From NCBI GenBank assembly GCA_016709315.1, contig JADJMZ010000007.1, positions 291,546 through 355,545 of the forward strand: a stretch of 64,000 nt of DNA, read 5' to 3'. Positions within the stretch are counted from its first letter, which is position 1, and each line of letters begins with the position of its first letter. Position numbers and translations under genes: made by a program. Below are positions 1 through 64,000 of this stretch, in pieces. The notes beneath the pieces were generated by a model. That model ran no database searches. It was not told the origin of the DNA and saw only the letters and a list, made by a program, of their open reading frames with translations. This DNA is from Ignavibacteria bacterium. GTDB lineage: Bacteria; Bacteroidota; Ignavibacteria; Tepidaquicellales; Tepidaquicellaceae.

Positions 1-1
1 A

Positions 2-1030
2 ATGGACAGTGTTATCTCAAATTCTTCAATGTGGGGAGTGATGAATGATTATTATCTTAAGGACAATTCATCTGTTCCGAGCGGAACAAATTACAAAGTA
101 CCTCTCGATTCAAACAGAAATTACACCTCTGAAGATTATTTCATTATGGCTAAAACTATCGAGCCGAGATTTTCACTCTGGCAGGAATACGGTTTCAGAA
201 AATTAACGGAAGACAGCATCACAACTTCAGAATACATTTTAAAATATCTTGATACCGAAGATCACAGAGCGGGACTTGTGCTCAGGAATCTTGCTTTTAA
301 AATTGGTTACACTATTGGGAATGTATTTGTGGAAAGACTCAGGAAGCATATTTATTCAATGAATGCAAGACCGGTATTCAATGAGAATCAGCTTGCATAC
401 ATTTGTTATCTTTTCGGAGAGACGGGAAATCCCGCCGGTAAAGAAGAGCTCCTTATGCTTACAAATGATGAAAATATAAGAGTCAGAAGTGCAGCGGTAA
501 ACGCTCTTGGTAAATTAAAAATAGATCCCGCTGATACTCAGTTCACTGCTAATGCTTCACAACGCCTTCGTGAACTAGCCGGTGAAAGATCAATTTATAA
601 AATGCTGAATAAAGACATAGCGTTTGCATTAAAAAAATATAAATCATCCGGAAACATACCTGTATTTATTGAAATGATGAACTACGATTACTTCGGAGTG
701 CGGTTTATAGCTTCAGAAAACCTGAAGAATTACGGAAACGAGTATTTGAAATTCTTAGATGAAAATACATTTATAAATATTTCATATGAGAAAAAATGGT
801 TTCAGGCATTTCTATATTCAGTAGTGAATATTGATGATAAAGAATTCAGAGAACTTTACAATAAAATCTCCAATACTGATCTGGCAAAAGATGAAATAAT
901 AAAAATTAATATTATAAGTCTGCTAAAGATTAAAAAAGACAAGTCAGCTGATAATGATTTCAGATCATGGTCGGAGAGACTTATTACAGATTTAGAGTCT
1001 GAATCAAAAATTAAACTTAAAGTAAAGTAA
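2..1030 (+). CDS. HEAT-like repeat protein, possibly 5' truncated by the window edge
   Basis: Long ORF opening at base 2. Helical repeat motifs such as NIRVRSAAVNALGKLK resemble HEAT/PBS-lyase repeats. No catalytic motif recognised. Confidence 0.5.
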   Translation: MDSVISNSSMWGVMNDYYLKDNSSVPSGTNYKVPLDSNRNYTSEDYFIMAKTIEPRFSLWQEYGFRKLTEDSITTSEYILKYLDTEDHRAGLVLRNLAFKIGYTIGNVFVERLRKHIYSMNARPVFNENQLAYICYLFGETGNPAGKEELLMLTNDENIRVRSAAVNALGKLKIDPADTQFTANASQRLRELAGERSIYKMLNKDIAFALKKYKSSGNIPVFIEMMNYDYFGVRFIASENLKNYGNEYLKFLDENTFINISYEKKWFQAFLYSVVNIDDKEFRELYNKISNTDLAKDEIIKINIISLLKIKKDKSADNDFRSWSERLITDLESESKIKLKVK

Positions 1031-1367
1031 GCTGATAGTTAAAAAATTAGTTTACCTAATTTTAATATTAAATGTTTTAATAAGACATTGACATTTAAAT
1101 TTATTCACTTTAGCTTTGCGTAATCACTGATTTAAATTTATATAGCTTCAGACAAAACTCTGAATATCACAGAAAAATTAAATTATAACTCACCCCCCGA
1201 ATAGTTATAATAGTTCTCTGAAAAATAAATTATAAATTATATAAGTAAATTAAGGAGAATAAAATGAATTCTCTCTACTGCAGTCCAAAAGTTTATTCCA
1301 TCCAAAATATTTCAATTTCAAATTTTAGTTCCACAAAAACATATTTATTAACTAAAAAAAACAAAAC

Positions 1368-3110
1368 ATGAAAAAACTTGTTTCACTTGCCCTGTTATTT
1401 GTTTTAGCTTTCGGATCAATGATATCCAAAGCGCAGGACAGCCAGCAGTCTGACTACGACAGACAAAAACGCAACACGCCTTATGTTCCGCCAACATCAA
1501 AAGCTCCGGTCAATGTTACCGGTAATCACAGTATTCTAAATTTAACAAATTGTCCTCAGAGTGACAGACCTACTTGTCTGAAAGAAGCATTTGATACATT
1601 AACATGGACTAAATGCCCGATGACATTCAGTACTGACGGATTCAGGAATGACGACGGTTCGTCCGCTGCTATTCCGCTTCCGTTCAATTTCAATCTGTAC
1701 GGAACAAACTATAATCAGGTATTTATCAATAACAACGGAAACTTAACATTTACTACATCATTGGCAACATTTACTCCATTTGCTTTTCCGAGTACTCCAT
1801 TGGCAATCGTAGCACCATTCTTTGCTGATGTTGATACAAGAAATCTTGCAAGCGGCGTGGTCTGGTATAAATTTACAGGAAACAGATTAGCTGTAACCTG
1901 GGATAGTACAGGTTATTTTGGTTCGCATGCTGATAAACTTAATACATTTCAGTGCATAATTTCCGACGGTCTGGATCCATTCTTAGGACTTGGAAACAAC
2001 GTCTGCTTCAGTTACGGCGATATGGAATGGACAACCGGTGATGCATCAGGTGGTGTCGGAGGTTTCTTCGGAGCACCTGCAACAGTCGGTATTAATGAAG
2101 GAAACGGAATTGATTATGCTACACTCGGAAGATTTGACAGACCGGGAACATATTACGGAGGTCCGGGAGTTGATTCAAACGGAGTCAGCTATCTTGACTG
2201 TCAGAATTTCTGTCTTAATGTATCAAACGTTGGAAACATCTGCCCGGTAGCTCAGAATTTCCCGGGAGGCGCTGTTAATATTACTGCCGGAACACCATAC
2301 GTAAGTCAATATGCATTTACAGCTCCTGAAGTAACTCAGATCACATCAGGCGGCGTTACAGGCGTTCCTCCTGGAATGTCTGTTAACATAACTAACGGTG
2401 TAACCTGTACTTTTGATGTATCATGGAATCCATCATGTTCTCAGGCAGGAACATACCAGGTTTGTTTCTCAGGTATTGACAATGCAACAGTGCCATGTAC
2501 AACAACGGTATGCGTAACTTATGTAGTTGACTGTCCGCTGCCTGTTGAATTGTCATCATTCACATCAGCAGTTTCAGGAAGAGATGTATCACTAAACTGG
2601 TCAACGGCTTCAGAAGAGAACAATGCAAGATTTGAAATCGAAAGATCATCAACAGAGAACATCTGGACAAAAGTCGGTTCAGTTAACGGTAACGGAACAA
2701 CAACCAACCCTCATTCATATTCATTCACGGACAGAGGACTTTCTTCAGGAAATTATTCATTCAGACTTAAACAAATAGATTTCAACGGTAACTTCCAGTA
2801 TTACAACCTCAGCAATGAAGTAGTGATCGGAACACCGGACAATTTCAGTTTAACTCAGAATTATCCGAATCCTTTTAATCCGTCAACAAAGATAAGCTAT
2901 TCAATTCCTTCAGAAGGAAAAGTAAGCTTGTCTATCTTTGATATGACAGGTAAAGAAGTAAAATCTCTCGTAAACAGCGAACAAACAGCAGGATATTATT
3001 CGGTCAGTTTTGACGGAAGCAGTCTTGCAAGCGGAGTATACTATTACAGAGTAACAGTAACCGGTCAAAATAATTTTGTTGCTACAAGAAAGATGTTACT
3101 TGTAAAATAA
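1368..3110 (+). CDS. Secreted protein with NIDO-like domain and T9SS C-terminal sorting domain
   Basis: Signal peptide MKKLVSLALLFVLAFGSMISKAQ. FNFNLYGTNYNQVFINNNGNLTF...APFFADVDTR resembles the nidogen-type NIDO domain. C-terminus NYPNPFNPSTKISY...RKMLLVK is a Por/T9SS type A tail. Confidence 0.85.
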   Translation: MKKLVSLALLFVLAFGSMISKAQDSQQSDYDRQKRNTPYVPPTSKAPVNVTGNHSILNLTNCPQSDRPTCLKEAFDTLTWTKCPMTFSTDGFRNDDGSSAAIPLPFNFNLYGTNYNQVFINNNGNLTFTTSLATFTPFAFPSTPLAIVAPFFADVDTRNLASGVVWYKFTGNRLAVTWDSTGYFGSHADKLNTFQCIISDGLDPFLGLGNNVCFSYGDMEWTTGDASGGVGGFFGAPATVGINEGNGIDYATLGRFDRPGTYYGGPGVDSNGVSYLDCQNFCLNVSNVGNICPVAQNFPGGAVNITAGTPYVSQYAFTAPEVTQITSGGVTGVPPGMSVNITNGVTCTFDVSWNPSCSQAGTYQVCFSGIDNATVPCTTTVCVTYVVDCPLPVELSSFTSAVSGRDVSLNWSTASEENNARFEIERSSTENIWTKVGSVNGNGTTTNPHSYSFTDRGLSSGNYSFRLKQIDFNGNFQYYNLSNEVVIGTPDNFSLTQNYPNPFNPSTKISYSIPSEGKVSLSIFDMTGKEVKSLVNSEQTAGYYSVSFDGSSLASGVYYYRVTVTGQNNFVATRKMLLVK

Positions 3111-3138
3111 AATTAAGTTAACAGTAACAAGCTTTATC

Positions 3139-3175
3139 AAGCCCTGTTCATTTATTTGAACAGGGCTTTTTTTTA
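3139..3175 (+). terminator. Rho-independent terminator
   Basis: Perfect stem aagccctgttca / tgaacagggctt followed by a T-run, 29 nt after the stop at 3110. Confidence 0.8.
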
Positions 3176-3236
3176 TTAAATATACTTTGTATTCTAAATT
3201 GAACAAGGGTTTAAATTTCGATATATTTGACATATA

Positions 3237-4313
3237 ATGAAGAAAATAATTTTATTATCCATTGCATTTATTTTAGGTGGATTAAATTCTTTTGCAAATG
3301 ATTTTTCAAAGGCAGAGGATATAATTACTCAGAGCATTGCAAAGAATTATTTTCCGGGTGCACAGTTGATTGTAGGAGATGATGATAAAATTATTTATGA
3401 GAAGTCATTCGGGAATTTTACCTATGATGAATTTTCTCCGGCTGTAACTGATGAGAGTATATATGATCTTGCATCTCTTACGAAAGTAATTGCCACAACT
3501 TCAGCAATTATGAAACTTTATCAGGAAGGCAAAATTGATATTAACGATAAGGTTGTAAAGTATATTCCTGAATTTGCAAATAACGGAAAAGAGAACATAA
3601 ATATTCTTAATTTACTTTTACATAATTCAGGACTTAAAGCATTTATTCCTTTTTATAAATATTATTCTACAAAGGAAGAAGTAATTAATGCGATTTACAA
3701 TGCGGAACTTGATTACGAACCCGATACGAAATTTGTGTACAGCGATCTGAATGCAATACTTCTGGGATTTATAGTTGAAAAGGTTTCAGAGCAAAGTCTG
3801 GATAAATATTGTAAAGAAAATATATTCGAACCTTTAGGAATGAGATCAACTACTTTTCTTCCGGATGACAAAATGAAGGAAAGAATTCCGCCGACTGAAA
3901 ATGATACTTACTGGCGGAACAGACTGCTTAAAGGAGAAGTGCATGATGAAGCCGCATCGATACTTGGCGGAGTTGCCGGCAATGCAGGACTTTTTTCCAA
4001 TGCAGAAGATCTTTACAAATTTATGAGATTGCTGCTTAATAATGGAAGTTATTATAATCCATATTCAAGAGGACTGAAAGAAGAAAAGCTTTTTGAACCG
4101 GAATATGTATCGCTGTTCACAAAAAGATTTACGGAAGTATTCTATACTAATTCAAGAGCTCTCGGCTGGGATACAAAACCGGATGTGCTTACTTCCAAAT
4201 ACAGAATGCCCTGCGGTGAATTAATCTCGGACAACTGTTTCGGGCATACAGGTTATACAGGAACAAGTGGGAACAGTGTATTGCTGAGAGTGGGGAGCCG
4301 AATGCGGCGATAA
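3237..4313 (+). CDS. Serine hydrolase of the beta-lactamase (class C / PBP4*-like) family, 3' end aberrant
   Basis: Signal peptide; SxxK motif in ASLTKVIAT; YSDLN; HTGYTGTS (KTG-equivalent). After that motif the frame reads GNSVLLRVGSRMRR-stop, which is not the expected continuation. Confidence 0.7.
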   Translation: MKKIILLSIAFILGGLNSFANDFSKAEDIITQSIAKNYFPGAQLIVGDDDKIIYEKSFGNFTYDEFSPAVTDESIYDLASLTKVIATTSAIMKLYQEGKIDINDKVVKYIPEFANNGKENINILNLLLHNSGLKAFIPFYKYYSTKEEVINAIYNAELDYEPDTKFVYSDLNAILLGFIVEKVSEQSLDKYCKENIFEPLGMRSTTFLPDDKMKERIPPTENDTYWRNRLLKGEVHDEAASILGGVAGNAGLFSNAEDLYKFMRLLLNNGSYYNPYSRGLKEEKLFEPEYVSLFTKRFTEVFYTNSRALGWDTKPDVLTSKYRMPCGELISDNCFGHTGYTGTSGNSVLLRVGSRMRR

Positions 4314-4477
4314 AGCCCAAATAATTAAAATTCTATTTATCAGAATACTATTGATCCGAAAGTTATTGAAAAAATGTGGAATGTAAAATTTATAGAAAAG
4401 CAAATAAATATTGGGGGATTAAAAAAGAAATTCGATTATGTTTCGGAAGATGGTAATCATAGGGTTTTGTTAAAGAA

Positions 4478-4569
4478 TTAAAATTAAAAAAAAAAAAATT
4501 ATTGAAAAAAAAATTTTAATTTTTTTAAAAAAAAAAAAATTCTTTTTTGTGTGGGGGGGGGGGGGGGGG
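4478..4569. repeat. Low-complexity homopolymer patch (A/T runs ending in about 17 consecutive G)
   Basis: Read directly: aaattaaaaaaaaaaaaaatt...ttttaaaaaaaaaaaaatt...gtg then G x17. Out of character for this AT-rich, otherwise complex sequence. Confidence 0.9.
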
Positions 4570-4612
4570 AAGACTTTAATTATCTGAAAGAATTGAGAAG
4601 GGATATGAATAA

Positions 4613-5004
4613 ATGGAAAACGAAATATTAGTTGATACTTCAGTAATTATTGAACATTTAAAAGCTCAAAAAAAAGATTCAACTTTACTGTATAGATTAT
4701 CGTTGAAATATTCATTGTGCATTTCTTCAATAATAAGTTTTGAGCTTTATTGCGGGGCAATAGATAATACAAAAAAGATGAAAGAAATTCGAAGTTTAGT
4801 CGGCAGTTTTAAGATTTATGATTTTACAAATTATCTGAAATTCACGTTTTTGGATCTTAAATCAAAAGAAAATTAAATTGCAAAAAAAATATTTTTTTTT
4901 TTTGGACTGCATTAACAAACAATTTAAGACTTTGTACACTAAACACAAAACATTTTTCAAGGATACATAATTTGAAACTAATAAATAATAAAAGGTTAAA
5001 TTAA
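4613..5004 (+). pseudogene. vapC: PIN-domain toxin (VapC-like), interrupted at 4882-4903 by a homopolymer patch
   Basis: N-terminus ILVDTSVIIEHLK is a PIN signature. The ORF stops at 4876. The C-terminal PIN segment WTALTNNLRLCTLNTKHFSRIHNLKL resumes in a different frame from 4903 and ends at 5004. Confidence 0.65.
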
Positions 5005-5007
5005 AAG

Positions 5008-6564
5008 ATGAAACTATCAAAATTCAAAAACGAACCGTTTACAGATTTTTCAAAAAAGAAAAATGCTCAGGAGTTTGAAAAAGCTCTCGGGAAAGTCACT
5101 GCAAGATTTAATAAAGAATATCCTAATACCATAGGCGGAGAAAAGTTTTTTACTGAAAAAAAACATTATTCTTATAATCCTTCCAGCAAAGAAGAAATTG
5201 TCGGTGTGTTCCAGAAAGGAACTGCTGAGATGGCTATTAAAGCAGTGGAGATAGCTAACAATACATTCCATGAGTGGAAAAATGTTCCTGTGAAGAAAAG
5301 AGTTAAGTTTCTCGTTGAAGCAGCAAAAATAATGAGAAAAAGAAAGCATGAATTTTCCGCAATGATGGTATATGAAGTAGGTAAGAACTGGGCTGAAGCG
5401 GACGGAGATACTGCAGAGGCAATTGATTTTATGGAATATTATGCAAGGGAAATGCTAAGATATGATGATGGAATGTCCGTTGTCAGCAATCCGGGTGAGA
5501 AAAATAAATGCGAATACATACCGCTTGGTGTCGGAGTAGTAATTCCGCCATGGAATTTCCCGCTTGCAATTCTTGCAGGAATGACAACAGCGGCAGTCGT
5601 TACCGGAAATACAGTTGTATTAAAACCTTCAAGCGACTCCCCTGCCATTGCGCAGATGTTCTTTGAACTTCTTGAAGAAATAAAACTTCCCAAAGGTGTC
5701 GTAAATTTTCTTGTAGGAGACGGAAGCGCAATCGGAGATCTTATTGTTACTCATCCTCTGACAAGATTCATTTCATTTACGGGATCAATGGAAGTCGGTC
5801 TCAGGATAAATGAACTTGCAGCGAAGAAGCAGCCAACTCAGATATGGATCAAAAGAGTTGTTGCTGAAATGGGAGGTAAGGATTCCATATTAGTTGACAG
5901 CGAATTAATTGATTTCAATGATACAGTAAAAGGCACAGTGCAGGCGGCATTCGGATATCAGGGACAGAAATGCTCTGCTTGTTCGAGAGTCATAGTAGAT
6001 GAAAAGATTTATGATAAATTCTGCGCAGCGCTTGTAGAAGAGACTAAAAAAATAAAAGTAGGAGCAACAATATTGAATCCGAATATGGGACCGGTAATTA
6101 ACGAAAGATCAAAAAACAGTATAACTGATTATATTAAGAAAGCAATTGATGAAGGCGGAAAGATAATACACGGTGGGATGGAGTTAAGTGATAATGGATA
6201 TTTTATTCAGCCGACGATCATCAGAGATGTTGACAGAGACGCTACAATCGCTCAGGAAGAAATATTCGGACCAGTGCTTGCAGTAATAAAGTCGAAAGAT
6301 TTTGATGACGGAATGGCAATTGCAAATAATACAATTTACGGACTTACAGGAGCCGTTTATACTAAAAGCAAAAAGAAACTTGAAAAAGCAGAGAGAGATT
6401 TCTTTGTAGGCAATCTTTATCTTAACAGAAAATGCACCGGAGCTCTTGTGGGTGTTCATCCTTTCGGAGGATTTAACATGAGCGGTACAGATTCAAAAGC
6501 CGGCGGCAGAGATTATCTGGGTTTATTTATGCAGGCAAAATCTATTGCTCAGAAAATTAAATAA
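5008..6564 (+). CDS. pruA: 1-pyrroline-5-carboxylate (L-glutamate gamma-semialdehyde) dehydrogenase
   Basis: 518 aa aldehyde dehydrogenase. N-terminus KNEPFTDFS...INGEK-type and EADGDTAEAIDFMEYYAREM match the RocA/PruA subfamily. Catalytic FGYQGQKCSACSR and EMGGKDS are present. Confidence 0.9.
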   Translation: MKLSKFKNEPFTDFSKKKNAQEFEKALGKVTARFNKEYPNTIGGEKFFTEKKHYSYNPSSKEEIVGVFQKGTAEMAIKAVEIANNTFHEWKNVPVKKRVKFLVEAAKIMRKRKHEFSAMMVYEVGKNWAEADGDTAEAIDFMEYYAREMLRYDDGMSVVSNPGEKNKCEYIPLGVGVVIPPWNFPLAILAGMTTAAVVTGNTVVLKPSSDSPAIAQMFFELLEEIKLPKGVVNFLVGDGSAIGDLIVTHPLTRFISFTGSMEVGLRINELAAKKQPTQIWIKRVVAEMGGKDSILVDSELIDFNDTVKGTVQAAFGYQGQKCSACSRVIVDEKIYDKFCAALVEETKKIKVGATILNPNMGPVINERSKNSITDYIKKAIDEGGKIIHGGMELSDNGYFIQPTIIRDVDRDATIAQEEIFGPVLAVIKSKDFDDGMAIANNTIYGLTGAVYTKSKKKLEKAERDFFVGNLYLNRKCTGALVGVHPFGGFNMSGTDSKAGGRDYLGLFMQAKSIAQKIK

Positions 6565-6580
6565 ATATTTTGTTAAGAGA

Positions 6581-6835
6581 ATGAAATTATTTTTCATAAA
6601 TATATTATCATTACTGCTGATAATTTATTTATTTAGCGGATGCGGCAAGTCTGAACTGGAATCAGAGAAAGAAATACTCAGAAAGAAAGCTTCCGAACTT
6701 AAAGAAAAGATAGATTCCTCTCAGGCAAAGGTGGATTCGGCAAAAAAATTACTTGACAGCGCAATCAATAAAGCAAAGAAAGAATCTGAAACAATAGATT
6801 CACTGAAGAAGAAAATTGAATCACTTAAGAAATAG
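6581..6835 (+). CDS. Small coiled-coil lipoprotein
   Basis: MKLFFINILSLLLIIYLFSGC lipobox followed by a K/E-rich helical region. The ATG at 6581 is preferred over the TTG at 6545, which overlaps pruA. Confidence 0.55.
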   Translation: MKLFFINILSLLLIIYLFSGCGKSELESEKEILRKKASELKEKIDSSQAKVDSAKKLLDSAINKAKKESETIDSLKKKIESLKK

Positions 6836-6856
6836 AATTTAACTAAACAATAAATT

Positions 6857-7150
6857 ATGAAAGCTAAAATAATTTTATTAGTATCGGTTTTTGTCTTATT
6901 TAACTTCACCGGTTGTGAAAAATTAGGGAATAAACTTCAGGAAAAGATAAATGAAAAGGTAGATCAGAAGATAGATGAGAATCTTAAAAAAGTGGATTCT
7001 GTACTGAAAGATGTTGGATCTCAGCTCGACACAATGCAGGATAAATCTTTCAGATCACTTGATTCTGTAAAATACAAACTTGATTCTGCAAATCAGCAGA
7101 TAAAAGAGCTTATCGAAAAACAAAAAGAAAAATTAGATTTAAAAAAATAA
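6857..7150 (+). CDS. Small coiled-coil lipoprotein (similar architecture to 6581-6835)
   Basis: MKAKIILLVSVFVLFNFTGC lipobox, then a K/E/D-rich helical region. Confidence 0.55.
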   Translation: MKAKIILLVSVFVLFNFTGCEKLGNKLQEKINEKVDQKIDENLKKVDSVLKDVGSQLDTMQDKSFRSLDSVKYKLDSANQQIKELIEKQKEKLDLKK

Positions 7151-7163
7151 TAAAAAATAAAAA

Positions 7164-8384
7164 ATGAAAATTCACGAGTATCAGGCAAAATCTTTATTGA
7201 AGAAATACGATGTACCGGTGCAGGAAGGACTGGCTATTAACGACATGAAATATTTTGATGATGTAATATCAGTATTAAAAGAAAAAGGCATATCGCAGTT
7301 TGTAGTAAAGTCGCAGATACATGCCGGAGGAAGAGGCAAGGGTAAAGTTTACAGCAAAGAGAACAGAGACGAACTTGTAGTAGAGGGAGGTGTTAAATTC
7401 ATCGGAAGCGATTCTGAAAAAGGAAAAGAATACGCTGCCAAACTGCTTGGAAATATTCTTGTTACTCATCAGACCGGAGGCGATGGAAAAGAAGTGCAGA
7501 CATTATTCATCACTGAAGGAATTGACTATAGGAAAGAATTGTATATAGGTATTCTTTTAGACAGGACAATTTCGAAGAATGTGATCATGGCTTCTACTGA
7601 AGGCGGAGTTGAAATTGAAAAAGTTGCTGAAGAAACTCCGGAAAAAATTATTAAAGTATGGATAGATCCTTCAGTCGGTTTGCTTTCATATCAGGCGCGT
7701 GAACTTGCATTCGGTCTTGGACTTGAAGGCAATGTAAATAAAAATTTTATTAAGTTTATTACAAATCTTTACAGAGCTTATGAAGGACTTGACGCTTCCC
7801 TTCTTGAGATCAATCCGATGGTTATTACTGAAGACGATAATGTGATCGCTCTTGATGCCAAAGTTACTCTTGATGACAATTCTTTTTACAGACATAAAGA
7901 TTATCCTGAATTAAAAGATGAGAATGAAGAAGATCCTTTAGAACTTGAAGCTGCAAAATACAATCTCAATTACATAAAGCTTGATGGCAATGTCGGCTGC
8001 ATGGTAAACGGCGCCGGACTTGCAATGGGAACAATGGATCTTATTAAACTTGCGGGCGGCTCTCCGGCAAATTTTCTTGATGTAGGAGGTACGGCGACAC
8101 CTGACACAGTTGAAAACGGATTTAAGATCATTCTCTCTGATAAAAATGTAAAGGCAATCCTTATAAATATATTCGGAGGAATTGTAAGATGTGACAGAGT
8201 TGCAACTGGCGTAGTTCAGGCAGCAAAAAATATAAATATTACTGTTCCTGTGGTGGTAAGACTTCAGGGCACAAATGCAGATGAAGCAAAGAAGATACTT
8301 GATGAATCAGGATTGAATCTGATCTCAGCTACAACACTGGAAGAGGCAGCAGAGAAAGTCACGGAAAGTCTCAGTAAGAATTAA
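7164..8384 (+). CDS. sucC: Succinyl-CoA ligase (ADP-forming) beta subunit
   Basis: MKIHEYQAKSLLKKYDVPV N-terminus, ATP-grasp region, and GCMVNGAGLAMGTMD and NIFGGIVRCD motifs. Confidence 0.92.
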   Translation: MKIHEYQAKSLLKKYDVPVQEGLAINDMKYFDDVISVLKEKGISQFVVKSQIHAGGRGKGKVYSKENRDELVVEGGVKFIGSDSEKGKEYAAKLLGNILVTHQTGGDGKEVQTLFITEGIDYRKELYIGILLDRTISKNVIMASTEGGVEIEKVAEETPEKIIKVWIDPSVGLLSYQARELAFGLGLEGNVNKNFIKFITNLYRAYEGLDASLLEINPMVITEDDNVIALDAKVTLDDNSFYRHKDYPELKDENEEDPLELEAAKYNLNYIKLDGNVGCMVNGAGLAMGTMDLIKLAGGSPANFLDVGGTATPDTVENGFKIILSDKNVKAILINIFGGIVRCDRVATGVVQAAKNINITVPVVVRLQGTNADEAKKILDESGLNLISATTLEEAAEKVTESLSKN

Positions 8385-8508
8385 TTGTTTCTTAAATTGA
8401 TGAAAATAAATTTACGATTATCATCATCGGATTTAACTGAATTATTGTTCAAACTGATTCTATAAAATGAAGATAAATTCCAGATATTTTGAATTATAAA
8501 ATTAAAAA

Positions 8509-9594
8509 TTGGCAAATAACCCATCAGGTAAAGTGAAAATTTCAACTAACGATCTGAAACACGGCTTTGTGAATATAAGCGAAAGTTATTCTTATACTTA
8601 TGATGATATTTCACTTCTTCCCGATCAGATATCGGATATTGAACACAGGTCGGACTGTGATACAGGAATAGATTTTCTTGGACTTCATCTTAAACTGCCT
8701 GTAATAGCTTCACCGATGAATACAGTTTGCGGCGGAAGAATGTCAAACGCCCTTGCTGGTCTCGGATGCCTAGGAATTGTTCACAGATTCAATACTATCG
8801 AAGAACAAATATCTGAGTTAAGTTATAGTGATCTGAAAACCTCTTTATTCAGATCAGCAGCAATCGGGATCAATCTCAAAAAAGATATTCCTAGATTGGA
8901 TATGCTTGCGGATGCAGGTGTAAAAATCTTCTGCATAGACATTGCCAACGGTGGTTCGAAGATGATAGAAGAATTTCTGAATAAAATTCAGGATAAAATT
9001 AAAAGCTTTGATCTTAAAATCATTGCGGGGAATGTCGCGAGTTATGAAACCACTAAGTATCTTATTGATCTTGGAGTTGATTCCATAAGAGTTGGTATTG
9101 GTAACGGAGCAATGTGTTCTACTTCAGTTAAATCAGGAATAGGTATTGGACAGGTTGACGCTATTATCAGATGCCTTAAGGCAAAAAAAGATCTGAACAG
9201 TAAAGTTAAGATCATTGCAGATGGAGGAATATCAACTCCCGGAGCAATGTGTAAAGCTATAGCTCTTGGATGCGATGCAGTTATGTTTGGAAGAGTCCTT
9301 GCAGGAAGCGAAGAAGCTCCAGGAGAAGTTTTAAAATATAATAATCAGCGCTGGAAAAAATACTGCGGAAGCGCTTCTTTTGCAGTCAAACAGGAGAATA
9401 AAAATTATATTGAAGGCGAAGAATCTCTTGTTCCTTATAAAGGTTCGGTAACGAAGATCATTCAGGAATACAGGGAAGGACTTCAGTCATCAATGAGTTA
9501 TTTAAATTCAAGAACTATTAATGAATATCAGCAGAAAGCTACTTTCGTTAAGCTGACAAGCAACTCATTCAATGAACGAAAGCCGCAGATATAA
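8509..9594 (+). CDS. IMP dehydrogenase / GMP reductase family protein without CBS pair
   Basis: TIM-barrel motifs PVIASPMNTV, VGIGNGAMCSTSVKSGIGIGQ (catalytic Cys loop) and IADGGISTPG. 361 aa. Apparent TTG start. Confidence 0.75.
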   Translation: MANNPSGKVKISTNDLKHGFVNISESYSYTYDDISLLPDQISDIEHRSDCDTGIDFLGLHLKLPVIASPMNTVCGGRMSNALAGLGCLGIVHRFNTIEEQISELSYSDLKTSLFRSAAIGINLKKDIPRLDMLADAGVKIFCIDIANGGSKMIEEFLNKIQDKIKSFDLKIIAGNVASYETTKYLIDLGVDSIRVGIGNGAMCSTSVKSGIGIGQVDAIIRCLKAKKDLNSKVKIIADGGISTPGAMCKAIALGCDAVMFGRVLAGSEEAPGEVLKYNNQRWKKYCGSASFAVKQENKNYIEGEESLVPYKGSVTKIIQEYREGLQSSMSYLNSRTINEYQQKATFVKLTSNSFNERKPQI

Positions 9595-11044
9595 TGCACC
9601 ATATATTCTGGTTCAGAAAAGATCTTAGAATAACTGATAACCATGCTTTATCACAGTTTATAAAAGAAATTAGCAGTAGTGAAAGTTTCTCATTTATTTA
9701 TATTAAGAATGAAAATTCATACAGATACTACGGTGAAAAGCGGATAAATTTTTTGTATGAATGTCTGGAAGAATTGAAGAATGATCTTTCAGAGTTTTCA
9801 ATAAACCTTCAGATTTTTTCGGGTAAAAGCTTGGAAGTCTTTAAAATAATTTTAGCTGAAAAGAATCCTGTAACAGTTTATGTAAATGAGCAGGTAGAAC
9901 CATATTGTAAAGAAAGAGATAATGCTGTAAAAGAAGATGATTGAAAATTCAGGAGGAAGATTTATTTCATTCTCTGATTCCACTTTGTTTAATCCCGGTG
10001 ACATAAAAAACGGAGATGGAAATCAATATAAAGTTTTTACGCCTTTTAAGAACAATGCATTGAGCATTCTGACAAAAGTTCATTATGAAATAAAAGAGTG
10101 TGAATTAAAGAAATCTGATAATCGTAATGAATTTGTTTTTGAAAGCATTCCTGGAATTCAAAATAAAAAATGAAAGACCGGAATTAAGTCAATCTGGGTT
10201 TCTAAAAGGCGGCAGAAAAGAAGGACTTAAGCTGCTTAAAAATTTTTATGAGAATAAAATTCACAGATATAAATCTGATCGTGATTTTCCTTCTCTGAAC
10301 GGAACAAGTTTCCTGTCGGCTCATCTGCATTTCGGAACAATCGGAATCAGGGAAGCTTTCAGAACAGCGAAGGTTAAGCTTGACAAAATAAAATCCGAAA
10401 ATGATTCAAAGGAAGTAGAGACATGGATTAATGAATTACTCTGGAGAGAATTTTATTATCACATAACTTTTCATAATCCTCAGCTTACTTATCAGTCATT
10501 TAAGAAAGAATATGATGATCTAAAATGGAATTATGATGAGACTGAATTCTGTAAATGGTGCGAAGGAAAAACCGGCTACCCAATTGTTGATGCAGGCATG
10601 CGGCAGTTGAATACTGAAGGTTGGATGCATAACAGGATAAGAATGATCGTTGCAATGTTTTTAACCAAGGACTTATTTATTGACTGGAGACTGGGAGAAA
10701 AATATTTTGCTGAGAAACTCATAGATATGGATTTTTCGAGCAATAACGGGGGCTGGCAGTGGAGCGCTTCGACAGGAGTGGATGCTCAGCCCTATTTCAG
10801 AATATTTAATCCGTATCTGCAGAGCAAGAAATTTGATCCTAACGGAGAATATATAAAAAAATATGTTCCTGAATTAAGTTCGCTGCCGGTAGAGTTCGTT
10901 CATGAACCGCAGATAATGAATTCTGCTGAACAGGAAAAGTACAAAGTAACTATTGGTAAAGATTATCCTTATCCGATGACAGATCATAAAGCAGCAAAGG
11001 ATATAGCAATAAGAAATTTCAAAGAAGTTACAAATAAAATTTAA
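9594..11044 (+). pseudogene. phr: Deoxyribodipyrimidine photolyase split into three frames by two frameshifts
   Basis: Three consecutive overlapping ORFs together align to photolyase: HHIFWFRKDLRITDNHAL; YKVFTPFKN; WREFYYH, GKTGYPIVDAGMRQL, GWMHNRIRM, NNGGWQW, PYFRIFNP. The frame changes lie at about 9930-9945 and 10150-10180, both in A-runs. Confidence 0.85.
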
Positions 11045-11081
11045 TATTACACTGGAAAACAATAACAGCAAATATGAACCC

Positions 11082-12527
11082 GTGATCGGGCTTGAGATAC
11101 ATGCTCAGATGAAAACTAATACAAAAGCATTCTGCAGATGTTCGACTGATTTTCATTCATCGCCGAATTCAAATGTATGTCCGGTGTGTCTTGGCTATCC
11201 CGGTTGTTTGCCTGTGCTTAATGAAAAGTTAATCGAATTCACAATAAAAATGGGAATTGCAACAAATTGCACTATCAGAAGCAATTCGATTTTTGCAAGG
11301 AAAAATTATTTTTATCCTGATCTGACAAAGGGATATCAGATAACTCAGTTTGATACTCCTTTATGTTATGAAGGACATATAAATATTAAATTGAAGAACA
11401 AGGAAACGAAGAAAATCGGAATTACCAGAATTCATATAGAAGAAGATGCAGGTAAGTCAATACATGATTTTCATGATGATGAGACGCTTATAGATTTTAA
11501 CAGATGCGGTGTTCCTCTTATAGAAATTGTAAGCGAGCCTGATATGAATTCTACTGATGAAGCACATCAGTATCTGTCAAAGATTAAACAGACTCTTATT
11601 TATCTTGAAATAAACGACGGTAATATGGAAGAAGGTTCTCTGAGATGTGATGCAAATATTTCATTAAGATTAAAAGGAACAGAAACTTTAGGAACAAGAA
11701 CAGAGATAAAAAATCTGAATTCATTCAAGAATGTATCTGATGCAATAGAAGCTGAGATTAAGAGACAAACATCAGTGCTCGAATCCGGTGAAAAGGTATC
11801 TTATCATACGATGACATATAATGCAAAGGACAAAACCACAGCTGCAACAAGGACAAAGGAAGAAGCGCATGATTACAGATATTTTCCTGAACCTGATCTT
11901 GTAAAACTTAAAATAAGCGAAGATTGGTTAAGAAAAGTCGCAGATAACCTTCCTGAGTTTCCGGATAAAAGAAGAGACAGGTTCATGAAGGATTATTTTC
12001 TCCCTGAATCAGATTCCGAAGAGATTACACATGACAGGAAATTTGCGGATTACTTTGAGAATGTAGCAGTAAATTTATCAGATAAAAATGAAAGATCTTT
12101 CCGGACTGCAAGCAATATTGTAAGAGCGGAAGTGCGGAAAGTTATGAATGAAAAGAAAATAGGAATAAACGAATTTCCTTTGCCGGCAAAAGCTATTGCT
12201 ATGATTGCAGATTCGGTTAATTCCGGAAAAGTCAGCATAACGGCATCGAAGGAGATATTCACTCTGATGCTTTCCGGAAAGAGTGAAGAAGAAATGTTAA
12301 GTATATTCAGAGAGTCCGAAAAAAATCTTTCAATAGTATCGGATACTTCTGAAATAGAATCCATCGTAAAAAAAATCATTGATACTAATCCTGAAGAAAC
12401 GCAAAGGTACAAATCAGGGGAAAAGAAACTTGCAGGATTTTTTGTCGGAAAGGTAATGCAGGAAAGCAAAGGAAAGGCGAATCCGAAAATTGTAAATGAA
12501 TTATTAATTAAACTACTTGAGGTATAA
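11082..12527 (+). CDS. gatB: Asp-tRNA(Asn)/Glu-tRNA(Gln) amidotransferase subunit B
   Basis: VIGLEIHAQ, CPVCLGYPGCLPVLN, HIEEDAGKS and a C-terminal YqeY-like tail. GTG start; an out-of-frame ATG lies 8 nt upstream. Confidence 0.9.
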   Translation: MIGLEIHAQMKTNTKAFCRCSTDFHSSPNSNVCPVCLGYPGCLPVLNEKLIEFTIKMGIATNCTIRSNSIFARKNYFYPDLTKGYQITQFDTPLCYEGHINIKLKNKETKKIGITRIHIEEDAGKSIHDFHDDETLIDFNRCGVPLIEIVSEPDMNSTDEAHQYLSKIKQTLIYLEINDGNMEEGSLRCDANISLRLKGTETLGTRTEIKNLNSFKNVSDAIEAEIKRQTSVLESGEKVSYHTMTYNAKDKTTAATRTKEEAHDYRYFPEPDLVKLKISEDWLRKVADNLPEFPDKRRDRFMKDYFLPESDSEEITHDRKFADYFENVAVNLSDKNERSFRTASNIVRAEVRKVMNEKKIGINEFPLPAKAIAMIADSVNSGKVSITASKEIFTLMLSGKSEEEMLSIFRESEKNLSIVSDTSEIESIVKKIIDTNPEETQRYKSGEKKLAGFFVGKVMQESKGKANPKIVNELLIKLLEV

Positions 12528-12535
12528 ATTTTATT

Positions 12536-13306
12536 ATGAGAAGAAAACTAATTGCCGGCAACTGGAAAATGAATCTGACCTACAAAGAATCCGAAAAGCT
12601 GGCTAAAGAAATTACTGCTAAAATTGAACAGAAAGAATTAAATAAAGTTGACGTGCTGTTATGCCCGACTTTTGTTTCACTTGGTATTGTCAACAAGACC
12701 ATAAAGGATAATGATATCAAACTCGGAGCTCAGAATATTTCTTATGAAAATAACGGTGCGTTTACGGGTGAGGTCTCTGCGGAAATTTTAAAATCAGCAG
12801 GTTGCGAATATGTAATTATCGGTCACAGTGAAAGGAGAAGTTACTTTCATGAATCGAATGCAGTAATTAACAAAAAGATAAAGAAGGCAATTGAGTTTGC
12901 TCTCAAACCTGTTTTCTGCGTCGGCGAATCACTCATTGAAAGGGAAGACGAAATTTATGAAGGGATAATTGAGAAACAGATAACTGAAGGACTCACCGGG
13001 ATAGATGCAGAGCAGATCTCAGAGATTGTAATTGCTTATGAACCTGTATGGGCGATAGGCACAGGACTGAATGCAACTCCTGATCAGGCAAGTCAGATAC
13101 ATTCGTTTATCAGAAAAGTTATTCAGAAACTTTACAATGAGAAAACGGCGAATGAAATACTGATACTTTACGGAGGAAGTGTAAATGAAAAGAATTCTGC
13201 TGAGATGCTTTCTGCTGAAGGCATTGACGGAGCTCTAATTGGCGGCGCGAGTCTTAAGTCAGACGACTTCGCAATGATCGTTAAAAAAGCAGCACAGATA
13301 AAATAA
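12536..13306 (+). CDS. tpiA: Triose-phosphate isomerase
   Basis: IAGNWKMN, IIGHSERR, AYEPVWAIGTG and YGGSV motifs. Confidence 0.95.
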   Translation: MRRKLIAGNWKMNLTYKESEKLAKEITAKIEQKELNKVDVLLCPTFVSLGIVNKTIKDNDIKLGAQNISYENNGAFTGEVSAEILKSAGCEYVIIGHSERRSYFHESNAVINKKIKKAIEFALKPVFCVGESLIEREDEIYEGIIEKQITEGLTGIDAEQISEIVIAYEPVWAIGTGLNATPDQASQIHSFIRKVIQKLYNEKTANEILILYGGSVNEKNSAEMLSAEGIDGALIGGASLKSDDFAMIVKKAAQIK

Positions 13307-13343
13307 TTTTGATAAAATAAATTTAAACAAAAATAAAATACAA

Positions 13344-14519
13344 ATGAAAGAAGTAGTAATTGTGTCTGCTGTCAGAACTCCGGTCGGAAGTTATCTTGGA
13401 AGTTTATCTTCGCTGAAAGCTACTGAACTTGGAGCTATTGTAATAAAAGAAGCTGTTAAAAGAGCAGGTATTAAACCTGAAGATGTATCGGAAGTAATTA
13501 TGGGATGTGTGCTTCCTGCAGGACTTGGACAGGCGCCGGCAAGACAGGCGGCTATCTATGCCGGACTTCCTGATTCCGTACCGTGTCTTACAATAAATAA
13601 AGTCTGCGGCTCGGGATTGAAATCAGTAATGCTTGCAGAACAGGCGATAAAATGCGGAGATGCTGAAATAGTTGTTGCAGGCGGTTTTGAATCCATGAGC
13701 AATGTTCCTTATTATCTGGATAAAGCGCGGTCAGGATACAGAATGGGTAACGGAACTCTGATAGACGGAATGGTCCATGACGGATTATGGGATGTCTATA
13801 ATAATTTTCACATGGGATCTGCCGCTGAAATGTGTTCGAAGGAAATGAATATCACAAAAGAAGAACAGGATTCATTTGCTGAAGAAAGTTATAACAGAGC
13901 ATTGAAAGCTATAGAGAACGGATATTTTAAAGATGAAATAATTCCGGTAGAAATAAAAGATAAGAAAGGTTCTGTAATTGTATCAGAAGATGAAGATGTT
14001 AAGAAAGTTAACTTTGAAAAAGGTAAAACACTTAAAGGAGCATTTCAGAAAGACGGAACTGTAACAGCATTTAATTCTTCAAATCTGAATGACGGGGCTG
14101 CTGCACTTGTCCTGATGACAGCTGAAAAGGCAAAAGAGCTTGGTATCACTCCCCTTGCGAAAATAGTTGCTCAGGGATCTTTTGCGCAGAAACCGGAATG
14201 GTTTACGACATCTCCGGCTTATGCTATAAAGAATGTACTTAAAAAAGCAAAACTTGAAGTTAAAGATATTGATCTGATAGAAGCTAATGAAGCGTTTTCT
14301 GTACAGGCATGCGCTGTAAATAAAATTGCCGGACTTGATTCTTCTAAAGTAAATGTAAACGGAGGAGCAGTTGCGATCGGTCATCCTATCGGAGGAAGCG
14401 GAGCAAGGATTCTGACCACACTTTTACATGCAATGAAAAACAGAAAAGCCGGGAGAGGTCTTGCAACACTTTGCATTGGCGGAGGCGAAGCAAGCGCTAT
14501 CATTGTAGAAAGAAGTTAA
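13344..14519 (+). CDS. Acetyl-CoA C-acetyltransferase (thiolase II)
   Basis: VIVSAVRTPVGSY, active-site NKVCGSGLKS, NVNGGAVAIGHPIGGSG and CIGGGEA. Confidence 0.92.
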   Translation: MKEVVIVSAVRTPVGSYLGSLSSLKATELGAIVIKEAVKRAGIKPEDVSEVIMGCVLPAGLGQAPARQAAIYAGLPDSVPCLTINKVCGSGLKSVMLAEQAIKCGDAEIVVAGGFESMSNVPYYLDKARSGYRMGNGTLIDGMVHDGLWDVYNNFHMGSAAEMCSKEMNITKEEQDSFAEESYNRALKAIENGYFKDEIIPVEIKDKKGSVIVSEDEDVKKVNFEKGKTLKGAFQKDGTVTAFNSSNLNDGAAALVLMTAEKAKELGITPLAKIVAQGSFAQKPEWFTTSPAYAIKNVLKKAKLEVKDIDLIEANEAFSVQACAVNKIAGLDSSKVNVNGGAVAIGHPIGGSGARILTTLLHAMKNRKAGRGLATLCIGGGEASAIIVERS

Positions 14520-14548
14520 ATTATTTATTAACTCTAAATTAAATTGAA

Positions 14549-15400
14549 ATGAAAAATATAACTGTAATCGGTTCGGGAACTATGGGAAACGGAATAGCTC
14601 ATACGTTCGCGCAGTTCGGATACTCTGTGCTGTTAATTGATGTCAGACAGGAATTCCTTGACAAAGGGATGGATACGATTTCAAAGAATCTTGACAGGCA
14701 GGTTAAAAAAGAATTAATTACCGAAGAACAAAAGAATAAAACCCTTTCAAACATAAAGACTTCAATTGATATCAAAGATTCTAAAGATTCTGACCTCGTC
14801 GTTGAAGCTGCTTCGGAAAATTTCGATATTAAAAAGAAAATATTTCAGGATCTTGATTCTGTGTGCAAACCTGAAGCAATACTTGCAACTAACACGTCAT
14901 CAATCTCAATTACTGAAATTGCTGCTGTAACAAAGAGAGCTGATAAAGTAATCGGAATGCATTTTATGAATCCTGTTCCTGTAATGAAACTCGTGGAGAC
15001 TATCAGAGGTCTTGCAACTTCACAGGAAACTTATGATACTATTAAAGCGCTGACAGAGAAAATTGAGAAAGTGCCTGTTGAAGTTCAGGATTATCCCGGA
15101 TTTATATCGAACAGGATTTTACTGCCAATGCTTAATGAAGCAATGTATTGCGTTATGGAAGGAGTAGCAACACCGGAGTCAATTGACAGTGTCATGAAAC
15201 TCGGAATGAATCATCCGATGGGTCCGCTTACTCTTGCAGATTTTATTGGACTTGATGTATGTCTTTCTATAATGGAGGTGCTTCATAACGGACTAGGAGA
15301 TTCAAAATACAGACCTTGCCCTTTGCTTAAAAAAATGGTTGCCGCAGGTTATCTCGGAAGGAAGAGCGGAAAAGGTTTTTACGATTATGCTAAAAAATAA
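14549..15400 (+). CDS. hbd: 3-hydroxybutyryl-CoA dehydrogenase
   Basis: NAD-binding [13 protein letters not shown], then [15 protein letters not shown] and the GFISNR family pattern. Confidence 0.9.
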
Positions 15401-15425
15401 TTTTAATAATATAAACTAATATAAA

Positions 15426-16568
15426 ATGAATTTTGATTTTACGGAAGAGCAGATTTCTATCAGAGATGCTGCAAGGGATTTTGCAGAAAATGAAATCGCA
15501 CCTTCTGCTGTAGAAAGAGATTTGAATTCAGAGTTTCCTAAAGAAATTATAGCAAAGTTAGGAGAACTCGGATTTATGGGAATGATGGTATCTCATGACT
15601 GGGGCGGAGCGGGTATGGATACTGTTTCTTATGTACTTGCAATTGAAGAAATATCCAAACACGATGCGTCAGTCGGCGTTATCATGTCAGTAAATAATTC
15701 ACTCGTTTGTTACGGGCTCGAAAAATGGGGTTCGGATTATTTAAAGGAAAAATATCTGAAACCACTTGCTTCAGGAAAAATGCTGGGAGCTTTTTGTCTG
15801 TCAGAACCGGAAGCAGGAAGTGACGCTACTCAGCAGAGAACTGAAGCTGTCAGGTCGGGAGATCATTTTATTATTAACGGTATGAAGAACTGGATAACCA
15901 ACGGCGTAAATGCCGATGTTTATTTCCTTCAGGCAATGACAGATAAATCAAAAGGTTACAAAGGCATTTCAACTTTTATCATTGATAAAAATACTGAAGG
16001 TCTTGAAGTTGGAAAGAAGGAAGATAAACTCGGAATAAAAAGTTCTGATACCTGTACTCTCGGATTAAACAACGTGAAAGTACCTGCTGAAAATATTCTC
16101 GGCGAAGAAGGAATGGGATTTAAAATCGCTATGCAGACACTAAACGGGGGTAGAATCGGAGTTGCAGCTCAGGCGCTGGGAATTGCTCAGGCAAGTTTCG
16201 AAGCTGCAGTGAAGTATTCAAAGCAAAGAAAAGCATTTGATTCCCCTATCTCCAATCTTCAGGCGATACAGTTTAAGATTGCAGATATGGCTGTCAATAT
16301 AGAAGGCGCAAGACTTGTTGTTCTGAATGCAGCTAAGAATAAAGATGATGGAAAAAGCTATGTAAAGGAAGCATCGATGGGAAAACTTCTTGCAAGTCAG
16401 GCCGCTGTTAACTGCGCTCTTGAAGCTATTCAGATCCACGGAGGTTACGGTTATGTGAGAGAATATCTCGTTGAAAGATTTTTAAGAGATTCGAAGATCA
16501 CTCAGATCTACGAAGGAACGAGTGAAATTCAGAAAATTGTAATTGCAAGAGAACTTATAAAAAGCTAA
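15426..16568 (+). CDS. Acyl-CoA dehydrogenase (short-chain/butyryl-CoA type)
   Basis: FCLSEPEAGSD, WITNG, QIHGGYGY and IYEGTSEIQ motifs. Follows thiolase and hbd in an apparent operon. Confidence 0.9.
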   Translation: MNFDFTEEQISIRDAARDFAENEIAPSAVERDLNSEFPKEIIAKLGELGFMGMMVSHDWGGAGMDTVSYVLAIEEISKHDASVGVIMSVNNSLVCYGLEKWGSDYLKEKYLKPLASGKMLGAFCLSEPEAGSDATQQRTEAVRSGDHFIINGMKNWITNGVNADVYFLQAMTDKSKGYKGISTFIIDKNTEGLEVGKKEDKLGIKSSDTCTLGLNNVKVPAENILGEEGMGFKIAMQTLNGGRIGVAAQALGIAQASFEAAVKYSKQRKAFDSPISNLQAIQFKIADMAVNIEGARLVVLNAAKNKDDGKSYVKEASMGKLLASQAAVNCALEAIQIHGGYGYVREYLVERFLRDSKITQIYEGTSEIQKIVIARELIKS

Positions 16569-16569
16569 C

Positions 16570-17277
16570 TCAGAAAGTATAAATTATATTGGCAGCTAAA
16601 TTAGCGCTGTTAAAATTTGCAGCTACTGAAGTTATCAGGGGCTTTGATTTATTCTGATTCAAAGGAACGAATCTGTAACTTAATTCAAAGCCCACGCCGA
16701 TCTTTGAAAAGCTCGCAATGCCGAGCAGTATTTCATAATTGATTGTCCAGAAATCATTTGCAAAAGTTTTAATTCCCCTGTAATCCGATCTGCTGTCGTC
16801 TGTAAATATCTGATTTGTCATTTCTTCATTTATGTACATTGCTCCTGCCCCCAGACCAAAGTACATTTTTTCCAGTGTTTTATTTCCTGTCCTGGCAAAT
16901 GGATGAAATTTTATTCTGCCGTTCAAAGGTAAAGCGTTAAGTCTTGTCTGCTGTGAATAATAATATAAACGCTCGCTGTTTTCTGTAAAATAAAAACCAT
17001 TATTTCCGGATGAATTTGTAAATAAGTAAGCAGGTGAAAATTCTAATGTGTACCTTTCATTGAATGTGATACCAATAAAACCATCCAGCTCCTTCATAAA
17101 ATCTCCTGAATTCAACTGAAAGAAAGGATATGCATCTTCTACTGTATTGTCTGTAAGATAAACAAATTTATACGCCATACCGGCATACACAGACGATGAA
17201 GAGCTTCTTTCCTTTATCTGAGCAAAAGTATTCTGCGATATTATAAACAGTATTACCAGAGAAATAATTTTTTTCAT
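16570..17277 (-). CDS. Outer-membrane beta-barrel protein (porin-family-like)
   Basis: Signal peptide MKKIISLVILFIISQNTFAQ, alternating amphipathic strands, and a C-terminal aromatic residue (IIYTF). Confidence 0.5.
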   Translation of the reverse strand: MKKIISLVILFIISQNTFAQIKERSSSSSVYAGMAYKFVYLTDNTVEDAYPFFQLNSGDFMKELDGFIGITFNERYTLEFSPAYLFTNSSGNNGFYFTENSERLYYYSQQTRLNALPLNGRIKFHPFARTGNKTLEKMYFGLGAGAMYINEEMTNQIFTDDSRSDYRGIKTFANDFWTINYEILLGIASFSKIGVGFELSYRFVPLNQNKSKPLITSVAANFNSANLAANIIYTF

Positions 17278-17287
17278 ATTTATATTG

Positions 17288-18541
17288 TCAGAGAATATAA
17301 CGGCTAAGGTCGCGGTTTTTTACAATAGAGTTTAATTTTTCGTTGACATACTTTTTTGTGATCTCAACTTTAGATTTTTTGATCTTATCCGGGACTTCAA
17401 ACAATATTTCTTCAAGCACCGTGGTCAAAATTGTATGTAATCTTCTTGCTCCGATATTCTCAACCTGTTCGTTAACTTCAGCAGCTATCTTTGCAATTTC
17501 ACGGATCGCATCTTCGGAGAATGTAAGTTCGATATTCTCGGATTTGAGCAAAGCCGCATATTGCTTAATAAGAGCGTTCTCAGGCTGCGTCAGTATCTGA
17601 AAGAATTCATCCTTGCCAAGACTGTTAAGCTCTACTCTTATCGGAAATCTTCCCTGAAGCTCGGGTATTAAATCACTCGGCTTTGATGAATGAAATGCAC
17701 CTGAGGCAATGAACAAAATATGATCGCTTTTCACTGGTCCGTATTTGGTTATTATAGTCGAACCTTCTACTATCGGAAGCAGATCTCTCTGAACTCCTTC
17801 TCTTGATACATCCGGTCCCTGCGATTTTCCATGTCCGCCGGCGACTTTGTCTATTTCATCAATGAATACGATTCCTGAATTCTGAACTTTATCAATCGCA
17901 TCTTTAATTACTTCATCCATGTCAATAAGCTTATTTGATTCTTCCTGAGCGAGAACTTTCTTGGCTTCGGCTACCGAGAGTTTTCTCTTTTTTGATTTCT
18001 TCGGCATCATATTTCCAAAAATATCATTCAGATTAATTCCCATCTCTTCAAGTCCAATTGGACCAAGCACCTGAAGCATAGGAAAGTTATCTCCCGATAA
18101 ATCAAGCTCTATCGTCCTGTTATCCAAAAGTCCTTCCTTAAGCTGGTCGCGAAGCTTCTCTCTTGTACTTAAATTTATTTCTTCAGCGGATTTTTTATCA
18201 GTTTCAATTTTAACATTTGCATCTGCAGAAACTGCGCTTCCGTTTGCTGACTTTTTTACCGGCGGCAAAAGTATGTCTAAAATTCGTTCATCTGCATTAT
18301 CACGAGCTTTAATTTCCACTTCTTTCATTCTCTCACTCTTTACAATGTTAACCGAAAGGTCAGTAAGCTCTCTTATCATGGATTCAACATCTCTTCCTAC
18401 ATACCCTACTTCCGTAAACTTTGAAGCTTCTGATGGTGTTAACTGTTTATCCTCTTTTACATTACTTTTAGAAATTACCTTTTTCATTTTATGTTTTCCG
18501 TTTTGAATTTGTTTTTCTTTGTCCTCTTTTATCATTACCAT
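17288..18541 (-). CDS. hslU: HslU-like AAA+ ATPase lacking the Walker A segment
   Basis: SKFTEVGYVGRDVESMIRELT, Walker B IVFIDEIDK, GPDVSREGVQRDLLP, HILFIASGAF, IGARRLHT and a C-terminal DLSRYIL all match HslU. No GPTGVGKT motif occurs anywhere in the ORF. Confidence 0.8.
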   Translation of the reverse strand: MVMIKEDKEKQIQNGKHKMKKVISKSNVKEDKQLTPSEASKFTEVGYVGRDVESMIRELTDLSVNIVKSERMKEVEIKARDNADERILDILLPPVKKSANGSAVSADANVKIETDKKSAEEINLSTREKLRDQLKEGLLDNRTIELDLSGDNFPMLQVLGPIGLEEMGINLNDIFGNMMPKKSKKRKLSVAEAKKVLAQEESNKLIDMDEVIKDAIDKVQNSGIVFIDEIDKVAGGHGKSQGPDVSREGVQRDLLPIVEGSTIITKYGPVKSDHILFIASGAFHSSKPSDLIPELQGRFPIRVELNSLGKDEFFQILTQPENALIKQYAALLKSENIELTFSEDAIREIAKIAAEVNEQVENIGARRLHTILTTVLEEILFEVPDKIKKSKVEITKKYVNEKLNSIVKNRDLSRYIL

Positions 18542-18559
18542 ACTTAAGATTTATTTAAT

Positions 18560-19108
18560 TTAGCTTTTTAATTCTTCTATTGAAATATTATGATTTGTAT
18601 ATATGCATATATCTGCTGCCTGTTTCAGAGATTCTTCTACAATTTCCTTTGCGCCGAGCTTTGAATATTTAAGGAGCATTCTTGCTGCAACAAGTGCATA
18701 AGGTCCTCCGGAACCAATGGCTGCTATTCCGTCATCCGGTTCGATTACATCACCTGTTCCTGAAACTATCAGAGCTTTTTCATTGTCAACTACTACTAAC
18801 AACGCTTCAAGTCTGCGAAGATATTTGTCAGTCCGCCATTCTTTTGCCAGCTCTACTGCAGCTCTCGAAAGATTTCCCTTGTATTCCTCAAGCTTGCTTT
18901 CGAATTTTTCAAAAAGCGTAAAAGCATCGGATGTTGCTCCAGCAAATCCAACTAATACTTTGTCATTGAAAATTTTTCTTACTTTCTTTGTCGTATGTTT
19001 CATAACTGTATTTCCCATTGTGACCTGTCCGTCACTTCCTATGACTGCTTTTCCGTTTTTTATCAGTCCGATAACTGTAGTCGAACGTATTTTTTTTCTT
19101 TTTTCCAA
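18560..19108 (-). CDS. hslV: ATP-dependent protease subunit HslV
   Basis: Ntn-hydrolase N-terminus ...STTVIGL, plus [17 protein letters not shown] and GSGGPYA. Lies directly upstream of hslU. Confidence 0.92.
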
Positions 19109-19128
19109 ATCTGTGTATTATTTTAATT

Positions 19129-20619
19129 TTAAATTATTTCTCTTCTCAATTTTGATGCCGGAATGTTTAACGCTTCCCGGTATTTTGCAATTGTCCTTCG
19201 GGCGATTACGAAACCGGATTTTATGAGTATATCCGCTAAATCGCTGTCTGTTAATGGTTTACGCTTGTCTTCTTTTTCTATAAGATCTTTCAGTATGATC
19301 TTTACTTCCTTATTTGAAATTTCTCCGCCGCTTTCAGTTTGCAATGCAGAGCTGAAGAATGAACGAAGTTCGTAAATACCGAAATCTGTTTGCACATATT
19401 TTCCTTTCACTGTCCGGCTTACTGTTGAAGGATCCATATTTATATCTGCCGCTATTTCCTTCTCATACATCACTTTCAATCCTTCGCCGTTATTATCAAA
19501 ATATGATTTTTGCCTTACAATAATAGCATTCATTACTTTAAGCATTGTTTCTCTTCTGGAGTTAATAGCTTCAATGAACCATTTCGCTTTATTAAAATTA
19601 TTCAGTATGTATTCCTTAGTTCCTTTGTCAAGTTTTTTCTTTTTATTTGAATACATTTGCTGATATGTCCTGCTTAATCTTAAAGAAGGAATAAATCTCT
19701 CGTTAAGGAATATTTCGTATATACCGTTAACTTTTTTTACAATGAGATCAGGCGTTATATAGTTCTCACTCTCAATTTCATTAACAAATCCAGGCTTTGG
19801 ATTCAGTTTATGTATAAATTCAAATATCTCGCTTACAAAGCTTACCTCAATATTTAAGTCCCTGCTTACATTTTCAAATCGTTTTAATCTCAAATCTTCA
19901 AGATGATTTTCAATAATAATGCCTGCAAGTTTCTTAATGTAAGGCGGCTTTCCGGACCTTTCAGTCTGAATCAGGAGACACTCTTTCAGATCTCTTGCTG
20001 CAATGCCGGCCGGATCAAGATTCTTTTGAATAAATTTCAGCGTATCATCAATCTCATTTATTGTAAATGAATCGTCTTCAAATTCAGTCCCCGACTTTTT
20101 GACTTCAAGATCAGCCAGTATATCTTCATAATTTTCCTTGAAATATCCGTCATCTGTAAGCGACCATATTATTTCTTCTCCGATAAATGTTTTCCTGGCG
20201 TTAAGCTCGGATAAATGTAACTGCAGAAGAAGCCCTGAACTTAATGAACTCTCCTGGCTAATGCTGCCGTTGTCATAGGATTTGCTCTCGCTGTATTCTG
20301 GTGTTACCGGTAATTCGCTTTCATTCTCAAAATATTCGTCCCATTCGGCTTCTTCATTGTTTTTGGAATCCTGTTCTTCAGTTTCACTTTTAATTTCATC
20401 ACTGTCCTCAGTCAATCTGTTATCTTCATTTACCGGATCTGCAGTGTCAGTTTCTCCTGCTCCTGTATCACCCTCTTCCTCAAGCATAGGATTCTGCTCG
20501 AGCTCTTTCTTGATTATATTTTCAAGAGCAAGTGTCGGTATAGCAAGTATTTTCTGGTTCAGAATCACAGCAGGAAGAAGCTTCTGCATTAATTTAAGAT
20601 TCTGTGTCTGTTTTAACAT
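19129..20619 (-). CDS. rpoN: RNA polymerase sigma-54 factor
   Basis: N-terminal Q/L-rich region MLKQTQNLKLMQKL, an acidic linker, and the C-terminal RpoN box ARRTIAKYRE. Confidence 0.92.
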   Translation of the reverse strand: MLKQTQNLKLMQKLLPAVILNQKILAIPTLALENIIKKELEQNPMLEEEGDTGAGETDTADPVNEDNRLTEDSDEIKSETEEQDSKNNEEAEWDEYFENESELPVTPEYSESKSYDNGSISQESSLSSGLLLQLHLSELNARKTFIGEEIIWSLTDDGYFKENYEDILADLEVKKSGTEFEDDSFTINEIDDTLKFIQKNLDPAGIAARDLKECLLIQTERSGKPPYIKKLAGIIIENHLEDLRLKRFENVSRDLNIEVSFVSEIFEFIHKLNPKPGFVNEIESENYITPDLIVKKVNGIYEIFLNERFIPSLRLSRTYQQMYSNKKKKLDKGTKEYILNNFNKAKWFIEAINSRRETMLKVMNAIIVRQKSYFDNNGEGLKVMYEKEIAADINMDPSTVSRTVKGKYVQTDFGIYELRSFFSSALQTESGGEISNKEVKIILKDLIEKEDKRKPLTDSDLADILIKSGFVIARRTIAKYREALNIPASKLRREII

Positions 20620-20620
20620 T

Positions 20621-21172
20621 TTAAGTTTTCTTTAAATATTTTTTTTTCAGATCTCTGTAAAACTCTTTGCCGTATTCTCTTTCGAGCGGCTCTTTTGCAA
20701 ATTCAAATACAGTTAAATTTTCATTTTCGCCTTTTTCAATTGCATCAATGCATTCATAAAGCTCTTCATATCTTATGATCTTTCTTTTTCTGCCAAAAAT
20801 TCTTACAGGAAATAAATGGCAGGATATTGGTTTTATGAAATCAGTTTCACCGTTGTAATATGCTTTCTGGAACGAGCATTTTGCAATTCCATCCTCGTAA
20901 AACGCAAATACACATTCCCTGTAATCATAACTATTGATGGAATAATCATCTTTTTCGCCAACCAAAAATCCTTCCCGCTCAATGACTTCAATATGATTTT
21001 CACTGAGATATTTTTCAACTGTCTTTATATTTCTTTTTATAATCTGCACTTCTTCATTCAGAAGCGGCGCGCCTCCTGCACCTTTAAGCGTGCAGCACGC
21101 TCCCTTGCACTTGCCGACATCACAGGAAAATTTTATTGTAAATATTCTGTCATCTATTATGAATTTCTCCAT
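20621..21172 (-). CDS. DUF3109-like Cys-rich protein
   Basis: CDVGKCKGACC cluster near the N-terminus. Size and pattern recalled from DUF3109 proteins of the FCB group. Confidence 0.55.
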   Translation of the reverse strand: MEKFIIDDRIFTIKFSCDVGKCKGACCTLKGAGGAPLLNEEVQIIKRNIKTVEKYLSENHIEVIEREGFLVGEKDDYSINSYDYRECVFAFYEDGIAKCSFQKAYYNGETDFIKPISCHLFPVRIFGRKRKIIRYEELYECIDAIEKGENENLTVFEFAKEPLEREYGKEFYRDLKKKYLKKT

Positions 21173-22299
21173 CAGTATCTCATAAAATATTTACCCGGCA
21201 CCTGCCTGACTAATGATTTAAATTCAAGTGTCAGAAGATTTACAAGACAATCTGAAATAGTAAGATCTGTTAACTCGTTTATAGTATCAATGTGAACCGG
21301 ATCGTAATCAAGTACAGAGTATATTTTATTTTCCGATTCGCTTAAGTTTAATGTAAGAACATCTGTCTTAGCTGTGTAGTCCTTTTTTAAAATAGGTTTT
21401 AATTTTACTTCGAGTTCATTTAAAATGTCGTCAATGTTTGTAATAAGTTTTGCCTGTCCCCTCTTTATTAACTCATTTGTTCCTTCGGATTGTTTCGAAC
21501 TTATATTTCCCGGAAATGCAAATACTTCCCGATCCTGATCTACCGCTATTTCAGCCGTAAGCAACGCTCCGCCTTTAATACCGCTTTCCACAACTATTGT
21601 TCCTACGCTTATTCCGCTTATAATTCTGTTCCTTCTGGGAAAATTTACTTTATCGGGTTTTGCACCGAGCGGATATTCTGAAATGACTGCGCCGCATTCA
21701 ATGACTTCCGAATATAATCTCTTATTCTCATAAGGATAGATAACATCAGCTCCGCAGCCGAAGACTGCATAATTCAGTCTTTTGTATTTAATACAGGTTT
21801 TGTGAACTATTGTATCTATTCCTCTTGCAAATCCGCTGACGATCGGAATATTAAGTCCGGATAATTCATCCGTAAACTTTTCACAGTTGTATTTACCATA
21901 TTCCGTGGGATTTCTTGTACCTACAATGCTGAGTGAATATTTATCTGTTTCAGAAAGCTTTCCTTTGTAATATAAAAGTACAGGCGTATCAAAAATTCTC
22001 TTCAGATTTTCAGGATAATCTTTATCAGAAATACAGACAAGTTTTATTTCACTTCTTTCAGCTCTTGAGAATATTTCATCAAACTCCCTGAAATACTTTT
22101 CTTTGTTTTTTATACCGGATAATATTTCCAGGGATATTGATTCATCAATTCCGTTAATTCTCTTCAGATCATTAATTTTACAATTGTAAAAATTTTCCGG
22201 CGAACTGAAATGATTCATAAGCTTTCTTATCTTTACATTCCCGAGCTTGTTAACCTGTGTTAGTAAGTAAATATATTTTAAAAATTCAAAAGAAGCCAA
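21172..22299 (-). CDS. dprA: DNA-processing protein DprA (Smf)
   Basis: IVGTRNPTEYG, SGFARGIDTIVHK and GTIVVESGIKGGAL Rossmann-like core, plus a C-terminal winged-helix-like tail. Confidence 0.88.
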   Translation of the reverse strand: MASFEFLKYIYLLTQVNKLGNVKIRKLMNHFSSPENFYNCKINDLKRINGIDESISLEILSGIKNKEKYFREFDEIFSRAERSEIKLVCISDKDYPENLKRIFDTPVLLYYKGKLSETDKYSLSIVGTRNPTEYGKYNCEKFTDELSGLNIPIVSGFARGIDTIVHKTCIKYKRLNYAVFGCGADVIYPYENKRLYSEVIECGAVISEYPLGAKPDKVNFPRRNRIISGISVGTIVVESGIKGGALLTAEIAVDQDREVFAFPGNISSKQSEGTNELIKRGQAKLITNIDDILNELEVKLKPILKKDYTAKTDVLTLNLSESENKIYSVLDYDPVHIDTINELTDLTISDCLVNLLTLEFKSLVRQVPGKYFMRY

Positions 22300-22401
22300 T
22301 TCAATTTTATTTTTACAAATTTAATTAATATTAAACTCTAAAAATATTCCAAAATTAAGTTAAACTCTAAATTGCATTGTCTGTTAAAAATTTATTTATA
22401 T

Positions 22402-22439
22402 GAAAACAAAAAGCCGGTTGTATTAATAAACCGGCTTTT
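22402..22439 (-). terminator. Rho-independent terminator of the 22462-24090 gene
   Basis: Minus strand reads aaaagccgg...ccggcttttt followed by a T-rich run, about 20 nt after the stop. Confidence 0.7.
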
Positions 22440-22461
22440 CTTTTGAATAGTATTTTTTGAC

Positions 22462-24090
22462 TTATGGAGTTATTGCGCTGACAGTATTGCTTGAATTATT
22501 ATCAACAATACTTACATCTATTGCATCAACAAATTTATCTCCCGATAAATCTGTATTAACATAACCAGTTACTGAATTATTCGCATCATTATCGATACTG
22601 CTGACATCGGAAGCATCTACAGATCCGTCCTGATCCACATCACCGCTGTATGCTGCAAATCTTACAGGAGAGAAATCCACCTGTTTCATGTTGCTTCCGT
22701 ACGCCTTGCTTAATGAATCACTGAAATTGTAACTTCCAAAATCCATTGGATTATAAATTTCTCCGCTTAACCTGCTCCAGGTTTCTATACTGTTTCTGTG
22801 TTTTATTACTACATAATATGTTCCCGAAGGAGCCGTATTAAATTTAAAACTGCCGGTGAAACTTACTGAATCTATTAACGCTTTTGATGAATCTATTATA
22901 TTGTATGGTGAACTTGCAGATCTGAGAAACGCTCTTACAGTGTCTTTTGCATTCAGACAGTTTGTTGAAGAATTATAAAATCCTTCAGGTACTGCGCTGA
23001 TATTGAAATTTGTTTTCAGCACATATAGTCCGGTTGATCTGTCAGATGCAATAATCTTTCCGGAAGGAAACATATACACTCCCCAGCATCCTTCGTAATT
23101 GCCAAAATCATTGGAAGGGTATGTGTCATAATAAGCTACTTCTGTCGGAACTGACGGATTTGAGATGTCAACTAATCTCACGCCTGCAGAGTAATGTGCT
23201 ACCAGAGCATACTTCCCGTAAATCTCAACATTGTGCACTATTGCACTTGTGATACCTGTCGGCTGCCAGTTCGTTACGTAAGTTATATTTCCCAGATCCT
23301 CTATGTTCCATATCTTCAATGCTCTCGGCAAATTTCCAATTTCATCAGTTACCAGAATATGTTTTCTGTCATCAGTCACTGCAGTGTTATGCGGACCTGA
23401 GTTTGCAATATTTATGAAAGATGTTATTCCTGTAAGCGTGTTTTTATTTGCTGCATTTATTATGCTTACCTTGCTTATATAAACATTTGCAGCATAGATT
23501 GTGTCATTTACAATTCTGCAGTCATGAATATAATCAACATTATATCCTCCCCTCTTCACCGGTGTTTCGGGATTTACAGTAAGATCAAGTACTGTAACTC
23601 CACTGCCGAATCCCGAATTGCAGCCGTTCAGATAAAGATAAGGACCGGATTGTGAAATGCTGTGAGTGTAAGTATGTCCGGCAGGAACGAATTTTTTAAC
23701 ATAATGTACTGAATCAGGTAAATACTGAAGATCAACAATCTGTATGCCGCTGTTTCGTACTTCCGAAACTAAATATGCGTAATGGGAATAAGTTTTCATT
23801 TCACGCCAGAGATTATTCGGATCCCCGGGAGAAGTGGAAGCAACAAATCCAACCTCATGTATGTTTGAAGCATCTGTAATATCTACGAACTGTGTTCCGT
23901 CAAAAGTTCCTAGTATTGCATATTCTCTTCCGTCGGGTGCTTTATAACCCCACAATGCAGAATATGGTGTTGCATGAGTATTTACATTTGCAAGGAGATA
24001 CATATTTTTATTCCCAAGCTGTGCTTCTGAATTACCTGTTATGGAAAATGTAATAAAGATTGCAAAAAATGCAAGAAGTAGTTTCTTCAT
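22462..24090 (-). CDS. Secreted LVIVD-repeat beta-propeller protein with KHRN-IETWS module and dockerin-like C-terminus
   Basis: Signal peptide. LVIVD-type strands (IQIVDLQ, VTVLDLT, VRLVDIS, LYVLK). C-terminal GTYYVVIKHRNSIETWS, then GDVDQDGSVDASDVSSIDND ... DLSGDKFVDAIDVSIVDNN. Confidence 0.8.
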   Translation of the reverse strand: MKKLLLAFFAIFITFSITGNSEAQLGNKNMYLLANVNTHATPYSALWGYKAPDGREYAILGTFDGTQFVDITDASNIHEVGFVASTSPGDPNNLWREMKTYSHYAYLVSEVRNSGIQIVDLQYLPDSVHYVKKFVPAGHTYTHSISQSGPYLYLNGCNSGFGSGVTVLDLTVNPETPVKRGGYNVDYIHDCRIVNDTIYAANVYISKVSIINAANKNTLTGITSFINIANSGPHNTAVTDDRKHILVTDEIGNLPRALKIWNIEDLGNITYVTNWQPTGITSAIVHNVEIYGKYALVAHYSAGVRLVDISNPSVPTEVAYYDTYPSNDFGNYEGCWGVYMFPSGKIIASDRSTGLYVLKTNFNISAVPEGFYNSSTNCLNAKDTVRAFLRSASSPYNIIDSSKALIDSVSFTGSFKFNTAPSGTYYVVIKHRNSIETWSRLSGEIYNPMDFGSYNFSDSLSKAYGSNMKQVDFSPVRFAAYSGDVDQDGSVDASDVSSIDNDANNSVTGYVNTDLSGDKFVDAIDVSIVDNNSSNTVSAITP

Positions 24091-24337
24091 GTTTTTTGAT
24101 TAGTTTAATTTCTAAATATTTTTTGGAATTTATTGCTTGGGGTTCAGCAAAGTATAAAAATATTTAGTTAGTTACACTATATTTTATAAAGCATATTTAA
24201 AGGAGGATTGCGGCAGATCTATGAAGGATCTGTAATGCAGGTTAAGGATTGATATGCAAGGAAAATTTATGTCTCCATGCATAAAATTGTTCGTTTAAAA
24301 AAAACTTTTTAAGAGCTCATGCATTTGTTTTCTAAAT

Positions 24338-24370
24338 ATAAAAAAAGGACCGGATCACTGACCCGGTCCT
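24338..24370 (-). terminator. Rho-independent terminator (second of two in tandem)
   Basis: Minus strand: ggaccgg gtcagtgat ccggtcc followed by ttttttt. Confidence 0.6.
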
Positions 24371-24522
24371 TTAAACGAAAAGAAAGAAAATGAAAAAAGA
24401 TTTGAAGGTTCACTACGCCTGCAAACCATTGCTTGTATTTCAGATGATATTAACTGTATAAATTAACTGATCATCTCCCGCGCGGCAGCAACATTACCGC
24501 ACAAATTCTGTGAATATATATT

Positions 24523-24558
24523 TTAAAAAACTATGAGGGCTGCCCACATACAGCCCTC
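24523..24558 (-). terminator. Rho-independent terminator of the 24588-27140 gene
   Basis: Minus strand: gagggctg tatgtggg cagccctc followed by atagtttttt, 30 nt after the stop. Confidence 0.7.
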
Positions 24559-24587
24559 AATGACCATATGAAAATACTAGTACTTTC

Positions 24588-27140
24588 TTATGGTTTTGAT
24601 ACCAATATTCCTATTGTTGCATTGTTGTCAATTATTGAAAGATCCTGAGCATCTACAAAATTATCACCTGTTACATCTTCACTAACATAACCGCTTAATC
24701 CAATTACTGCTGCATTATCACCTAAGCTCAGATCTGAACCGTCTATTGCATCGTCCTGATTAATATCTCCGCTGTAATTGCAGTATCTGCCGAATGTTAA
24801 TGCCATATTGTTTCCGTATGCCTGTGTTGCTGCGCTTGTGAAATCATAATTATAATTTCCGCCGGCTGTCATTGCTATCGGCGCTGCGCTCCATGTTTCC
24901 ATTGAATTTCTGTGTTTAACTACTATATAGTATGAACCTGCAGGTGCAGTCGGGAATTCGAAATATCCGTATCCGACACCTGTTGTAAGTGTTGCATTTG
25001 CTGTTGCAACGAGATTATATGGAGAAGTCGAACTCCTTAACTCTGCAGTAACTACATCGCTGATCTGGGTTGTACCGTTCCAGAATCCTTCAATTCCAAC
25101 ATAAAGATTTGCTGAAATCAATGTTGAAGTCTCATACTTTCTTGCTACCTGATAAGAACCGTTTCTGTCAGAAATAGTGAACCATACATTCCTGTTTGGA
25201 TAATTAACATCAACAGTTGTTGAGAATCCCGGGTTTGTTGAAGTCCAGTTCAGACCGCCGTTGGTTGTCCTTGACATTGTTCCGCCGGCTGTGCTTATAA
25301 CACCGTCATTGATATTTAGCCATTTTGATCTGAAGACAGTCAGTGACTGCATGCTACCAAGTCCTGTAGAAATATCTGTCCAGGTAGTTCCAGCATCTGT
25401 ACTTCTTATTATAGTATTCATTGTGTCTACGGCACCGTTGTTTCCCGAACCGTGCATAAATAATACATCTTTATTTAATACAAACATATTGCTGAAGCTT
25501 AAAGCAGTGACAGGTGAACTTGTATTCTTTGTCCAGTTAGCTCCGCCGTTTGATGTAAACCAGAGTCCGCCTGTCTGACTTCCGACTGCATATCCTGTAT
25601 TTGCATTTGTCATCTGTATGCTTGTAACACCGCCATTAGGGCTGCCCTGCAATGTCTGTTGTGTCCAGGTAACTCCGCCATCAGTTGTCTTAGCTATCAT
25701 AGCAGGTGTGAAAGGACTATTTATACCTCCTATCCATCCTGTATTTACATCAACAAAATTAACTGTGTTAATTTGATATGTATTGATCGGCGCAGGCGGA
25801 GATTGAAGTACCCAGGTAACGCCTCCGTCTGTTGTTTTAGATAAAGAAACAGCAGCAGCACCTCCCCCTATCCATCCTGTTTGTGAATTTATCATTTGAG
25901 TAGCAAGAATCTGTCTGGTGTGTGAAGTTGTTTGAGAACTCCAGTTTGTACCACCGTTAGTTGAATAAAGCATTGTTCCGGATGCTCCTATCCATATATT
26001 TCCTGTTGGCGATTCTACAAACATACTCTGATATACCGAGTTAGTTGGTAATACAGAGTAATTTTTATTCCTCCATGTAGCTCCGCCGTCATTACTGAGA
26101 TTAACAATTCCACTTGTACCGACTACAGCCCAGTCAAGTCCGTTTATATCAAGTCCGTAAATAATGCTTGATGCCGGCTGATTTACATTACTTCCGTCAA
26201 AAAAGTTTATAGCAGTCCAGGTAACACCGTCATTGGTTGATTTGTAAATTTCTGTATAAGCGCCTGCCAGATATAAAGTACTTGTTGAACTTATATATTT
26301 TATTTTTCTTTGACCGACAGTAGCAGGAGGATTTGATTGTGTCCATGTTGTACCGCCATCTGTTGTATATGCAAAATAATTTCCGTTTCCGCTGACGTAT
26401 CCGGTATTGGCATCCTTAAAATAAATGTCAGTCGGAGTCGCAGCTGTTCCGGGTAAAGTCCAGACTTTCCATGCTGAATCGCCGCCCGGTTTATGATAAT
26501 AAATTTTTCTTGAAGTATTTGAAGCGATAAAAATATTACTTGTATCAAGAGCAAATACAGCATTATTGCTTGTTGACGGAAGTATCGGGCTGAATGACTG
26601 ATCCTGCCATGTTAATCCTCCGTCGGTAGTTTTAAAAAATCTTGCTTTGCCATTACCTGTTAAATATCCTGTATTTGCATCAATGAAATAAAAACTGTTA
26701 ACTGTTCCGCCTGTATCATTATACTCTACATAATTGAATGTATTTCCGCCGTCTGTAGTTCTTGAGATATATCCTTTAGGAACCGGATAACCGGTAATAA
26801 CAGAAAGTGATTGTCCTGCGACATATCCTGTATTTCCATCAAAGAACCAACCTGTATTAAGATCTCTTTTGGCTAAACCGCCTGTACCAGGCGTATTATC
26901 AGGAGATCCTGCAGAATTATTAACTGACCATGTATCACCACCGTCAGCTGATTTCATGAAAATACCTCTGCCGCCTACTGCAAAAATATTTGATGCATCG
27001 AAGATATTTACCCATTTAAGAGTTTGTCCTGCCGGCTGTCCGTTAAGCCAGTACCAGCCGTTCACATCCTGCTGAGAATAGGAATTTAAAACTCCGTTCA
27101 GCAGCATTACAAAAGCAAAAAGAATAACTTTGATTTTCAT
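24588..27140 (-). CDS. Secreted Ycf48/sortilin-like BNR multi-propeller protein with KHRN module and dockerin-like C-terminus
   Basis: Signal peptide. More than ten Asp-box-like repeats (SADGGDTW, TTDGGLTW, TTDGGTTW, STNDGVTW, SNDGGATW, TTDGGVTW and others). C-terminal GSYYIVVKHRNSMETWS, then GDINQDDAIDGSDLSLGDN ... DVTGDNFVDAQDLSIIDNN. Confidence 0.82.
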   Translation of the reverse strand: MKIKVILFAFVMLLNGVLNSYSQQDVNGWYWLNGQPAGQTLKWVNIFDASNIFAVGGRGIFMKSADGGDTWSVNNSAGSPDNTPGTGGLAKRDLNTGWFFDGNTGYVAGQSLSVITGYPVPKGYISRTTDGGNTFNYVEYNDTGGTVNSFYFIDANTGYLTGNGKARFFKTTDGGLTWQDQSFSPILPSTSNNAVFALDTSNIFIASNTSRKIYYHKPGGDSAWKVWTLPGTAATPTDIYFKDANTGYVSGNGNYFAYTTDGGTTWTQSNPPATVGQRKIKYISSTSTLYLAGAYTEIYKSTNDGVTWTAINFFDGSNVNQPASSIIYGLDINGLDWAVVGTSGIVNLSNDGGATWRNKNYSVLPTNSVYQSMFVESPTGNIWIGASGTMLYSTNGGTNWSSQTTSHTRQILATQMINSQTGWIGGGAAAVSLSKTTDGGVTWVLQSPPAPINTYQINTVNFVDVNTGWIGGINSPFTPAMIAKTTDGGVTWTQQTLQGSPNGGVTSIQMTNANTGYAVGSQTGGLWFTSNGGANWTKNTSSPVTALSFSNMFVLNKDVLFMHGSGNNGAVDTMNTIIRSTDAGTTWTDISTGLGSMQSLTVFRSKWLNINDGVISTAGGTMSRTTNGGLNWTSTNPGFSTTVDVNYPNRNVWFTISDRNGSYQVARKYETSTLISANLYVGIEGFWNGTTQISDVVTAELRSSTSPYNLVATANATLTTGVGYGYFEFPTAPAGSYYIVVKHRNSMETWSAAPIAMTAGGNYNYDFTSAATQAYGNNMALTFGRYCNYSGDINQDDAIDGSDLSLGDNAAVIGLSGYVSEDVTGDNFVDAQDLSIIDNNATIGILVSKP

Positions 27141-27331
27141 TTTGTTTGTGGTTTTATTAGTTAATATTTTGTTTGATTAAAAATTTAGTAAGTAAAAATA
27201 TAAAAATTGCTTTCACTTTACAAAGAAACGAAATGTAAATAATACCCAATTAATTTATATACATCATTATAAAAATTACATTTTGCTGATTTTTTAGCTA
27301 TTTTTGAATTATTGAAAATACCCAAACCCAC

Positions 27332-28804
27332 ATGGCAAATATTAATAATAAGCTGCTCTTTTTTATAAGATCACTTACAGAATCCGAATTAAATGAGTTC
27401 AGAAAATTCATCATTTCTCCTTTATATACTTCGGGAAGGAATTATGATACTCTCTTAAATGAAATTATAAAATTCAACAGCAAAGAAAGCAGCAGATTAA
27501 CAGTTCAGGACTTGTATTCAAAATTGTATCCCGGAAAAACATTTAATCCGCAGACTATAAAAAACCGCTTTTCCGAACTTCTTAAGCTAGGTGAAGAATT
27601 TCTTGTCTACAGAAAAATTCAGGACAGTCCCGCTGAGAAAGACAAACTGCTTCTTAGTTCCTACCTTGACAGAAAAATGTATAAATTCCTTGACAGTAAA
27701 CTGCAGAAAGAAATTTTCGAATTATCTTCAGCTCCTGATGATATTAAAAAATTTGAAAATTTATTTTCCCTTCAGGAAATGAGTATCAGGTCGCTTGGAG
27801 AAAAGAAAAAATTCGATGCCTATTTTCAAAAATTCTTTGAAAATACTTTGCTATCTACTTCCATATTTCTTAATAATCTGTTCACTAACGGCATAGAATA
27901 TAAGCAGCAGGAATATCTTAACAGAAAATATGAATTTAATTTTGTCCTTGAGATTCTGAAAGATATGAATCTTGCGAAAGTAATGAAGAAATGTCACAGT
28001 TCGGATCTGAAGATTCTTAAGATTGTGTCGATGAATTATAATCTGTACAAAGCCTATGAAAATATTAATAATGAGGATAATTATTTTGAAGCAAGAAAGA
28101 TATTTCATGAGCTTCATGATTCTCTGAGTAATGAATATAAACTCCAGCTTTATATGATCTTCATATACTTTTGCACAAGAAAGCAGAATCAGGGAATCAA
28201 TAAATATTACAATGAGCTGTTTAAACTGTTTAATGAGAAACTTGATTCAGGTTTTCACAGTGACTTCAGTCAGAATATTTATCCGCTTAGCAGTTTCAGA
28301 GATTATGTGTTTGTCGGGATTGAAGTAAATAAACTCAGCTGGGTAGATGACTTTCTGAAAAAGTATTCTGTTCTTCTGCCGGAAGACGTCAGAGATAATG
28401 AGGTCAATATTGCCAATGCAAAACTCTTCATCGCAAGAAAGAAATATCAGAATGCGCTCAGTATTATATCCGGTGTCAAGCCATCGAATTTTCTGCATTA
28501 TATTGATGTCTCTCTTATCAAACTGATAAGTTATTATGAACTCGGCGAATATGAAGATGCTTTTACTCTTATTGACAGGACAAGTCACTATATGAGAAAC
28601 CACAAGGAAATACCAAAATCCCACATGGTGAATTTCACAGGGTTTATAAAATTTCTCCATTTGCTTCTTAATGCTGCTACAGATACTAAGGTAAAAGATC
28701 AGGCATTTCTTTTTAACGAACTTAATAAATATAAATTGATTTCAAAACGGGACTGGCTGATTGAAAAGATATCTGAACTCAATAAACAAAAAAAGGCCGT
28801 CTGA
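27332..28804 (+). CDS. Hypothetical all-helical cytoplasmic protein (TPR-like?), function unknown
   Basis: 490-aa ORF with normal codon usage, no signal peptide and no recognised motif. Divergent from the 24588-27140 gene. Confidence 0.7.
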   Translation: MANINNKLLFFIRSLTESELNEFRKFIISPLYTSGRNYDTLLNEIIKFNSKESSRLTVQDLYSKLYPGKTFNPQTIKNRFSELLKLGEEFLVYRKIQDSPAEKDKLLLSSYLDRKMYKFLDSKLQKEIFELSSAPDDIKKFENLFSLQEMSIRSLGEKKKFDAYFQKFFENTLLSTSIFLNNLFTNGIEYKQQEYLNRKYEFNFVLEILKDMNLAKVMKKCHSSDLKILKIVSMNYNLYKAYENINNEDNYFEARKIFHELHDSLSNEYKLQLYMIFIYFCTRKQNQGINKYYNELFKLFNEKLDSGFHSDFSQNIYPLSSFRDYVFVGIEVNKLSWVDDFLKKYSVLLPEDVRDNEVNIANAKLFIARKKYQNALSIISGVKPSNFLHYIDVSLIKLISYYELGEYEDAFTLIDRTSHYMRNHKEIPKSHMVNFTGFIKFLHLLLNAATDTKVKDQAFLFNELNKYKLISKRDWLIEKISELNKQKKAV

Positions 28805-28811
28805 TGACAGC
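28781..28811. repeat. Left copy of the 31/32-nt direct repeat bracketing the repeat-array/GxxExxY cassette
   Basis: aataaacaaaaaaaggccgtctgatgacagc. Identical to 30112-30143 apart from one extra A. Overlaps the last codons and stop of the 27332-28804 ORF. Confidence 0.9.
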
Positions 28812-28920
28812 TATTTTAGTAAATATTTCTTCCTTAATTTTTGTTGAATGAAGTGTAATTCGTAATACCACTCAACAAACTATCTTTACTTTTACTTTAA
28901 CCAAATCTATTTTCTCAAAT

Positions 28921-29650
28921 ATATTCGCAGATGAAGAATGTTGAAAAATTCTTCTGCGGAAATTGCTCTTTGCGAATTTAATTTTTTCACACAGACATTC
29001 GCAGATGAAGAATATTAAATAATTTCATCAGCGTAAATCTGCGAATCACATCTGCGTAAATCTGCGAGAATTTCTCTTTGTGATTATGATTTATTTCACG
29101 CAGATATTCGCAGATGAAGAATATATTGAAATACCATCAGCGTAAATCTGCGAATCACATCTGCGTAAATCTGCGAGAATTTCTCTTTGCGATTATGATT
29201 TATTTCACGCAGATATTCGCAGATAAAAAATATTTTAAAATACCATCAGCGTAAATCTGCGAGAATTTCTCTTTGCGATTAAGATTTATTTCACGCAGAC
29301 ATTCGCAGATAAAAAATATTTTAAAATACCATCAGCGCAAATCTGCGAATCACATCTGCGTAAATCTGCGAGAATATCTCTTTACGATTATGATTTATTT
29401 CACGCAGATATTCGCAGATAAAGAATATTTTAAAATACCATCAGCGCAAATCTGCGAATCATATCTGCGTAAATCTGCGAGAATTTCTCTTTGCGATTAA
29501 GATTTATTTCACGCAGATATTCGCAGATAAAGAATATATTGAAATACCATCAGCGTAAATCTGCGAATCACATCTGCGTTCTTCTGCGAGAATTGCTCTT
29601 TGCGATTAAGATTTTTTTCACACAGATATTCGCAGATAAAAAATGTTTAA
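28921..29650. repeat. Tandem array of a 109-bp unit (six units plus partial ends; one unit is 86 bp)
   Basis: The unit marker tcacRcaga recurs at 28987, 29096, 29205, 29291, 29400, 29509 and 29618. The spacings are 109, 109, 86, 109, 109 and 109. Units are near-identical throughout. Confidence 0.95.
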
Positions 29651-29703
29651 TAATTCTTCTGCTCAAATGAGTTCAGTTTTGATAAAATATTTAAACGATT
29701 AGA

Positions 29704-30093
29704 ATGGAAAAAATTGAGAACAAAATATCTTTTGATATAAGAGGATGCGCTTTTAAGATTCATAATGCATTAGGACCCGGATTACTGGAATCTGTTTATG
29801 ATGCGGCATTATCATACGAACTAATTCAACTTGGATATAATGTCAAAAATCAAATTGGTATTCCAATGCTATATGAAAACATACGAATGGATGTTGGATT
29901 CAGACTGGATATTCTGGTGAACGATCTGGTAATTATAGAAATCAAGTCTGTCGAAAAGATGACAGATTTATATTTCAAGCAACTTTTAACTTATCTGAAA
30001 CTGTCAAACAGAAAATTAGGATTACTCATTAATTTTAATTCGGTGTTATTGGAAGATAAAGAATCAATATTCCGAATTGCCAATAACCTGTAA
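29704..30093 (+). CDS. GxxExxY family protein (PD-(D/E)XK nuclease-like fold family)
   Basis: 129 aa with the defining GPGLLESVY motif near the N-terminus. DILVNDLVIIEIKS fits a D...ExK-type core. Confidence 0.8.
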   Translation: MEKIENKISFDIRGCAFKIHNALGPGLLESVYDAALSYELIQLGYNVKNQIGIPMLYENIRMDVGFRLDILVNDLVIIEIKSVEKMTDLYFKQLLTYLKLSNRKLGLLINFNSVLLEDKESIFRIANNL

Positions 30094-30111
30094 TTAATAT
30101 TTCCTTTTTCT

Positions 30112-30150
30112 AATAAAACAAAAAAAGGCCGTCTGATGACAGCCTTTTTT
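30112..30150. terminator. Right copy of the direct repeat; bidirectional hairpin terminator
   Basis: aataaaacaaaaaaaggccgtctgatgacagcctttttt. An A-run, stem aggccgtc/gacagcct and a T-run sit between convergent genes ending at 30093 and 30179. Confidence 0.7.
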
Positions 30151-30178
30151 AAATAGATGTATTATTTTATAACTGATA

Positions 30179-33100
30179 TTATTTAAGAAGAATCATCCTT
30201 CTTGTTTCCGTATAATCGCCTGATGTTAATTTATAAAAATACATTCCGCTTGAAAGATCTGCTCCGTTTAAAGTAACTGAATATCTTCCTGCATCCAGTT
30301 TCATGCTGATTAATGTAATAACTTCTTTTCCCGTCAGATCATAAACTTTAATCGTGACGTAATTTGATACCGGTAATTCATAATTGATCTTTGTTGACGG
30401 ATTGAAAGGATTTGGATAATTCTGAGATAACGAATATTTTACCGGAACAGTGGCAATATTTTCCGGATCATCACCTGTAGGAATTTCATCAACAAATTTT
30501 ATCAGTCCGTTAAGTATTCTTTTTACTGAAAATGGATAAGGAACATCATTAGCCGGTCTTATAGATTCCACATCAAGCGCCATCACAGCTACATTATAAG
30601 TAGCAGATACTCTTCCTATTGAATTCATTGAGTCAGCGAACAGTCTGTATTTGTATAGATTGAATGTCTGTGAAGATGGCAGTGAAACTGATCTTTTAAT
30701 TACATCTGATGAAGGACCGTAAGTGCTGTCCGTAAGATTAGTATTTATCGAAATTCCCGTAATACCTCTTCCGCCTACTCCCGGTCTGTCTGCTACATAC
30801 TGGTATCCGCACATGCTTCGTGCAAATGCAGAATCATAATACGGGGAAGCTGATCTGTCTATCTGATAACCAATATCTTCTGAAATTATTATAAGTTTTG
30901 ATTTATTGATTCCTGTTCCTGACTGCAGATAAGTTTTAAGCGAATCTTTTATTTTATTTGACATAACAGATGAACCTTCTCCAAGCAGCATAACTTTTTT
31001 ATAACCTCTGAAAGAAACTGCATCTGTAGCGGTAACTCCTTTTCTGTTATAAAGATCATATGTAATCGAGAGATTATTCAGGTTAGCCATTACCGAGTCT
31101 CTTGAAATTCTGCAGTTTACATTTGTCGAATCATATAATACGAGAATGTCACCTTTTCCTTTTCTTTTAAAAGTGATCGCATTATTCTGAGTTGCTTTTA
31201 CAGAATCAAATCCGTTATAAGCCCAGACAGACCACTGCCCTGCAAGAGAATCACCCGGATTTACACCGGCCGAAGCCAGCGCTGCATCCAGTTCATTATT
31301 TGGAATTGAAAAAGATGAATCAATGCCGGATAAACCAGATGTTCTGATTAATTTTACAACAGTTATTGAAGGCGAACCGAATTTCCATTTATATGTTACA
31401 CCCGGTCCGGATGTTGACCAGTTAAAATTAATATTTGTAAAATTAAAAGCCGATGTTTCATATCTTACTCCTGCTGCAGGTGTGTTTAAATTAAATGCTG
31501 ACAATACCGGTACGCCTCTTTTCAGAGTAATTGCTCTCGGACCGTTAGCAGCTTTTAAAGAATCGAGAGTAACATTGTTTCTGAATGCCCATACATCCCA
31601 TTGTCCCACAAGCGAATCGCCAACTGCTACTCCGAGTCCGGCAAGTATATTATCAAGCTGTCCGGATGAGAATGAGATTGCATTTAAAGTCGAAGGAATA
31701 GTTATCTTTCTGACACTTGCTGTAGGATTACCGAATATCCATTTATAGGAAGCTGTTGCAGTAGAAGTATCCCAGTTAAAATTATAATTCAATGTATAAT
31801 TAGGATAAGTAACTATTCGCGCTCCCGCAGAAGGACTTGAAAGATTATAGTTATTCAGCGGAGTTAAATTAATGTTAACCTTCGCAGTAGTCGCCTGATA
31901 AATACCTGTATAATCATCACACCAGTAAGGCCAGAGAGTTCCGTTTCCCGAAGTTATTCCTATATAATCACCCTGATATCCTGCTGCAAGTCCCGGGATA
32001 GATTTAGGTTTGAATTTATGATCCGAAACCAGAATATCATTATAAGTTTCACCTCCGTCAAAAGATCTTGATACATAAACTTCAGCAGAATCATTTGTAG
32101 GAGTATTTCTGGTATCATAATAAACTATATTCACCGCGCCCTGATCATCAACATTGACCGTTCCGAAATACTGATACTTACCATTTCCGGGAGCATCCTG
32201 ATTTACTCTTTTCTTTGTCCAGGTATTCCCTCCATCTGTTGATCTGTGAAGAATAACATCGGATACATCAGTTGCAGGCGCAATATTTTTTTCTGAAGTA
32301 GTAACATATATCCATCCGCTTCGCGGACCTGTAGTTCTGTCGACTGCGATTCTTGGAAAACCGTTGGCTCTGATACCGTTCAAAAAAGCTCCGTTAAAAT
32401 CTCTGATCCCGTTCATATTGCTTGCATTACCTCTTGAGACTGCCCAGTTTACTCCTCCGTTAGTTGATTTAGCAAATCCGAGAGAATCTTCAATAAGAGC
32501 GCCTCCGACGGATGACTGATTTGCCCAGACTACATATACTTCTCCGTTTGGTCCGACTTTGATATCACAACCCTGATTGACATTATTGCCGAGAGCATTA
32601 CCGACAACAGCTTCATTTGACCATGATACTCCGCTGTTTGTTGAATAAGACATTACAACGTCTGCATAATTGGTGCCTCCGAACTCTGTGAAAACAGTAT
32701 AAACTCTTCCGTAATAAGGACTTACAGGTGAATCATCTGTAGTCGTAAAATTCTTATCTGAGCTTGCAGAGGATCCGGGAATATTTACATTTGCAGACCA
32801 TACAATTCCATTATCAGTAGAGTAACTCATTCCAATGTTTCCTGAAGTACTGATATATGACATGTGAAATCGTCCGTCTTTATCAATTGCAGGACCGGGA
32901 TCTCCGGAATTAAAAGTGCCGTTGTTTAAAGTATCGCTTCCATACCAAGTAAGACCTCCGTCAGTAGTTACATAAACACCAGTGGAAAATGTAGTTGCTC
33001 CTCTGTACGTATTTGCTGAAGCAAGCATTATCAGCGGATTTGTCGGATGTCTTGTAATAGGTGTTTCAGACTGAGTTCCGAAACTCGGGTGAACAAGAAA

Positions 33101-33325
33101 ATTAGGATATATAGTATAAACTTCCTTTGGTGTTTTTATTATTCGTGCTTCGGTACTGAACCTGTTATCGTTTTTCTGAGGTAAGAAAGAATAATTACCA
33201 TCAGGAATCATCCTCATCATTTCAGGATATATAACAGGTTTTAATTCGTTGTTGATGCTTTTCTGACCTGTCATAAATATGAAACCTGTTATTAAAACAG
33301 GTAATAGTAAAAGTAATTTTTTCAT
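30179..33325 (-). CDS. Secreted BNR/Asp-box propeller protein with T9SS C-terminal sorting domain (paralog family member)
   Basis: Signal peptide. PITRHPTNPLIMLASANT, Asp-boxes TTDGGLTW, STDNGIVW, STNSGVSW, STNGGVNW and STDGGNTW, plus GPNGEVYVVWA and YQGDYIGITSGNG. Two internal repeats of about 110 aa. C-terminus NYPNPFNPSTKINY...RRMILLK. Confidence 0.85.
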   Translation of the reverse strand: MKKLLLLLPVLITGFIFMTGQKSINNELKPVIYPEMMRMIPDGNYSFLPQKNDNRFSTEARIIKTPKEVYTIYPNFLVHPSFGTQSETPITRHPTNPLIMLASANTYRGATTFSTGVYVTTDGGLTWYGSDTLNNGTFNSGDPGPAIDKDGRFHMSYISTSGNIGMSYSTDNGIVWSANVNIPGSSASSDKNFTTTDDSPVSPYYGRVYTVFTEFGGTNYADVVMSYSTNSGVSWSNEAVVGNALGNNVNQGCDIKVGPNGEVYVVWANQSSVGGALIEDSLGFAKSTNGGVNWAVSRGNASNMNGIRDFNGAFLNGIRANGFPRIAVDRTTGPRSGWIYVTTSEKNIAPATDVSDVILHRSTDGGNTWTKKRVNQDAPGNGKYQYFGTVNVDDQGAVNIVYYDTRNTPTNDSAEVYVSRSFDGGETYNDILVSDHKFKPKSIPGLAAGYQGDYIGITSGNGTLWPYWCDDYTGIYQATTAKVNINLTPLNNYNLSSPSAGARIVTYPNYTLNYNFNWDTSTATASYKWIFGNPTASVRKITIPSTLNAISFSSGQLDNILAGLGVAVGDSLVGQWDVWAFRNNVTLDSLKAANGPRAITLKRGVPVLSAFNLNTPAAGVRYETSAFNFTNINFNWSTSGPGVTYKWKFGSPSITVVKLIRTSGLSGIDSSFSIPNNELDAALASAGVNPGDSLAGQWSVWAYNGFDSVKATQNNAITFKRKGKGDILVLYDSTNVNCRISRDSVMANLNNLSITYDLYNRKGVTATDAVSFRGYKKVMLLGEGSSVMSNKIKDSLKTYLQSGTGINKSKLIIISEDIGYQIDRSASPYYDSAFARSMCGYQYVADRPGVGGRGITGISINTNLTDSTYGPSSDVIKRSVSLPSSQTFNLYKYRLFADSMNSIGRVSATYNVAVMALDVESIRPANDVPYPFSVKRILNGLIKFVDEIPTGDDPENIATVPVKYSLSQNYPNPFNPSTKINYELPVSNYVTIKVYDLTGKEVITLISMKLDAGRYSVTLNGADLSSGMYFYKLTSGDYTETRRMILLK

Positions 33326-33620
33326 TTTTGATGTTTATATTTTATTTGTTAAAAATATATCACTGTGGGTTAAAATGCTGAAAATAGTTTTGACATTCAT
33401 TAATAATTATTTTTGTAAAAATTTGGACTTTACATTATTGTAAATTATAAAAACCTCTCGTTTTATTCAAAGAATGTTTTTGCTGAAAATACCCAATAAA
33501 TACAATGAAGAATATTAATATATGCTGTTTTCCTCGATTTATTAAAATATTTGTATCCAAAAAATACCCTTAAAGAAATTTCTGATTTCTGTTTTATTTT
33601 AAGTTTGCATAAATTTGATT

Positions 33621-33659
33621 AAAAAAAAAAAGCTGAAAAGAATTATCTCTTTTCAGCTT
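33621..33659 (-). terminator. Rho-independent terminator of the 33682-36690 gene
   Basis: Minus strand: aagctgaaaag ... cttttcagctt followed by T x10. Confidence 0.75.
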
Positions 33660-33681
33660 ATGTAATTTTAAATATTCGTTT

Positions 33682-36600
33682 TTACTGACCTGCTCTGCCT
33701 GAGTTACTGAATGAATTATTAGAGTTTTCTATTAACGGCTTGTTAGTTTTTTTTCTGTTGTAAATATTATATTGCCTGTTAATAATTTCTTTTTCCTTTT
33801 TCTTCAGTTCCTGAATTTTTATATCTTCTGCTTTTTTTATTTCTGAAAGTACGATTGTGCTTTCATATTTTTGTCTGTCAGCTTCGGTTTTGAATTCAGG
33901 TTTCTTATCAGTTTCAGTCGGATTGACTGACGGAGCTGCTCCGGGAGGTTCAATAGCAGTAACCCCGACATTGTTATCCACTATCGAAACATCCGATGCA
34001 TCAACAAAACTATCACCGTTAAGATCTTCAACGACGTATCCTGAAAGTCCGCTAAATGCTCCGTTGTCCACAGCGCTCAGATCCGATCCGTCAATTATAT
34101 CATCATCATTTATATCTCCGCTGAACATTCCGCGATAGAAAGGAGACAAGCTTACTATTGCCTGATTGTTTCCGTATGCCTGTCCGTCGGGCTGAACAAG
34201 GTTATAATTTGAATAAGCAGTACCTCTTGTAAATGCCTGCGTTACAGCAGTCCATGTTATTATACAATTCCTGTGCTTTACCACTCTGTAATAATTTCCT
34301 GTTAATGCTTTTGTAAAAGTGAGAGTGTTTGAAACAGCATTGGAACTCATTGTTGTTTTAGCAGAATCAACTATGATGTTTGGTAAATCAGATCTATGCA
34401 GATAAACTCTTATCGTATCTAAAAGTGTCCAGTAAGGATCTGATGGTTTAAACATTCCTTCTGAAATTACACCTACAGTTGAAGTAGTTTGTGCAGGCAA
34501 AGATTGAATACATACATTATCAATGTAAAGATTATTTCCGTATCCGCTTTTTGCTTTTAATCTAATCTTGTTTGTACCGGTCGGTAATGAATAAATCTTT
34601 GGTCTCCACTGTGAAGCAACAGGTGTAAATGATGATGATGTTGCTGGAGCAGTATTCAGTTCGCCTGAACCGTCAGATTTACCAAGTAATGTGGCAAGTA
34701 TTGTAAATGAAGCTCCGAAGTTAGTGGAAGATTCTACCAGCAATGTATCAGGTCCAAAGCTGGTAAATGGTGCATAAGCTTCATCAAATGTAAGATAAGT
34801 ACCTGCTGCGGTTGCTGCAAAATTATTAGATATTAAAGACTGATTAATTGGTAAGGTAGGACCTGCAGAATAAAAATTAAACCTTGCGGAACCAGCGCCG
34901 ATGCCATACGCGCTCGGTGTCTGCCTTGACCAGTAATTTGTCCCTGAAAATTCTTCGAAGAAATCAGCCGGTGGGAAAGCTGTATTTGTGAAATCTTCGC
35001 ACGGAGTCGGTCCGAGTGTTGTATTTACTGTCATCGTAACTGTCCTTTTATGAACAGGCGTTCCGTTAGGTCCTGCTCCCGTTACTGTAACAGTGTAATT
35101 TCCCAGAGGCGTAACCGTCCCTATAGTTCTGACTCTCATTGTTGCGGTTCCGGGTACCGAAGATAAAGTGCTTCCATCAGGAAAATCAGCTACAATACTT
35201 CCTGTCGCAGGTGACGGTGAAACTTCTGTTGTAAATGTAACAGTGTTTGCATAAGATTTTACTGAAGGTATGCTGACATCAATATTTTTGAAACTGTTTG
35301 TCTGATGAACAGTGCTTGCAGCCGGATTTACAAGCATTGCAAAATCCGGATAATAGGCAGTGTAACTTCCGAATGTTCCGGCTCTCATATCTGTCCAGGC
35401 CATCATTGATGTAACAGGGTTAGAAGATACAGCGTCATAATCTCCCTGATATCTCGGAGTTCCTCCCCCTCCGCAAGTCGTACAATTTATTGTGGCTGCT
35501 GCTGTTGTAATTCTTTGATTTGCAACCCATGTTACGCCGCCGTTATCTGAGTATGAAGCGTAAACATGCATTGTATTATTTGTGGCATCAAGTCTTGTGT
35601 CAAACCATTTACAGTAAAGTCTTCCGGTGGTCTTGTCACACCAGATTGCCGGAAAAAACTGATCAGACAAATCCGGACTTGCATTATCATTTACTAAAAT
35701 TGGAGAAGAGAATGTCAGTCCCTGATCTGTAGAATATCTGCAGTAAATATTTGGTTTGTTACCGTCTCCTGCAGGACTGTTTGCTGCATAAACTAAATAT
35801 AATCTGCCTCTGAATGTACCATAGCTGTTATCAGCTGCGATCATAGGATAAGGTCTTGTTCTCATATTCTGAACAGAATGTCTTCCTGCAACATTAGTTC
35901 CTACATATCCGGCATAATTCTGACTCGATCTTAAAACAAAATTAGTGCCACCTGTAGTCGAACGATAAAAATTATATGTAACTGCAAATGCAGATGCGCC
36001 GGTATTTGTGACAATATAAACCGAACCTCCTGAAGTTGATCCATTCGGTCCAATGCAAACCATCATACCCGGATAGGAATTTGCAAGCGTATCAGCATCA
36101 ATAAAAGAAACTCCGTTATTAATGCTTCTTCTTACATTTGATAATGAGCCGTTAGGTGTCATTACCGTGTAAACATAATTTTTGTAAGGACCATTTGTCT
36201 GATCCGCTGCCGCCCAGTTTTTATCAACACCGTTATTTCCAACAACACCCGCTCCGAAAGTCACTCCTCCGTTAACGGATTTAATAAATCTTGTCCCGGT
36301 TATTCCGCCAATCATGTTTTCATAAAAAAGATTTCCGAGACTGTCAAAAGCAGTTACAGGGTCACCATATACAGTAACTCCGAAACTCGGACTGGAAGTC
36401 GCAGACCAGTTGTATCCGTCAGTAACATAGTGAGCGCCGTTCGTATTATATGCCACAAAGCAGTTTAACGGATTTGTAGGATTCATTGAAAGATGCGGCT
36501 CTGCAAAATCAGTACCGATATTGAAATTATCATAACCGCTTGCATCTGTAATTACTGCGTTAACTGACTGAGGACTTATTGCATCCCAGAATTCTGCAGG

Positions 36601-36690
36601 TATCCTGTCAAGATTAGGATCATCATACTGAGAAAATGAGATGTTCGTAATTAATAAAACTAAGATAAAAGTGAAAACTAAATTTTTCAT
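33682..36690 (-). CDS. Secreted BNR-type propeller + jelly-roll protein with KHRN module, dockerin-like repeats and charged tail
   Basis: Signal peptide. A divergent propeller (YSDNGGVTW, STDQGLTF). CEDFTNTAFPP...SGYGNNLYIDNVC module. GNYYRVVKHRNCIITWT. GDINDDDIIDGSDLSAVDN ... DLNGDSFVDASDVSIVDNN. PPGAAP followed by a K/E-rich tail. Confidence 0.82.
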   Translation of the reverse strand: MKNLVFTFILVLLITNISFSQYDDPNLDRIPAEFWDAISPQSVNAVITDASGYDNFNIGTDFAEPHLSMNPTNPLNCFVAYNTNGAHYVTDGYNWSATSSPSFGVTVYGDPVTAFDSLGNLFYENMIGGITGTRFIKSVNGGVTFGAGVVGNNGVDKNWAAADQTNGPYKNYVYTVMTPNGSLSNVRRSINNGVSFIDADTLANSYPGMMVCIGPNGSTSGGSVYIVTNTGASAFAVTYNFYRSTTGGTNFVLRSSQNYAGYVGTNVAGRHSVQNMRTRPYPMIAADNSYGTFRGRLYLVYAANSPAGDGNKPNIYCRYSTDQGLTFSSPILVNDNASPDLSDQFFPAIWCDKTTGRLYCKWFDTRLDATNNTMHVYASYSDNGGVTWVANQRITTAAATINCTTCGGGGTPRYQGDYDAVSSNPVTSMMAWTDMRAGTFGSYTAYYPDFAMLVNPAASTVHQTNSFKNIDVSIPSVKSYANTVTFTTEVSPSPATGSIVADFPDGSTLSSVPGTATMRVRTIGTVTPLGNYTVTVTGAGPNGTPVHKRTVTMTVNTTLGPTPCEDFTNTAFPPADFFEEFSGTNYWSRQTPSAYGIGAGSARFNFYSAGPTLPINQSLISNNFAATAAGTYLTFDEAYAPFTSFGPDTLLVESSTNFGASFTILATLLGKSDGSGELNTAPATSSSFTPVASQWRPKIYSLPTGTNKIRLKAKSGYGNNLYIDNVCIQSLPAQTTSTVGVISEGMFKPSDPYWTLLDTIRVYLHRSDLPNIIVDSAKTTMSSNAVSNTLTFTKALTGNYYRVVKHRNCIITWTAVTQAFTRGTAYSNYNLVQPDGQAYGNNQAIVSLSPFYRGMFSGDINDDDIIDGSDLSAVDNGAFSGLSGYVVEDLNGDSFVDASDVSIVDNNVGVTAIEPPGAAPSVNPTETDKKPEFKTEADRQKYESTIVLSEIKKAEDIKIQELKKKEKEIINRQYNIYNRKKTNKPLIENSNNSFSNSGRAGQ

Positions 36691-36723
36691 TGTAAACCCT
36701 TTCAGTTTAATTTGATTGATGGT

Positions 36724-39372
36724 TTAAGGAATTATTTTTGTAACAGTGTTAAAAGAATTATTTTCTGTAATCGAAACATCACTGACATCGACATACCCGT
36801 CTCCGGTGAGATCAGAATTAACATATCCGGACATACCGCTGAAACTGTCATTGTCTGCTATACTCAGATCCGCAGCATCAACGCTTCCGTCCTGATCTAT
36901 GTCGCCGCTGAAAGTACAGTATTTACCGTTGATTAATTTCAGATTATTTCCGTATGCCTGTGCTGACGAGGTCGTAAAATCGTAACTCATTATTCCGCCG
37001 AATGCATAAGCTTCTCCACCTGCTTTACTCCATGTTTCAATGCTGTTCCTGTGTTTTAAAACATAATAATAATTTCCTGAAGCAGCATTTCTGAATACAA
37101 AACTGCCGGTGAAAGTAAGCGAATCAACTGTTGTTTCAGTTGAATCTATAATTGCATAAGCTGATGAACTGTTTCTGAGATACATTGTAACTGGATCTTT
37201 CATGTTCAGTGAATTTAAAGATGTATTGTAAAAACCTTCGTTTATTGTTTTTAAATTTACAGTTGAATTTACGCTGGTTAAGTAAGATGTATAATTGTTC
37301 AGTTTTATGTCATCTATGTACCATCCGTCTGAAGTAACGCTTGGATCTGTCTGAAGAGTAAATCTTATCTTAAGCTGAGATGAAGAATTTGCATATGAAG
37401 TAATATCAATATTCTGCTGCGTCCATGTTGTTTGAGTACCGTTGTATGAACTAACAGTCTGCCACGCTACACCGTTATTGCTTGATACTTCTACATTACA
37501 ATAATCATATCCCGCTTCAGTGCTGTACCTGTGCCAGAAACTTAATAATGTTATCGGCGAACTGCTGACATTTACAGGAATATTAAGTGTCATTGAGTTA
37601 GTTGTATTATCTGTATAATTTCCTGACGGACTGTCTGTAAATGAATTTGAAGGAGTATGCGACTGTGAAGATGTTACAGCCCAGCCAAGATTTGTCGTCC
37701 ATTTTCCAAAACCGTTTTCTGCGCTGTCAGCAAGTGTAGCGCTTCCGTTGCCTGTTAAAATATATTTTGTTTCTGTATAAACTACATCAGAATCATTTTG
37801 CTTGAATTTTATTAAAACAGGAACTGCGGAATTGTTTGGCAAAGCCGGTGAGATTGTAAATCCGAATGTCGAACTGTCACCCGCAAAAGAACTAAGTGAA
37901 GAATAATTATAAAAAGTTATTGGGACATTCAGATAATATGAACCGGATGTACACTCTATTTTTACATTCTGAGCAGTCTGTAACCCTTTGTTCCTGAACT
38001 TTATTTTTAAAGTGCCTGATTCCCCAGGTGAATAAACTGTTTTATTCAAAGTTGTTGAAACAGGATAAACATAAGCTCCTCCGATCATAGCAAAATACTG
38101 ATTTGTAAAAAGCATGCTTTGTGCAAGTGGAATTATTTCCGCCTGTGTCGGCCAGAATCCTGTAGTTCCTATTTCCGGTGTCATTGCTATTATTCTGTGA
38201 GGAGAATGAACTGAATCATTGTAATACCAGTCATCTGCTCCGCCCCTTACTTTATATCCGACAGTCTGCGAAGGTGTTCCAATAGTAAAGTGATTGTATA
38301 TTGTCATGTCAGCAAGATATTCATTAAACTTTGCATCATCAGGAGTAGGTATCGGATCCTGCCATGCCCAAGGTTTAATTAGATAATTTCCGTATGTATG
38401 AGCGCCGAGTATTGCGGAGAAGTTTCTTGAATTTACAAATTTCATAACAGCTCTTGTTTCCGGCTCGGAAAATGGTGAGGGACCTCTGTATGTATCACTT
38501 GAAGCAACAGTGCTCGAACCATTGTTTGAAGAATTCCAGTACTGATATATTCCGTAATTTCTGTTAAGATCTATTCCGTAACTTCCTCCGTTATTCTTTC
38601 TGTTCTTTCTCCACAGTCCCCCGCCTGAAGGATTAGTTGTTTCATTATAAACATATCCGTCCGGATTAAGCACCAGAGTAAAATATAATTCTCTGTTCTT
38701 CAGTATATATGTTGCAACCGGATCAATATTATAATTTTCAAAAAGCCAGTACATAAAATAAACATTCTGCTCCATGCTTTCCGGTTCTCTTGCATGAATC
38801 AAAGAATGAAACCAGATTTCAGGTCTGCCTGTAGGAGCATTCGGACTATTGGAAACTCTGACTGTCCATATCTTTCTGTTTTCAACTGAAGAATCCATCG
38901 CAAATTTTGCCGAGATCAGTCCCGGATATTCTAGACGCATAGAATCCAGTTTAGCATTAACCTGACTGTAAGTAAGAAAACCTCCCATTGATCCGTAGAT
39001 AGAGTGACTGACATTATCAGTTGCAACAGAATTTTCAATCGCGCGGCGAATCTCTCCGGCATTCATCTTAGGAAGCGCATCGTAATACTTTTTCCAGTCG
39101 CTGATAAGTATCTGATAAGACATCCCGCTTTTTTTAACTGATTCGATCTCACCTTGAGAAAGCCACGCTTCAATAAAATTATTTTTTCTGACGGCATGAT
39201 CAATGTGAAGATCATAAGCGCTGAGCCGGTCAAAATCAGTGTTATTGTTGATGTAAATTTTGATCTTGGAATATTTTTCAGGTTTGTCAGTCTGCGAGAA
39301 TGTTGTGTTTGTATAACCGGTAAATAATACTAGTACAGAAATGAAAAGTAAGCTGAGAAAGTTTCTCATCAT
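36724..39372 (-). CDS. Secreted M14 zinc carboxypeptidase with MAM-like domain, KHRN module and dockerin-like C-terminus
   Basis: Signal peptide and a propeptide-like N-terminus. Zn motif HSLIHAREPES, LNPDGY and IDLNRNY. LSFWHRYSTEAGYDYCNVEVSSNNGVAWQ (MAM-like). GNYYYVLKHRNSIETWS. GDIDQDGSVDAADLSIADND ... DLTGDGYVDVSDVSITENN. Only 33 nt separate it from the next gene, with no terminator. Confidence 0.85.
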   Translation of the reverse strand: MMRNFLSLLFISVLVLFTGYTNTTFSQTDKPEKYSKIKIYINNNTDFDRLSAYDLHIDHAVRKNNFIEAWLSQGEIESVKKSGMSYQILISDWKKYYDALPKMNAGEIRRAIENSVATDNVSHSIYGSMGGFLTYSQVNAKLDSMRLEYPGLISAKFAMDSSVENRKIWTVRVSNSPNAPTGRPEIWFHSLIHAREPESMEQNVYFMYWLFENYNIDPVATYILKNRELYFTLVLNPDGYVYNETTNPSGGGLWRKNRKNNGGSYGIDLNRNYGIYQYWNSSNNGSSTVASSDTYRGPSPFSEPETRAVMKFVNSRNFSAILGAHTYGNYLIKPWAWQDPIPTPDDAKFNEYLADMTIYNHFTIGTPSQTVGYKVRGGADDWYYNDSVHSPHRIIAMTPEIGTTGFWPTQAEIIPLAQSMLFTNQYFAMIGGAYVYPVSTTLNKTVYSPGESGTLKIKFRNKGLQTAQNVKIECTSGSYYLNVPITFYNYSSLSSFAGDSSTFGFTISPALPNNSAVPVLIKFKQNDSDVVYTETKYILTGNGSATLADSAENGFGKWTTNLGWAVTSSQSHTPSNSFTDSPSGNYTDNTTNSMTLNIPVNVSSSPITLLSFWHRYSTEAGYDYCNVEVSSNNGVAWQTVSSYNGTQTTWTQQNIDITSYANSSSQLKIRFTLQTDPSVTSDGWYIDDIKLNNYTSYLTSVNSTVNLKTINEGFYNTSLNSLNMKDPVTMYLRNSSSAYAIIDSTETTVDSLTFTGSFVFRNAASGNYYYVLKHRNSIETWSKAGGEAYAFGGIMSYDFTTSSAQAYGNNLKLINGKYCTFSGDIDQDGSVDAADLSIADNDSFSGMSGYVNSDLTGDGYVDVSDVSITENNSFNTVTKIIP

Positions 39373-39450
39373 AAATATATTAAAATTAATAAAAAGAAAT
39401 GTTCTTCCGGAAGGTGATATATTGTTTATGTAATTTACAATTTTTAAAAT

Positions 39451-39486
39451 AAAAAAAAGACTGAAAAGAAAATTCTCTTCAGTCTT
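39451..39486 (-). terminator. Rho-independent terminator of the 39565-42903 gene
   Basis: Minus strand: aagactgaa gagaattttctt ttcagtctt followed by T x8. Confidence 0.75.
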
Positions 39487-39564
39487 TTATTTAAATCTTT
39501 ACATGTTAAAAATATCTGAATTAAAGAAAATAAATTATCGTTTCTGAAATAAGATATTTCAAAA

Positions 39565-42500
39565 TTACTTTTTTAAATCTTTATTTTTAACTGGATTTCC
39601 TTTTCCTGTATTATTTTCCCTGGTAATAATTTCTTTTTTTCCCGTATCAGAATTTTTTCCTTCTGAAGGCTTCTTTGAAACAGAATTATTAACTGAGGTG
39701 TTCTGAAAATCTGATTGATTAACAATAATTACTGCTCCCGGAGGCGCTGCTACCTGAACCCCTGAAAAGCTGTTATTATCAACTATCGAAACATCCGATA
39801 CATCTACAAAATAATCCCCTGTAACATCTTCCGTAACATACCCTGTCAGACCGTTGAATGATGCATTATCAACTAAGCTTACGTCGGAAACGTCAATAAT
39901 ACCATCCTGATTAAAATCGCCGTTGTAATTACAATACTTCGATCCGACAAGTTTAATATTACTGTTATATGCCTGTGTTATTGCTGTTGTAAAGTTATAT
40001 GTGAATGGAGTGCCTCTCGTATAAACTTCTCCTCCTGATTTGCTCCAGGTTTCAAGCATGTTTCTTCCTTTTATTACTACATAATAAATACCTGTCTGCG
40101 CATTTGAAAATGTCACTGTACCGGTGTAAGTAACAGAATCAATCACTGTTTTTGCTGAATCAACAATTGAAAAAGGTGAAAAAGCATTTCTTAAATAAAA
40201 TCTTGCCGTATCTCTCATGTTAAGAGTGTTTGTAATTGTATTATGATATCCCTGCGCTGCAAAGGAGATCGCTGAAGTTGAAGGAGAAACGACTGCATTG
40301 ATTTTGCAAATATTATCCAAAAAAAGATTATTTCCGAATCCGCTTCTCGCTCTGAATTTTACTTTATTTGTACCGACAGGCAGTGAATATTTTTTTGTAG
40401 CCCATTGCGCTGCAGTTGGCGTGAACAGAGTGCTTGAAGCTGCGGTAGTATTAAGATTCCCGGTTGTATTATTTCCCCATAATCTTACTAATGATATAAA
40501 TGTTGTTCCGCCGTTAGAAGAAGTCAGTATTTCCAGTGAATCTGTACTTCCGTCTGTGTAAGGAGCGTAAGCATTATCAAATTTCAATGAATCCCCGGCA
40601 ACAGAGCTTCCGAATGTCAGAGAAATCATTGATTGTGTCGTACCGCTTGTTGCATTCCAGAAATTAAACTTGGATGAACCTGTTCCCGAACCGTAACCGC
40701 TGACTGATTCTCTTGTCCAGTAAAGTGTGCCTGTATATTCCAGACTCCAGTTCGTCGGGACAAATGTTGCAGAAGAAAAATCTTCGCATAAGATCTGATC
40801 AATAATCTGAAATGAATACATTGAAGTAGAATCCATGTTATGAGAAACTGAATTATCCTGCGCAAATATTCTGTAAAATATAAAATCTCCTACAACTACA
40901 TCAGAATTTAATGAATTGAATGCAGCAGAGAAAGTGCTACCAGTTGTATTTATTAACTTAAACTGCTTTATCGGTGCAGGAGAATTTTTATACCACTTAA
41001 CCCATGATGAATCCAGTCCGACATTATCAGTAACAGTAGCTGTTACGGTAGAAGGCCAGTTCGGCTTTGGCTGATTGCCAAGCTGAGTATGAACAATTAC
41101 TGGTTTTGTATTATCGGTCTGAGCAACAAATAAGTTCAATGAAGCAGGCGCACCTGCTGGTGAAACAGATGTTTTGTTTAGACTGTCTGTGGTTTTAATG
41201 TAATATCTGTAAGTTGCAGCCGCGCCGTTTGCAGGTATATTTGCTGTCCAGTTATTGCCTCCTGAATTTGTCATAAGCAGACTGTCGGTAATTGCAACAT
41301 TATTTCTTGACCATAATAATTTCGTCAGAGAAGGATTTATGCCTGAGCCGGAAGGAGTTATAACACAGTTTACTGCATAATTTCCAGAAAGCTGTTCTGT
41401 ATTTGGCAGCGGAGTGTGTGTAATTCCGGGTCCCAGATCAATCGAAGTTGTCCAGGCCTGAGAAATACCTGATTTATCATCCATCCATAATGGCCAGATC
41501 TTTCCGTTGCCGGATGTTACGCCTATGTAATCTCCCATATACCCTGTTGCTAATCCGGATACACTGATTGTTTTCGGTTGAAATCTATGATCGCTAACAA
41601 GCAAATCAGTAAAAGTCGTACCTCCGTCTATTGAGCGTGACATATAAATTTCGCTTGAGTCTGAAGCAGTATTTCTGTCATCGTAATATACAATATTTAC
41701 ACCGCCGATTTCATCAACTCTTATAGCAGGAAAGAACTGATACTTTCCGTTATTTAATGCATCCTGATTAACCCTTACTCCTGCTGACCAGCTGACGCCT
41801 CCGTCAGTTGATTTATGAAGTACAACATCGGGATCAGAACCTGCAGGTGCAAGATTTTTTTCTGAAGCAACTACATAGATCCATCCGTTTCTCGGACCGC
41901 CGCTTCTGTCAACATCTATTCTTGTGAAACCATTTGTTCTGATGTTGTTTTTGGTCGGGAATGAACCTCTGATACCGTTCATATCATATGCATTATTTGT
42001 AACCGTCCAGGTAACTCCGCCGTTAACCGATTTGGCAAATCCTGCAAAGTCTTCTACATTTGCGGCTGCTGTATTTGGAGCAGCCCAGACAACATATACT
42101 TCACCGTTAGGGCCGACTCTTGCATCACATCCCTGTGAATAATGCCCGGCTACGGAAGTATTGATCTGTGCAGCAGCGGACCAGGATACTCCGCCGTTTG
42201 CTGTATAAGATATTGCTATCGGAGGATTGCTGACTGAGAATAAAGACCAGACCACATACGACCTTCCGTAATAAGGACTTGACGGAGCGTCATCTGTTGT
42301 GGCAAAATTTTTATCCTGTGAACCTGAAGCAATAGTATAAGTTGAAGACCACGTTGCGCCGTTGTTTGAAGAATAATTTGCAAACATTCCGCTTGTGCTG
42401 TATCCTAGATGCGACATTATGATAACTCCGTTTTTATCAATCGTCGGACCGGGATCACCTCCGTGATTTCCAATCGGAGCACCCTGCAATGTATCGCTTC

Positions 42501-42903
42501 CAAACCAGTTCACTCCGCCGTTTGTAGTAACATATACACCTTCACTTATAAAAAGAGTGCCTGTATTATTTATAGCATTTGATGAACCAAACATGATCAG
42601 CGGATTCAGCGGATGTCTGCAGATTATAACTTCAGACTGATAACTGCCTGCTCTCGGCAGTATTCTGAAATTAGGATTTACAGCATAAACACCGCTTGGA
42701 CTGCTGATGTATCTGGTTGTATTATTGGGATTGAAATAATCATACTCCTGAGGAAGCGGAGCTGTTGAAATTACATTTGGATCATAAATTCCTGTTTGCT
42801 GAGGATCAATATTCCATTTCTCGGGTTTATTTATGGACTTTTGCCCCATGAATAAAAATAATCCAAGAACAGAAAAAAAGAACAGAGAAAAGACTTTCTT
42901 CAT
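39565..42903 (-). CDS. Secreted BNR/Asp-box propeller + two Ig-like + jelly-roll protein with KHRN-like module, dockerin-like repeats and basic tail
   Basis: Signal peptide. TTNGGVNW, SSNNGATW, TANGGVSW, SVNGGVTW, STDGGVSW, SIDGGTTF. GPNGEVYVVWA. CEDFSSATFVP...SGFGNNLFLDNICK. GIYYVVIKGRNMLETWS. GDFNQDGIIDVSDVSLVDN ... DVTGDYFVDVSDVSIVDNN. PPGAV followed by a tail. Confidence 0.85.
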   Translation of the reverse strand: MKKVFSLFFFSVLGLFLFMGQKSINKPEKWNIDPQQTGIYDPNVISTAPLPQEYDYFNPNNTTRYISSPSGVYAVNPNFRILPRAGSYQSEVIICRHPLNPLIMFGSSNAINNTGTLFISEGVYVTTNGGVNWFGSDTLQGAPIGNHGGDPGPTIDKNGVIIMSHLGYSTSGMFANYSSNNGATWSSTYTIASGSQDKNFATTDDAPSSPYYGRSYVVWSLFSVSNPPIAISYTANGGVSWSAAAQINTSVAGHYSQGCDARVGPNGEVYVVWAAPNTAAANVEDFAGFAKSVNGGVTWTVTNNAYDMNGIRGSFPTKNNIRTNGFTRIDVDRSGGPRNGWIYVVASEKNLAPAGSDPDVVLHKSTDGGVSWSAGVRVNQDALNNGKYQFFPAIRVDEIGGVNIVYYDDRNTASDSSEIYMSRSIDGGTTFTDLLVSDHRFQPKTISVSGLATGYMGDYIGVTSGNGKIWPLWMDDKSGISQAWTTSIDLGPGITHTPLPNTEQLSGNYAVNCVITPSGSGINPSLTKLLWSRNNVAITDSLLMTNSGGNNWTANIPANGAAATYRYYIKTTDSLNKTSVSPAGAPASLNLFVAQTDNTKPVIVHTQLGNQPKPNWPSTVTATVTDNVGLDSSWVKWYKNSPAPIKQFKLINTTGSTFSAAFNSLNSDVVVGDFIFYRIFAQDNSVSHNMDSTSMYSFQIIDQILCEDFSSATFVPTNWSLEYTGTLYWTRESVSGYGSGTGSSKFNFWNATSGTTQSMISLTFGSSVAGDSLKFDNAYAPYTDGSTDSLEILTSSNGGTTFISLVRLWGNNTTGNLNTTAASSTLFTPTAAQWATKKYSLPVGTNKVKFRARSGFGNNLFLDNICKINAVVSPSTSAISFAAQGYHNTITNTLNMRDTARFYLRNAFSPFSIVDSAKTVIDSVTYTGTVTFSNAQTGIYYVVIKGRNMLETWSKSGGEVYTRGTPFTYNFTTAITQAYNSNIKLVGSKYCNYNGDFNQDGIIDVSDVSLVDNASFNGLTGYVTEDVTGDYFVDVSDVSIVDNNSFSGVQVAAPPGAVIIVNQSDFQNTSVNNSVSKKPSEGKNSDTGKKEIITRENNTGKGNPVKNKDLKK

Positions 42904-43307
42904 TTTATTTGGGATTTTAAATTAGATAAAAAATTATTTGGTATTCAATATATACAATAAATAATTTATTTAAAATGTTCATATGTAAAAATGTATACAT
43001 AAATTTCCAGTGTTGTCCAAAACGTTTTAATTAAAATTAAATGAAAGCTGTTTTAAACAACCCCAATCCGGGGCATTTAAGAAAAAACCTCATAGTCTCC
43101 AGGGCTCAAAGAATCTTGTTTAAAAGTATTAACTCCGAGTCTTAGAGAATTTGAGATTATTCATTTCTTTTAAGACAGATTTCCTGGTCTTGGGAAAGTT
43201 GAATTCCCGTTTACAAAGCTGATCATCTCGAGAAACAGGAGGCTTTGTAAACAAAAATGGCTTATTTTCTTGTTTTAGCACTCTCGAAAAAGTATACAGA
43301 AGCTGTG

Positions 43308-43535
43308 CTACTATTAACAGAAGACCCTCTACTATTAACAGAAGACCCTCTACTATTAACAGAAGACCCTCTACTATTAACAGAAGACCCTCTACTATTA
43401 ACAGAAGACCCTCTACTATTAACAGAAGATCTGCTACTATTAACAGAAGACCTACTATTAACAGAAGACCCTCTACTATTAACAGAAGACCCTCTACTAT
43501 AAACAGAAGACCTGATACTATTAACAGAAGTCTTT
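43308..43535. repeat. 21-bp tandem repeat, 11 units (ctactattaacagaagaccct)
   Basis: Units counted directly. Five perfect consecutive copies from 43308, then variants, including one 18-nt unit at 43434-43451. Confidence 0.95.
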
Positions 43536-43835
43536 CTGTTTTAAGCAGCTAATATGACAAATGTTCCGAAAACTTACAAATTTGTATAAAATAACGGCTT
43601 AAATATAATTATATCCAGGGTATTTGATCAATTATGAGTTAAACATTGTATAAGTTGTATAATTTGATAATAAAAGAAGATATCAGTTAAGTAAACATTT
43701 TTTAATTTTTTAAAAATTTAAATTGCTTTGTATTTTAATACAATAACCTAATCTGCCGGAAATTGAGGTTGTAAATTTCATGTATAATCCTTTTTTAGTT
43801 AAATTTATAAATTGCTCAAATTAGGTTAGTTTAAC

Positions 43836-43871
43836 AAAAAAAAGACTGAAAAGGATTACCTCTTCAGTCTT
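43836..43871 (-). terminator. Rho-independent terminator of the 43894-46740 gene
   Basis: Minus strand: agactgaa gaggtaatcctt ttcagtct followed by T x8. The stem sequence is shared with the terminators at 39451 and 46798. Confidence 0.75.
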
Positions 43872-43893
43872 TTGATTTTAATGTTTCTGATTT

Positions 43894-46740
43894 TTAATGA
43901 CTTCCGAATAAAGAATTGCTTTTTACTTTGTCTTTATTTTCAAAGACTCCGTCAGAAGGAATTCTTTTGTTTAAATTATATTTTTCATTCAGTAAATCTT
44001 TTTGCTGTTTTTCAATAGCAAGTTTTTCCTTCGCAGCTGATTTCATTTCTTCCAGCAGTTTCTTTCCGGATTCATACTTCATTCTTTCCGAATCAGATTT
44101 GAATTCCGGAACATTATCGTTTTCAACAGGATTAATTGTTGGAGCAGCTCCCGGAGGTCCTACCATTGATACACCGACATTGTTATCCACTACGGATACA
44201 TCAGATGCATCAACAAAGGTATCTCCGTTAACATCTTCTACTACATATCCTGATGCTCCTGAAAATGCACCGTTATCCACAAGACTCAGATCGGAACCGT
44301 CTATGGTCTCGTCCTGATTTATATCACCGCTGTACATGCCATAGAAAGGCTGAGGATCAATAAGCTTCTCACTGCTGAGATATGTCTGTGTCAGAATGTT
44401 AATAAAATCTCTGTTAAAAGATGAACCTCTTACATAAGCAAATCCTCCTGCAGCACTCCATGTCTTGATAGTATTTCTGTGCTTGAATGCAAGATAATAA
44501 TTACCGTTAAGGGCTTTTGGAAAAACAGGACTTCCTAAACAACCACCCGATGCCAATAATGAAATTGATGAATCAACAGCTATGTTTGGAAAATCTGTTC
44601 TGTAAAGATAAGCTCTGATTGTATCAGGTATTGCCTGAGGAAATGGTGTAGCTCTGTAGAATCCTTCTGGAACACAGCATAAACCATTTGCTACAGCATT
44701 TGGCAGAGCCTTTATGCAGATATTATCCAGATACAGATTATTTCCGAATCCGCTTATGGCTCTCATTCTTATCCTGTTTGTTCCTAACGGCAAATTATAA
44801 ATTTTTGATGCCCATTGGTTATTAGCAGGAACAAATGACAAAGTAGTAGCAGGTGCAGTATTTAATTCACCGCTTCCGTCAGCTTTACCAAGAAGTGTGG
44901 CAAGAGTAGAATATGAAGTTCCTCCGTTTGTTGAAGACTGAACTATAAGTGTATCCGGTCCGAATGACGGCGAGTAAGGTGCATATGCCTCATCAAAAGT
45001 TACATAATAACCTGCCGGTACCGGTTGAAAATCTGTGATCAGAGACTGATCAGTTCCCACATTAGCATTATAAAAATTAAACATCGCTGATCCTGTTCCT
45101 CCGCCATATGCGCTTTGAGTTGTTCTGTTCCAGTATTGCGATCCTGTATAAAGCAATGAATAATAATCCGGTGTAAATGCGGTTGAAGAAAAATCCTGAC
45201 ATCCCGGACAGGGATTGGATGGAGTAACTTCAACTTTTGCAGTCCATGCATTATAAACTCCTGAACTATTGGACATCCAGTAAGGCCAGATTCTCTGATT
45301 TCCGTTAACTGGATTTCCTTCTATAAGAGCTGATGTTATTCCGATATAATCTCCCGCATACTGAGTATTAACTCCTGCTACTCCGGTAGGTCCGTGTTTA
45401 AATTTATTTCCGACTTTTACATCCGTAAATGTAGCACCGCCGTCTGTAGACCTGGAAAGATAAACTTCTGAAGAGTCATTCGTAGCTGTATTTCTTGTAT
45501 CATAATACACAACATTTACTCCGCCCGATTCATCTACTCTGACTGCTGACATATATTGTTTTTTTCCGTTACCGAATGCATCCTGATTTACTCTGACTCC
45601 CGGAAGCCAGGAAGTACCGCCATTTGAAGATCTGTAAAGAACTATATCAGACACATCACCTGCTATACCTGGATTTTTTTCACCGACTACAACGTATATC
45701 CAGCCGGCTCTCGGACCGCATGTTCTGTCAACATCTATTCTCGGGAATCCTGCAACTCTTATCCCGTTATGCATATTGAAGGTTCTGTTTCCGTTTACAT
45801 TTGCAGCATGGTTAGTTGCAATCGTCCAGCTTACTCCTCCGTCTGTGGATTTTGCAAATCCAAGAGAATCTTCTGTAAAGGGACTAATGTCAGCATCAGC
45901 GCAAGTCCAAACAACATATACTTCTCCGTTTGGTCCGCATTTAACATCGGCACCCTGATGAAAGTAATTTGAACCAGCTACTGCAGCAGGACTTATTAGA
46001 GCTTCAGATGACCAGCTTACTCCGCCATTAGTTGTATATGAACCTACTAATCTGTATAAATTAGCGCCGGCGAATTCTGTATAGACTGTATAACTTCTTC
46101 CGTAAAAAGCGCTTGAAGGAGCATCGTCAGTTGCGGAAAAATTCTTATCAGAACTTGATGTCGAACCCGGAATTGTAACCGTAGTTGACCAGTTGACTCC
46201 GTTATTGGTTGACCAGGATGCACCCATCTGACCAGATGTAGTAATATATGAATTAATGAATCTTCCGTTTCTATCGATCAACGGACCGGGATCTCCGAAA
46301 TTAAATACAGGAGTTCCTGCAGATGAAAATAATGTATCATTTCCAAACCAGGATGTACCTCCGTCTGTTGTTACATACCAGCCGGTACTGAAGCTTCCTC
46401 CTCTTGATGTGTTTGCTGATGCGAACATTATAAGTGGATTAGTCGGATGCCGTGTGATAGGAACTTCAGTCTGATGACCCGCTGAAATCGGATGTACCCT
46501 GAAAGCTGAATTTACAACTAACACACCCATCGGTGTATTATAATATGTTGGTTCATTAATTACAGGACCAGAATAATCCTGCTGCGGCAAAGGAGTATAT
46601 TCCTGAAATACATTTCCGGAATTGATTCTTGAGCTGGGATCCGGATTCCATCTCGGACTGTCATCTCCTGATGAAAAACCCGAATAAATGAGATAAGAAA
46701 ATGTTAAAAGAACAGTGAGTAAAAAAAGTTTAAATTTCAT
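43894..46740 (-). CDS. Secreted BNR/Asp-box propeller + jelly-roll protein with KHRN module, dockerin-like repeats and charged tail
   Basis: Signal peptide. PITRHPTNPLIMFASANT, TTDGGTSW, STNNGVNW, TTNGGVSW, STDGGVSW, SSNGGTSW, STDGGATF. CQDFSSTAFTP...SGFGNNLYLDNICIK. GNYYLAFKHRNTIKTWS. GDINQDETIDGSDLSLVDN ... DVNGDTFVDASDVSVVDNN. PPGAAP followed by a tail. Confidence 0.85.
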   Translation of the reverse strand: MKFKLFLLTVLLTFSYLIYSGFSSGDDSPRWNPDPSSRINSGNVFQEYTPLPQQDYSGPVINEPTYYNTPMGVLVVNSAFRVHPISAGHQTEVPITRHPTNPLIMFASANTSRGGSFSTGWYVTTDGGTSWFGNDTLFSSAGTPVFNFGDPGPLIDRNGRFINSYITTSGQMGASWSTNNGVNWSTTVTIPGSTSSSDKNFSATDDAPSSAFYGRSYTVYTEFAGANLYRLVGSYTTNGGVSWSSEALISPAAVAGSNYFHQGADVKCGPNGEVYVVWTCADADISPFTEDSLGFAKSTDGGVSWTIATNHAANVNGNRTFNMHNGIRVAGFPRIDVDRTCGPRAGWIYVVVGEKNPGIAGDVSDIVLYRSSNGGTSWLPGVRVNQDAFGNGKKQYMSAVRVDESGGVNVVYYDTRNTATNDSSEVYLSRSTDGGATFTDVKVGNKFKHGPTGVAGVNTQYAGDYIGITSALIEGNPVNGNQRIWPYWMSNSSGVYNAWTAKVEVTPSNPCPGCQDFSSTAFTPDYYSLLYTGSQYWNRTTQSAYGGGTGSAMFNFYNANVGTDQSLITDFQPVPAGYYVTFDEAYAPYSPSFGPDTLIVQSSTNGGTSYSTLATLLGKADGSGELNTAPATTLSFVPANNQWASKIYNLPLGTNRIRMRAISGFGNNLYLDNICIKALPNAVANGLCCVPEGFYRATPFPQAIPDTIRAYLYRTDFPNIAVDSSISLLASGGCLGSPVFPKALNGNYYLAFKHRNTIKTWSAAGGFAYVRGSSFNRDFINILTQTYLSSEKLIDPQPFYGMYSGDINQDETIDGSDLSLVDNGAFSGASGYVVEDVNGDTFVDASDVSVVDNNVGVSMVGPPGAAPTINPVENDNVPEFKSDSERMKYESGKKLLEEMKSAAKEKLAIEKQQKDLLNEKYNLNKRIPSDGVFENKDKVKSNSLFGSH

Positions 46741-46797
46741 GCATAATCCTTTCTTTTTGTTTAATTAATAAATTGACTCAAATTACAAAATTTAAAT

Positions 46798-46835
46798 AAA
46801 AAAAAAAGACTGAAAAGATTTCTCTCATCAGTCTT
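46798..46835 (-). terminator. Rho-independent terminator of the 46858-49667 gene
   Basis: Minus strand: agactga tgagagaaatctttt tcagtct followed by T x10. Confidence 0.75.
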
Positions 46836-46857
46836 TTAATTTAAAAATTACTAATTC

Positions 46858-49667
46858 TTATCTGCAGCCTAATCCTGTTATTCCGTTTGGATCATATAAC
46901 TTGCTTGTTTCAGCAGCTCCTTTTGAAGGGATTCTGTTCTTGAAATTATATTTTGCATTCAGAAGATCTCTTTCCTGATTTTGCTTAAAGAGTATTTCCT
47001 GATTTAATGAATTTGCTCTCATTCCTGTTTCATATTTCTGTCTTTCAGCTTCTGTTTTGAATTCAGGCATTTGATCATTTTCATTCGGATTAATGGTTGG
47101 CGCTCCACCCGGAGGTCCTACCATTGTTACTCCCTGGTTGTTATCTACAATTGCAACATCATCAGCATCAACAAAATTATCTCCGGTTACATCTTCTACA
47201 ACATAACCTGACAATCCTGCAAATGCACCATTATCAACTAAGCTTAGATCTGAACCGTCTATGATCTCGTCCTGAGTGATATCACCGCCGTACATACCGT
47301 AGTATGGAGGTATAGATTTTTCACTGTTTAGATATGTTCCCGCTAAGTTATTTATTAAATCCAGTGTGAATGAACTGCCTCTTGTGTAAGCAAATCCGCC
47401 TGCTGTGCTCCAGGTTTTAATAGTGTTCCTGTGCTTAAATCCGAGATAATATGTACCGTTAATGCATGTGTGAATGTAGCACCTCCGTTTATACATCCGA
47501 AGTTTGTCAGGATTTTTACTACAGAATCAACTGCTACATTCGGGAAATCAGTTCTGTAAAGATATATTCTTAATGTATCCGGTATGACACTCGTTGGACT
47601 TGGTCTGTAAAATCCTTCAGGCATTGCGCATAATGTATTGGCTACAGGAGATGCAAGTGACTGCAGACAGATATTATCCAGATAAAGATTGTTTCCGAAT
47701 CCGCTCACAGCTTTGAATCTTATTTTGTCTGTTCCTGCAGGCAAAGCATAGTTCATTGGCGCCCACTGACCGCCTGATGTAGGTGAAAAATCATTGATCC
47801 TTGCTACAGTGTTCAGCGGAGCTCCTCCGTTTTCATTACCCCATAACCTGGCAAGATTTGTATATGTTGCGCCGCCGTTATTTGAAACTTCGATTATCAG
47901 AGAATCTGTATTTGTAAACCAAGGTGAATATGATCTGTCAAATGTTAAATATGTTCCTGCTGCTGTTGCTGCAAATTTATATGTTACAAGTGACTGGGAA
48001 GTACCTGCTGCAGCATTCCAGAAATCGAACTTTGCCGAACCTGTGCCCGATGCATAAGCGCTCGGTGTCTGTCTTGACCAGTATTGCGTTCCTGTAAATT
48101 CCAGAAGCATATCGCTTGGAGGGAATGTAGCTGAGGAAAAATCCTGACATATTGTACTTTTTGATATGTCGAGAGCTCCTGCCCAGCAGCTTGGTTTGTT
48201 GGAGCCAACCGGCGCTGCTTTGTCATCCATCCATACTGCTACGACTTTTCCGATACTCTGTGTGATACCAATGTAATCACCCATATATCCGCCGCCGAAT
48301 GGTGACATTTGCTTTGGTTTGAAATTGTGATCAGCGATCTTTACATCTCCCCATGTCGTGCCGCCGTCAAGTGATCTGGAAATATATACTGAACATGAAT
48401 CTCCTACAGAAGGGAAATTTCTGTTGTCATAATATACAACATTTACTCCGCCATCTGAATCAACACATACAGCCGGGAAGAACTGAACTTTTCCGTTGCT
48501 TACTGCATCCTGATTTACTCTGATACCGCCTGACCAAGTTGTTCCGCCGTCGGATGACCTGTGAAGAACAACGTCAGCGTCTGTTCCTGCCGGTGCCAGA
48601 TTTATCTGACTGACAACTATGTAGATCCAGCCGTTTCTTACTCCGCCGGTTTTATCTACTGCTATTCTCGGGAAACCGTTTGTTCTGATTCCCCAACCGT
48701 TAAATGAATTGGATCTGCTTCCGTTATCATCAAAAATGTTCTCTGTTGCAGTATAAGATGTTCCGCCGTTCACTGATTTAGCAAATCCTACAAAATCTTC
48801 AGTGAATGGTGATGAGGTTATACCTGCTGTCCAGGTAATATAAACATCTCCGTTAGGACCCACTGCCATATCATGACCCTGCGCATTATGTCCTGCAGGT
48901 GTTGCGTTTACTACTAAAGGTGCTGACCATGATACTCCTGAATTTAATGTTCTGGAAGTTCTTCCGTTTGCAGGAGCTGTTGAAAAACTTGTCCACGCAA
49001 AATAAGATTGCCCGTAATAAGGACTTGTCGGAGAATCATCAGTGGTTCCGAGATTCTTATCTGCATTTGCATCTGCAGATACCTGAACAGTTGTTGACCA
49101 GGTTGCACCGTTGTTAATTGACCTGTTGGCTCCCATTCCTGTTACTGCTCCGAAATTGGAAGCACTCGTAAGATGTGTAAAAAGGAAAACACCGTTTTTG
49201 TCAATCATCGGACCCGGATCTCCTCTTTGATCAAGTGTACTTGCGCCTGGAAGTGTCTCTGTTCCCGTCCAGGTTACTCCGCCGTCTAATGAAACATAAA
49301 CTCCGGAATTAATTTGTCCTGTGCTGAAGACATAAGCATTTGAAGATGCAAACAGAATGTTCCTGTTAGCAGGGCTGCTTACGATCGGTACTTCAGATTG
49401 TGAAAAATCGTTTGTTGCAGATGGATGAACCCTGACATTCGGATAAGTTACCATGACGCCGATTGGAGTAATGGTTGTCTGCGGCTCTGTAGTGAATTGT
49501 CTTATTTCAGAATAAACTGTCGGCAGTGGTTTATAATCTCCTGAGAGATTTACCACAGTCCTTGGATCCTGATTCCATCTCGGGTCATTATCTCCACCCG
49601 AAAATCCGGAATATGTGATCCATGAAGCTGTAAGAATTACAGCAAATAACAATAGCTTTAACTTCAT
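46858..49667 (-). pseudogene. BNR propeller + jelly-roll + KHRN/dockerin-like paralog carrying a single -1 frameshift near 47459-47462
   Basis: ORFs 47355-49667 and 46858-47496 overlap. Together they reproduce the full architecture of the 43894-46740 paralog. At the junction the minus strand reads gcattaacggtaca, where ...THALNGTYYLGFKHRNTIKTWS would need gcattaaacggtaca. Confidence 0.8.
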
Positions 49668-49730
49668 TTATTTCCCTTTCTTTTTTGTTTTAAAAAATAT
49701 TTTTAAATTATCATTTGAATAATTTCTTTT

Positions 49731-49771
49731 TTAAAAATAAAAAGGGAGCAATTTTTTATTTATTGCTCCCA
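49731..49771 (-). terminator. Rho-independent terminator of the 49827-54143 gene
   Basis: Minus strand: gggagcaat aaataaaaa attgctccc followed by a T-rich run. Confidence 0.7.
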
Positions 49772-49826
49772 ACTGTATTAGTTTCAGCTTATATTAATAA
49801 TCTGATTATATACTCATGTTAAAAAA

Positions 49827-52800
49827 TTATTTATTACTGTCATTTGTTCTCTTTTTGTCATCGGTATTTCTAAGAACATTATTCTTTTTTATTGCTTTAG
49901 AACCTAATGAATTTTTTGATTTAATAAAAGTATTTAATTCGGGTCCTGCTCCCGGAGGTGTTTCAGCAAAAATGCCTACATTGTTATCAACAATTGAAAG
50001 ATCTGTTGCATCCACAAAATAATCTCCGGTCAGATCTTCCGGAACGTATCCTGTAACCCCAATAGTACTGGCGTTATCTACAAAGCTCAGATCAGATGCA
50101 TCTATTGTTCTGTCATCGTTCACATCTCCGCTGTAGTTACAATACTTGGTTCCGACAAGCTTTAGATTACTGTTGTATGCCTGAGTAACCGCAGTTGTGA
50201 AATTGTAACTGAAAGGTGATCCTGAAGTATAGGATTCTCCTCCTGCCTTGCTCCATGTTTCTATGCCGTTCCTTGTCTTTACCTGCAGATAGTAAGTTCC
50301 TGAAGGCGCATTTGCAAAAAGAAATGATCCTGCAAATGTGACTGAATCAATTACTGATTTTGCAGAATCTACAATACTGTATGGCGGAGAAATATTTCTA
50401 AGATATACTCTTGATGTATCCCGAAGATTTAGTTTATTCAGACCCGTATTATAAAATCCCTGTATTATCATTGTAATGGTTGAAGGTACTGAAAGTCCTA
50501 CATTCAATCTAACTTTTACATCCTTGGCTGGAGTTACCGGATCATTTGATGAAATTCTCAGTTTGCCTGTGTAAGTTCCGGCTGCAAGTGTGTTGTTGAA
50601 AAATTTTACATCAACATTCTGATTACTGCTCGGTGCTACAGTTCCTGCTAAAGGATTTTCTGTGACCCATGGAAGTCCGCCCTTTTCAATTAATATTGCA
50701 AGATTATCATGAACGTAATTATTGTTGAATACCATCTGCAATCCGTCAGTGCTTGCAGAGTTTTCATTACCGATCGTTGCTGAATTCAATGGTGTTAAGG
50801 AAGTTAGATATTGAATATTTATTTTTCCGTTGTAATTCAGAATTATTTCAAATGTATAAGGTCCCCCTGTACTGTAGTGAGGAACATCTTTATACTCAAT
50901 AATGAATCTGTTATTTACAGCGTCATTGTAATAATAAATGGTTCCTGATGTTCTGACATCAAGATCATCCCAGAATCCGTAAATTGCATTGTTAGGTTCT
51001 ACTGCATCCGGTAATGCTGTATTTGAGTATGCAGCATTTGTTGAAGCTACATCAAATGAAACCCAGCCGTTTGTACATATCTTTAGCTGTGAATAACTGT
51101 TTCCGTAATATGAAAATGGTGTCGGAAGCGCAACCACAACTGATCCGTCGTCCCCAGTTCCGTTTGTCCATGTTGTTATTGCAGTTCCGGTTCCTGATAT
51201 ATCCACCCAGTTAAAAGCAGGTCCTCCCGGCTCGTCACTGTCTTTCCAGATGTAACCGAATACATCCGGTCCGCCTGAGCCGTCTGTTACATCCGGTCCG
51301 TGATATTTATCCCTGGCATCTTTGGTCTGATTCACCATTTCTGCAATTTGTTCTTTGCTAAAATTATTTTGCTGTTTAATATTATCAAATACTGCAGTTA
51401 GTTCTGTCAGAGACCAGTTCAATGCTGATCCTCCGGTATTTCCTATAAGTAGATTTCTTGTAGTTGAATCATTTCCTAAAGGCATATTTACAACAATTGA
51501 ATCATAAGAAGATGTTACTACCGGCGGAGGAGGTGGAGGTATTCCTGCAACTTTACAGATGCTGTCAATGTAAAGATTGTTTCCGAATCCGCTTTTCGCT
51601 GTAAATTTTATCATGTTAGTTCCTACAGGCAATGAGAAAGTTTTTGTCAGCCATTGTGAACTGGTCGGAGTAAACGCTGAACTAAGTGCAGTCGTAGTGT
51701 TTAATGTATTACTGTTACCTATAATAGCAGTAGTATTTCCGTACATTCTTACCAGAGATGAATATGTAGTTCCTGCGTTTGTAGATGATTCTATTATCAA
51801 TGAATCTGTAGAACCTGTATATGGAGCATAAGCATTATGAAATTTAAGCGAATCACCGTTTACTGATGATCCGAATGCAAGTGTTATTATTGATTCTATC
51901 GTTCCGCTGGGTGAACTCCAGAAATCATATTTTGCCGACCCTGCTCCAATCCCGTAACTGCTTACTGCATCCCGGGTCCAGTATGATCCTGTCGGGCTTA
52001 GAGTCCATAAATCCGGAGGGAACGTTGCTGAAGTAAATCCTTCGCATAGTGTTTGTTCTATTATTGTGAAATTGTATAACGCAGTTGAATCTTTGTGATG
52101 AGCTAAAGAATTATCCTGCGCAAATATTTTGTAATAAATTACATCTCCTAATACAACATCAGCATTAATTGAATTGAAAGCTGCGCTGAAACTGCTTCCG
52201 CTTGTGTTTATTAGTTTGAACTGTTTGGTCGGAGTAGGTGTATTCTTATACCATTTTACCCATGCTGAGTCAATTCCAAGATTGTCAGTTACAGTAGCTC
52301 CGACTGTTGAAGGCCAGTATGGCTTGGCTTGATTTCCTAATGGTGTATGCGTAATAACAGGATTTGTATTGTCTGTAGAAGCTATAAATGAATTCAAAAC
52401 TAAAGGTGCTCCTGAAGGTGATGTTGAAATCCTGTTCAGACTGTCTGAAGTTTTTATATAATATCTGTAAGTAGCTGCTGAGCCATTTGCAGGGATATTC
52501 GCTGTCCAGTTCGTTCCGCTTGAATTTGTCATAAGCAGACTGTCTGTTATTAAAGGATTATTTCTTGACCAGTATAATTTTGTCAGAGACGGATTAATAC
52601 CAGAACCTGAAGGAGTGATTACACAGTTTACTGCATAATTTCCTGTAAGCTGTTCCGTATTTGGCAATGGCGTATGTGTAATTGAAGGTCCGATATCTAT
52701 TGATGCTATCCATGCCTGATAAGAACCGGTTATGTCATCAGCCCAGTAAGGCCAGATCTTTCCGTTACCGGAAGTTATTCCTATATAATCTCCCTGATAA

Positions 52801-54143
52801 CCTGTAGCTAATCCGGATATTGGTTTTGGCATGAATTTATGATCGGAAACCAAAATTTCTGACCACGTGCTTCCTCCGTCAATTGATCTTGACACATAAA
52901 TTTGTGCAGAATCATTTGTCGGAATGTTCCGCGTATCATAATAATTTATATTTACTCCGCCGTATTCATCAACTCTGACTGAAGGCATATACTGATATTT
53001 TCCGTTTCCGGCTGCATCCTGATTCACTCTTGATGATGTCCAGGTAGATCCGCTGTTTGTTGACCGGTGAAGTATTACATCTGATACATCTGTTGCAGGA
53101 GCAACTGTTTTTTCGGCTGTAACCACATAGATCCATCCGTTTCTTGCTCCGCCTGTTCTGTCAACATCAATTCTGGGAAATCCGTTTGTTCTTATGCTGT
53201 TGAACATACTTGCTGACCTGATACCGTTCATGTTATCAGCACTGTTTGTTGAAACTGCCCAGGTAACTCCGCCGTCAAGCGATTTTGCAAATCCAAGGGA
53301 ATCTTCAGTTGAATTTTGACCGTTAGTCGTACAGTTTGCCCAGACTACATAAACTTCTCCATTAGGTCCGATCCTTACATCACAACCCTGATGATGATGA
53401 CCTGTAGAAGGCGGAGGACTGACAGGTGCAATTGTTGACCAGCTTACTCCGCCATTTGTAGTAAATGAACTTACTATCCTGTTTGTATATGTTCCTGCGA
53501 ATTCTGTATAAACAGTATAACTTCTTCCGTAATATGCGCTTGAAGGTGCGTCATCAGTTCCTGATAAATTTTTATCTGCGCTTGTTGATGCTCCTGGATA
53601 AGTTACTGTCGGAGCCCAGTTTATACCGTTGTTTGAAGAATAACTTGCACCCATTGAACCGGTTGTAGTAATATAAGACATTAAAAAAATTCCGTTCTTG
53701 TCAATCATCGGACCCGGATCTCCATAACTAAATCCGCCGTTATTCAAAGTATCGCTCCCAAACCATGATACTCCACCGTTAGTTGTTACATATACTCCGG
53801 TGCTGAATGTAGAACCCCCTCTGAATGTATTGGCTGAAGCAAGCATTATCAGCTGATTGGAAGGATGTCTGGTAATTGGAACTTCGCTCTGAGTACCGGC
53901 GCTCGGATGGACTCTGAAGTTGGGTGAAACTGCATAAACACCGTTTGGTGTGGAAATGTATCGGGTCGATGTGCTGAAAACAACATTATCATTCTGAGGT
54001 AATGGAACATATTCACTTTGCTGAATCATCCTTGTCATTCGGGAATCAATATTCCATTTTTCGGGTCTGTCCTGTGACTTCTGACCCATGAACAAAATTA
54101 AACTTAATGATAAAACTGGCAGAAGAAATAAAAATTTTTTCAT
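49827..54143 (-). CDS. Giant (1438 aa) secreted BNR propeller + Ig-like + jelly-roll + NIDO-like insert protein with KTRN-IETWS module and dockerin-like repeats
   Basis: Signal peptide. Collinear with the 39565-42903 paralog, for example GPSITHTPLPNTEQLTGNYAVNCVITPSGSGINPSLTKL. About 356 extra aa lie after a PPPPP linker. GTYYLQVKTRNGIETWS. GDVNDDRTIDASDLSFVDN ... DLTGDYFVDATDLSIVDNN. PPGAGP followed by a basic tail. Confidence 0.85.
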   Translation of the reverse strand: MKKFLFLLPVLSLSLILFMGQKSQDRPEKWNIDSRMTRMIQQSEYVPLPQNDNVVFSTSTRYISTPNGVYAVSPNFRVHPSAGTQSEVPITRHPSNQLIMLASANTFRGGSTFSTGVYVTTNGGVSWFGSDTLNNGGFSYGDPGPMIDKNGIFLMSYITTTGSMGASYSSNNGINWAPTVTYPGASTSADKNLSGTDDAPSSAYYGRSYTVYTEFAGTYTNRIVSSFTTNGGVSWSTIAPVSPPPSTGHHHQGCDVRIGPNGEVYVVWANCTTNGQNSTEDSLGFAKSLDGGVTWAVSTNSADNMNGIRSASMFNSIRTNGFPRIDVDRTGGARNGWIYVVTAEKTVAPATDVSDVILHRSTNSGSTWTSSRVNQDAAGNGKYQYMPSVRVDEYGGVNINYYDTRNIPTNDSAQIYVSRSIDGGSTWSEILVSDHKFMPKPISGLATGYQGDYIGITSGNGKIWPYWADDITGSYQAWIASIDIGPSITHTPLPNTEQLTGNYAVNCVITPSGSGINPSLTKLYWSRNNPLITDSLLMTNSSGTNWTANIPANGSAATYRYYIKTSDSLNRISTSPSGAPLVLNSFIASTDNTNPVITHTPLGNQAKPYWPSTVGATVTDNLGIDSAWVKWYKNTPTPTKQFKLINTSGSSFSAAFNSINADVVLGDVIYYKIFAQDNSLAHHKDSTALYNFTIIEQTLCEGFTSATFPPDLWTLSPTGSYWTRDAVSSYGIGAGSAKYDFWSSPSGTIESIITLAFGSSVNGDSLKFHNAYAPYTGSTDSLIIESSTNAGTTYSSLVRMYGNTTAIIGNSNTLNTTTALSSAFTPTSSQWLTKTFSLPVGTNMIKFTAKSGFGNNLYIDSICKVAGIPPPPPPVVTSSYDSIVVNMPLGNDSTTRNLLIGNTGGSALNWSLTELTAVFDNIKQQNNFSKEQIAEMVNQTKDARDKYHGPDVTDGSGGPDVFGYIWKDSDEPGGPAFNWVDISGTGTAITTWTNGTGDDGSVVVALPTPFSYYGNSYSQLKICTNGWVSFDVASTNAAYSNTALPDAVEPNNAIYGFWDDLDVRTSGTIYYYNDAVNNRFIIEYKDVPHYSTGGPYTFEIILNYNGKINIQYLTSLTPLNSATIGNENSASTDGLQMVFNNNYVHDNLAILIEKGGLPWVTENPLAGTVAPSSNQNVDVKFFNNTLAAGTYTGKLRISSNDPVTPAKDVKVRLNVGLSVPSTITMIIQGFYNTGLNKLNLRDTSRVYLRNISPPYSIVDSAKSVIDSVTFAGSFLFANAPSGTYYLQVKTRNGIETWSKAGGESYTSGSPFSYNFTTAVTQAYNSNLKLVGTKYCNYSGDVNDDRTIDASDLSFVDNASTIGVTGYVPEDLTGDYFVDATDLSIVDNNVGIFAETPPGAGPELNTFIKSKNSLGSKAIKKNNVLRNTDDKKRTNDSNK

Positions 54144-54472
54144 TTTTTCCCTTTCTTGAAGTGTTTTATTTTTAGATGAGTTTCTGCAAAATATTCTTAT
54201 TGATTTAAATAATCAACTGTAAATTATAAATATGTATACATTTTTTATTTGTTATTCTGAACCTGATTAATATACCAATAATGTCTTCTGTATATTTTAT
54301 TTATACATTTACTCAGATGTTACAATTCAAATTTTGTTACAATAATAATTTTGTGCATCTGAATTGTTTTATTATTTAATTGTCAGAAACTTCTTTACTG
54401 ATTATGCTTATTAAAAATGTATGTCATTTATATTTTAATTTTTATAACAAATGAATTTCATTAATTTGTATT

Positions 54473-55849
54473 ATGAAAATTTTAAAATCACATAACTATG
54501 TTTTTATGCAAAATTGTAATAATTCATATAAATCAGTATTTAAATTAAAAATATTTTATTTAATTTTATTGTTTCTCATTTTTATTAACAATATTGTTTA
54601 TTCTCAGAATTACTGGATAAAAAATCCAAGTCCGACTTCGTTAATCCTTACAGAGGTTTATTTTATAAATAATAATACCGGATGGATCGCAGGTGATTCA
54701 GGCGCTGTATTCCGGACTACAGATCAGGGTTTAAACTGGATTAAGCAGAGTACTTACGTTGACAATTATATTCTTAGCATTTTTTTTATTAATGAAAACA
54801 CCGGCTGGGCAGTATCCTGGGATGTGTTTCCCGATTCAGGAAGTTTTTTCGGTACAATAATGCTGCGAACTACAAACGGAGGTGATAACTGGGACAGGTC
54901 AATGTTCTCCGATTCCAATCGTTTTCTGAAATCTGTTTACTTCCTGGATCAGATGACTGGATTTGCCGGAGGTGCTCCGGGCGGAGTTTTTAAAACTTCT
55001 GACGGAGGTATTAACTGGGCTCTTACAGAAACAGATTCTGCTTCTACTTTCATATTGCCTGTGGAAAATTTTAAATTCTTAGATTCTCAGACAGGTTATG
55101 CATGCGGTGGTTTCAGAGATCTTGCAGGCTCAATGTGGAAAACTACTAATGGCGGGAACTTATGGAAAATTTCGATCGTAGGTCCTGAACCTTTAAATGA
55201 TCTTTACATTAATAATTCAAACAAATTAATCGCTGTCGGCGGAGATTTTGAATACGGATCGAGTTATGTTAAAACTACAAATTCGGGAGATAACTGGATT
55301 TATGACACGCTCGGAATTTTCGGTGTATCTTCTTCAATTGATTTCCGAAACAAATCAGAAGCATGGATATCAGTAGGTCAGAAATTTGTCTACTCGCTTG
55401 ACACAGGAAATTCATGGAGATCAGTCTTCACTCCTGACAGCATCAGAATTGAAGACCTTTGCTTTACAGATACTTCTCACGGCTGGGCTGTAGGTTATAA
55501 CGGATATGTTCTTAAATATTATAACCCTTCATCCGTTATTAATAATCATATTCAATCTGCAAATCCGAATACATTTGTCCTTGAGCAGAATTATCCTAAT
55601 CCTTTTAATCCAAAGACAATTATCAGATATCAGATAACGGAATATAGTAATGTATCTTTAAAAGTATTTGACGCTTTGGGAAAAGAAGTTGTAACATTAA
55701 TTAAAGAGAAACAAAACGCCGGTAATTATTCCGTTGAATTTGACACACGCATGAATCAACAGGGTACCGATATACCAAGCGGTGTATATTTTTATAAATT
55801 GGAAACTGATAAATTTGTTCAGACTAAAGCAATGATTCTGTTGAAATAA
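54473..55849 (+). CDS. Ycf48-like BNR propeller protein with T9SS C-terminal sorting domain
   Basis: TTDQGLNW, TTNGGDNW, TSDGGINW, TTNGGNLW, TTNSGDNW. C-terminus NYPNPFNPKTIIRY...KAMILLK. Start is uncertain (alternative Met at MQNC...). Confidence 0.8.
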   Translation: MKILKSHNYVFMQNCNNSYKSVFKLKIFYLILLFLIFINNIVYSQNYWIKNPSPTSLILTEVYFINNNTGWIAGDSGAVFRTTDQGLNWIKQSTYVDNYILSIFFINENTGWAVSWDVFPDSGSFFGTIMLRTTNGGDNWDRSMFSDSNRFLKSVYFLDQMTGFAGGAPGGVFKTSDGGINWALTETDSASTFILPVENFKFLDSQTGYACGGFRDLAGSMWKTTNGGNLWKISIVGPEPLNDLYINNSNKLIAVGGDFEYGSSYVKTTNSGDNWIYDTLGIFGVSSSIDFRNKSEAWISVGQKFVYSLDTGNSWRSVFTPDSIRIEDLCFTDTSHGWAVGYNGYVLKYYNPSSVINNHIQSANPNTFVLEQNYPNPFNPKTIIRYQITEYSNVSLKVFDALGKEVVTLIKEKQNAGNYSVEFDTRMNQQGTDIPSGVYFYKLETDKFVQTKAMILLK

Positions 55850-55897
55850 AATTAACCTGAAGTCAAATGTGTTTAGATTATCAGTAAATTTATAAAA

Positions 55898-55940
55898 TAA
55901 AAAAGAGTCACTGCCGTATTTGCAGTGACTCTTAAATAAT
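55898..55940. terminator. Bidirectional hairpin terminator between convergent genes
   Basis: agagtcactgc cgtattt gcagtgactct, flanked by an A-run and a T/A-rich run. Confidence 0.7.
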
Positions 55941-55972
55941 AATTTTGATGCCTTATTCTTTGTTAAGAACTT

Positions 55973-56725
55973 TTAAAAACCTACACTTATTCCTGTAAAT
56001 CCTCCCCAGTTAACCGTGCTTAGCTTTTCGACAGAACTGGAACTCAATAAATTATTAAGTCCTCCGTATTGTGCTTTTGTACCAAGTATGACTGCAACGA
56101 ATGGATTTAGATAATATTTTCCCGTAAGTGTTCCGTTTAGACCAAAATCAAAATCCTTGAAACCGCTTACTGCATTTTCTGCATTAAGAAGTATTCCGAA
56201 ATATGGTCCGCCGGTGAATGAGATTCCAACCTTATCAGAAACCATTGTACTGTAATTTATATTCAAAGGAATATTCAGATAACTGTTATTAAGGTCCTGC
56301 ACTAATGAATCTCCGGTCGTAAGCGGATTTGCATACGGGACGGTTATTCCGAAATTTTTCTTTGTGAAATCAAGACCTGTGGTAAAATTTAAAATATTAA
56401 ACAGATTAAGATTTAGTAGAGCGCCAAACTGAAAGCCGCCCTTTGATTCAGTATTCACTGTATTCGAAGTAGATTTTTCGCTCACATTTGCGCTGGTTGT
56501 ACCGTATCCGACCTGAAAGTCTATTGAAGCGCCGATAAAACTGCCAGCAATCTTCTTATGCATTTTTAAAGCTGCATTATAATCTTTTGAAAATATTTCC
56601 TTTGAATAATCTTTTGATGAATTTATTTTCAGCTTCGGATCAAAATTTATTTCTGCTGACGAATAAGATGAACTGATTATCATTAAACAGAATAATATCA
56701 ATGAAGCTAGTGATGTTCTTTTCAT
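55973..56725 (-). CDS. Outer-membrane beta-barrel protein (porin-family-like)
   Basis: Signal peptide, alternating strands, and a C-terminal GISVGF with terminal Phe. Confidence 0.55.
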   Translation of the reverse strand: MKRTSLASLILFCLMIISSSYSSAEINFDPKLKINSSKDYSKEIFSKDYNAALKMHKKIAGSFIGASIDFQVGYGTTSANVSEKSTSNTVNTESKGGFQFGALLNLNLFNILNFTTGLDFTKKNFGITVPYANPLTTGDSLVQDLNNSYLNIPLNINYSTMVSDKVGISFTGGPYFGILLNAENAVSGFKDFDFGLNGTLTGKYYLNPFVAVILGTKAQYGGLNNLLSSSSVEKLSTVNWGGFTGISVGF

Positions 56726-56755
56726 TTTCTTTAATTTATTTGATTAAAAATTATT

Positions 56756-58714
56756 TTATTGTGAAAGACTATTGAGTTTTTCTGTCTCCTGTTCCCATAG
56801 CGAATATACATTTTTTAATTTTTCTTTTAAACTGTTATAATCATTTGTAAATTCTACAACGTTATATCCGCCTTTGTAAAATTCATCTTTCGACATTATC
56901 GTTTCTTTTTCCTTTATCTTCGCTTCGAATTCCAGGGCATTCCTTTCTAATTCGTTGATCCTGTTCTTTATTGGCATAATAATTTTATTAATATCCTTTT
57001 TCGTTTTCTTCTGCTCTTTCGGCTCTGGAGGATTAACTGTCTTTACAATATTTTCTTTACTTTCGGTTACAGTCTTTTTTCTTAAATCCGAGTTTACTTT
57101 TTTCAGTTCATCATCTTTGGCTTTTAAATAATCGGTTGCGTTACCGAAATATGTTCTTATCTTTTTGTTTTTTACTTCTATGACTTTATCTACAATCCCG
57201 TCTATGAATTCCCTGTCGTGTGATACTATCACAACAGTTCCTTCATATTTCTGCAATGCATTCATCAGAACTTCCTTTGATTTCATGTCAAGATGGTTTG
57301 TCGGCTCATCGAATACCAGAAAATTTGAAGGTTCAATAAGCATCTTTGCCAGCGCAAGTCGGGATTTCTCTCCCCCTGACAATACTCCTACTTTTTTAAA
57401 AACATCATCTCCTCTGAATAAAAAACTTCCGAGTATTGATCTTAAATTTTTTATAATATCTCCTCTTGCAGCTTCTTCCATGGTTTGCAGAACAGTCTTT
57501 GCTGAATCAAGCTCTTCCGCCTGATTCTGTGCATAAAATTTTATTTCAGCCAGATGTCCTAATTTTACTTCACCTTCATATTTTTCTATTCCTGCAATGA
57601 TCCTCATAAGTGTTGACTTCCCCGCTCCGTTCACCCCCACAAAAGCGATTTTCTCGCCTCTTGGAATTATCAGATCTATATTCTCCAGAACATTGAAAGT
57701 CCCGTCATAACTTTTTGTTAACTCACTGATCTCAAGCGATATCTTACCTGAATGAGTGGCCGGAGGAAAATTAAAATTAACTGTCGCCTCTTCGTCTTCA
57801 AGTTCGACAAGATCAATCTTATCTAACAATTTAATCCTTGACTGCACCTGCCTGGATTTTGTCGCTTTGTATCTGAACCTTTCTATGAATTTTTCCTGCT
57901 GCTTTAAATATGACTGCTGATTATTGAACTGATTTTCCAGCAGCTCCTTTCTTACTTCTCTTTCCCTTTTGTAAAAAGAATAATTGCCTGAATATTCAGT
58001 TACATTGCCGAGAGAAATTTCAACTGTCCTTTCAGTAATGTTGTCAAGAAAACTCCTGTCATGTGAAACCATCACTATTGCGCCCTGATATGCTTTTAGA
58101 TAATTTTCCACCCAAATAAGCGACTCGATATCAAGATGATTTGTCGGTTCGTCAAGTAACAGTATCGAAGGATTGTTGAGAAGAAGTTTTGCAAGCGAGA
58201 TCCTCATTTGCCAGCCGCCGCTGAATTCCGATGTTTCCCTGTCAAAATCTTTTTCTCCGAATCCAAGACCAATTAGTATTTTTTCAATCTTTGATTTGAT
58301 TTTAAATCCGTCGAGCATCTGAAATCGCTCCTGAAGTTCTCCGTATTCATTTATAAGATCCATGAATTCATCACTCATCGTATCCTGAAATTCCTCCATC
58401 TCCTTTTCTATCTGACGCATTTCTTCCTGAATGGCGTTAATATCTCCGGCTGAACTGTAAACTTCCTCATAAAGAGTCTTACCTGTGTATTCAATTCCTT
58501 CCTGAGGCAGATAACCTACTGTTGTATGTTTTGATACCGCAACTTCACCTTCATCGGGTTTTATCAATCCTGCTATGACTTTCAGCATAGTTGATTTTCC
58601 GGCTCCGTTGCTTCCCACTAATGAGACTCTGTCCTTGCCGGCAACCCGCAGAGATACTTCGTCAAATAAAACCTTTGCCCCGAAGCGCATTGATATGTTG
58701 TTCATTGAAATCAT
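56756..58714 (-). CDS. ABC-F family ATPase (two nucleotide-binding domains, no membrane domain)
   Basis: Walker A GSNGAGKST and GVNGAGKST. Signature FSGGWQMR and LSGGEKSR. Walker B LLLDEPTNHLD and LVFDEPTNHLD. A coiled-coil C-terminal extension. Confidence 0.9.
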   Translation of the reverse strand: MISMNNISMRFGAKVLFDEVSLRVAGKDRVSLVGSNGAGKSTMLKVIAGLIKPDEGEVAVSKHTTVGYLPQEGIEYTGKTLYEEVYSSAGDINAIQEEMRQIEKEMEEFQDTMSDEFMDLINEYGELQERFQMLDGFKIKSKIEKILIGLGFGEKDFDRETSEFSGGWQMRISLAKLLLNNPSILLLDEPTNHLDIESLIWVENYLKAYQGAIVMVSHDRSFLDNITERTVEISLGNVTEYSGNYSFYKREREVRKELLENQFNNQQSYLKQQEKFIERFRYKATKSRQVQSRIKLLDKIDLVELEDEEATVNFNFPPATHSGKISLEISELTKSYDGTFNVLENIDLIIPRGEKIAFVGVNGAGKSTLMRIIAGIEKYEGEVKLGHLAEIKFYAQNQAEELDSAKTVLQTMEEAARGDIIKNLRSILGSFLFRGDDVFKKVGVLSGGEKSRLALAKMLIEPSNFLVFDEPTNHLDMKSKEVLMNALQKYEGTVVIVSHDREFIDGIVDKVIEVKNKKIRTYFGNATDYLKAKDDELKKVNSDLRKKTVTESKENIVKTVNPPEPKEQKKTKKDINKIIMPIKNRINELERNALEFEAKIKEKETIMSKDEFYKGGYNVVEFTNDYNSLKEKLKNVYSLWEQETEKLNSLSQ

Positions 58715-58971
58715 TCTTAAAGATAATTATTTGAAATTTTAAATAATATCCGTAAAGTCATCGTATTCATAAAGTAGATACCAGTGCTGTCCAAATTTAT
58801 TTGAATGGAATATAAATTACCATTTTAATGAAAATGTAATTTGATACTTTATTGATATTGTTTCAATATAACTGTTGCCTCGTCCAAAACGATTGAATGG
58901 AGGTTTTGAGACGTTCTTCATTTGGTTCCCATCTCTTTATAATGTAGGGGTAATGTTAATTGCAGTTGTAT

Positions 58972-59066
58972 GACCTCCCCCTGCTCGCCTATAGTACGAG
59001 GCGGAGCAAGCCCGCCTTCAGCGGGCTGCCCCCTCCTTGCAAAGGAGGGGGATTAAGGGGGTGGTC
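58972..59066. ncRNA. Candidate structured RNA or GC-rich miniature element (four-way junction fold)
   Basis: Closing stem gacctccccc / gggggtggtc (9 of 10 pairs) encloses three hairpins: tgctcgcc/ggcggagca, gcccgc/gcgggc and ccccctcct/aggaggggg. GC-rich in an AT-rich intergenic region. No known RNA family recognised. Confidence 0.3.
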
Positions 59067-59256
59067 GCTATGTTTTGAGACAAAATCTTTAAGTGAGAAA
59101 GTTAAGGTGATTAAATTTGGAATTTTAGATATGATTGTGTTTATATGTAAAATTAAAAAGTTAATTGTTCATTACAAAAAGTTTGGACAACACTTTAATA
59201 ATTTTGCTGGAAATATTTTAGTACTTTTCTATTTGTTGAATATTATTTATTAATTT

Positions 59257-60516
59257 TTGAAATCACTTATACTCAATATTATTTTTATCTTTTCAACCGC
59301 TATCTCTTTTGCTCAGTCAGGATGGTTTGTGCAAAGCAGCAATGTTAATGATTCTTTGCGCTCAGTCAGATTTATTAATGCACAAACAGGATATACTGCA
59401 GGTTCAAACGGCAGGATGCTAAAAACTACTGATTCCGGAAACAACTGGATTCCGCTTAATTTAAATACAAGCATAGATTTATTATCAATTTTTACTTTTT
59501 CAGATAATTTTGTTTGCTGCTGCGGTGATAGCGGACTTATCTTAATTTCATCCAATGCAGGTCTGAACTGGACATCAGCTAATGTAACTTTCTTAAAATT
59601 ACGGTCGGTTTTTTTTACTGACTCACTAAACGGGCATATTACCGGAGACAGCGGATTAATTCTCAAAACCACCAATTCAGGAATTAGCTGGATGAATTAT
59701 TTTTATTCAAGTCCAATTCAGTTTAACTCTGTTTGTTTTGCCGATTCAATTCACGGTTGGATTGCCGGATATGGCGCAATTCTATATACTGCTGACAATG
59801 GTTTGAACTGGATAAATCAGTTCGTGGACGGAAAATTAATTTTGAATTCTGTTTTTTTTAAAGATTATCTTCACGGATGGACAGGATATTATGACAACAG
59901 CACTTTCGGACCTGAGATCTTAAGAACATCCTCAGGCGGTAACGACTGGCGCAGTTACTCTGCAGGAAATAATTCTTATTCATTGTCTCTCTTTTTTACT
60001 GACACTCTGAACGGATGGTCTTCCGGATACTATGGTAACATTGTCAGAACATCAAACGGCGGATTAAACTGGATCAATCAAATCAGTGGAACTGACAAAC
60101 ATTTATTTTCCGTGTTCTTTATTAATTCTTCTACCGGCTGGATCACAGGTGAGGACGGCCTAATTCTTAAAACAACTACAGGCGGAGTAATTACAGGTAT
60201 CGGAAATAATTATCAAAATTCTCCGGATGAAGTTTTATCTATTTCAAATTATCCTAATCCATTTAATTCTTCTACATCTATAAAATTTAAAATTCCGTCA
60301 GATAAAATTAATTCTGATAATTCCGTTGAATTAAAAGTTTATGATGCGCTCGGAAATGAAATTTATTTCAGGATTTATAAATTGTCTTCACTTAATTCTG
60401 AAAACAACTATTATAAATTAATTTATGACGCTTCAGGTTTTGCATCAGGTATGTATTTTTATAAAATAAAATTCAATGGTTATTCTTCCGTAAAAAAAAT
60501 GATTCTTCTGAAATAA
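59257..60516 (+). CDS. Ycf48-like BNR propeller protein with T9SS C-terminal sorting domain
   Basis: TTDSGNNW, SSNAGLNW, TTNSGISW, TADNGLNW, TSNGGLNW. C-terminus NYPNPFNSSTSIKF...KKMILLK. TTG start. Confidence 0.8.
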   Translation: MKSLILNIIFIFSTAISFAQSGWFVQSSNVNDSLRSVRFINAQTGYTAGSNGRMLKTTDSGNNWIPLNLNTSIDLLSIFTFSDNFVCCCGDSGLILISSNAGLNWTSANVTFLKLRSVFFTDSLNGHITGDSGLILKTTNSGISWMNYFYSSPIQFNSVCFADSIHGWIAGYGAILYTADNGLNWINQFVDGKLILNSVFFKDYLHGWTGYYDNSTFGPEILRTSSGGNDWRSYSAGNNSYSLSLFFTDTLNGWSSGYYGNIVRTSNGGLNWINQISGTDKHLFSVFFINSSTGWITGEDGLILKTTTGGVITGIGNNYQNSPDEVLSISNYPNPFNSSTSIKFKIPSDKINSDNSVELKVYDALGNEIYFRIYKLSSLNSENNYYKLIYDASGFASGMYFYKIKFNGYSSVKKMILLK

Positions 60517-60668
60517 AAATTCTTGCCTTGTAAAATGCCTTCACGGATTCGGTTTGTATATGAAACTATATTAACATTAAGGAGCATTTGAATTTATCGC
60601 TTCGAAGTTGCAGAATACATTATTTGTAAACAGAATTATTCAGAAATGGAAATCATTCTGTTTGCTTT

Positions 60669-61328
60669 TCAAGTCACTTCCAGTATTTCACTAAGACTTT
60701 TTCGTTTGATATCAGGAACAACTGCATCTTCAGCTGGGTAACCAACCGGAATTATTAAATATGGTTTCTCATTTGAAGGACGGTTTAATATTTTCTGAAG
60801 GAAATTCATTGGAGAAGGAGTATGTGTAAGCGTTGCAAGTCCCGTATTCTGAAGCGAAGCCAGAAGTATTCCTGTTGCAATTCCGACAGATTCGTTCACA
60901 TAGTAATGCTTCTTTAATTCGGAGTCTGATTTCGTAAAATCTATTTTAAATACGACTATTAAATACGGAGCAGTCTCAAGGAATTCCTTGCGCCAGTCTG
61001 TTCCGAGCGGAGCAAGGTCGTCAAGCCAGCTTTGAGGCATTCGCTTTTCATAACTTTCTTTCTCTTCTTTCTCTGCTGCAATTCTGATCTCTTTCTTTAT
61101 TTCATAGGATTCTACTATTATAAATTTCCACGGCTGTTTATTTGCGCCGGAAGGTGCCGTGCCTGCAGCACTGATTGCAAGTTCTATTAATTTTCTGTCA
61201 AACTTTACCGGAGAAAATGACCTGACACTTCTTCTTTTATTCATAAGTTCAAAGAAATCTGAAGCTCTTTTAAGACATTCCTCATCTGTTCGTTTAACAA
61301 AATTATATTTTATAAACTTAAATTTCAT
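60669..61328 (-). CDS. Nitroreductase family protein (iodotyrosine-deiodinase-like subgroup)
   Basis: RRSVRSFSP, APSGANKQPW, and a size of about 220 aa. Confidence 0.75.
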   Translation of the reverse strand: MKFKFIKYNFVKRTDEECLKRASDFFELMNKRRSVRSFSPVKFDRKLIELAISAAGTAPSGANKQPWKFIIVESYEIKKEIRIAAEKEEKESYEKRMPQSWLDDLAPLGTDWRKEFLETAPYLIVVFKIDFTKSDSELKKHYYVNESVGIATGILLASLQNTGLATLTHTPSPMNFLQKILNRPSNEKPYLIIPVGYPAEDAVVPDIKRKSLSEILEVT

Positions 61329-61350
61329 AGGTTTTAAAGACAGTTAAGTT

Positions 61351-61923
61351 TTATGAATGTCCGGTATTCAGCAGAGAGTAAATCTCGGAATCAAGAAACT
61401 TCCCGTCCTGAAGATAGCTCTCACGGAAATATCCTTCTTTGATAAATCCAATCTTGTATAAAAGTTTTCTTGACGCAGTATTTTCAGGATCTATGTTAGC
61501 TTCTAATGTATGCAGATTCATTTTACTGAAACCGAATTCTGCAATTGCTTTAAGAGCTTCTGTCATTATCCCTTTGTTCCATTGTGTGATTTTCAGATCA
61601 TACCCTATCTCTCCCCGGAGATGCTCTTTTACAATTCTCCAGATACCTGCGGTTCCTATGAGTTCATCTGAATTCTTAAAAGTAATACCCCATCTGATTC
61701 CCTCTTTATCTTTAAATGCCTTGATGCATCTTTCAGCCATTAATTCTGCTTCCTTCAGTTCATTGTAAGTATTCTTACCGAAGTATTTCATCACTTCTTC
61801 ATTTGAATATATTTCAAAAATATCTCCTGCATCATTCAAAGAAATCTCTCTTAATAAAAGTCTTTCGGTTTCAAGGATAGGAAATTTATTAAATACATAT
61901 TCATTGAAGGAAAAATTCTTCAT
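61351..61923 (-). CDS. GNAT family N-acetyltransferase (RimJ/RimL-like)
   Basis: LETERLLLREIS N-terminus and a WNKGIMTEAL-type acetyl-CoA binding segment. Confidence 0.75.
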   Translation of the reverse strand: MKNFSFNEYVFNKFPILETERLLLREISLNDAGDIFEIYSNEEVMKYFGKNTYNELKEAELMAERCIKAFKDKEGIRWGITFKNSDELIGTAGIWRIVKEHLRGEIGYDLKITQWNKGIMTEALKAIAEFGFSKMNLHTLEANIDPENTASRKLLYKIGFIKEGYFRESYLQDGKFLDSEIYSLLNTGHS

Positions 61924-63326
61924 TACTTTATTTTAATGCCGACCATTTTTTTAGGATCTACTTTTTCAGAAAATTCAATATCCGAAAGCAAACCAAGTTC
62001 GGTAGCCGCCTGTCTTAATGTTTTATTTTCCTTATGAGCTTTCTTTGCGATCTTCGCTGCATTTTCATAACCAATATGAGTATTCAGCGCAGTTACAAGC
62101 ATTAGTGAATTTTCTACATTCCTGTTAATGGATTCCATGTTAGGCTCTATTCCTATTACACAGTTGTCATTGAAAGATTCGCAAGCATCACCGATCAGTC
62201 TGGCGGAATTCAAAAAGTTAAAGATCATCATCGGCTTGAATACATTCAGTTCGAAATGTCCGCTCATTCCTCCAACGGAGATCGCAGTATCATTTCCAAT
62301 CACCTGAGCGCAGACCATTGTCATTGCTTCGACCTGTGTTGGGTTTACTTTTCCGGGCATTATAGATGAACCGGGTTCGTTCTCGGGAATGTATATCTCC
62401 CCTATTCCGCTTCTCGGACCGGATGAAAGCATTCTTATATCGCTTGCTATCTTCATCAGACTTACAGCAAGAGTTTTCAGAGCTCCGGAAGCTTCGACTA
62501 TAGCGTCGTTAGATGCAAGAGATTCAAATTTATTTGCAGCAGTTTTAAATGGAATGCCTGTCAGTTCGGAAATTTTCTTTGCAACAATCTTGTCATAATT
62601 CACAGGAACATTAATTCCGGTTCCGACAGCAGATCCTCCAAGCGCTAATTCAGAAAGATGCTCCAGAGAATTTTTTACTGTCTTCAGTCCGTGATCGAGC
62701 TGCGATACATATCCGGAAAATTCCTGTCCGAGTGTCAGAGGAGTGGCATCCATAAAATGAGTTCTTCCTATCTTTATAACTTCCATGAACTTTTCCGATT
62801 TAGCATAAAGAGTGTTTCTGAGTTTTTCTGTTTTGGGAATTGTATTCTCGATAAGAATTTTATAAGCGGCAATATTCATTGCCGTCGGAAATGTATCGTT
62901 GGATGACTGTGATTTATTTACATCATCATTCGGATGAAGAGATTTTTGTTCGTCCTCAAGTTTTCCTCCGTTCATCACGTGACCTTTATTTGCGATCACT
63001 TCATTTACATTCATGTTTGACTGAGTGCCGGAGCCGGTTTGCCAGACAACAAGCGGAAATTCACTGTTCAAAGAACCTGTAAGTATCTCATCACAGACTT
63101 TAGCAATCAGTTCAGCTTTTTCATTTTTTAAAACACCGCATTCTGAATTAGCATAAGCTGCTGCTTTTTTTAGTATCGCAAATGCATGAATGACCTCTAT
63201 CGGCATGAGATTATTGCCGATCTTAAAATTATCCTTTGAGCGCTGTGTCTGAGCGCCCCAGTATTTGTCGGACGGAACTTTTACTTCTCCCATTGTATCA
63301 TGTTCTGTTCTGTATGTCATTTTCAT
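61923..63326 (-). CDS. fumC: Fumarate hydratase class II
   Basis: [23 protein letters not shown], and the fumarate-lyase signature [13 protein letters not shown]. Start moved to MKMTYR..., since the 16 residues upstream in the ORF track look like read-through. Confidence 0.92.
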
Positions 63327-63352
63327 AGAATTTAAATTAAATAAAAATTGAT

Positions 63353-63391
63353 TAAAAAAAATCCGCAAAGAAAAAAAAATTCTCTGCGGAT
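63353..63391 (-). terminator. Rho-independent terminator of the 63425+ gene
   Basis: Minus strand: atccgca gagaatttttttttcttt tgcggat followed by T x7. Confidence 0.65.
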
Positions 63392-63424
63392 AAAAAATAG
63401 TTCTGAATTATTCAGAGCAAATTA

Positions 63425-64000
63425 TTACTTGATCAATACCATTTTCTTAGTATCAATCTTATCTCCTGATTGTAAAGAATAGAAGTAAGTTCCGCTGGAG
63501 AGATTAACTCCGTTGAAATCCACAGTATAATAATTAGCCGTTTTAAATTCGTTGTTAAGTAATGTTGACACGAGCTTACCGCTGATGTCATAAATTTTCA
63601 GAGAAACTTTAGAATCTACAGGTACAGAGAAATTGATCTTTGTAGAAGGATTAAATGGGTTCGGATAGTTCTGACTTAATTCAAATCTTGTCGGAACTCC
63701 GATTATAATTTCATTCTGAAGATCGAAATATTCAAAATTACCGTTGAAATCTATCTGCTTCAATCTGTAGCTGTATTTTCCTGTATTAAGACTGTTATCA
63801 TTAAAAGAATATGATTTTGTTTCATTGGAATTTCCGTAACCTTCTGCATGACCGATCTTAATCCAGCCGGTATTGACTTCTGAAGATCTTCTTTCAATAT
63901 CAAAACCACTGTTGTTCTGTTCTGAAGAAGTTGTCCAGTTCAGTTTTACATTATTGTTATTAATAGTTGAGTTAAATGAACTGAGTTCGACTGGTAAAGT
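63425..64000 (-). CDS. T9SS-tailed secreted protein, 5' part beyond the window
   Basis: The frame stays open to base 64000. C-terminus LKQIDFNGNFEYFDL...NYPNPFNPSTKINF...KKMVLIK closely parallels the tail of the 1368-3110 protein. Confidence 0.8.
   Translation of the reverse strand, partial: TLPVELSSFNSTINNNNVKLNWTTSSEQNNSGFDIERRSSEVNTGWIKIGHAEGYGNSNETKSYSFNDNSLNTGKYSYRLKQIDFNGNFEYFDLQNEIIIGVPTRFELSQNYPNPFNPSTKINFSVPVDSKVSLKIYDISGKLVSTLLNNEFKTANYYTVDFNGVNLSSGTYFYSLQSGDKIDTKKMVLIK

Follow-up and report, generated by a model that had tools for sequence, protein, structure and literature searches.

We detected eight minus-strand genes that carry unrelated heads and one common module of about 170 aa in the C-terminal region in the window, the whole 64,000-nucleotide stretch of DNA that was analysed (Table 1). 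The alignment of the last ~170 residues of the eight genes has a mean column identity of 62% with 34 invariant columns, and the motifs quoted in the first-pass annotation (G-x-YY, KHRN-x-IETWS, QAYGNN and two Asp-rich loops) were all found in the tails, confirming its claim of eight genes with one module. Profiles of both module halves match the seven intact copies with E-values of 1e-26 to 1e-44, a likeness far beyond chance; for copy 7, whose sandwich half is truncated by a frameshift, that half matches at 4e-15. Loss of 1 nt near 47460 splits the seventh gene into two ORFs (46858-47496 and 47355-49667). Family matches agree with the heads assigned earlier, namely LVIVD, Ycf48-like BNR, M14 and five propellers, the last five being of the BNR_2 type. 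An N-terminal signal-peptide-like sequence (Sec) is present in 8/8 of the module proteins.

The genes had been described as ending with the module, which is correct for 22462, 24588 and 36724, all finishing with Pro before the stop codon, but not for the other five, where a PPGA-type hinge leads from the module into a Lys/Glu/Asn-rich extension of 42-87 aa. CTD matches confirmed the T9SS tails noted on the propeller sibling 30179-33325 and on four other window genes. The TPR-like family of the neighbouring 27332-28804 gene recurs beside module genes in related genomes.

Table 1. Genes, modules and other features located in the window.
Feature	Coordinates	Strand	Remark
LVIVD / choice-of-anchor B gene	22462-24090	-	TIGR04312, 1e-56
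Module 1	22465-22989; sandwich 22657-22989, dockerin 22465-22653	-	true C-terminus of 22462-24090
Ycf48-like BNR propeller gene	24588-27140	-	head family match
Module 2	24591-25094; sandwich 24780-25094, dockerin 24591-24779	-	true C-terminus of 24588-27140
490-aa cytoplasmic all-helical TPR-like protein	27332-28804	+	divergent from module gene 24588-27140
T9SS type-A CTD (Por_Secre_tail) of propeller paralogue 30179-33325	30182-30418	-	family match
BNR_2-type propeller gene	33682-36690	-	module 3
Module 3 + extension	33685-34464; sandwich 34144-34464, dockerin 33946-34128	-	gene 33682-36690
Module 3 extension, PPGAAP hinge + 87 aa, K/E/N-rich	33685-33945	-	gene 33682-36690
M14 carboxypeptidase gene	36724-39372	-	M14 match 9e-57
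Module 4	36727-37242; sandwich 36916-37242, dockerin 36727-36915	-	true C-terminus of 36724-39372
BNR_2-type propeller gene	39565-42903	-	module 5
Module 5 + extension	39568-40257; sandwich 39931-40257, dockerin 39742-39930	-	gene 39565-42903
Module 5 extension, 58 aa	39568-39741	-	gene 39565-42903
BNR_2-type propeller gene	43894-46740	-	module 6
Module 6 + extension	43897-44670; sandwich 44347-44670, dockerin 44155-44337	-	gene 43894-46740
Module 6 extension, 86 aa	43897-44154	-	gene 43894-46740
BNR_2-type propeller gene, frame restored	46858-49667	-	module 7
Module 7 + extension	46861-47624; module 47113-47624	-	gene 46858-49667; 1-nt frameshift ~47460
Module 7 extension, 84 aa	46861-47112	-	gene 46858-49667
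BNR_2-type propeller gene, 1438 aa	49827-54143	-	module 8
Module 8 + extension	49830-50465; sandwich 50139-50465, dockerin 49956-50138	-	gene 49827-54143
Module 8 extension, 42 aa	49830-49955	-	gene 49827-54143
T9SS-tailed gene	1368-3110		family match
T9SS-tailed gene	54473-55849		family match
T9SS-tailed gene	59257-60516		family match
T9SS-tailed gene	63428-64000		family match; gene runs past window end

The structure prediction proposed earlier was run with AlphaFold2 on module 4 (M14 carboxypeptidase) from a 75-sequence alignment, giving a confident XDoc-like model (pLDDT 97.1, pTM 0.90) of a 183-aa unit, in which ten strands precede two helices (134-145 and 164-175), one after each of two canonical, predicted Ca loops. 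Foldseek ranks 1-10 against the PDB are all XDoc chains of type II cohesin-dockerin complexes (top matches 4u3s_B, 4wi0_B, 5k39_B, 5m0y_B, 2b59_B, 5g5d_B, 4fl4 and 3kcp), with E-values of 1e-5 to 1e-3, TM of 0.50-0.63 and 182-193 aligned columns, which is the full length; identity to the solved XDocs in the structural alignments is 11-15% and the rmsd 5-6 A, values too weak to establish common descent of the sandwich half with clostridial X-modules. As in an XDoc, an Ig-like beta-sandwich stands just N-terminal to a dockerin and is packed with it as one unit in the model. The tail thus models as a ~110-aa beta-sandwich rigidly packed on a ~60-aa dockerin, an XDoc-like dyad.

Pfam Dockerin_1 (PF00404) was matched by 8/8 isolated window tails (best E 3.5e-6). 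Overall, the Dockerin_1 scores straddle the Pfam gathering cut-off (19.9-27.6 bits vs 22.9). The full-length scans gave 19.9-26.7 bits in four window proteins and no match at E<=0.01 in the other four, and 8/33 related proteins matched at E<=1e-4. The profile search of PDB sequences detected mainly dockerins, plus two weaker unrelated matches, and aligned the dockerin half alone (query 108-164). The sandwich gave no sequence match to clostridial/ruminococcal X-modules in this search, and neither Pfam nor NCBIfam contains a family that it matches significantly. The loop consensus of 154 copies (DVNQDGxxDxxD and DLTGDxFVDxxD, each followed by a helix) has the two repeats of a dockerin, with a 12-residue EF-hand-like loop, predicted to bind Ca, D/N at 1, 3, 5, 9 and 12 and a helix; the patterns are D-x-N-x-D-G-x-x-D-x-x-D and D-x-T-G-D-x-x-V-D-x-x-D, with A-S-D-L-S-x-x-D-N-[DN]-A in both helices. 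The dockerin directly follows the sandwich in 144/146 best sandwich-half matches, by which the two halves are an obligate dyad. The first-pass annotation did not recognise the KHRN module as a described domain; this stands for the sandwich half, the sequence family of which is uncurated, but not for the whole, which is XDoc-type by the ten best PDB matches and Dockerin_1, a fold of an already recognisable kind and not new.

The HMM search for the family distribution, also proposed earlier, demonstrated that the family is large, with 4,797 cluster representatives matching the sandwich-half profile and all named members labelled 'hypothetical'. Ignavibacteria MAGs have many copies each, one of them at least 29 within 96 kb of sampled sequence. 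In the related-genome sample (798 kb of loci, about 1-2% of each genome) the module is the C-terminus of 114/136 complete copies, compared with 101/144 library representatives (~70-84%), and 10-120 extra residues were found beyond it in about 16-30% of copies. A conserved Pro closes the module when it is at the extreme C-terminus, and tandem double modules occur in the family. At least 33 unrelated head clusters carry the module in the related loci, the cargo including peptidases, nucleases, PPAD (peptidyl-arginine deiminase), propellers and cupredoxins, and 81/108 full-length locus copies passed a crude signal-peptide filter. The tag-like behaviour suggested for the window genes is upheld by the C-terminal position, the number of head clusters, the signal peptides and the heads in common with T9SS-tailed proteins.

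Within- minus between-genome identity was calculated per position for 144 copies from 15 genomes. It is about 0 throughout the sandwich, and a large within-genome excess was detected at the symmetric helix positions 125/126/129/135 and 155/156/159/165, with a summed excess of 2.34 vs 0.00 +/- 0.09 for the label-shuffle null. Most genomes have D/D at 129/159, MAG-299 has E/E (25/28 and 26/28) and MP6IB1 has Y/F, and orthologous heads in different genomes bear the tail code of their own genome. This symmetric genome-specific variation, seen in the dockerin helices alone, points to the two helices as the candidate specificity surface for one shared protein receptor per genome, as in cohesin-dockerin pairs.

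We suggest that the tail is probably a dockerin-type docking or anchoring tag with one receptor per genome, most likely at a cell-surface site. The module proteins would leave the cytoplasm via Sec, as their signal peptides indicate, and folding of the dyad with Ca2+ would take place extracellularly or in the envelope. The symmetric helices would then bind one shared putative receptor protein per genome, according to the covariation, and such non-covalent docking may gather many enzymes and propellers at one common site. The likeliest place would be the cell surface, or else a scaffold attached there, for instance via a T9SS CTD. The docking model does not account for HRN..ETWS and AYGNN, two motifs that hardly vary in the sandwich. 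The hosts are diderm bacteria, in which the periplasm exit of cargo lacking a T9SS CTD has no demonstrated route.

No cohesin-like partner had been visible in the window, and the ORF scans bear this out, with no cohesin domain in the scanned window ORFs of at least 100 aa (every such ORF apart from roughly a dozen short ones inside larger opposite-strand genes; the fragment 46858-47496 was scanned). The sampled relatives were also without a match: no cohesin was found among the families listed (25 of 82) for 69 secreted neighbours or in nine giant module-bearing proteins, and the CipA cohesin query had no match in ~0.9 Mb of related DNA.

The T9SS-tailed propeller 30179-33325 is 52-63% identical to module-bearing paralogues over its first ~500 aa (52% to 39565, with divergence after this region), and, of the 32 T9SS-CTD proteins encoded by the same DNA, 12 have heads homologous to module-bearing ones, with identity reaching 63% across 500 aa. 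One head family with different tails is the choice-of-anchor arrangement, and the 22462 head itself belongs to TIGR04312. A T9SS CTD was detected in 0/154 module ORFs of the 798-kb sampled loci, and 3/146 representatives (P0121, P0161 and P0188) have an XDoc, a linker and then a true T9SS CTD; in one of the three the XDoc is doubled (SP-XDoc-XDoc-CTD). The mutual-exclusivity check therefore showed no frequent co-occurrence, and strict exclusion is broken by these three proteins. The earlier idea of alternative address labels agrees with the 0/154 count and with either tail on homologous heads but was overstated, given the proteins with both tails and the extra residues after the module, which also indicate that the module is not used like a free-C-terminus export signal. 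The tail looks orthogonal to T9SS sorting: it mostly replaces the T9SS signal, and the two can occur together.

The tail could alternatively be an export signal for an outer-membrane machine (a PorV-like T9SS shuttle or another system), a third secretion-CTD class with no anchor function, which we consider unlikely. The near-absence of the type-A CTD from the same protein, the occurrence of either tail on the same head families and the usual extreme C-terminal position with the final Pro would suit such a signal; the helix code equally fits co-evolution with a single-copy machine component, and the cargo is without another known way through the outer membrane. However, T9SS CTDs are defined by an Ig-like 3+4 beta-sandwich (PMC11285876), whereas the last domain here is helical; hhalign gave 2.8% probability for the sandwich half vs the local T9SS CTD profile, and the best structural matches are docking modules. 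The residues following the module also speak against it, and the three proteins with a real CTD and the tandem double modules are odd for a signal. The tail does not match a type-A T9SS CTD as such, given the helical terminal domain of the model and the absence of a TIGR04183 / PF18962 match from the eight window module proteins.

Another reading, which we find improbable, is a glycan-binding anchor, with a CBM-like, transthyretin-like or starch-binding-like sandwich recognising a polysaccharide of the envelope (LPS or capsule), the Ca half as a stabiliser and no protein receptor. Conservation across the module is highest in sandwich residues (H, R, N, E, T, W and S of KHRNSIETWS, and AYGNN, each in >=80-90% of 154 copies), which have a make-up typical of sugar-binding sites, although they could simply form the interface between the halves. 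The lower Foldseek ranks (CGTase CBM20, a porphyran-binding CBM, a putative carbohydrate-binding Bacteroides protein and transthyretin-like; E 0.02-0.16), the weak Pfam matches of the tail (CarboxypepD_reg, EMC7 sandwich and Y_Y_Y) and the negative cohesin searches are in line with it, but these sandwich-only fold matches are weak, and the genome-specific variation is symmetric and absent from the sandwich. A Ca-dependent stabilising or self-associating domain spread by domain shuffling, with no targeting role, is very improbable: to our knowledge most dockerin-like modules outside cellulosomes have no assigned function (cf. Peer et al. 2009), and no partner was found here, but without a shared interaction partner it is hard to account for the thousands of members, dozens per genome, on unrelated heads, or for the concerted evolution of the helix surface inside each genome.

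A docking tag of this kind has the closest likeness in the clostridial type II XDoc (C. thermocellum CipA with SdbA/ScaC cohesins and A. cellulolyticus ScaA; 2b59, 5g5d, 5k39, 4u3s), which has the same sandwich-dockerin order, with the sandwich packed on a two-repeat Ca dockerin, and is a C-terminal anchoring plug, the role proposed for the tail. The tail differs in its larger sandwich (ten strands), its own invariant motifs, the low identity noted above, the diderm Ignavibacteria hosts, the non-cellulolytic cargo and the lack of a detected cohesin; it is borne by dozens of enzymes and propellers per genome, whereas the clostridial XDoc is on one or two scaffoldins. Its helices are strongly symmetric, in which it is closer to type I dual-binding dockerins. 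Type I enzyme-borne dockerins (PF00404) are also C-terminal tags on many different secreted enzymes, with duplicated 12-residue Ca loops, each with a helix, and recognition residues repeated in both halves, and cellulosomal dockerin recognition residues are species-specific; in the tail the PF00404 match is borderline, the inter-repeat linker is very short, the dockerin is always fused to the sandwich and the cargo is not CAZymes. The T9SS type-A CTD (TIGR04183 / PF18962) is C-terminal on the same protein kinds in the same genomes and often swapped with the tail, but has a different fold and no profile similarity, and the tail tolerates extensions and can precede a real CTD. A cellulosome-like system was inferred in Ca. 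Stygibacter (Cloacimonadota), also a diderm of the FCB group and so a precedent there for such docking: signal-peptide enzymes including peptidases carry C-terminal dockerins alongside T9SS, and the cohesin scaffoldin, of 3,755 aa, itself terminates in a T9SS CTD (PMC8542988). Its cohesins are annotated and its dockerins are ordinary InterPro matches (PMC8542988), whereas the tail has an obligate sandwich, a far larger family and no cohesin found in the sampled DNA.

Annotators gain a new informative C-terminal domain from this family, and the compact plug, with predicted Ca dependence and natural specificity variants, could serve designed protein assemblies. Dockerins are textbook parts of Gram-positive cellulosomes, into which clostridia plug enzymes with them; the family stands apart in being uncurated and large and in tagging diverse non-cellulolytic cargo in diderm T9SS-bearing bacteria. 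The genome-specific symmetric helix code is a concrete handle for receptor finding, and the family raises the question of how CTD-less cargo exits the periplasm in the FCB group. It is conceivable, though rather doubtful, that Ignavibacteria have a second large surface-display system beside T9SS, with dozens of unrelated enzymes docked by an XDoc-type plug of genome-specific, two-fold symmetric code on a receptor other than a classical cohesin, or a CTD-bearing receptor that ferries docked cargo through the T9SS pore. If true, dockerins would have a new class of receptor, or cargo without a CTD a new route across the outer membrane.

The ORF listing and translation detected eight minus-strand genes at 22462-54143 whose products share one tail of about 170 aa. 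The aligned tails have a mean column identity of 62% with 34 invariant columns, and the heads are unrelated (an LVIVD/TIGR04312 'choice-of-anchor B' protein, a Ycf48-like BNR propeller, an M14 carboxypeptidase and five BNR_2-type propellers), in agreement with the first-pass annotation, which had described one shared tail on eight genes with unrelated heads. N-terminal signal peptides are present in all eight proteins. The module had been described as the end of all eight; it is truly terminal in three, but five continue with a PPGA-type hinge, PPGA(A)P, and an extension of 42-87 aa (see table). The three longest extensions share the semi-conserved motif PEFK[TS][ED][AS][ED]R[QM]KYE, and extensions of a similar kind were found on about 16% of the relatives, mostly with BNR-propeller heads. 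The window, at ~36% GC, is ordinary chromosomal DNA, and genes of central metabolism lie on both sides.

Extensions following the C-terminal module in the window
Feature	Position	Strand	Description
Post-module extension	33685-33945	-	Lys/Glu/Asn-rich; one of three longest
Post-module extension	39568-39741	-	Lys/Glu/Asn-rich
Post-module extension	43897-44154	-	Lys/Glu/Asn-rich; one of three longest
Post-module extension	46861-47112	-	Lys/Glu/Asn-rich; one of three longest
Post-module extension	49830-49955	-	Lys/Glu/Asn-rich

Pfam recognized the C-terminal ~55 aa of the tail alone, weakly, as Dockerin_1, the N-terminal ~110 aa had sub-threshold Pfam matches to transthyretin-like sandwiches only, and the NCBIfam search gave no match for the tail. 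In the consensus of 154 copies there are two Ca loops of canonical dockerin type, and a near-identical helix, ASDLSxxDN[DN]A, comes after each. Structure prediction, proposed at first pass as a check, gave a confident AlphaFold2 model for the tail of 36724 (alignment of 75 homologues; pLDDT 97.1, pTM 0.90), with ten strands followed by two helices, resembling the X-module-dockerin dyad (XDoc). The ten best Foldseek matches in PDB are X-module-dockerin chains only, all taken from C. thermocellum and A. cellulolyticus structures of type II cohesin-dockerin complexes and aligned over the full length (E 1e-5 to 1e-3, TM 0.50-0.63); matches ranked below them are generic sandwiches of the transthyretin, CBM20 and Ig types. 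A profile built on the sandwich half only, run against a library of 1.84 billion proteins, matched 4,797 cluster representatives (2,443 at E<=1e-10), and the dockerin directly follows the sandwich in 144 of the best 146 of these; sandwich and dockerin are an obligate pair. Judged by the predicted structure, the fold and architecture of the module are of a known kind, XDoc. In contrast, the clostridial X-modules have 11-15% identity to the sandwich half and sequence searches align the dockerin half only, so the homology of the sandwich to them is not demonstrable. The first-pass remark that the module was not recognized as a described domain thus applies to the sequence family, which is uncurated, but not to the fold. 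The sandwich half was also considered as a diverged T9SS type-A C-terminal sorting domain (CTD) and this was rejected (hhalign probability 2.8%); with a CTD profile built locally, a single weak match lay within it.

The search for wider distribution, also proposed at first pass, detected the module, beside the library representatives, at 77 loci of 14 genomes in a scan of GTDB species genomes, with 145 module ORFs, one copy per ORF, and up to 29 module ORFs in 96 kb of one MAG. Homologues with source names are all annotated as 'hypothetical protein' and come from MAGs of Ignavibacteria or Bacteroidota; the closest of the 14 genomes is 'Bacteroidetes bacterium SZAS-88' (80% identity), whose locus L035 is syntenic with the window. 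In the loci, the module is the exact C-terminus, ending on a conserved Pro, in 114 of 136 complete copies, and 10-120 residues follow it in 18; among the library representatives it is terminal in 101 of 144. The heads form 33 unrelated clusters, including FG-GAP, SBBP, M14, M1, reprolysin, endonuclease I, Porphyromonas-type peptidyl-arginine deiminase, arylsulfotransferase, GSDH, SASA esterase, metallophosphatase and plastocyanin-like domains, and a minimal architecture (signal peptide, ~45 aa and the module) is present too.

Five type-A T9SS tails are found in the window, as counted previously. In 798 kb (the window and 77 loci) the module was detected in 154 ORFs, the type-A CTD in 32 and both in none, and in 12 of the 32 CTD proteins the head is homologous to heads found with the module. 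In the window, 30179 (CTD) and 39565 (module) are 52% identical over the first ~500 residues, signal peptide included, with complete divergence after, which is the 'choice of anchor' pattern inferred at first pass. The proposed mutual exclusivity of the two tails is true for the 798 kb, but three of the 146 library representatives (P0121, P0161 and P0188) have the head-XDoc-linker-T9SS CTD arrangement. P0121 (516 aa) consists of a signal peptide, two XDoc units and a CTD with no other domain and looks like a surface-anchored adaptor. The near-exclusivity with the CTD would fit an export signal recognized by a machine component, an explanation that we regard as rather unlikely; it fits poorly with the C-terminal extensions and with the proteins carrying both XDoc and CTD. 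Together with the frequent extensions, these proteins argue for a docking unit able to coexist with an export signal, rather than for a signal of the same type.

Column-by-column comparison of 144 module copies from 15 genomes suggested where the specificity resides. Along the whole sandwich half, identity within genomes equals identity between genomes, and at the symmetric helix positions 125/126/129/135 and 155/156/159/165 (module numbering) identity within genomes is far above that between genomes (0.83 vs 0.43 at position 159, 0.81 vs 0.43 at position 129). The residues of both helices change in concert across genomes: most genomes have D/D at positions 129/159, MAG-299 and CTOTU2443 have E/E and MP6IB1 has Y/F; at positions 135/165, seven genomes have F/F and four, the window among them, have G/S. 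The summed within-genome excess is 2.34, versus 0.00 +/- 0.09 with genome labels shuffled. Orthologous heads in different genomes carry the tail code of their own genome, therefore the code is not due to shared ancestry of particular paralogues. Cellulosomal dockerins follow their cohesins by a genome-specific code repeated in both dockerin halves; by analogy, the code found here in both halves implies one putative common receptor per genome, contacted by the dockerin helices.

The genome-specific helix code would also fit the export signal. A glycan-binding anchor, acting via the invariant HRN..ETWS/AYGNN residues of the sandwich, would account for motifs that docking leaves unexplained; with the specificity signal residing in the helices, we find it quite improbable. 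That the module has no targeting role is very hard to credit. The best-supported reading, which we consider probable, is of a non-covalent, Ca-dependent tag for docking, by which diverse secreted proteins would be gathered on a putative common receptor; the architecture, Ca-loop motifs, tag-like distribution and co-evolving helix surface of the module are demonstrated.

The first-pass annotation saw no cohesin-like partner in the window, and the Pfam scan of window ORFs likewise found no cohesin in those scanned. Pfam detected none in nine module proteins of 1.4-2.7 kaa (possible scaffoldins) and none among the families listed (25 of 82) for 69 secreted or CTD-bearing neighbours, and phmmer with CipA cohesin-2 (verified as 1anu) gave nothing below E 0.1 in ~0.9 Mb of related DNA. 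These searches cover a small fraction of each related genome and do not establish that cohesins are absent. In one published case from the FCB group, cohesins have been described on a single huge scaffoldin with a T9SS CTD at its end (PMC8542988), and a gene of this kind would easily fall outside the sampled DNA.

The neighbouring plus-strand gene 27332-28804 encodes a TPR-like, all-helical protein of 490 aa, for which neither Pfam nor the PDB sequences gave a significant match (TPR-type Pfam matches are sub-threshold only); its model (AF2 pLDDT 89) matched only generic TPR/PPR solenoids, and weakly NprR-type proteins, by Foldseek. In 798 kb of related DNA there are 34 homologues (L002-L077, e.g., L013:8051-9517, L064:3013-4494), almost always on the opposite strand and directly adjoining secreted-protein genes; relative to module genes, 14 are divergent and 14 convergent, and 3 are divergent from genes with a T9SS tail. 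As a partner for the module it was rejected: it has no signal peptide, its fold is a solenoid, and a distant homologue adjoins a T9SS-tailed gene. More probably the product is a cytoplasmic protein, perhaps with a regulatory role, and not a receptor, and the family may be a co-expanded local regulator.

One base is missing at ~47460 (minus strand; TTAAC against TTAAAC as expected from the paralogue), which breaks the module-bearing propeller gene 46858-49667 into ORFs 47355-49667 and 46858-47496; either the gene is a pseudogene or the indel arose in the assembly. At L078:7585-10924, on an Ignavibacteria contig of 1.37 Mb, a module ORF of 307 aa follows a reprolysin gene and overlaps it by 47 nt, within a run of T9SS-tailed genes; this looks like another frameshifted module gene. 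A photolyase also seems split, with the DNA_photolyase (N-terminal) and FAD_binding_7 ORFs (9594-9944 and 10127-11044, plus strand) ~180 nt apart, possibly through a further frameshift or indel. An 86/109-nt unit is repeated in tandem about six times (28953-29648, 87-96% matches) directly upstream of the PD-(D/E)XK (PDDEXK_3) gene 29704-30093 within the secreted-protein gene cluster, and a 21-nt tandem repeat (43308-43530, 10.8 copies) occupies part of the ~1-kb intergenic gap that separates module gene 39565-42903 from module gene 43894-46740.

Gln comes directly after the predicted signal peptides of 22462, 24588, 33682, 36724, 39565 and 49827 (…SEA|Q, …SYS|Q, …SFS|Q, …TFS|Q, …FMG|Q), in keeping with the Bacteroidetes 'Q-rule' for substrates of signal peptidase I (PMC5837995). 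The rule does not discriminate compartments, so this residue is uninformative on the final location of the window proteins.

Dockerin-like modules outside cellulosomes are already known and XDoc dyads are well characterized, so the module is no new kind of thing. Literature searches on Ignavibacteria with dockerin or cohesin, and on the X-module in Gram-negatives, turned up no account of the module family; the M. roseus genome paper says only that its cellulases are without dockerins. The new elements are a sandwich-plus-dockerin family, uncurated and with thousands of members, the mass tagging of non-cellulolytic cargo by it in Ignavibacteria that are diderm and carry T9SS, the swapping between it and T9SS CTDs, and a clear genome-specific symmetric code that should let the receptor be found.

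Follow-up and report, generated by a model that had tools for sequence, protein, structure and literature searches.

A tandem array of heptamer boxes beside a GxxExxY gene in an Ignavibacteria genome belongs to a repeat family dispersed across many phyla and linked to that gene

Dispersed palindromic repeats that come with a nuclease gene flanked by them are known as a kind. In the REP/BIME-RAYT systems of Proteobacteria, the repeat is a single imperfect palindrome of 20-40 nt, and the cognate enzyme is a Y1/HUH transposase resembling those of IS200/IS605. The REP tag is defined as a GTAG or CGTC tetranucleotide at one end of the palindrome (PMC3733652). Insertion sequences and MITEs pair gene-carrying forms with short ORF-less ones that have the same inverted ends, and the ends of Tn7 and Mu are built of repeated subterminal sites. 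Modular intergenic arrays are also known as families of one genus, such as NIME/dRS3 in Neisseria and BOX in pneumococci, with no dedicated nuclease gene next to them. Finally, the intervening sequences of 23S rRNA hold S23p ORFs, which encode four-helix bundles, within a continuous stem. The array studied here lies next to a gene of the GxxExxY family, which has a PD-(D/E)XK nuclease fold; a 2012 survey of that superfamily listed the function of the family as unknown and noted multiple transfers (PMC3424549). The searchable literature, whose coverage leaves out subscription journals, gave no description of the repeat or of its link with GxxExxY genes, and the box repeat family is apparently undescribed so far.

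The array is part of a 64-kb window (the whole stretch of DNA analysed, 64,000 nucleotides) and is preceded by a 490-aa gene (27332-28804, + strand) and followed by a 129-aa GxxExxY gene, which starts 66 nt past the last box. The features of the locus are the following.

28784-28811, + strand: left one of two exact copies of a 28-nt direct repeat, AAACAAAAAAAGGCCGTCTGATGACAGC; it provides the last codons and the stop of the 490-aa gene.
28812-28922, + strand: leader of the inserted cassette, non-repetitive, conserved in the orthologous loci L012 and L010.
28897-28925, + strand: sigma-70-like site TTAACC-17-TATATT, a match to the consensus only, just 5' of the first box.
28923-28996, + strand: first unit, degenerate, 74 nt, with one CGCAGAT box, a hairpin (GAAGAAT..ATTCTTC) and a TTCTGCG box.
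28997-29214, + strand: two full 109-nt units, from repeat splitting and Tandem Repeats Finder.
29215-29300, + strand: short 86-nt unit, in which a deletion of 23 nt leaves two of the four boxes of the forward module.
29301-29627, + strand: three full 109-nt units, again from both methods.
29628-29703, + strand: terminal partial unit, with a CGCAGAT box, then a loop homologous to the loops elsewhere in the array, then TTCTGCT as a degenerate box.
29704-30093, + strand: GxxExxY gene, 129 aa, PD-(D/E)XK nuclease fold (PF13366, E = 3e-35; TIGR04256, E = 2e-37).
30116-30143, no strand assigned: right copy of the 28-nt direct repeat AAACAAAAAAAGGCCGTCTGATGACAGC, within a bidirectional terminator hairpin.
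30121-30150, no strand assigned: this bidirectional terminator hairpin, AAAAAAGGCCGTCTGATGACAGCCTTTTTT, ahead of a convergent 1048-aa gene.

Tandem Repeats Finder reported periods of 109 and 86 nt, at 89-96% identity, over positions 28953-29648. Splitting the array at ATTCGCAGAT placed the unit starts at 28923, 28997, 29106, 29215, 29301, 29410, 29519 and 29628, which are 74, 109, 109, 86, 109, 109 and 109 nt apart. The original prediction had found the last six of these spacings and overlooked the degenerate 74-nt unit at the start. It had also stated that the short unit lacks exactly 23 nt, and this is confirmed: a full unit minus ATCTGCGAATCACATCTGCGTAA (13 + 10 nt, two boxes and their linkers) gives the 86-nt unit. 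A full unit reads TTCAC-GCAGAT ATT CGCAGAT, a 20-nt loop, ATCAGCG-TAA-ATCTGCG-AATCAC-ATCTGCG-TAA-ATCTGCG-AGAAT, and then a spacer of approximately 22 nt that contains a CTTTGCG box. The five copies per unit of ATCTGCG or its reverse complement CGCAGAT, as first described, are correct, and they are joined in every full 109-nt unit by a sixth, degenerate box, ATCAGCG. The forward boxes are therefore a four-box module with start-to-start distances of 10-13-10 nt. The enrichment of the heptamer is real, with 27 exact copies in the array (the first count was roughly 30) and 6 in the remainder of the 64-kb window; shuffling the whole window (64 kb) gave a mean of 5.5 copies and a maximum of 12. No cluster of boxes other than the array was found in the window. 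The terminal partial unit (29628-29703) continues into the leader of the GxxExxY gene. That there is no repeat-spacer structure was rightly noted at the outset, as the identity of 89-96% among 109-nt units extends over their whole length, the parts between boxes included. A CRISPR array was considered and rejected for the same reason, there being no unique spacers. Three features had been missed in the first description: the adjacent GxxExxY gene, the 28-nt direct repeat around array and gene, and the wide distribution of the boxes.

To search for the boxes elsewhere, we scanned one genome per species (596 Gb, both strands) with the pattern TCTGCG-N6-ATCTGCG-N4-TCTGCG, which specifies 19 bases. 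It occurs at at least 119 loci, when approximately four are expected by chance by our estimate. The matches listed are from Bacteroidota (several classes), Ignavibacteria, Patescibacteria, Cloacimonadota, Anaerolineae, Elusimicrobia, Verrucomicrobia, Acidobacteria, Planctomycetes and Burkholderiales, and certain genomes supply many of their contigs; some labels of metagenome-assembled genomes (MAGs) among them, namely Citrobacter and Limnohabitans, are possibly binning errors. The recurrent module has three or four boxes at intervals of 10-13-10 or 10-12-10, and GGAAA, AGAAA or TGAAA comes after them. Among the matches listed, an inverted partner precedes the module in 52 and follows it in 21, and 41 of 128 modules are solo. 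No solo module was found to have a distant partner enclosing another gene; apart from GxxExxY cases already known, the search gave a single span, free of ORFs. The array unit shares the layout of the family, which consists of two to four CRCARAK heptamers, 9-10 nt apart in a doublet and 11-16 nt apart between doublets, and a (N)GAAA end.

The family is dispersed and tandem-amplified, and it is found in many phyla. Dispersed copies were found on at least 12 contigs of one MAG, and tandem clusters in the window and at loci L098, L105, L067, L151 and L218. Twenty copies, which lie on 12 contigs labelled as a single MAG and at 7 further loci that were grouped with these by sequence only, have the consensus TTTC-[CGCAGAT TTT CGCAGAT TTAACC CGCAGAT TTT CGCAAAT]-loop-[four ATCTGCG boxes]-TGAAA. 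Their mean pairwise identity is 82% in the arm versus 27% in the flank, and the likeness stops exactly at the ends; no target-site duplication is evident around these 20 ORF-less copies. One MAG contains two box types (L047, L118), which argues against a universal host factor. ORF-less modules lie within 40 nt upstream of a start codon in 9 of 126 cases, compared with 4 of 126 in the control, a difference too weak to support a claim. Rfam 15 gave no match at gathering score in the window, and a permissive E-value returned only chance-level matches over the array; at 14 related loci, the matches at gathering score were two tRNAs and no repeat family.

The neighbourhood of the boxes points to one protein family. 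GxxExxY is the sole recurrent family of neighbouring ORFs, among the pattern loci listed, that is not generally abundant. All seven clear GxxExxY ORFs among the at least 119 pattern loci have a box cluster less than 400 nt away, and mostly one on either side; an eighth, weak match (L023) is a DUF4143/AAA ORF instead. We then made the reverse test with 81 GxxExxY loci from metagenome and viral contigs, selected by protein similarity alone. Up to 300 nt from the gene, exact TCTGCG/CGCAGA hexamers have a density of 6.1 per kb, 16 times the background of 0.37 per kb at distances above 1 kb. With a degenerate box (CRCWRAK), the 63 genes with enough flanking sequence, and control windows displaced by 1.5 kb, at least two reverse (CGCAGA-type) boxes upstream together with at least two forward (TCTGCG-type) boxes downstream were found for 36/63 genes, and boxes on at least one side for 54/63. 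In the displaced windows these numbers are 0/81 and 2/81, respectively. The boxes cluster at both ends of GxxExxY genes, up to 60 nt from the start or stop codon, and they are as frequent downstream of the ORF as upstream. In this sample, chosen by protein, they are again spaced by 9-10 nt in doublets and 11-16 nt between doublets. The arrangement in the window is degenerate, with all modules upstream of the GxxExxY gene and none downstream.

At loci that lack ATCTGCG, the same layout is built from other heptamers (CGCAAAG/CTTTGCG, CGCAGAG/CTCTGCG, CACAGAT/ATCTGTG and CACAAAG/CTTTGTG). Box type agrees with that of the nearest neighbour by protein in 66 of 80 cases, versus 25.8 expected, a number reached in 0 of 2000 permutations, and the GxxExxY protein of the window groups with the GCAGAT-type clade. 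GxxExxY genes are almost obligatorily linked to box repeats, and the box type tracks the protein clade, a match that could stem from common descent of the gene and its flanks instead of co-adaptation. Mutual information between protein columns and box type is found at R13, A16, H20, N21 and C-terminal positions, where it is inseparable from phylogeny. Cultured genomes have the same architecture, at 2-60 nt from the neighbouring genes: in Bernardetia, ade - GxxExxY - guanylyltransferase, with CACAGAG and CTCTGTG boxes; in Bacteroides finegoldii, radA - GxxExxY, with TTCAC-CACAGAG.. upstream and ..CTCTGTG-GTGAA downstream; and in Sphingomonas, fabD - GxxExxY - fabG, with CGCGAAG boxes. The records of these three genomes, whose gene tables give protein-coding genes only, list no repeat features. 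Several GxxExxY insertions have the same neighbours in several taxa and seem old and vertically inherited; mobility, if any, is therefore infrequent.

The GxxExxY ORF (125-130 aa) is the only one enclosed by box modules, and its only Pfam match is PF13366. The PF13366/TIGR04256 family is very large, as 7998 of the 8000 candidates scored in a homology search passed E = 1e-5. Its alignments have as invariant positions G26, E29 and Y32, which make up the motif in the name, and D69, E79 and K81, the catalytic triad of PD-(D/E)XK enzymes. The protein encoded in the window has no exact-sequence record, and its AlphaFold2 model has a mean pLDDT of 89. Searched with Foldseek, it gave distant PD-(D/E)XK relatives only (best E = 1e-3), among them lambda-type exonucleases, the Cas4 protein SSO0001, tRNA-splicing endonucleases and a Holliday-junction resolvase, and the GxxExxY profile matched no PDB sequence at E <= 1. 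The protein had no match in a phage collection, one in viral contigs, and eight in a plasmid collection, mostly on megaplasmids. We know of no precedent for a lone 125-aa PD-(D/E)XK protein as a mobilising enzyme.

The 490-aa protein has no match in Pfam or NCBIfam, and its homologues are named only in MAGs of Ignavibacteria and Bacteroidetes; an identical protein is encoded on contig JADKBA010000016.1 of GCA_016718975.1 and on many metagenome contigs. The convergent 1048-aa gene encodes a BNR-repeat protein with a sorting tail for type IX secretion (T9SS). The two copies of the 28-nt direct repeat are 1332 nt apart, bracket the array and the GxxExxY gene, are absent from the rest of the window, and duplicate most of the terminator hairpin. 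At L012, the cassette is bracketed by a direct repeat of 21 nt. In species with a 490-aa protein that is 84-96% identical, the array and the GxxExxY gene are in the same place, with different versions of the units. In Ignavibacteria with an orthologue of 47-49% identity, the flanking synteny is kept, the convergent genes are 76 or 7 nt apart, and the site is empty, with neither array nor GxxExxY gene; at L219 the stop codon sits in the loop of the terminator hairpin. It follows that the leader, the array and the GxxExxY gene make up a 1332-nt cassette that was inserted into the terminator between the two convergent genes. A GxxExxY gene that is 81% identical, with arrays of its own, is found at a different locus of another Ignavibacteria MAG, beside gnd-zwf-pgl-glk.

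The array also changes between close relatives, in the number and in the order of its units. Where the 490-aa protein is identical, the intergenic gap is 899 nt in the window, 912 nt at L001 and 681 nt at L006, and these close assemblies have the same unit variants in other orders and numbers, including units of 86 and 122 nt. At L012, a 33-nt block of three boxes is present in some units and missing in others. Many short-read contigs of this locus stop in the array or close to it.

By these results, the array consists of six ORF-less mini-modules in tandem, and two partial ones, of the repeat family linked to GxxExxY genes; we favour, as the probable explanation, that the boxes are sites of the nuclease and that the modules spread selfishly. 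The canonical element consists of TTTC(N)-[CGCAGAT-type box]x2-4, the GxxExxY ORF and [ATCTGCG-type box]x2-4-(N)GAAA. In its ORF-less derivatives, two box modules face each other over a short loop, and such derivatives are dispersed and can stack in tandem. After the 1332-nt cassette had entered the terminator between the convergent genes, the array would have grown and shrunk through slippage, or through unequal recombination, among its boxes and units, an origin supported by the differences of 23 nt, 33 nt and whole units. The heptamers would be recognised by the GxxExxY nuclease as duplex DNA or possibly as extruded hairpins, and the element would owe its spread, or the persistence of that spread, to the nuclease in a selfish way, by analogy with REP/RAYT or IS/MITE; on such a selfish reading, the array would have no host function of its own. 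The boxes are, most likely, recognition sites of this enzyme.

A bolder version, which we put forward tentatively and hold to be somewhat less probable than its negation, extends this to the family as a whole. GxxExxY would be the enzyme of unrecognised small selfish elements found across phyla, each a minimal nuclease gene between inverted modules of heptamers that are specific to its clade and recognised by the nuclease, with ORF-less hairpins mobilised or copied in trans. It would thus be a counterpart of REP/RAYT with another fold, and the array an amplification product.

The strongest rival, owing to the operon context, is an element that acts as RNA. The modules would pair in the transcript, around the ORF or as stand-alone stem-loops, and serve in RNase III processing or mRNA stabilisation, as do REP stems or the intervening sequences of 23S rRNA; the array itself would act as an extended, structured 5' leader or give rise to several small RNAs. 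The hairpin of 18 bp with a 3-nt CAC bulge, proposed in the original prediction, is indeed the fold of lowest free energy for either strand, whether computed as RNA or as DNA (z-scores of -2.4 to -3.3). As it folds better than shuffled sequence, the single strands may have a structural role. The ORF lies between inverted modules in 36 of 63 genes, GxxExxY genes are co-oriented in operons with gaps of 2-60 nt, where insulation at the RNA level is plausible, a conserved promoter-like site lies 5' of the array, and the weak Foldseek matches include tRNA-splicing endonucleases.

Other properties of the arms speak against pairing as what is selected. In 21 hairpins with two four-box arms, the identity between arms is 95% in the boxes, 75% in the five-base tail and 33-51% in the 3-nt linkers. 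The linkers lack complementarity, and in 16 of the 21 the middle one has a different length in each arm. Several arrays have ATCAGCG or CGCTGAT throughout one arm, which systematically places an A.A or T.T mismatch at the centre of each box. Among 15 distinct units of 108-109 nt from the locus and its orthologues, we found no compensatory change in the hairpin, and 19 of 20 variant cells break a pair, a test that has little power given the low divergence. A third of modules are solo, and the window and the 14 related loci match no Rfam family of repeats. Pairing alone gives no account of a heptamer repeated two to four times per arm, and the conservation of the heptamer across phyla argues against it. 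Conserved heptamers at roughly kept spacing, with free linkers, have the look of protein-recognition sites rather than of a selected stem. We thus regard an RNA element as unlikely, and the array of structured RNAs first suggested as unsupported; of the roles then suggested, protein-binding boxes are the one favoured by these data.

Protein binding could also be regulatory. The array would then be a set of cis-acting operators, bound by GxxExxY or by another regulator, whose copy number tunes the gene, and nothing would be mobile. It does lie directly upstream of the GxxExxY gene, with a copy number that varies between strains, its boxes are spaced by approximately one helical turn, like direct-repeat operators, and the box type follows the protein clade. 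However, 112 of the 119 pattern loci listed have no GxxExxY gene nearby, near-identical copies occur at many unrelated loci, boxes are found downstream of the ORF as often as upstream, and the cassette is an insertion relative to distant relatives. We consider an operator array improbable, a little more so than the RNA element.

A neutral satellite, i.e. a functionless repeat born by slippage and without relatives, would fit the variation in number and order of units among close assemblies and the mutated boxes that stay unrepaired. It was among the initial suggestions, and conservation contradicts it: the array is at the same position where the 490-aa protein is 84-96% identical, and the same heptamers with the same spacing recur next to most GxxExxY genes and, across many phyla, at no fewer than 119 loci. 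The boxes are thus not specific to this locus, and we give the satellite very little credence. Least credible of all are plasmid-type iterons, a replication origin or a parS-like centromere, which would fit short boxes repeated about one helical turn apart; iterons and a centromere-like site were among the initial suggestions. Against them stand the findings that no rep, par or dnaA function is encoded nearby (genes from 22.4 to 36.7 kb were examined, and those around the array are the GxxExxY gene, a conserved hypothetical one and genes for secreted BNR/T9SS proteins), that the GC-skew turn at approximately 16 kb coincides with a change in gene orientation, that the synteny is chromosomal and conserved, that some genomes have many copies, and that the protein has no phage match and only eight, mostly megaplasmid, plasmid matches.

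If the favoured explanation, a cluster of GxxExxY-associated modules that spread selfishly, is true, it accounts for a class of intergenic repeats that breaks short-read assemblies, and it adds to REP/RAYT a second, mechanistically distinct pairing of a nuclease gene with dispersed palindromic repeats. If the bracketing of the gene by clade-specific boxes is near-universal, the GxxExxY family gains a concrete, testable substrate. For annotation, the layout gives a simple rule for spotting these repeats and their variable-number arrays.

The described systems resemble this family in different respects. With the 23S rRNA intervening sequences, it shares a small ORF, inverted repeats and a transcribed, structured context, but it lies outside rRNA, encodes another protein family, and has arms that are arrays of heptamers. 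With NIME/dRS3 and BOX, it shares modular intergenic arrays, a number and order of modules that vary between strains, and short inverted repeats; unlike them, it crosses phyla and goes with one protein family. With insertion sequences and MITEs, it shares gene-carrying and ORF-less forms with common inverted ends, ends of repeated sites as in Tn7 and Mu, near-identical copies at unrelated loci, and, at the locus of the window, both a filled and an empty site. In contrast with them, it encodes no DDE, HUH, serine or tyrosine recombinase, its dispersed copies show no consistent target-site duplication, the one of 28 nt far exceeds the typical length, and many gene-carrying GxxExxY copies appear old and syntenic. 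The REP/BIME-RAYT systems share with it short intergenic palindromic repeats in many dispersed copies and in tandem mosaic clusters (BIMEs), a cognate nuclease or transposase gene flanked by inverted repeats, and arrays often placed at the 3' ends of genes, beside terminators. They differ in that the enzyme here is a 125-aa PD-(D/E)XK nuclease, in that the unit is made of two to four identical heptamers with free linkers and is bounded by TTTC(N) and (N)GAAA without the GTAG/CGTC tag, and in that genomes have several GxxExxY copies and the family occurs in many phyla. Should the boxes prove to be a substrate of the nuclease, these repeats could form a class of their own.

A putative sigma-70-like site (TTAACC-17-TATATT, window 28897-28925) lies directly 5' of the first 7-base box of the 109-bp tandem array, and this stretch is kept in the orthologous loci L012 and L010. 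If this site is active, the entire array would form a leader of about 780 nt in the mRNA of the downstream GxxExxY gene. The spacer of each unit also carries one further heptamer, about 12 nt past the last ATCTGCG box (window 28968-29622). This heptamer is CTTTGCG, replaced in two units by CTTTGTG or CTTTACG, and CTTTGCG is the box type belonging to the other main GxxExxY clade. At two loci of the Bacteroidota MAG GL16_Down_concoct_50 (L047 and L118), a hairpin of the CGCAAAG/CTTTGCG type directly adjoins one of the ATCTGCG type, so this single genome harbours both box types.

The minus strand of the window encodes, between 22462 and 54143, a series of very large proteins that are predicted to be secreted and that carry BNR, Sortilin-Vps10 or PSII_BNR repeats, LVIVD repeats, dockerin-like tails, and T9SS sorting domains. 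These proteins appear to include several paralogues. The 990-nt gap separating two large secreted-protein genes on this strand contains a second, intergenic tandem repeat:

43308-43530, 10.8 copies of a 21-nt unit (92% matches), plus-strand consensus CTACTATTAACAGAAGACCCT

This repeat lies upstream of the gene encoding 1112 aa, about 400 nt from its start, and the sole ORF across it (81 aa) is spurious.

Among the compared loci, several GxxExxY insertions have the same neighbours across different taxa (L140, L141, L148, L041; also L196, L201, and L212), which suggests that these insertions are old and were inherited vertically. One such group lies upstream of a gene whose protein starts with M..KLK[IV]..VVGTRPEIIRLS and looks like a UDP-GlcNAc 2-epimerase. 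Other GxxExxY genes are embedded, co-oriented and with gaps of 2-60 nt, in runs of housekeeping genes, and box modules occupy the short gaps around them:

L223, NZ_CP147018.1, Bernardetia, ade-GxxExxY
L224, NZ_CP155749.1, Sphingomonas parapaucimobilis, fabD-GxxExxY-fabG-acpP-fabF
L225, NZ_OY725952.1, Bacteroides finegoldii, radA-GxxExxY

Box hairpins are also adjoined by three ORFs from one MAG, paralogous to one another and each about 200 aa long:

L029, 1612-2208
L059, 6657-7250
L095, 1940-2593

These ORFs matched no Pfam family. They contain a D..ExK-like motif (ECDFFF...LVEAKK), and they may represent a second nuclease-like family tied to the boxes.

What the first reader, a model, noticed from the sequence alone, without database searches (positions are those of the whole stretch)
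28921..30093. Hypothesis: repeat array + downstream GxxExxY nuclease-fold gene form a type III toxin-antitoxin-like RNA-protein module
Type III TA loci such as ToxIN consist of a short tandem-repeat array directly upstream of, and co-oriented with, a small endoribonuclease toxin gene. The toxin cleaves the repeat transcript into units that neutralise it. Here a hairpin-rich tandem array ends 53 nt before the ATG of a 129-aa GxxExxY protein, a family assigned to the PD-(D/E)XK nuclease-like fold with no established function. The pair behaves as a single inserted cassette. Differences from known systems: the unit is 109 nt rather than about 36 nt, I see no terminator between array and gene, and the transcribed strand of the array is unknown. 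If true, this would give GxxExxY proteins a function and define a new RNA-antitoxin class. It is inference only.
Basis: inference. Interest (0 to 1): 0.65.

Follow-up and report, generated by a model that had tools for sequence, protein, structure and literature searches.

The report
Palindromic repeat array beside GxxExxY nuclease
The tandem repeats are gene-less copies of a palindromic "box" element that brackets this family of small nuclease genes in many bacteria. This points to a repeat-plus-nuclease partnership that looks selfish and has not, as far as I could find, been described, and not to an RNA toxin-antitoxin pair.

Summary
A hairpin-rich tandem array (28921-29662; units of 109 nt, one of 86) ends about 40-55 nt before a 129-aa GxxExxY / PD-(D/E)XK gene (29704-30093). 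Array and gene sit on a 1.3-kb insertion into the terminator of the upstream gene; relatives have empty sites. The type III toxin-antitoxin reading is not supported.

Each unit is a complete ORF-less palindrome: a left arm, a 20-nt loop and a right arm built of CGCAGAT/ATCTGCG heptamers about 10 nt apart. It is bounded by TTTCTC...GAGAA.

In 80 other GxxExxY loci the same boxes flank the gene upstream, downstream or on both sides (70/80). Often they form near-perfect 40-50-nt inverted arms that abut the start and stop codons. Boxes occur in 55% of gene-adjacent spacers and 7% of other spacers (P=2e-22). Members at 44-50% identity in other phyla keep related boxes.

Arms and ORF travel as a unit, the arms evolve in concert, there are no target-site duplications, and arm mismatches give no sign of selection for an RNA stem.

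My best reading, which is inferred, is a DNA-level partnership between a palindromic repeat and its nuclease, analogous to REPIN-RAYT or homing. I found no description of it in the literature I searched.

The parts
27332..28804 (+). Host gene (490 aa, no Pfam family). Its stop codon and terminator were the insertion target.
   Evidence: ORF list. Orthologues at 47-49% identity keep the synteny without the cassette, and their stop codon lies inside a terminator hairpin.
28784..28811 (.). Upstream copy of the 28-nt duplicated target, AAACAAAAAAAGGCCGTCTGATGACAGC. It is the left part of the old terminator and overlaps the stop codon.
   Evidence: the repeat finder family D3. There is a degraded terminator-like site at 28811-28796. 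A similar duplication occurs in L001 (28 nt, 3-4 differences between its two copies) and L011 (21 nt, identical).
28812..28920 (+). AT-rich leader of the inserted segment. It is conserved in related strains and its function is unknown.
   Evidence: Sequence. The homologous stretch is present in L001, L011 and L104.
28921..28962 (.). Initial mini-hairpin unit: CGCAGATGAAGAAT, loop, ATTCTTCTGCGGAAA. It resembles the units of the L011 lineage.
   Evidence: compared with the L011 array.
28963..29592 (.). Six head-to-tail ORF-less palindromic elements: 28963-29070, 29071-29179, 29180-29265 (86 nt), 29266-29374, 29375-29483 and 29484-29592. Each has a left arm TTTCTC...CACGCAGATATTCGCAGAT, a 20-nt AT-rich loop, and a right arm ATCAGCGtAAATCTGCGAAtcacATCTGCGtAAATCTGCGAGAA.
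   Evidence: Element-register parsing. TRF and the repeat finder. Hairpin folds on either strand have z-scores from -1.8 to -3.0. The architecture matches the arms and units in L017, L063 and the bracketed elements.
29593..29703 (+). Last left arm (29593-29637), a degenerate right-arm remnant (ATTCTTCTGCTC, about 29650-29662) and an A-rich leader running up to the ATG.
   Evidence: This stretch folds no better than shuffled sequence (z = +1.17).
29704..30093 (+). GxxExxY / PD-(D/E)XK nuclease-fold gene (129 aa). The catalytic signature is intact: E29 in the GxxExxY helix, then D69...E79-x-K81.
   Evidence: Pfam and NCBIfam. These residues are invariant in 25 homologues. The AlphaFold model has pLDDT 77 and its weak structural neighbours are lambda exonuclease, Cas4 and tRNA-splicing endonuclease.
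30116..30150 (.). Downstream copy of the 28-nt duplication (30116-30143), inside the intact bidirectional terminator hairpin (30121-30150).

Best explanation
Shown. The array is a tandem cluster of ORF-less copies of a palindromic element. Throughout this branch of the GxxExxY family the same element brackets the nuclease gene. An arm is 3-4 heptamer boxes (CGCAGAK and lineage variants) spaced about 10 nt apart in a 10/13/10 pattern, with a conserved outer end TTTCTC-box. Two arms in inverted orientation enclose either the about 125-aa ORF or only a short loop. In the window, one GxxExxY gene together with seven such ORF-less units was inserted into the terminator of the upstream gene. It is co-oriented with that gene and sits ahead of the surviving terminator.

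Inferred. The GxxExxY protein is a metal-dependent PD-(D/E)XK nuclease that recognises the phased boxes on DNA, either as duplex or as an extruded or single-stranded hairpin. It cuts at the element ends or in the loop. Repair or copying of that break spreads and homogenises the arm-ORF-arm unit, in a homing-like or REPIN-RAYT-like way and without target-site duplication. ORF-less arm pairs are its non-autonomous derivatives or targets. Slippage or unequal exchange between them produces tandem arrays whose copy number varies between strains. The ORF is probably expressed by read-through from host genes.
For: (1) Unit anatomy. Each 109-nt unit runs from TTTCTC to GAGAA, with 2 intact forward boxes and 4 reverse boxes around a 20-nt loop.

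(2) Family-wide association. Of 80 genome loci, 70 have a box cluster or inverted arms at the gene. In an unbiased 7-mer census, TCGCAGA occurs in 49/80 loci (3.2 expected) and TCTCGCA in 35/80 (1.7 expected). Boxes are in 78/141 adjacent spacers against 14/188 other spacers, odds ratio 15, P=2e-22.

(3) Bracketed form. In 21/80 loci the arms score 40 or more, up to 43/43 and 51/51 identical, and end 0-15 nt from the ATG and the stop.

(4) Distant members at 44-50% identity in Alphaproteobacteria, Gemmatimonadota and other Bacteroidota keep related phased boxes. A Treponema member at 32% identity keeps a single inverted pair. Fusobacteria and Prevotella members do not.

(5) Insertion. Empty orthologous sites exist. 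Elements also sit precisely between thiG and thiH, and others between fabD and fabG and between radA and an FAD-protein gene.

(6) Inheritance as a unit, incongruent with site. At one orthologous Hymenobacter site, L037 carries the ORF and arm type of L051 (88% aa), which sits at another site. Its site-mates L049 and L066 are only 64-66% identical to it.

(7) Concerted arm evolution. Of 9 substitutions between the L049 and L066 left arms, 7 are mirrored in the right arm. In the arm alignment, 8 of 17 pairs show compensatory changes.

(8) DNA level favoured over RNA. Box spacing peaks at 10 nt. Arm mismatches are G:U-compatible equally on the sense strand (46) and antisense strand (44), and 151 are transversions.

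(9) ORF-less copies occur on their own between ordinary genes, and they tend to match the box type of the resident gene.

(10) Catalytic residues are invariant.

(11) Copy number varies among strains of the same lineage.
Against: - There is no biochemical evidence that the protein binds or cuts the boxes.
- Many sites are occupied across species and genera, so mobility is slow or the element is partly domesticated.
- The strong co-orientation with host transcription (27/32 independent contexts) and the arms abutting the start and stop codons suggest that the transcript matters as well.
- The window's gene has no right arm, and no second copy of gene or boxes occurs in the 64-kb window.
- Clean elements lack target-site duplications, yet the window cassette is flanked by a 28-nt duplication that I cannot explain.
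- Fusobacteria and Prevotella copies have direct flanking repeats, not inverted ones.
- Concerted arm evolution would equally fit selection for a hairpin as such.
- The 80 loci are the closest relatives (52-81% identity) and fall into about 60 independent contexts, so the counts are somewhat inflated.
Confidence: 0.5

Rival explanations
1. Type III toxin-antitoxin-like module. The array is transcribed, the GxxExxY protein cleaves it into unit RNAs, and those RNAs bind and neutralise the toxic nuclease.
For: - Array and gene are adjacent and co-oriented with no terminator between them, and they were inserted together.
- The repeats are linked to the gene family-wide.
- The array is probably transcribed by read-through, because the only intact terminator lies downstream of the gene.
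- The PD-(D/E)XK fold includes RNA endonucleases, and there are weak Foldseek hits to tRNA-splicing endonuclease.
Against: - Units are 109-nt palindromes, not direct repeats of about 36 nt.
- In relatives the repeats lie downstream, on both sides, or as inverted arms bracketing the ORF. This includes the closest non-syntenic relative, L017 at 81% identity.
- ORF-less arrays occur far from any GxxExxY gene.
- Pfam finds no ToxN-type toxin family, PADLOC gives only weak Cas4-like hits, and Rfam finds no RNA family.
- There is no sense-strand G:U bias in arm mismatches.
- About 10 of 80 loci have no repeats at all, so those genes would be unprotected toxins.
Confidence: 0.04
2. RNA-level processing or insulation element. 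In the host read-through transcript the two arms pair into a 40-50-bp stem with the ORF in the loop. This would resemble the processing stems around rRNAs and 23S intervening sequences. RNase III, or the encoded nuclease itself, would cut the stem and release the ORF mRNA. ORF-less hairpin arrays would act as RNA stabilisers or attenuators.
For: - Arms abut the start and stop codons.
- Elements sit inside operons and are co-oriented with the host genes in 27/32 independent contexts, P=1e-4.
- Arms co-vary.
- The window cassette lies between a gene and its terminator.
Against: - A stem alone does not explain why the heptamer sequence and its 10-nt phasing are conserved across phyla.
- Many arms are only about 73% complementary, with the boxes kept and the spacers diverged.
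- Mismatches are mostly transversions and show no G:U bias on the sense strand.
- The window's gene has no right arm to pair with.
- The D...ExK site is the metal-dependent type typical of DNases, not the catalytic site of RNA-splicing endonucleases (the site comparison is my own knowledge).
Confidence: 0.2
3. Operator or iteron array. The boxes are binding sites for the GxxExxY protein or for a host factor, and they serve regulation or chromosome biology at a fixed locus. No mobility is involved, and the arrays arise by local duplication.
For: - The 10-nt phasing in a dimer-of-dimers layout is typical of cooperative protein binding on one face of B-DNA.
- The same sites stay occupied across genera.
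- ORFs are mostly intact: 77 of 80 are full length.
Against: - The cassette is an insertion with empty sites in relatives.
- ORF-plus-arm types are incongruent with site orthology.
- Insertions lie in unrelated operons such as thi, fab and radA.
- The outer terminus TTTCTC-box is conserved like an element end.
- The gene has no consistent functional neighbour to regulate.
Confidence: 0.12
4. Coincidence. A generic host intergenic repeat, like REP or BIME, merely happens to lie next to an unrelated small gene.
For: ORF-less box clusters do occur in other intergenic spacers of the same genomes (14/188).
Against: - Enrichment at the gene is 15-fold, P=2e-22.
- The arms bracket the ORF exactly.
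- Box type and ORF are co-inherited across sites and phyla.
- The boxes occur nowhere else in the 64-kb window.
Confidence: 0.03

Closest known systems
REPIN-RAYT systems (REP palindromes and their REP-associated tyrosine transposase)
   Same: A single small nuclease gene is flanked by inverted copies of a short palindromic repeat. The same repeat also exists as ORF-less hairpins, singly or in clusters, in intergenic DNA. There is no target-site duplication. The elements persist vertically for long periods. Repeat type tends to match the resident gene.
   Different: The protein here has a PD-(D/E)XK fold (PF13366), not an HUH/Y1 transposase fold. The arms are 40-50 nt built from 3-4 phased heptamer boxes, not a 20-40-nt REP with a GTAG or CGTC tag. 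The ORF fills the loop of the palindrome exactly. Genomes can hold several ORF-bearing copies: L028 has two within 3 kb.
Type III toxin-antitoxin systems (ToxIN, CptIN, TenpIN)
   Same: A tandem repeat array lies directly upstream of, and co-oriented with, a small nuclease-fold gene, and the two move as one cassette.
   Different: The toxin family, repeat length (109 vs about 36 nt), repeat nature (palindromic DNA element vs direct RNA repeat) and the absence of an intervening terminator all differ. In relatives the repeats lie on either side or as inverted arms. No known type III toxin or antitoxin family matches.
Free-standing homing endonuclease genes, including the PD-(D/E)XK homing enzyme I-Ssp6803I (from my own knowledge)
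   Same: A small nuclease ORF sits in the middle of a symmetric sequence that also exists without the ORF. There is no target-site duplication. Insertion is precise and non-disruptive. ORF plus flanks are copied as a unit.
   Different: The element is not in an intron or intein. The putative target is a repeated palindromic element, not a unique conserved gene. Cleavage of empty sites is untested. There is no significant sequence or structural match to known homing enzymes; the best Foldseek hits have E >= 5e-3.
BIMEs (tandem mosaic clusters of REP palindromes in enterobacteria; from my own knowledge)
   Same: Head-to-tail arrays of hairpin units in an intergenic or 3' region, next to a terminator, with copy number varying between strains.
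   Different: The sequence family and the host phyla are different. Here the array is physically coupled to a nuclease gene.
Intervening sequences of 23S rRNA that carry a small ORF (S23p / four-helix-bundle protein; from my own knowledge)
   Same: A small ORF is enclosed by long inverted repeats, inserted in and co-oriented with a host transcription unit.
   Different: The element is not in rRNA: Rfam finds no rRNA in the window. The protein fold is different. The arms have a conserved primary sequence and phasing, and show no signature of selection for an RNA stem.
Transposons with multiple subterminal binding repeats in their ends (Tn7, Mu; from my own knowledge)
   Same: The inverted ends are composed of several phased copies of a short protein-binding motif. 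TnsA of Tn7 is a PD-(D/E)XK nuclease.
   Different: There is no DDE transposase and no fixed-length target-site duplication. The whole element is only about 470 bp with one 125-aa protein.

Membership tests
GxxExxY protein family (TIGR04256 / Pfam PF13366 PDDEXK_3) | Profile HMM score above the curated cut-off | tested here: met
   TIGR04256 scores 128.1 bits (cut-off 35). PF13366 scores 121.4 bits (cut-off 22).
GxxExxY protein family (TIGR04256 / Pfam PF13366 PDDEXK_3) | GxxExxY motif plus the PD-(D/E)XK core D...(D/E)xK | tested here: met
   G26-x-x-E29-x-x-Y32, D69, E79 and K81 are invariant in a 25-sequence alignment.
Type III toxin-antitoxin (ToxIN-like) | Toxin belongs to a known type III endoribonuclease family (ToxN/AbiQ, CptN, TenpN) | tested here: not met
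   Pfam returns only PF13366. PADLOC returns only weak Cas4-like hits (E >= 3e-3).
Type III toxin-antitoxin (ToxIN-like) | Short (about 34-36 nt) direct tandem repeats immediately upstream of, and co-oriented with, the toxin gene | tested here: not met
   Units are 109/86-nt palindromes. In 80 related loci the repeats are upstream in 39, downstream in 45 and on both sides in 29, often as inverted arms.
Type III toxin-antitoxin (ToxIN-like) | Transcriptional terminator between the repeat array and the toxin gene | tested here: not met
   No terminator-like site on the + strand between 29650 and 29704.
Type III toxin-antitoxin (ToxIN-like) | Antitoxin RNA matches a curated RNA family or a conserved pseudoknot fold | tested here: not met
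   No Rfam match at gathering score. At E<=1 there are only three chance-level hits, to an L20 leader and two miRNA families. Unit folds are simple hairpins possible on either strand.
Type III toxin-antitoxin (ToxIN-like) | The protein is toxic and is neutralised by the processed repeat RNA | not testable with these tools
   Requires expression and rescue experiments.
REPIN-RAYT | The nuclease is an HUH / Y1 (IS200-like) transposase | tested here: not met
   Pfam gives only PF13366.
REPIN-RAYT | The gene is flanked by inverted copies of a palindromic repeat that also occurs without the gene | tested here: met
REPIN-RAYT | REP carries a conserved GTAG or CGTC tag at one end | tested here: not met
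   The termini are TTTCTC-box...box-GAGAAA.
IS / MITE (DDE-type cut-and-paste) | Terminal inverted repeats | tested here: met
   Arms of 40-50 nt, up to 51/51 identical.
IS / MITE (DDE-type cut-and-paste) | Fixed-length target-site duplication | tested here: not met
   At 21 clean elements the mean junction repeat is 1.67 nt against 1.29 in the flank-swapped control. The window's 28-nt duplication is atypical.
IS / MITE (DDE-type cut-and-paste) | Encodes, or depends on, a DDE transposase | tested here: not met
   The only ORF inside the element has a PD-(D/E)XK fold.
Homing endonuclease gene | Presence/absence polymorphism at an otherwise conserved site, with the ORF lying inside its own recognition sequence | tested here: inconclusive
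   Empty sites exist, but only in distant relatives (47-49% identity), and they lack the arms. ORF-less arm pairs exist elsewhere. No closely related empty or ORF-less allele of an occupied site was recovered.
Homing endonuclease gene | The enzyme cleaves the ORF-less site | not testable with these tools
   Requires biochemistry.
rRNA intervening sequence with ORF | Located within an rRNA gene and excised from the rRNA | tested here: not met
   Rfam finds no rRNA in the window, and the neighbours are protein-coding genes.

The most novel reading that the evidence does not exclude
GxxExxY proteins would be the dedicated nucleases of a widespread, so far unrecognised class of palindromic "box-repeat" elements. 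The family has about 15,000 clusters at 50% identity and no assigned function. These elements would be a PD-(D/E)XK counterpart of REPIN-RAYT or of homing elements. A 125-aa nuclease would recognise 10-nt-phased CGCAGAK boxes in its own inverted arms. It would propagate the arm-ORF-arm unit and its ORF-less derivatives through intergenic DNA and operons of Bacteroidota, Ignavibacteriota, Balneolales and other phyla, without target-site duplication.
Probability: 0.4. Interest if true: 0.8.

Novelty: new variant of a known kind. Interest (0 to 1): 0.6.

Why it matters
GxxExxY/PDDEXK_3 is a very large family: 15,078 clusters at 50% identity with E<=1e-3. The one survey paper that lists it gives its function as "Unknown". 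Only three papers in the searched library mention the name, and none proposes a function.

Finding that the genes are embedded in a conserved, phased box-repeat palindrome gives the family a concrete candidate substrate that can be tested directly. It also explains three things:
- why these small genes turn up in odd intergenic and intra-operon positions;
- why assemblies break next to them, as many contigs end in the array;
- where a class of hairpin-rich tandem repeats in Bacteroidota and Ignavibacteria comes from.

If the nuclease does mobilise the repeats, this would be a second, mechanistically independent example of the REPIN-RAYT type of long-lived intragenomic replicator. It could also be a source of compact sequence-specific DNA-binding nucleases.

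Tried and rejected
- Rfam, at gathering threshold on the whole window and on 16 related loci, and at E<=1 on the region: no relevant family.
- PDB sequence search with a 25-sequence profile: no hit at E<=1.
- Foldseek against the PDB with the AlphaFold model: only generic PD-(D/E)XK neighbours (lambda exonuclease, Cas4 SSO0001, ACE1, tRNA-splicing endonuclease), TM<0.5 and E>=5e-3, so it is uninformative about the substrate.
- PADLOC and PHROGs: weak Cas4-like hits only.
- Literature searches gave nothing on a repeat association: "GxxExxY", PF13366/PDDEXK_3/TIGR04256, the box sequences themselves, PDDEXK + inverted repeat + mobile, and REPIN + RAYT + Bacteroidetes.
- Exact-protein look-up of the window protein: not on record.
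- Metagenome scan with the 490-aa neighbour, to find close empty sites: only two near-identical occupied loci. Empty sites were found only at 47-49% identity.
- Viral-contig scan: no relatives.
- Sigma-70 promoter scan: fewer sites than in shuffles, and this promoter type may not apply to the phylum.
- Paralogue search in the window: none.
- Target-site duplication search at 21 clean elements: none.
- Sense-strand G:U bias test: none.
- I considered and rejected CRISPR (there are no unique spacers), a coding repeat (the ORFs across the array are artefacts of the repeat), and an rRNA intervening sequence (no rRNA is present).
Full report
THE OBSERVATION

The window is AT-rich (36.6% G+C). Its neighbouring proteins have type IX secretion sorting tails and their relatives are annotated as Ignavibacteria or Bacteroidota.

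At 28921-29662 lies a tandem array. TRF reports periods of 109 and 86 (and their sums) with scores up to 1030. The anchor TTCGCAGAT recurs 8 times with spacings 74, 109, 109, 86, 109, 109, 109. About 55 nt after the array, a 129-aa ORF (29704-30093, + strand) matches PF13366 PDDEXK_3 (E=3e-35) and TIGR04256 GxxExxY (E=2e-37). No terminator-like site separates them.

THE CASSETTE IS AN INSERTION

A 28-nt direct repeat, AAACAAAAAAAGGCCGTCTGATGACAGC, occurs at 28784 and at 30116. At 28784 it overlaps the stop codon of the upstream 490-aa gene. At 30116 it lies inside an intact bidirectional terminator hairpin.

Strains with 84-98% identical proteins (L001-L016, L104) have the same layout. Their array copy number and unit length differ: 85/109-nt units in one lineage and 56/66/89-nt units in another.

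More distant relatives (490-aa protein 47-49% identical; L099-L102) keep the three flanking genes in the same order. Between them there is only a terminator hairpin that overlaps the stop codon.

So about 1.3 kb (28812-30115: leader, array and GxxExxY gene) was inserted into that terminator. The insert is co-oriented with the upstream gene and lies ahead of the surviving terminator.

ANATOMY OF A UNIT

Read from TTTCTC to GAGAA, each 109-nt unit has three parts:
- a left arm, TTTCTCTTTGCGATTAAGATTTATTTCACGCAGATATTCGCAGAT;
- a 20-nt AT-rich loop;
- a right arm, ATCAGCGTAAATCTGCGAATCACATCTGCGTAAATCTGCGAGAA.

The right arm holds four heptamer boxes (ATCTGCG/ATCAGCG) spaced 10, 13 and 10 nt apart. 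The left arm holds two intact reverse-complement boxes (CGCAGAT, 10 nt apart) and two decayed ones. The 86-nt unit lacks two right-arm boxes. Units abut head to tail at GAGAA|TTTCTC.

Each unit can fold into an imperfect hairpin on either strand (z from -1.8 to -3.0). The boxes occur nowhere else in the 64-kb window, and the window holds no paralogue of the gene.

SURVEY OF OTHER GxxExxY LOCI

A genome-collection scan with a 25-sequence alignment returned 80 loci at 52-81% identity. Most are Bacteroidota, with some Ignavibacteria and Balneolales and single Verrucomicrobia, Acidobacteria and Chloroflexi bins.

TRF on these loci showed tandem arrays next to the gene in many of them, upstream and/or downstream. 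All are built from the same heptamer family: CGCAGAT/ATCTGCG with the lineage variants CACAGA, CGCTGA and CGCAAAG.

The association was tested in several ways:
- Motif-cluster census: 56 of 81 loci (the window included) have a cluster within 300 nt of the gene. It is upstream in 40, downstream in 45 and on both sides in 29.
- Unbiased 7-mer census: TCGCAGA occurs in 49/80 loci within 150 nt of the ORF (3.2 expected), CGCAGAT in 41 (4.8 expected), and the terminal signature TCTCGCA in 35 (1.7 expected).
- Intergenic control: 78 of 141 spacers adjacent to the gene hold a box cluster, against 14 of 188 other spacers in the same loci, over similar total lengths (odds ratio 15, P=2e-22).
- Counting inverted arms found by alignment as well, 70 of 80 loci carry the element.

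The loci fall into orthologous groups, so there are nearer 60 independent contexts than 80. The effect is far too large for that to matter.

THE RECURRENT MINIMAL FORM

In 21 of 80 loci, a 40-50-nt arm ending 0-15 nt before the ATG is the near-perfect reverse complement of an arm that starts 0-15 nt after the stop codon. Examples are L025 (43/43), L049 (51/51) and L028 (45/47). The arm consensus is TTTCTCGCAGAK-nnn-CGCAGAK-nnnnn-CGCAGAK-nnn-CGCAGA.

Other features of these elements:
- Same-strand box spacing peaks sharply at 10 nt.
- The outer end TTTC(T/A)C-box is conserved, and there is no target-site duplication outside it. The mean junction repeat is 1.67 nt against 1.29 in a flank-swapped control.
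- A second class of loci has arms only about 73% complementary, with the boxes retained and the spacers diverged.
- Some genes lie between complete ORF-less hairpins instead of inside one (L019, L063, L096). L017, the closest non-syntenic relative at 81% identity, has 118-nt ORF-less hairpin units in tandem on both sides of the gene.
- ORF-less box clusters also occur between ordinary genes. Their box composition resembles that of the resident gene's arms more than that of other loci (mean cosine 0.33 vs 0.215, P=0.003, a noisy test).

The window's array is therefore a tandem cluster of ORF-less copies of the family's arm pair.

MORE DISTANT MEMBERS

GxxExxY genes on plasmids and chromids at 32-50% identity behave as follows:
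- Sphingomonas, between fabD and fabG: three CGCGAAG boxes upstream.
- Bernardetia and Bacteroides finegoldii, between housekeeping genes: inverted CACAGAG arms.
- Gemmatirosa: three phased CCTCTGCG boxes upstream.
- Treponema: one inverted ACACGGATTCG pair.
- Fusobacteria and Prevotella: direct flanking repeats of another sequence, not inverted ones.
- Persicobacter (34% identity): no flanking boxes or repeats stood out.

Another member sits exactly between the thiG stop and the thiH start, with 5 and 6 nt to spare.

Between co-directional neighbours the ORF is co-oriented with them in 27 of 32 independent contexts (P=1e-4). This suggests expression by read-through.

EVIDENCE THAT ARMS AND ORF BEHAVE AS A UNIT

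Three Hymenobacter species share both flanks of one site (73-81% nt identity). L049 and L066 carry 83%-identical proteins with one arm type. L037 carries a protein only 64-66% identical to those, but 88% identical to L051, with L051's arm type, and L051 sits at a different site.

Between L049 and L066, 9 substitutions separate the left arms and 7 of them are mirrored in the right arms. In an alignment of 14 bracketed elements, 8 of 17 predicted pairs show compensatory double changes.

DNA OR RNA?

If a stem in the sense transcript were under selection, mismatches between arms should be enriched for G:U-compatible pairs on the sense strand. Across 31 loci they are not. There are 46 sense-compatible against 44 antisense-compatible mismatches (P=0.92), and 151 of 241 mismatches are transversions.

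Three further points make recognition of DNA by a protein the more economical reading:
- the heptamer sequence is conserved across phyla;
- the phasing is 10 nt, close to the B-DNA helical repeat;
- the boxes persist in arms that no longer pair.

The co-orientation bias and the arms abutting the start and stop codons keep an RNA-level role alive as a rival.

THE PROTEIN

E29 (in GxxExxY), D69, E79 and K81 are invariant. This is the canonical metal-dependent PD-(D/E)XK site. The AlphaFold model (pLDDT 77) has the expected alpha/beta core. Its structural neighbours are weak and generic. No solved structure is detectable by sequence.

The family has 15,078 clusters at 50% identity (E<=1e-3). The survey paper that lists PF13366 gives its function as "Unknown".

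VERDICT ON THE INTERPRETATION

The type III toxin-antitoxin model fails every defining feature that could be tested here: toxin family, short direct upstream repeats, an intervening terminator, and a known antitoxin RNA.

The family-wide architecture also contradicts it. Inverted arms, either-side arrays, solo ORF-less copies and about 10 of 80 genes with no repeats at all do not fit. I give that model about 4%.

BEST EXPLANATION

Shown: the array consists of ORF-less copies of the palindromic box element that brackets GxxExxY genes. The cassette is an insertion. Arms and ORF are inherited together and evolve in concert.

Inferred (about 50%): the nuclease recognises the phased boxes on DNA and makes a break. 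Repair or copying of that break propagates and homogenises the unit, in a homing-like or REPIN-RAYT-like way. ORF-less units would be its derivatives or targets, and slippage would expand them into arrays.

It is not a member of the REPIN-RAYT, DDE-transposon, known homing-endonuclease or rRNA-IVS families, because a defining feature fails in each case. It seems to work most like the first or the third. I found no description of the association in the searched literature. I cannot exclude a mention in database curation notes that I could not read.

UNEXPLAINED

- The 28-nt duplication flanking the window cassette is unlike the clean elements, which have no duplication. Its two copies also co-vary between lineages.
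- The arms fall into near-perfect and box-only classes.
- The Fusobacteria and Prevotella copies have direct flanking repeats.

Noticed in passing
window 43308-43530: A 21-nt tandem repeat (CTACTATTAACAGAAGACCCT, 10.8 copies, 92% matches) lies in what seems to be intergenic DNA. The only ORF across it is an 81-aa repeat artefact.
   Followed up: partly
window 4480-4570: A G17 homopolymer (4553-4569) is preceded by long A and T runs and lies about 40 nt upstream of an ATG near 4606. It could be a slipped-strand (phase-variable) tract.
   Followed up: no
window 28784-28811 and 30116-30143; L011 5322-5342 and 6406-6426: The two copies of the flanking duplication are identical within a lineage but differ between lineages: AAACAAAAAAAGGCCGTC in the window, AAATTAAAAAAGGCTGTC in L011. 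This suggests gene conversion between the copies or a constraint I do not understand.
   Followed up: partly
L028 1424-1801 and 4682-5059: Two GxxExxY genes lie 3 kb apart in one Bacteroidales genome, each bracketed by its own inverted box arms.
   Followed up: partly
L084 2498-2634, L057 2636-2709, L065 1861-1983: ORF-less box clusters lie beside the orthologous sugar-nucleotide genes (a WxcM-like gene and an epimerase) in three Flavobacteriia genomes, in the same spacer in L084 and L057. A GxxExxY gene follows one gene further downstream.
   Followed up: partly
L033 3995-4243, L057 3995-4177, L071 3995-4132: These are truncated GxxExxY ORFs (82, 60 and 45 aa). L033 and L057 lie at sites where orthologous loci carry an intact gene, so the element decays in some lineages.
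   Followed up: no
L124 (Fusobacteria plasmid) and L125 (Prevotella), flanks of the GxxExxY gene: The gene is flanked by direct repeats of about 55 nt, not inverted ones, and their motifs differ.
   Followed up: no
Proteins P0162, P0163, P0170, P0173 and others: Some representatives are about 270-295 aa with two GxxExxY-matching stretches, so they are tandem-fused double-domain versions.
   Followed up: no
L003-L010, L013, L015, L016: Many metagenome contigs that carry the gene end inside or just after the upstream array. The repeat therefore breaks short-read assemblies, and array lengths in such contigs (and possibly in the window's relatives) may be under-assembled.
   Followed up: no
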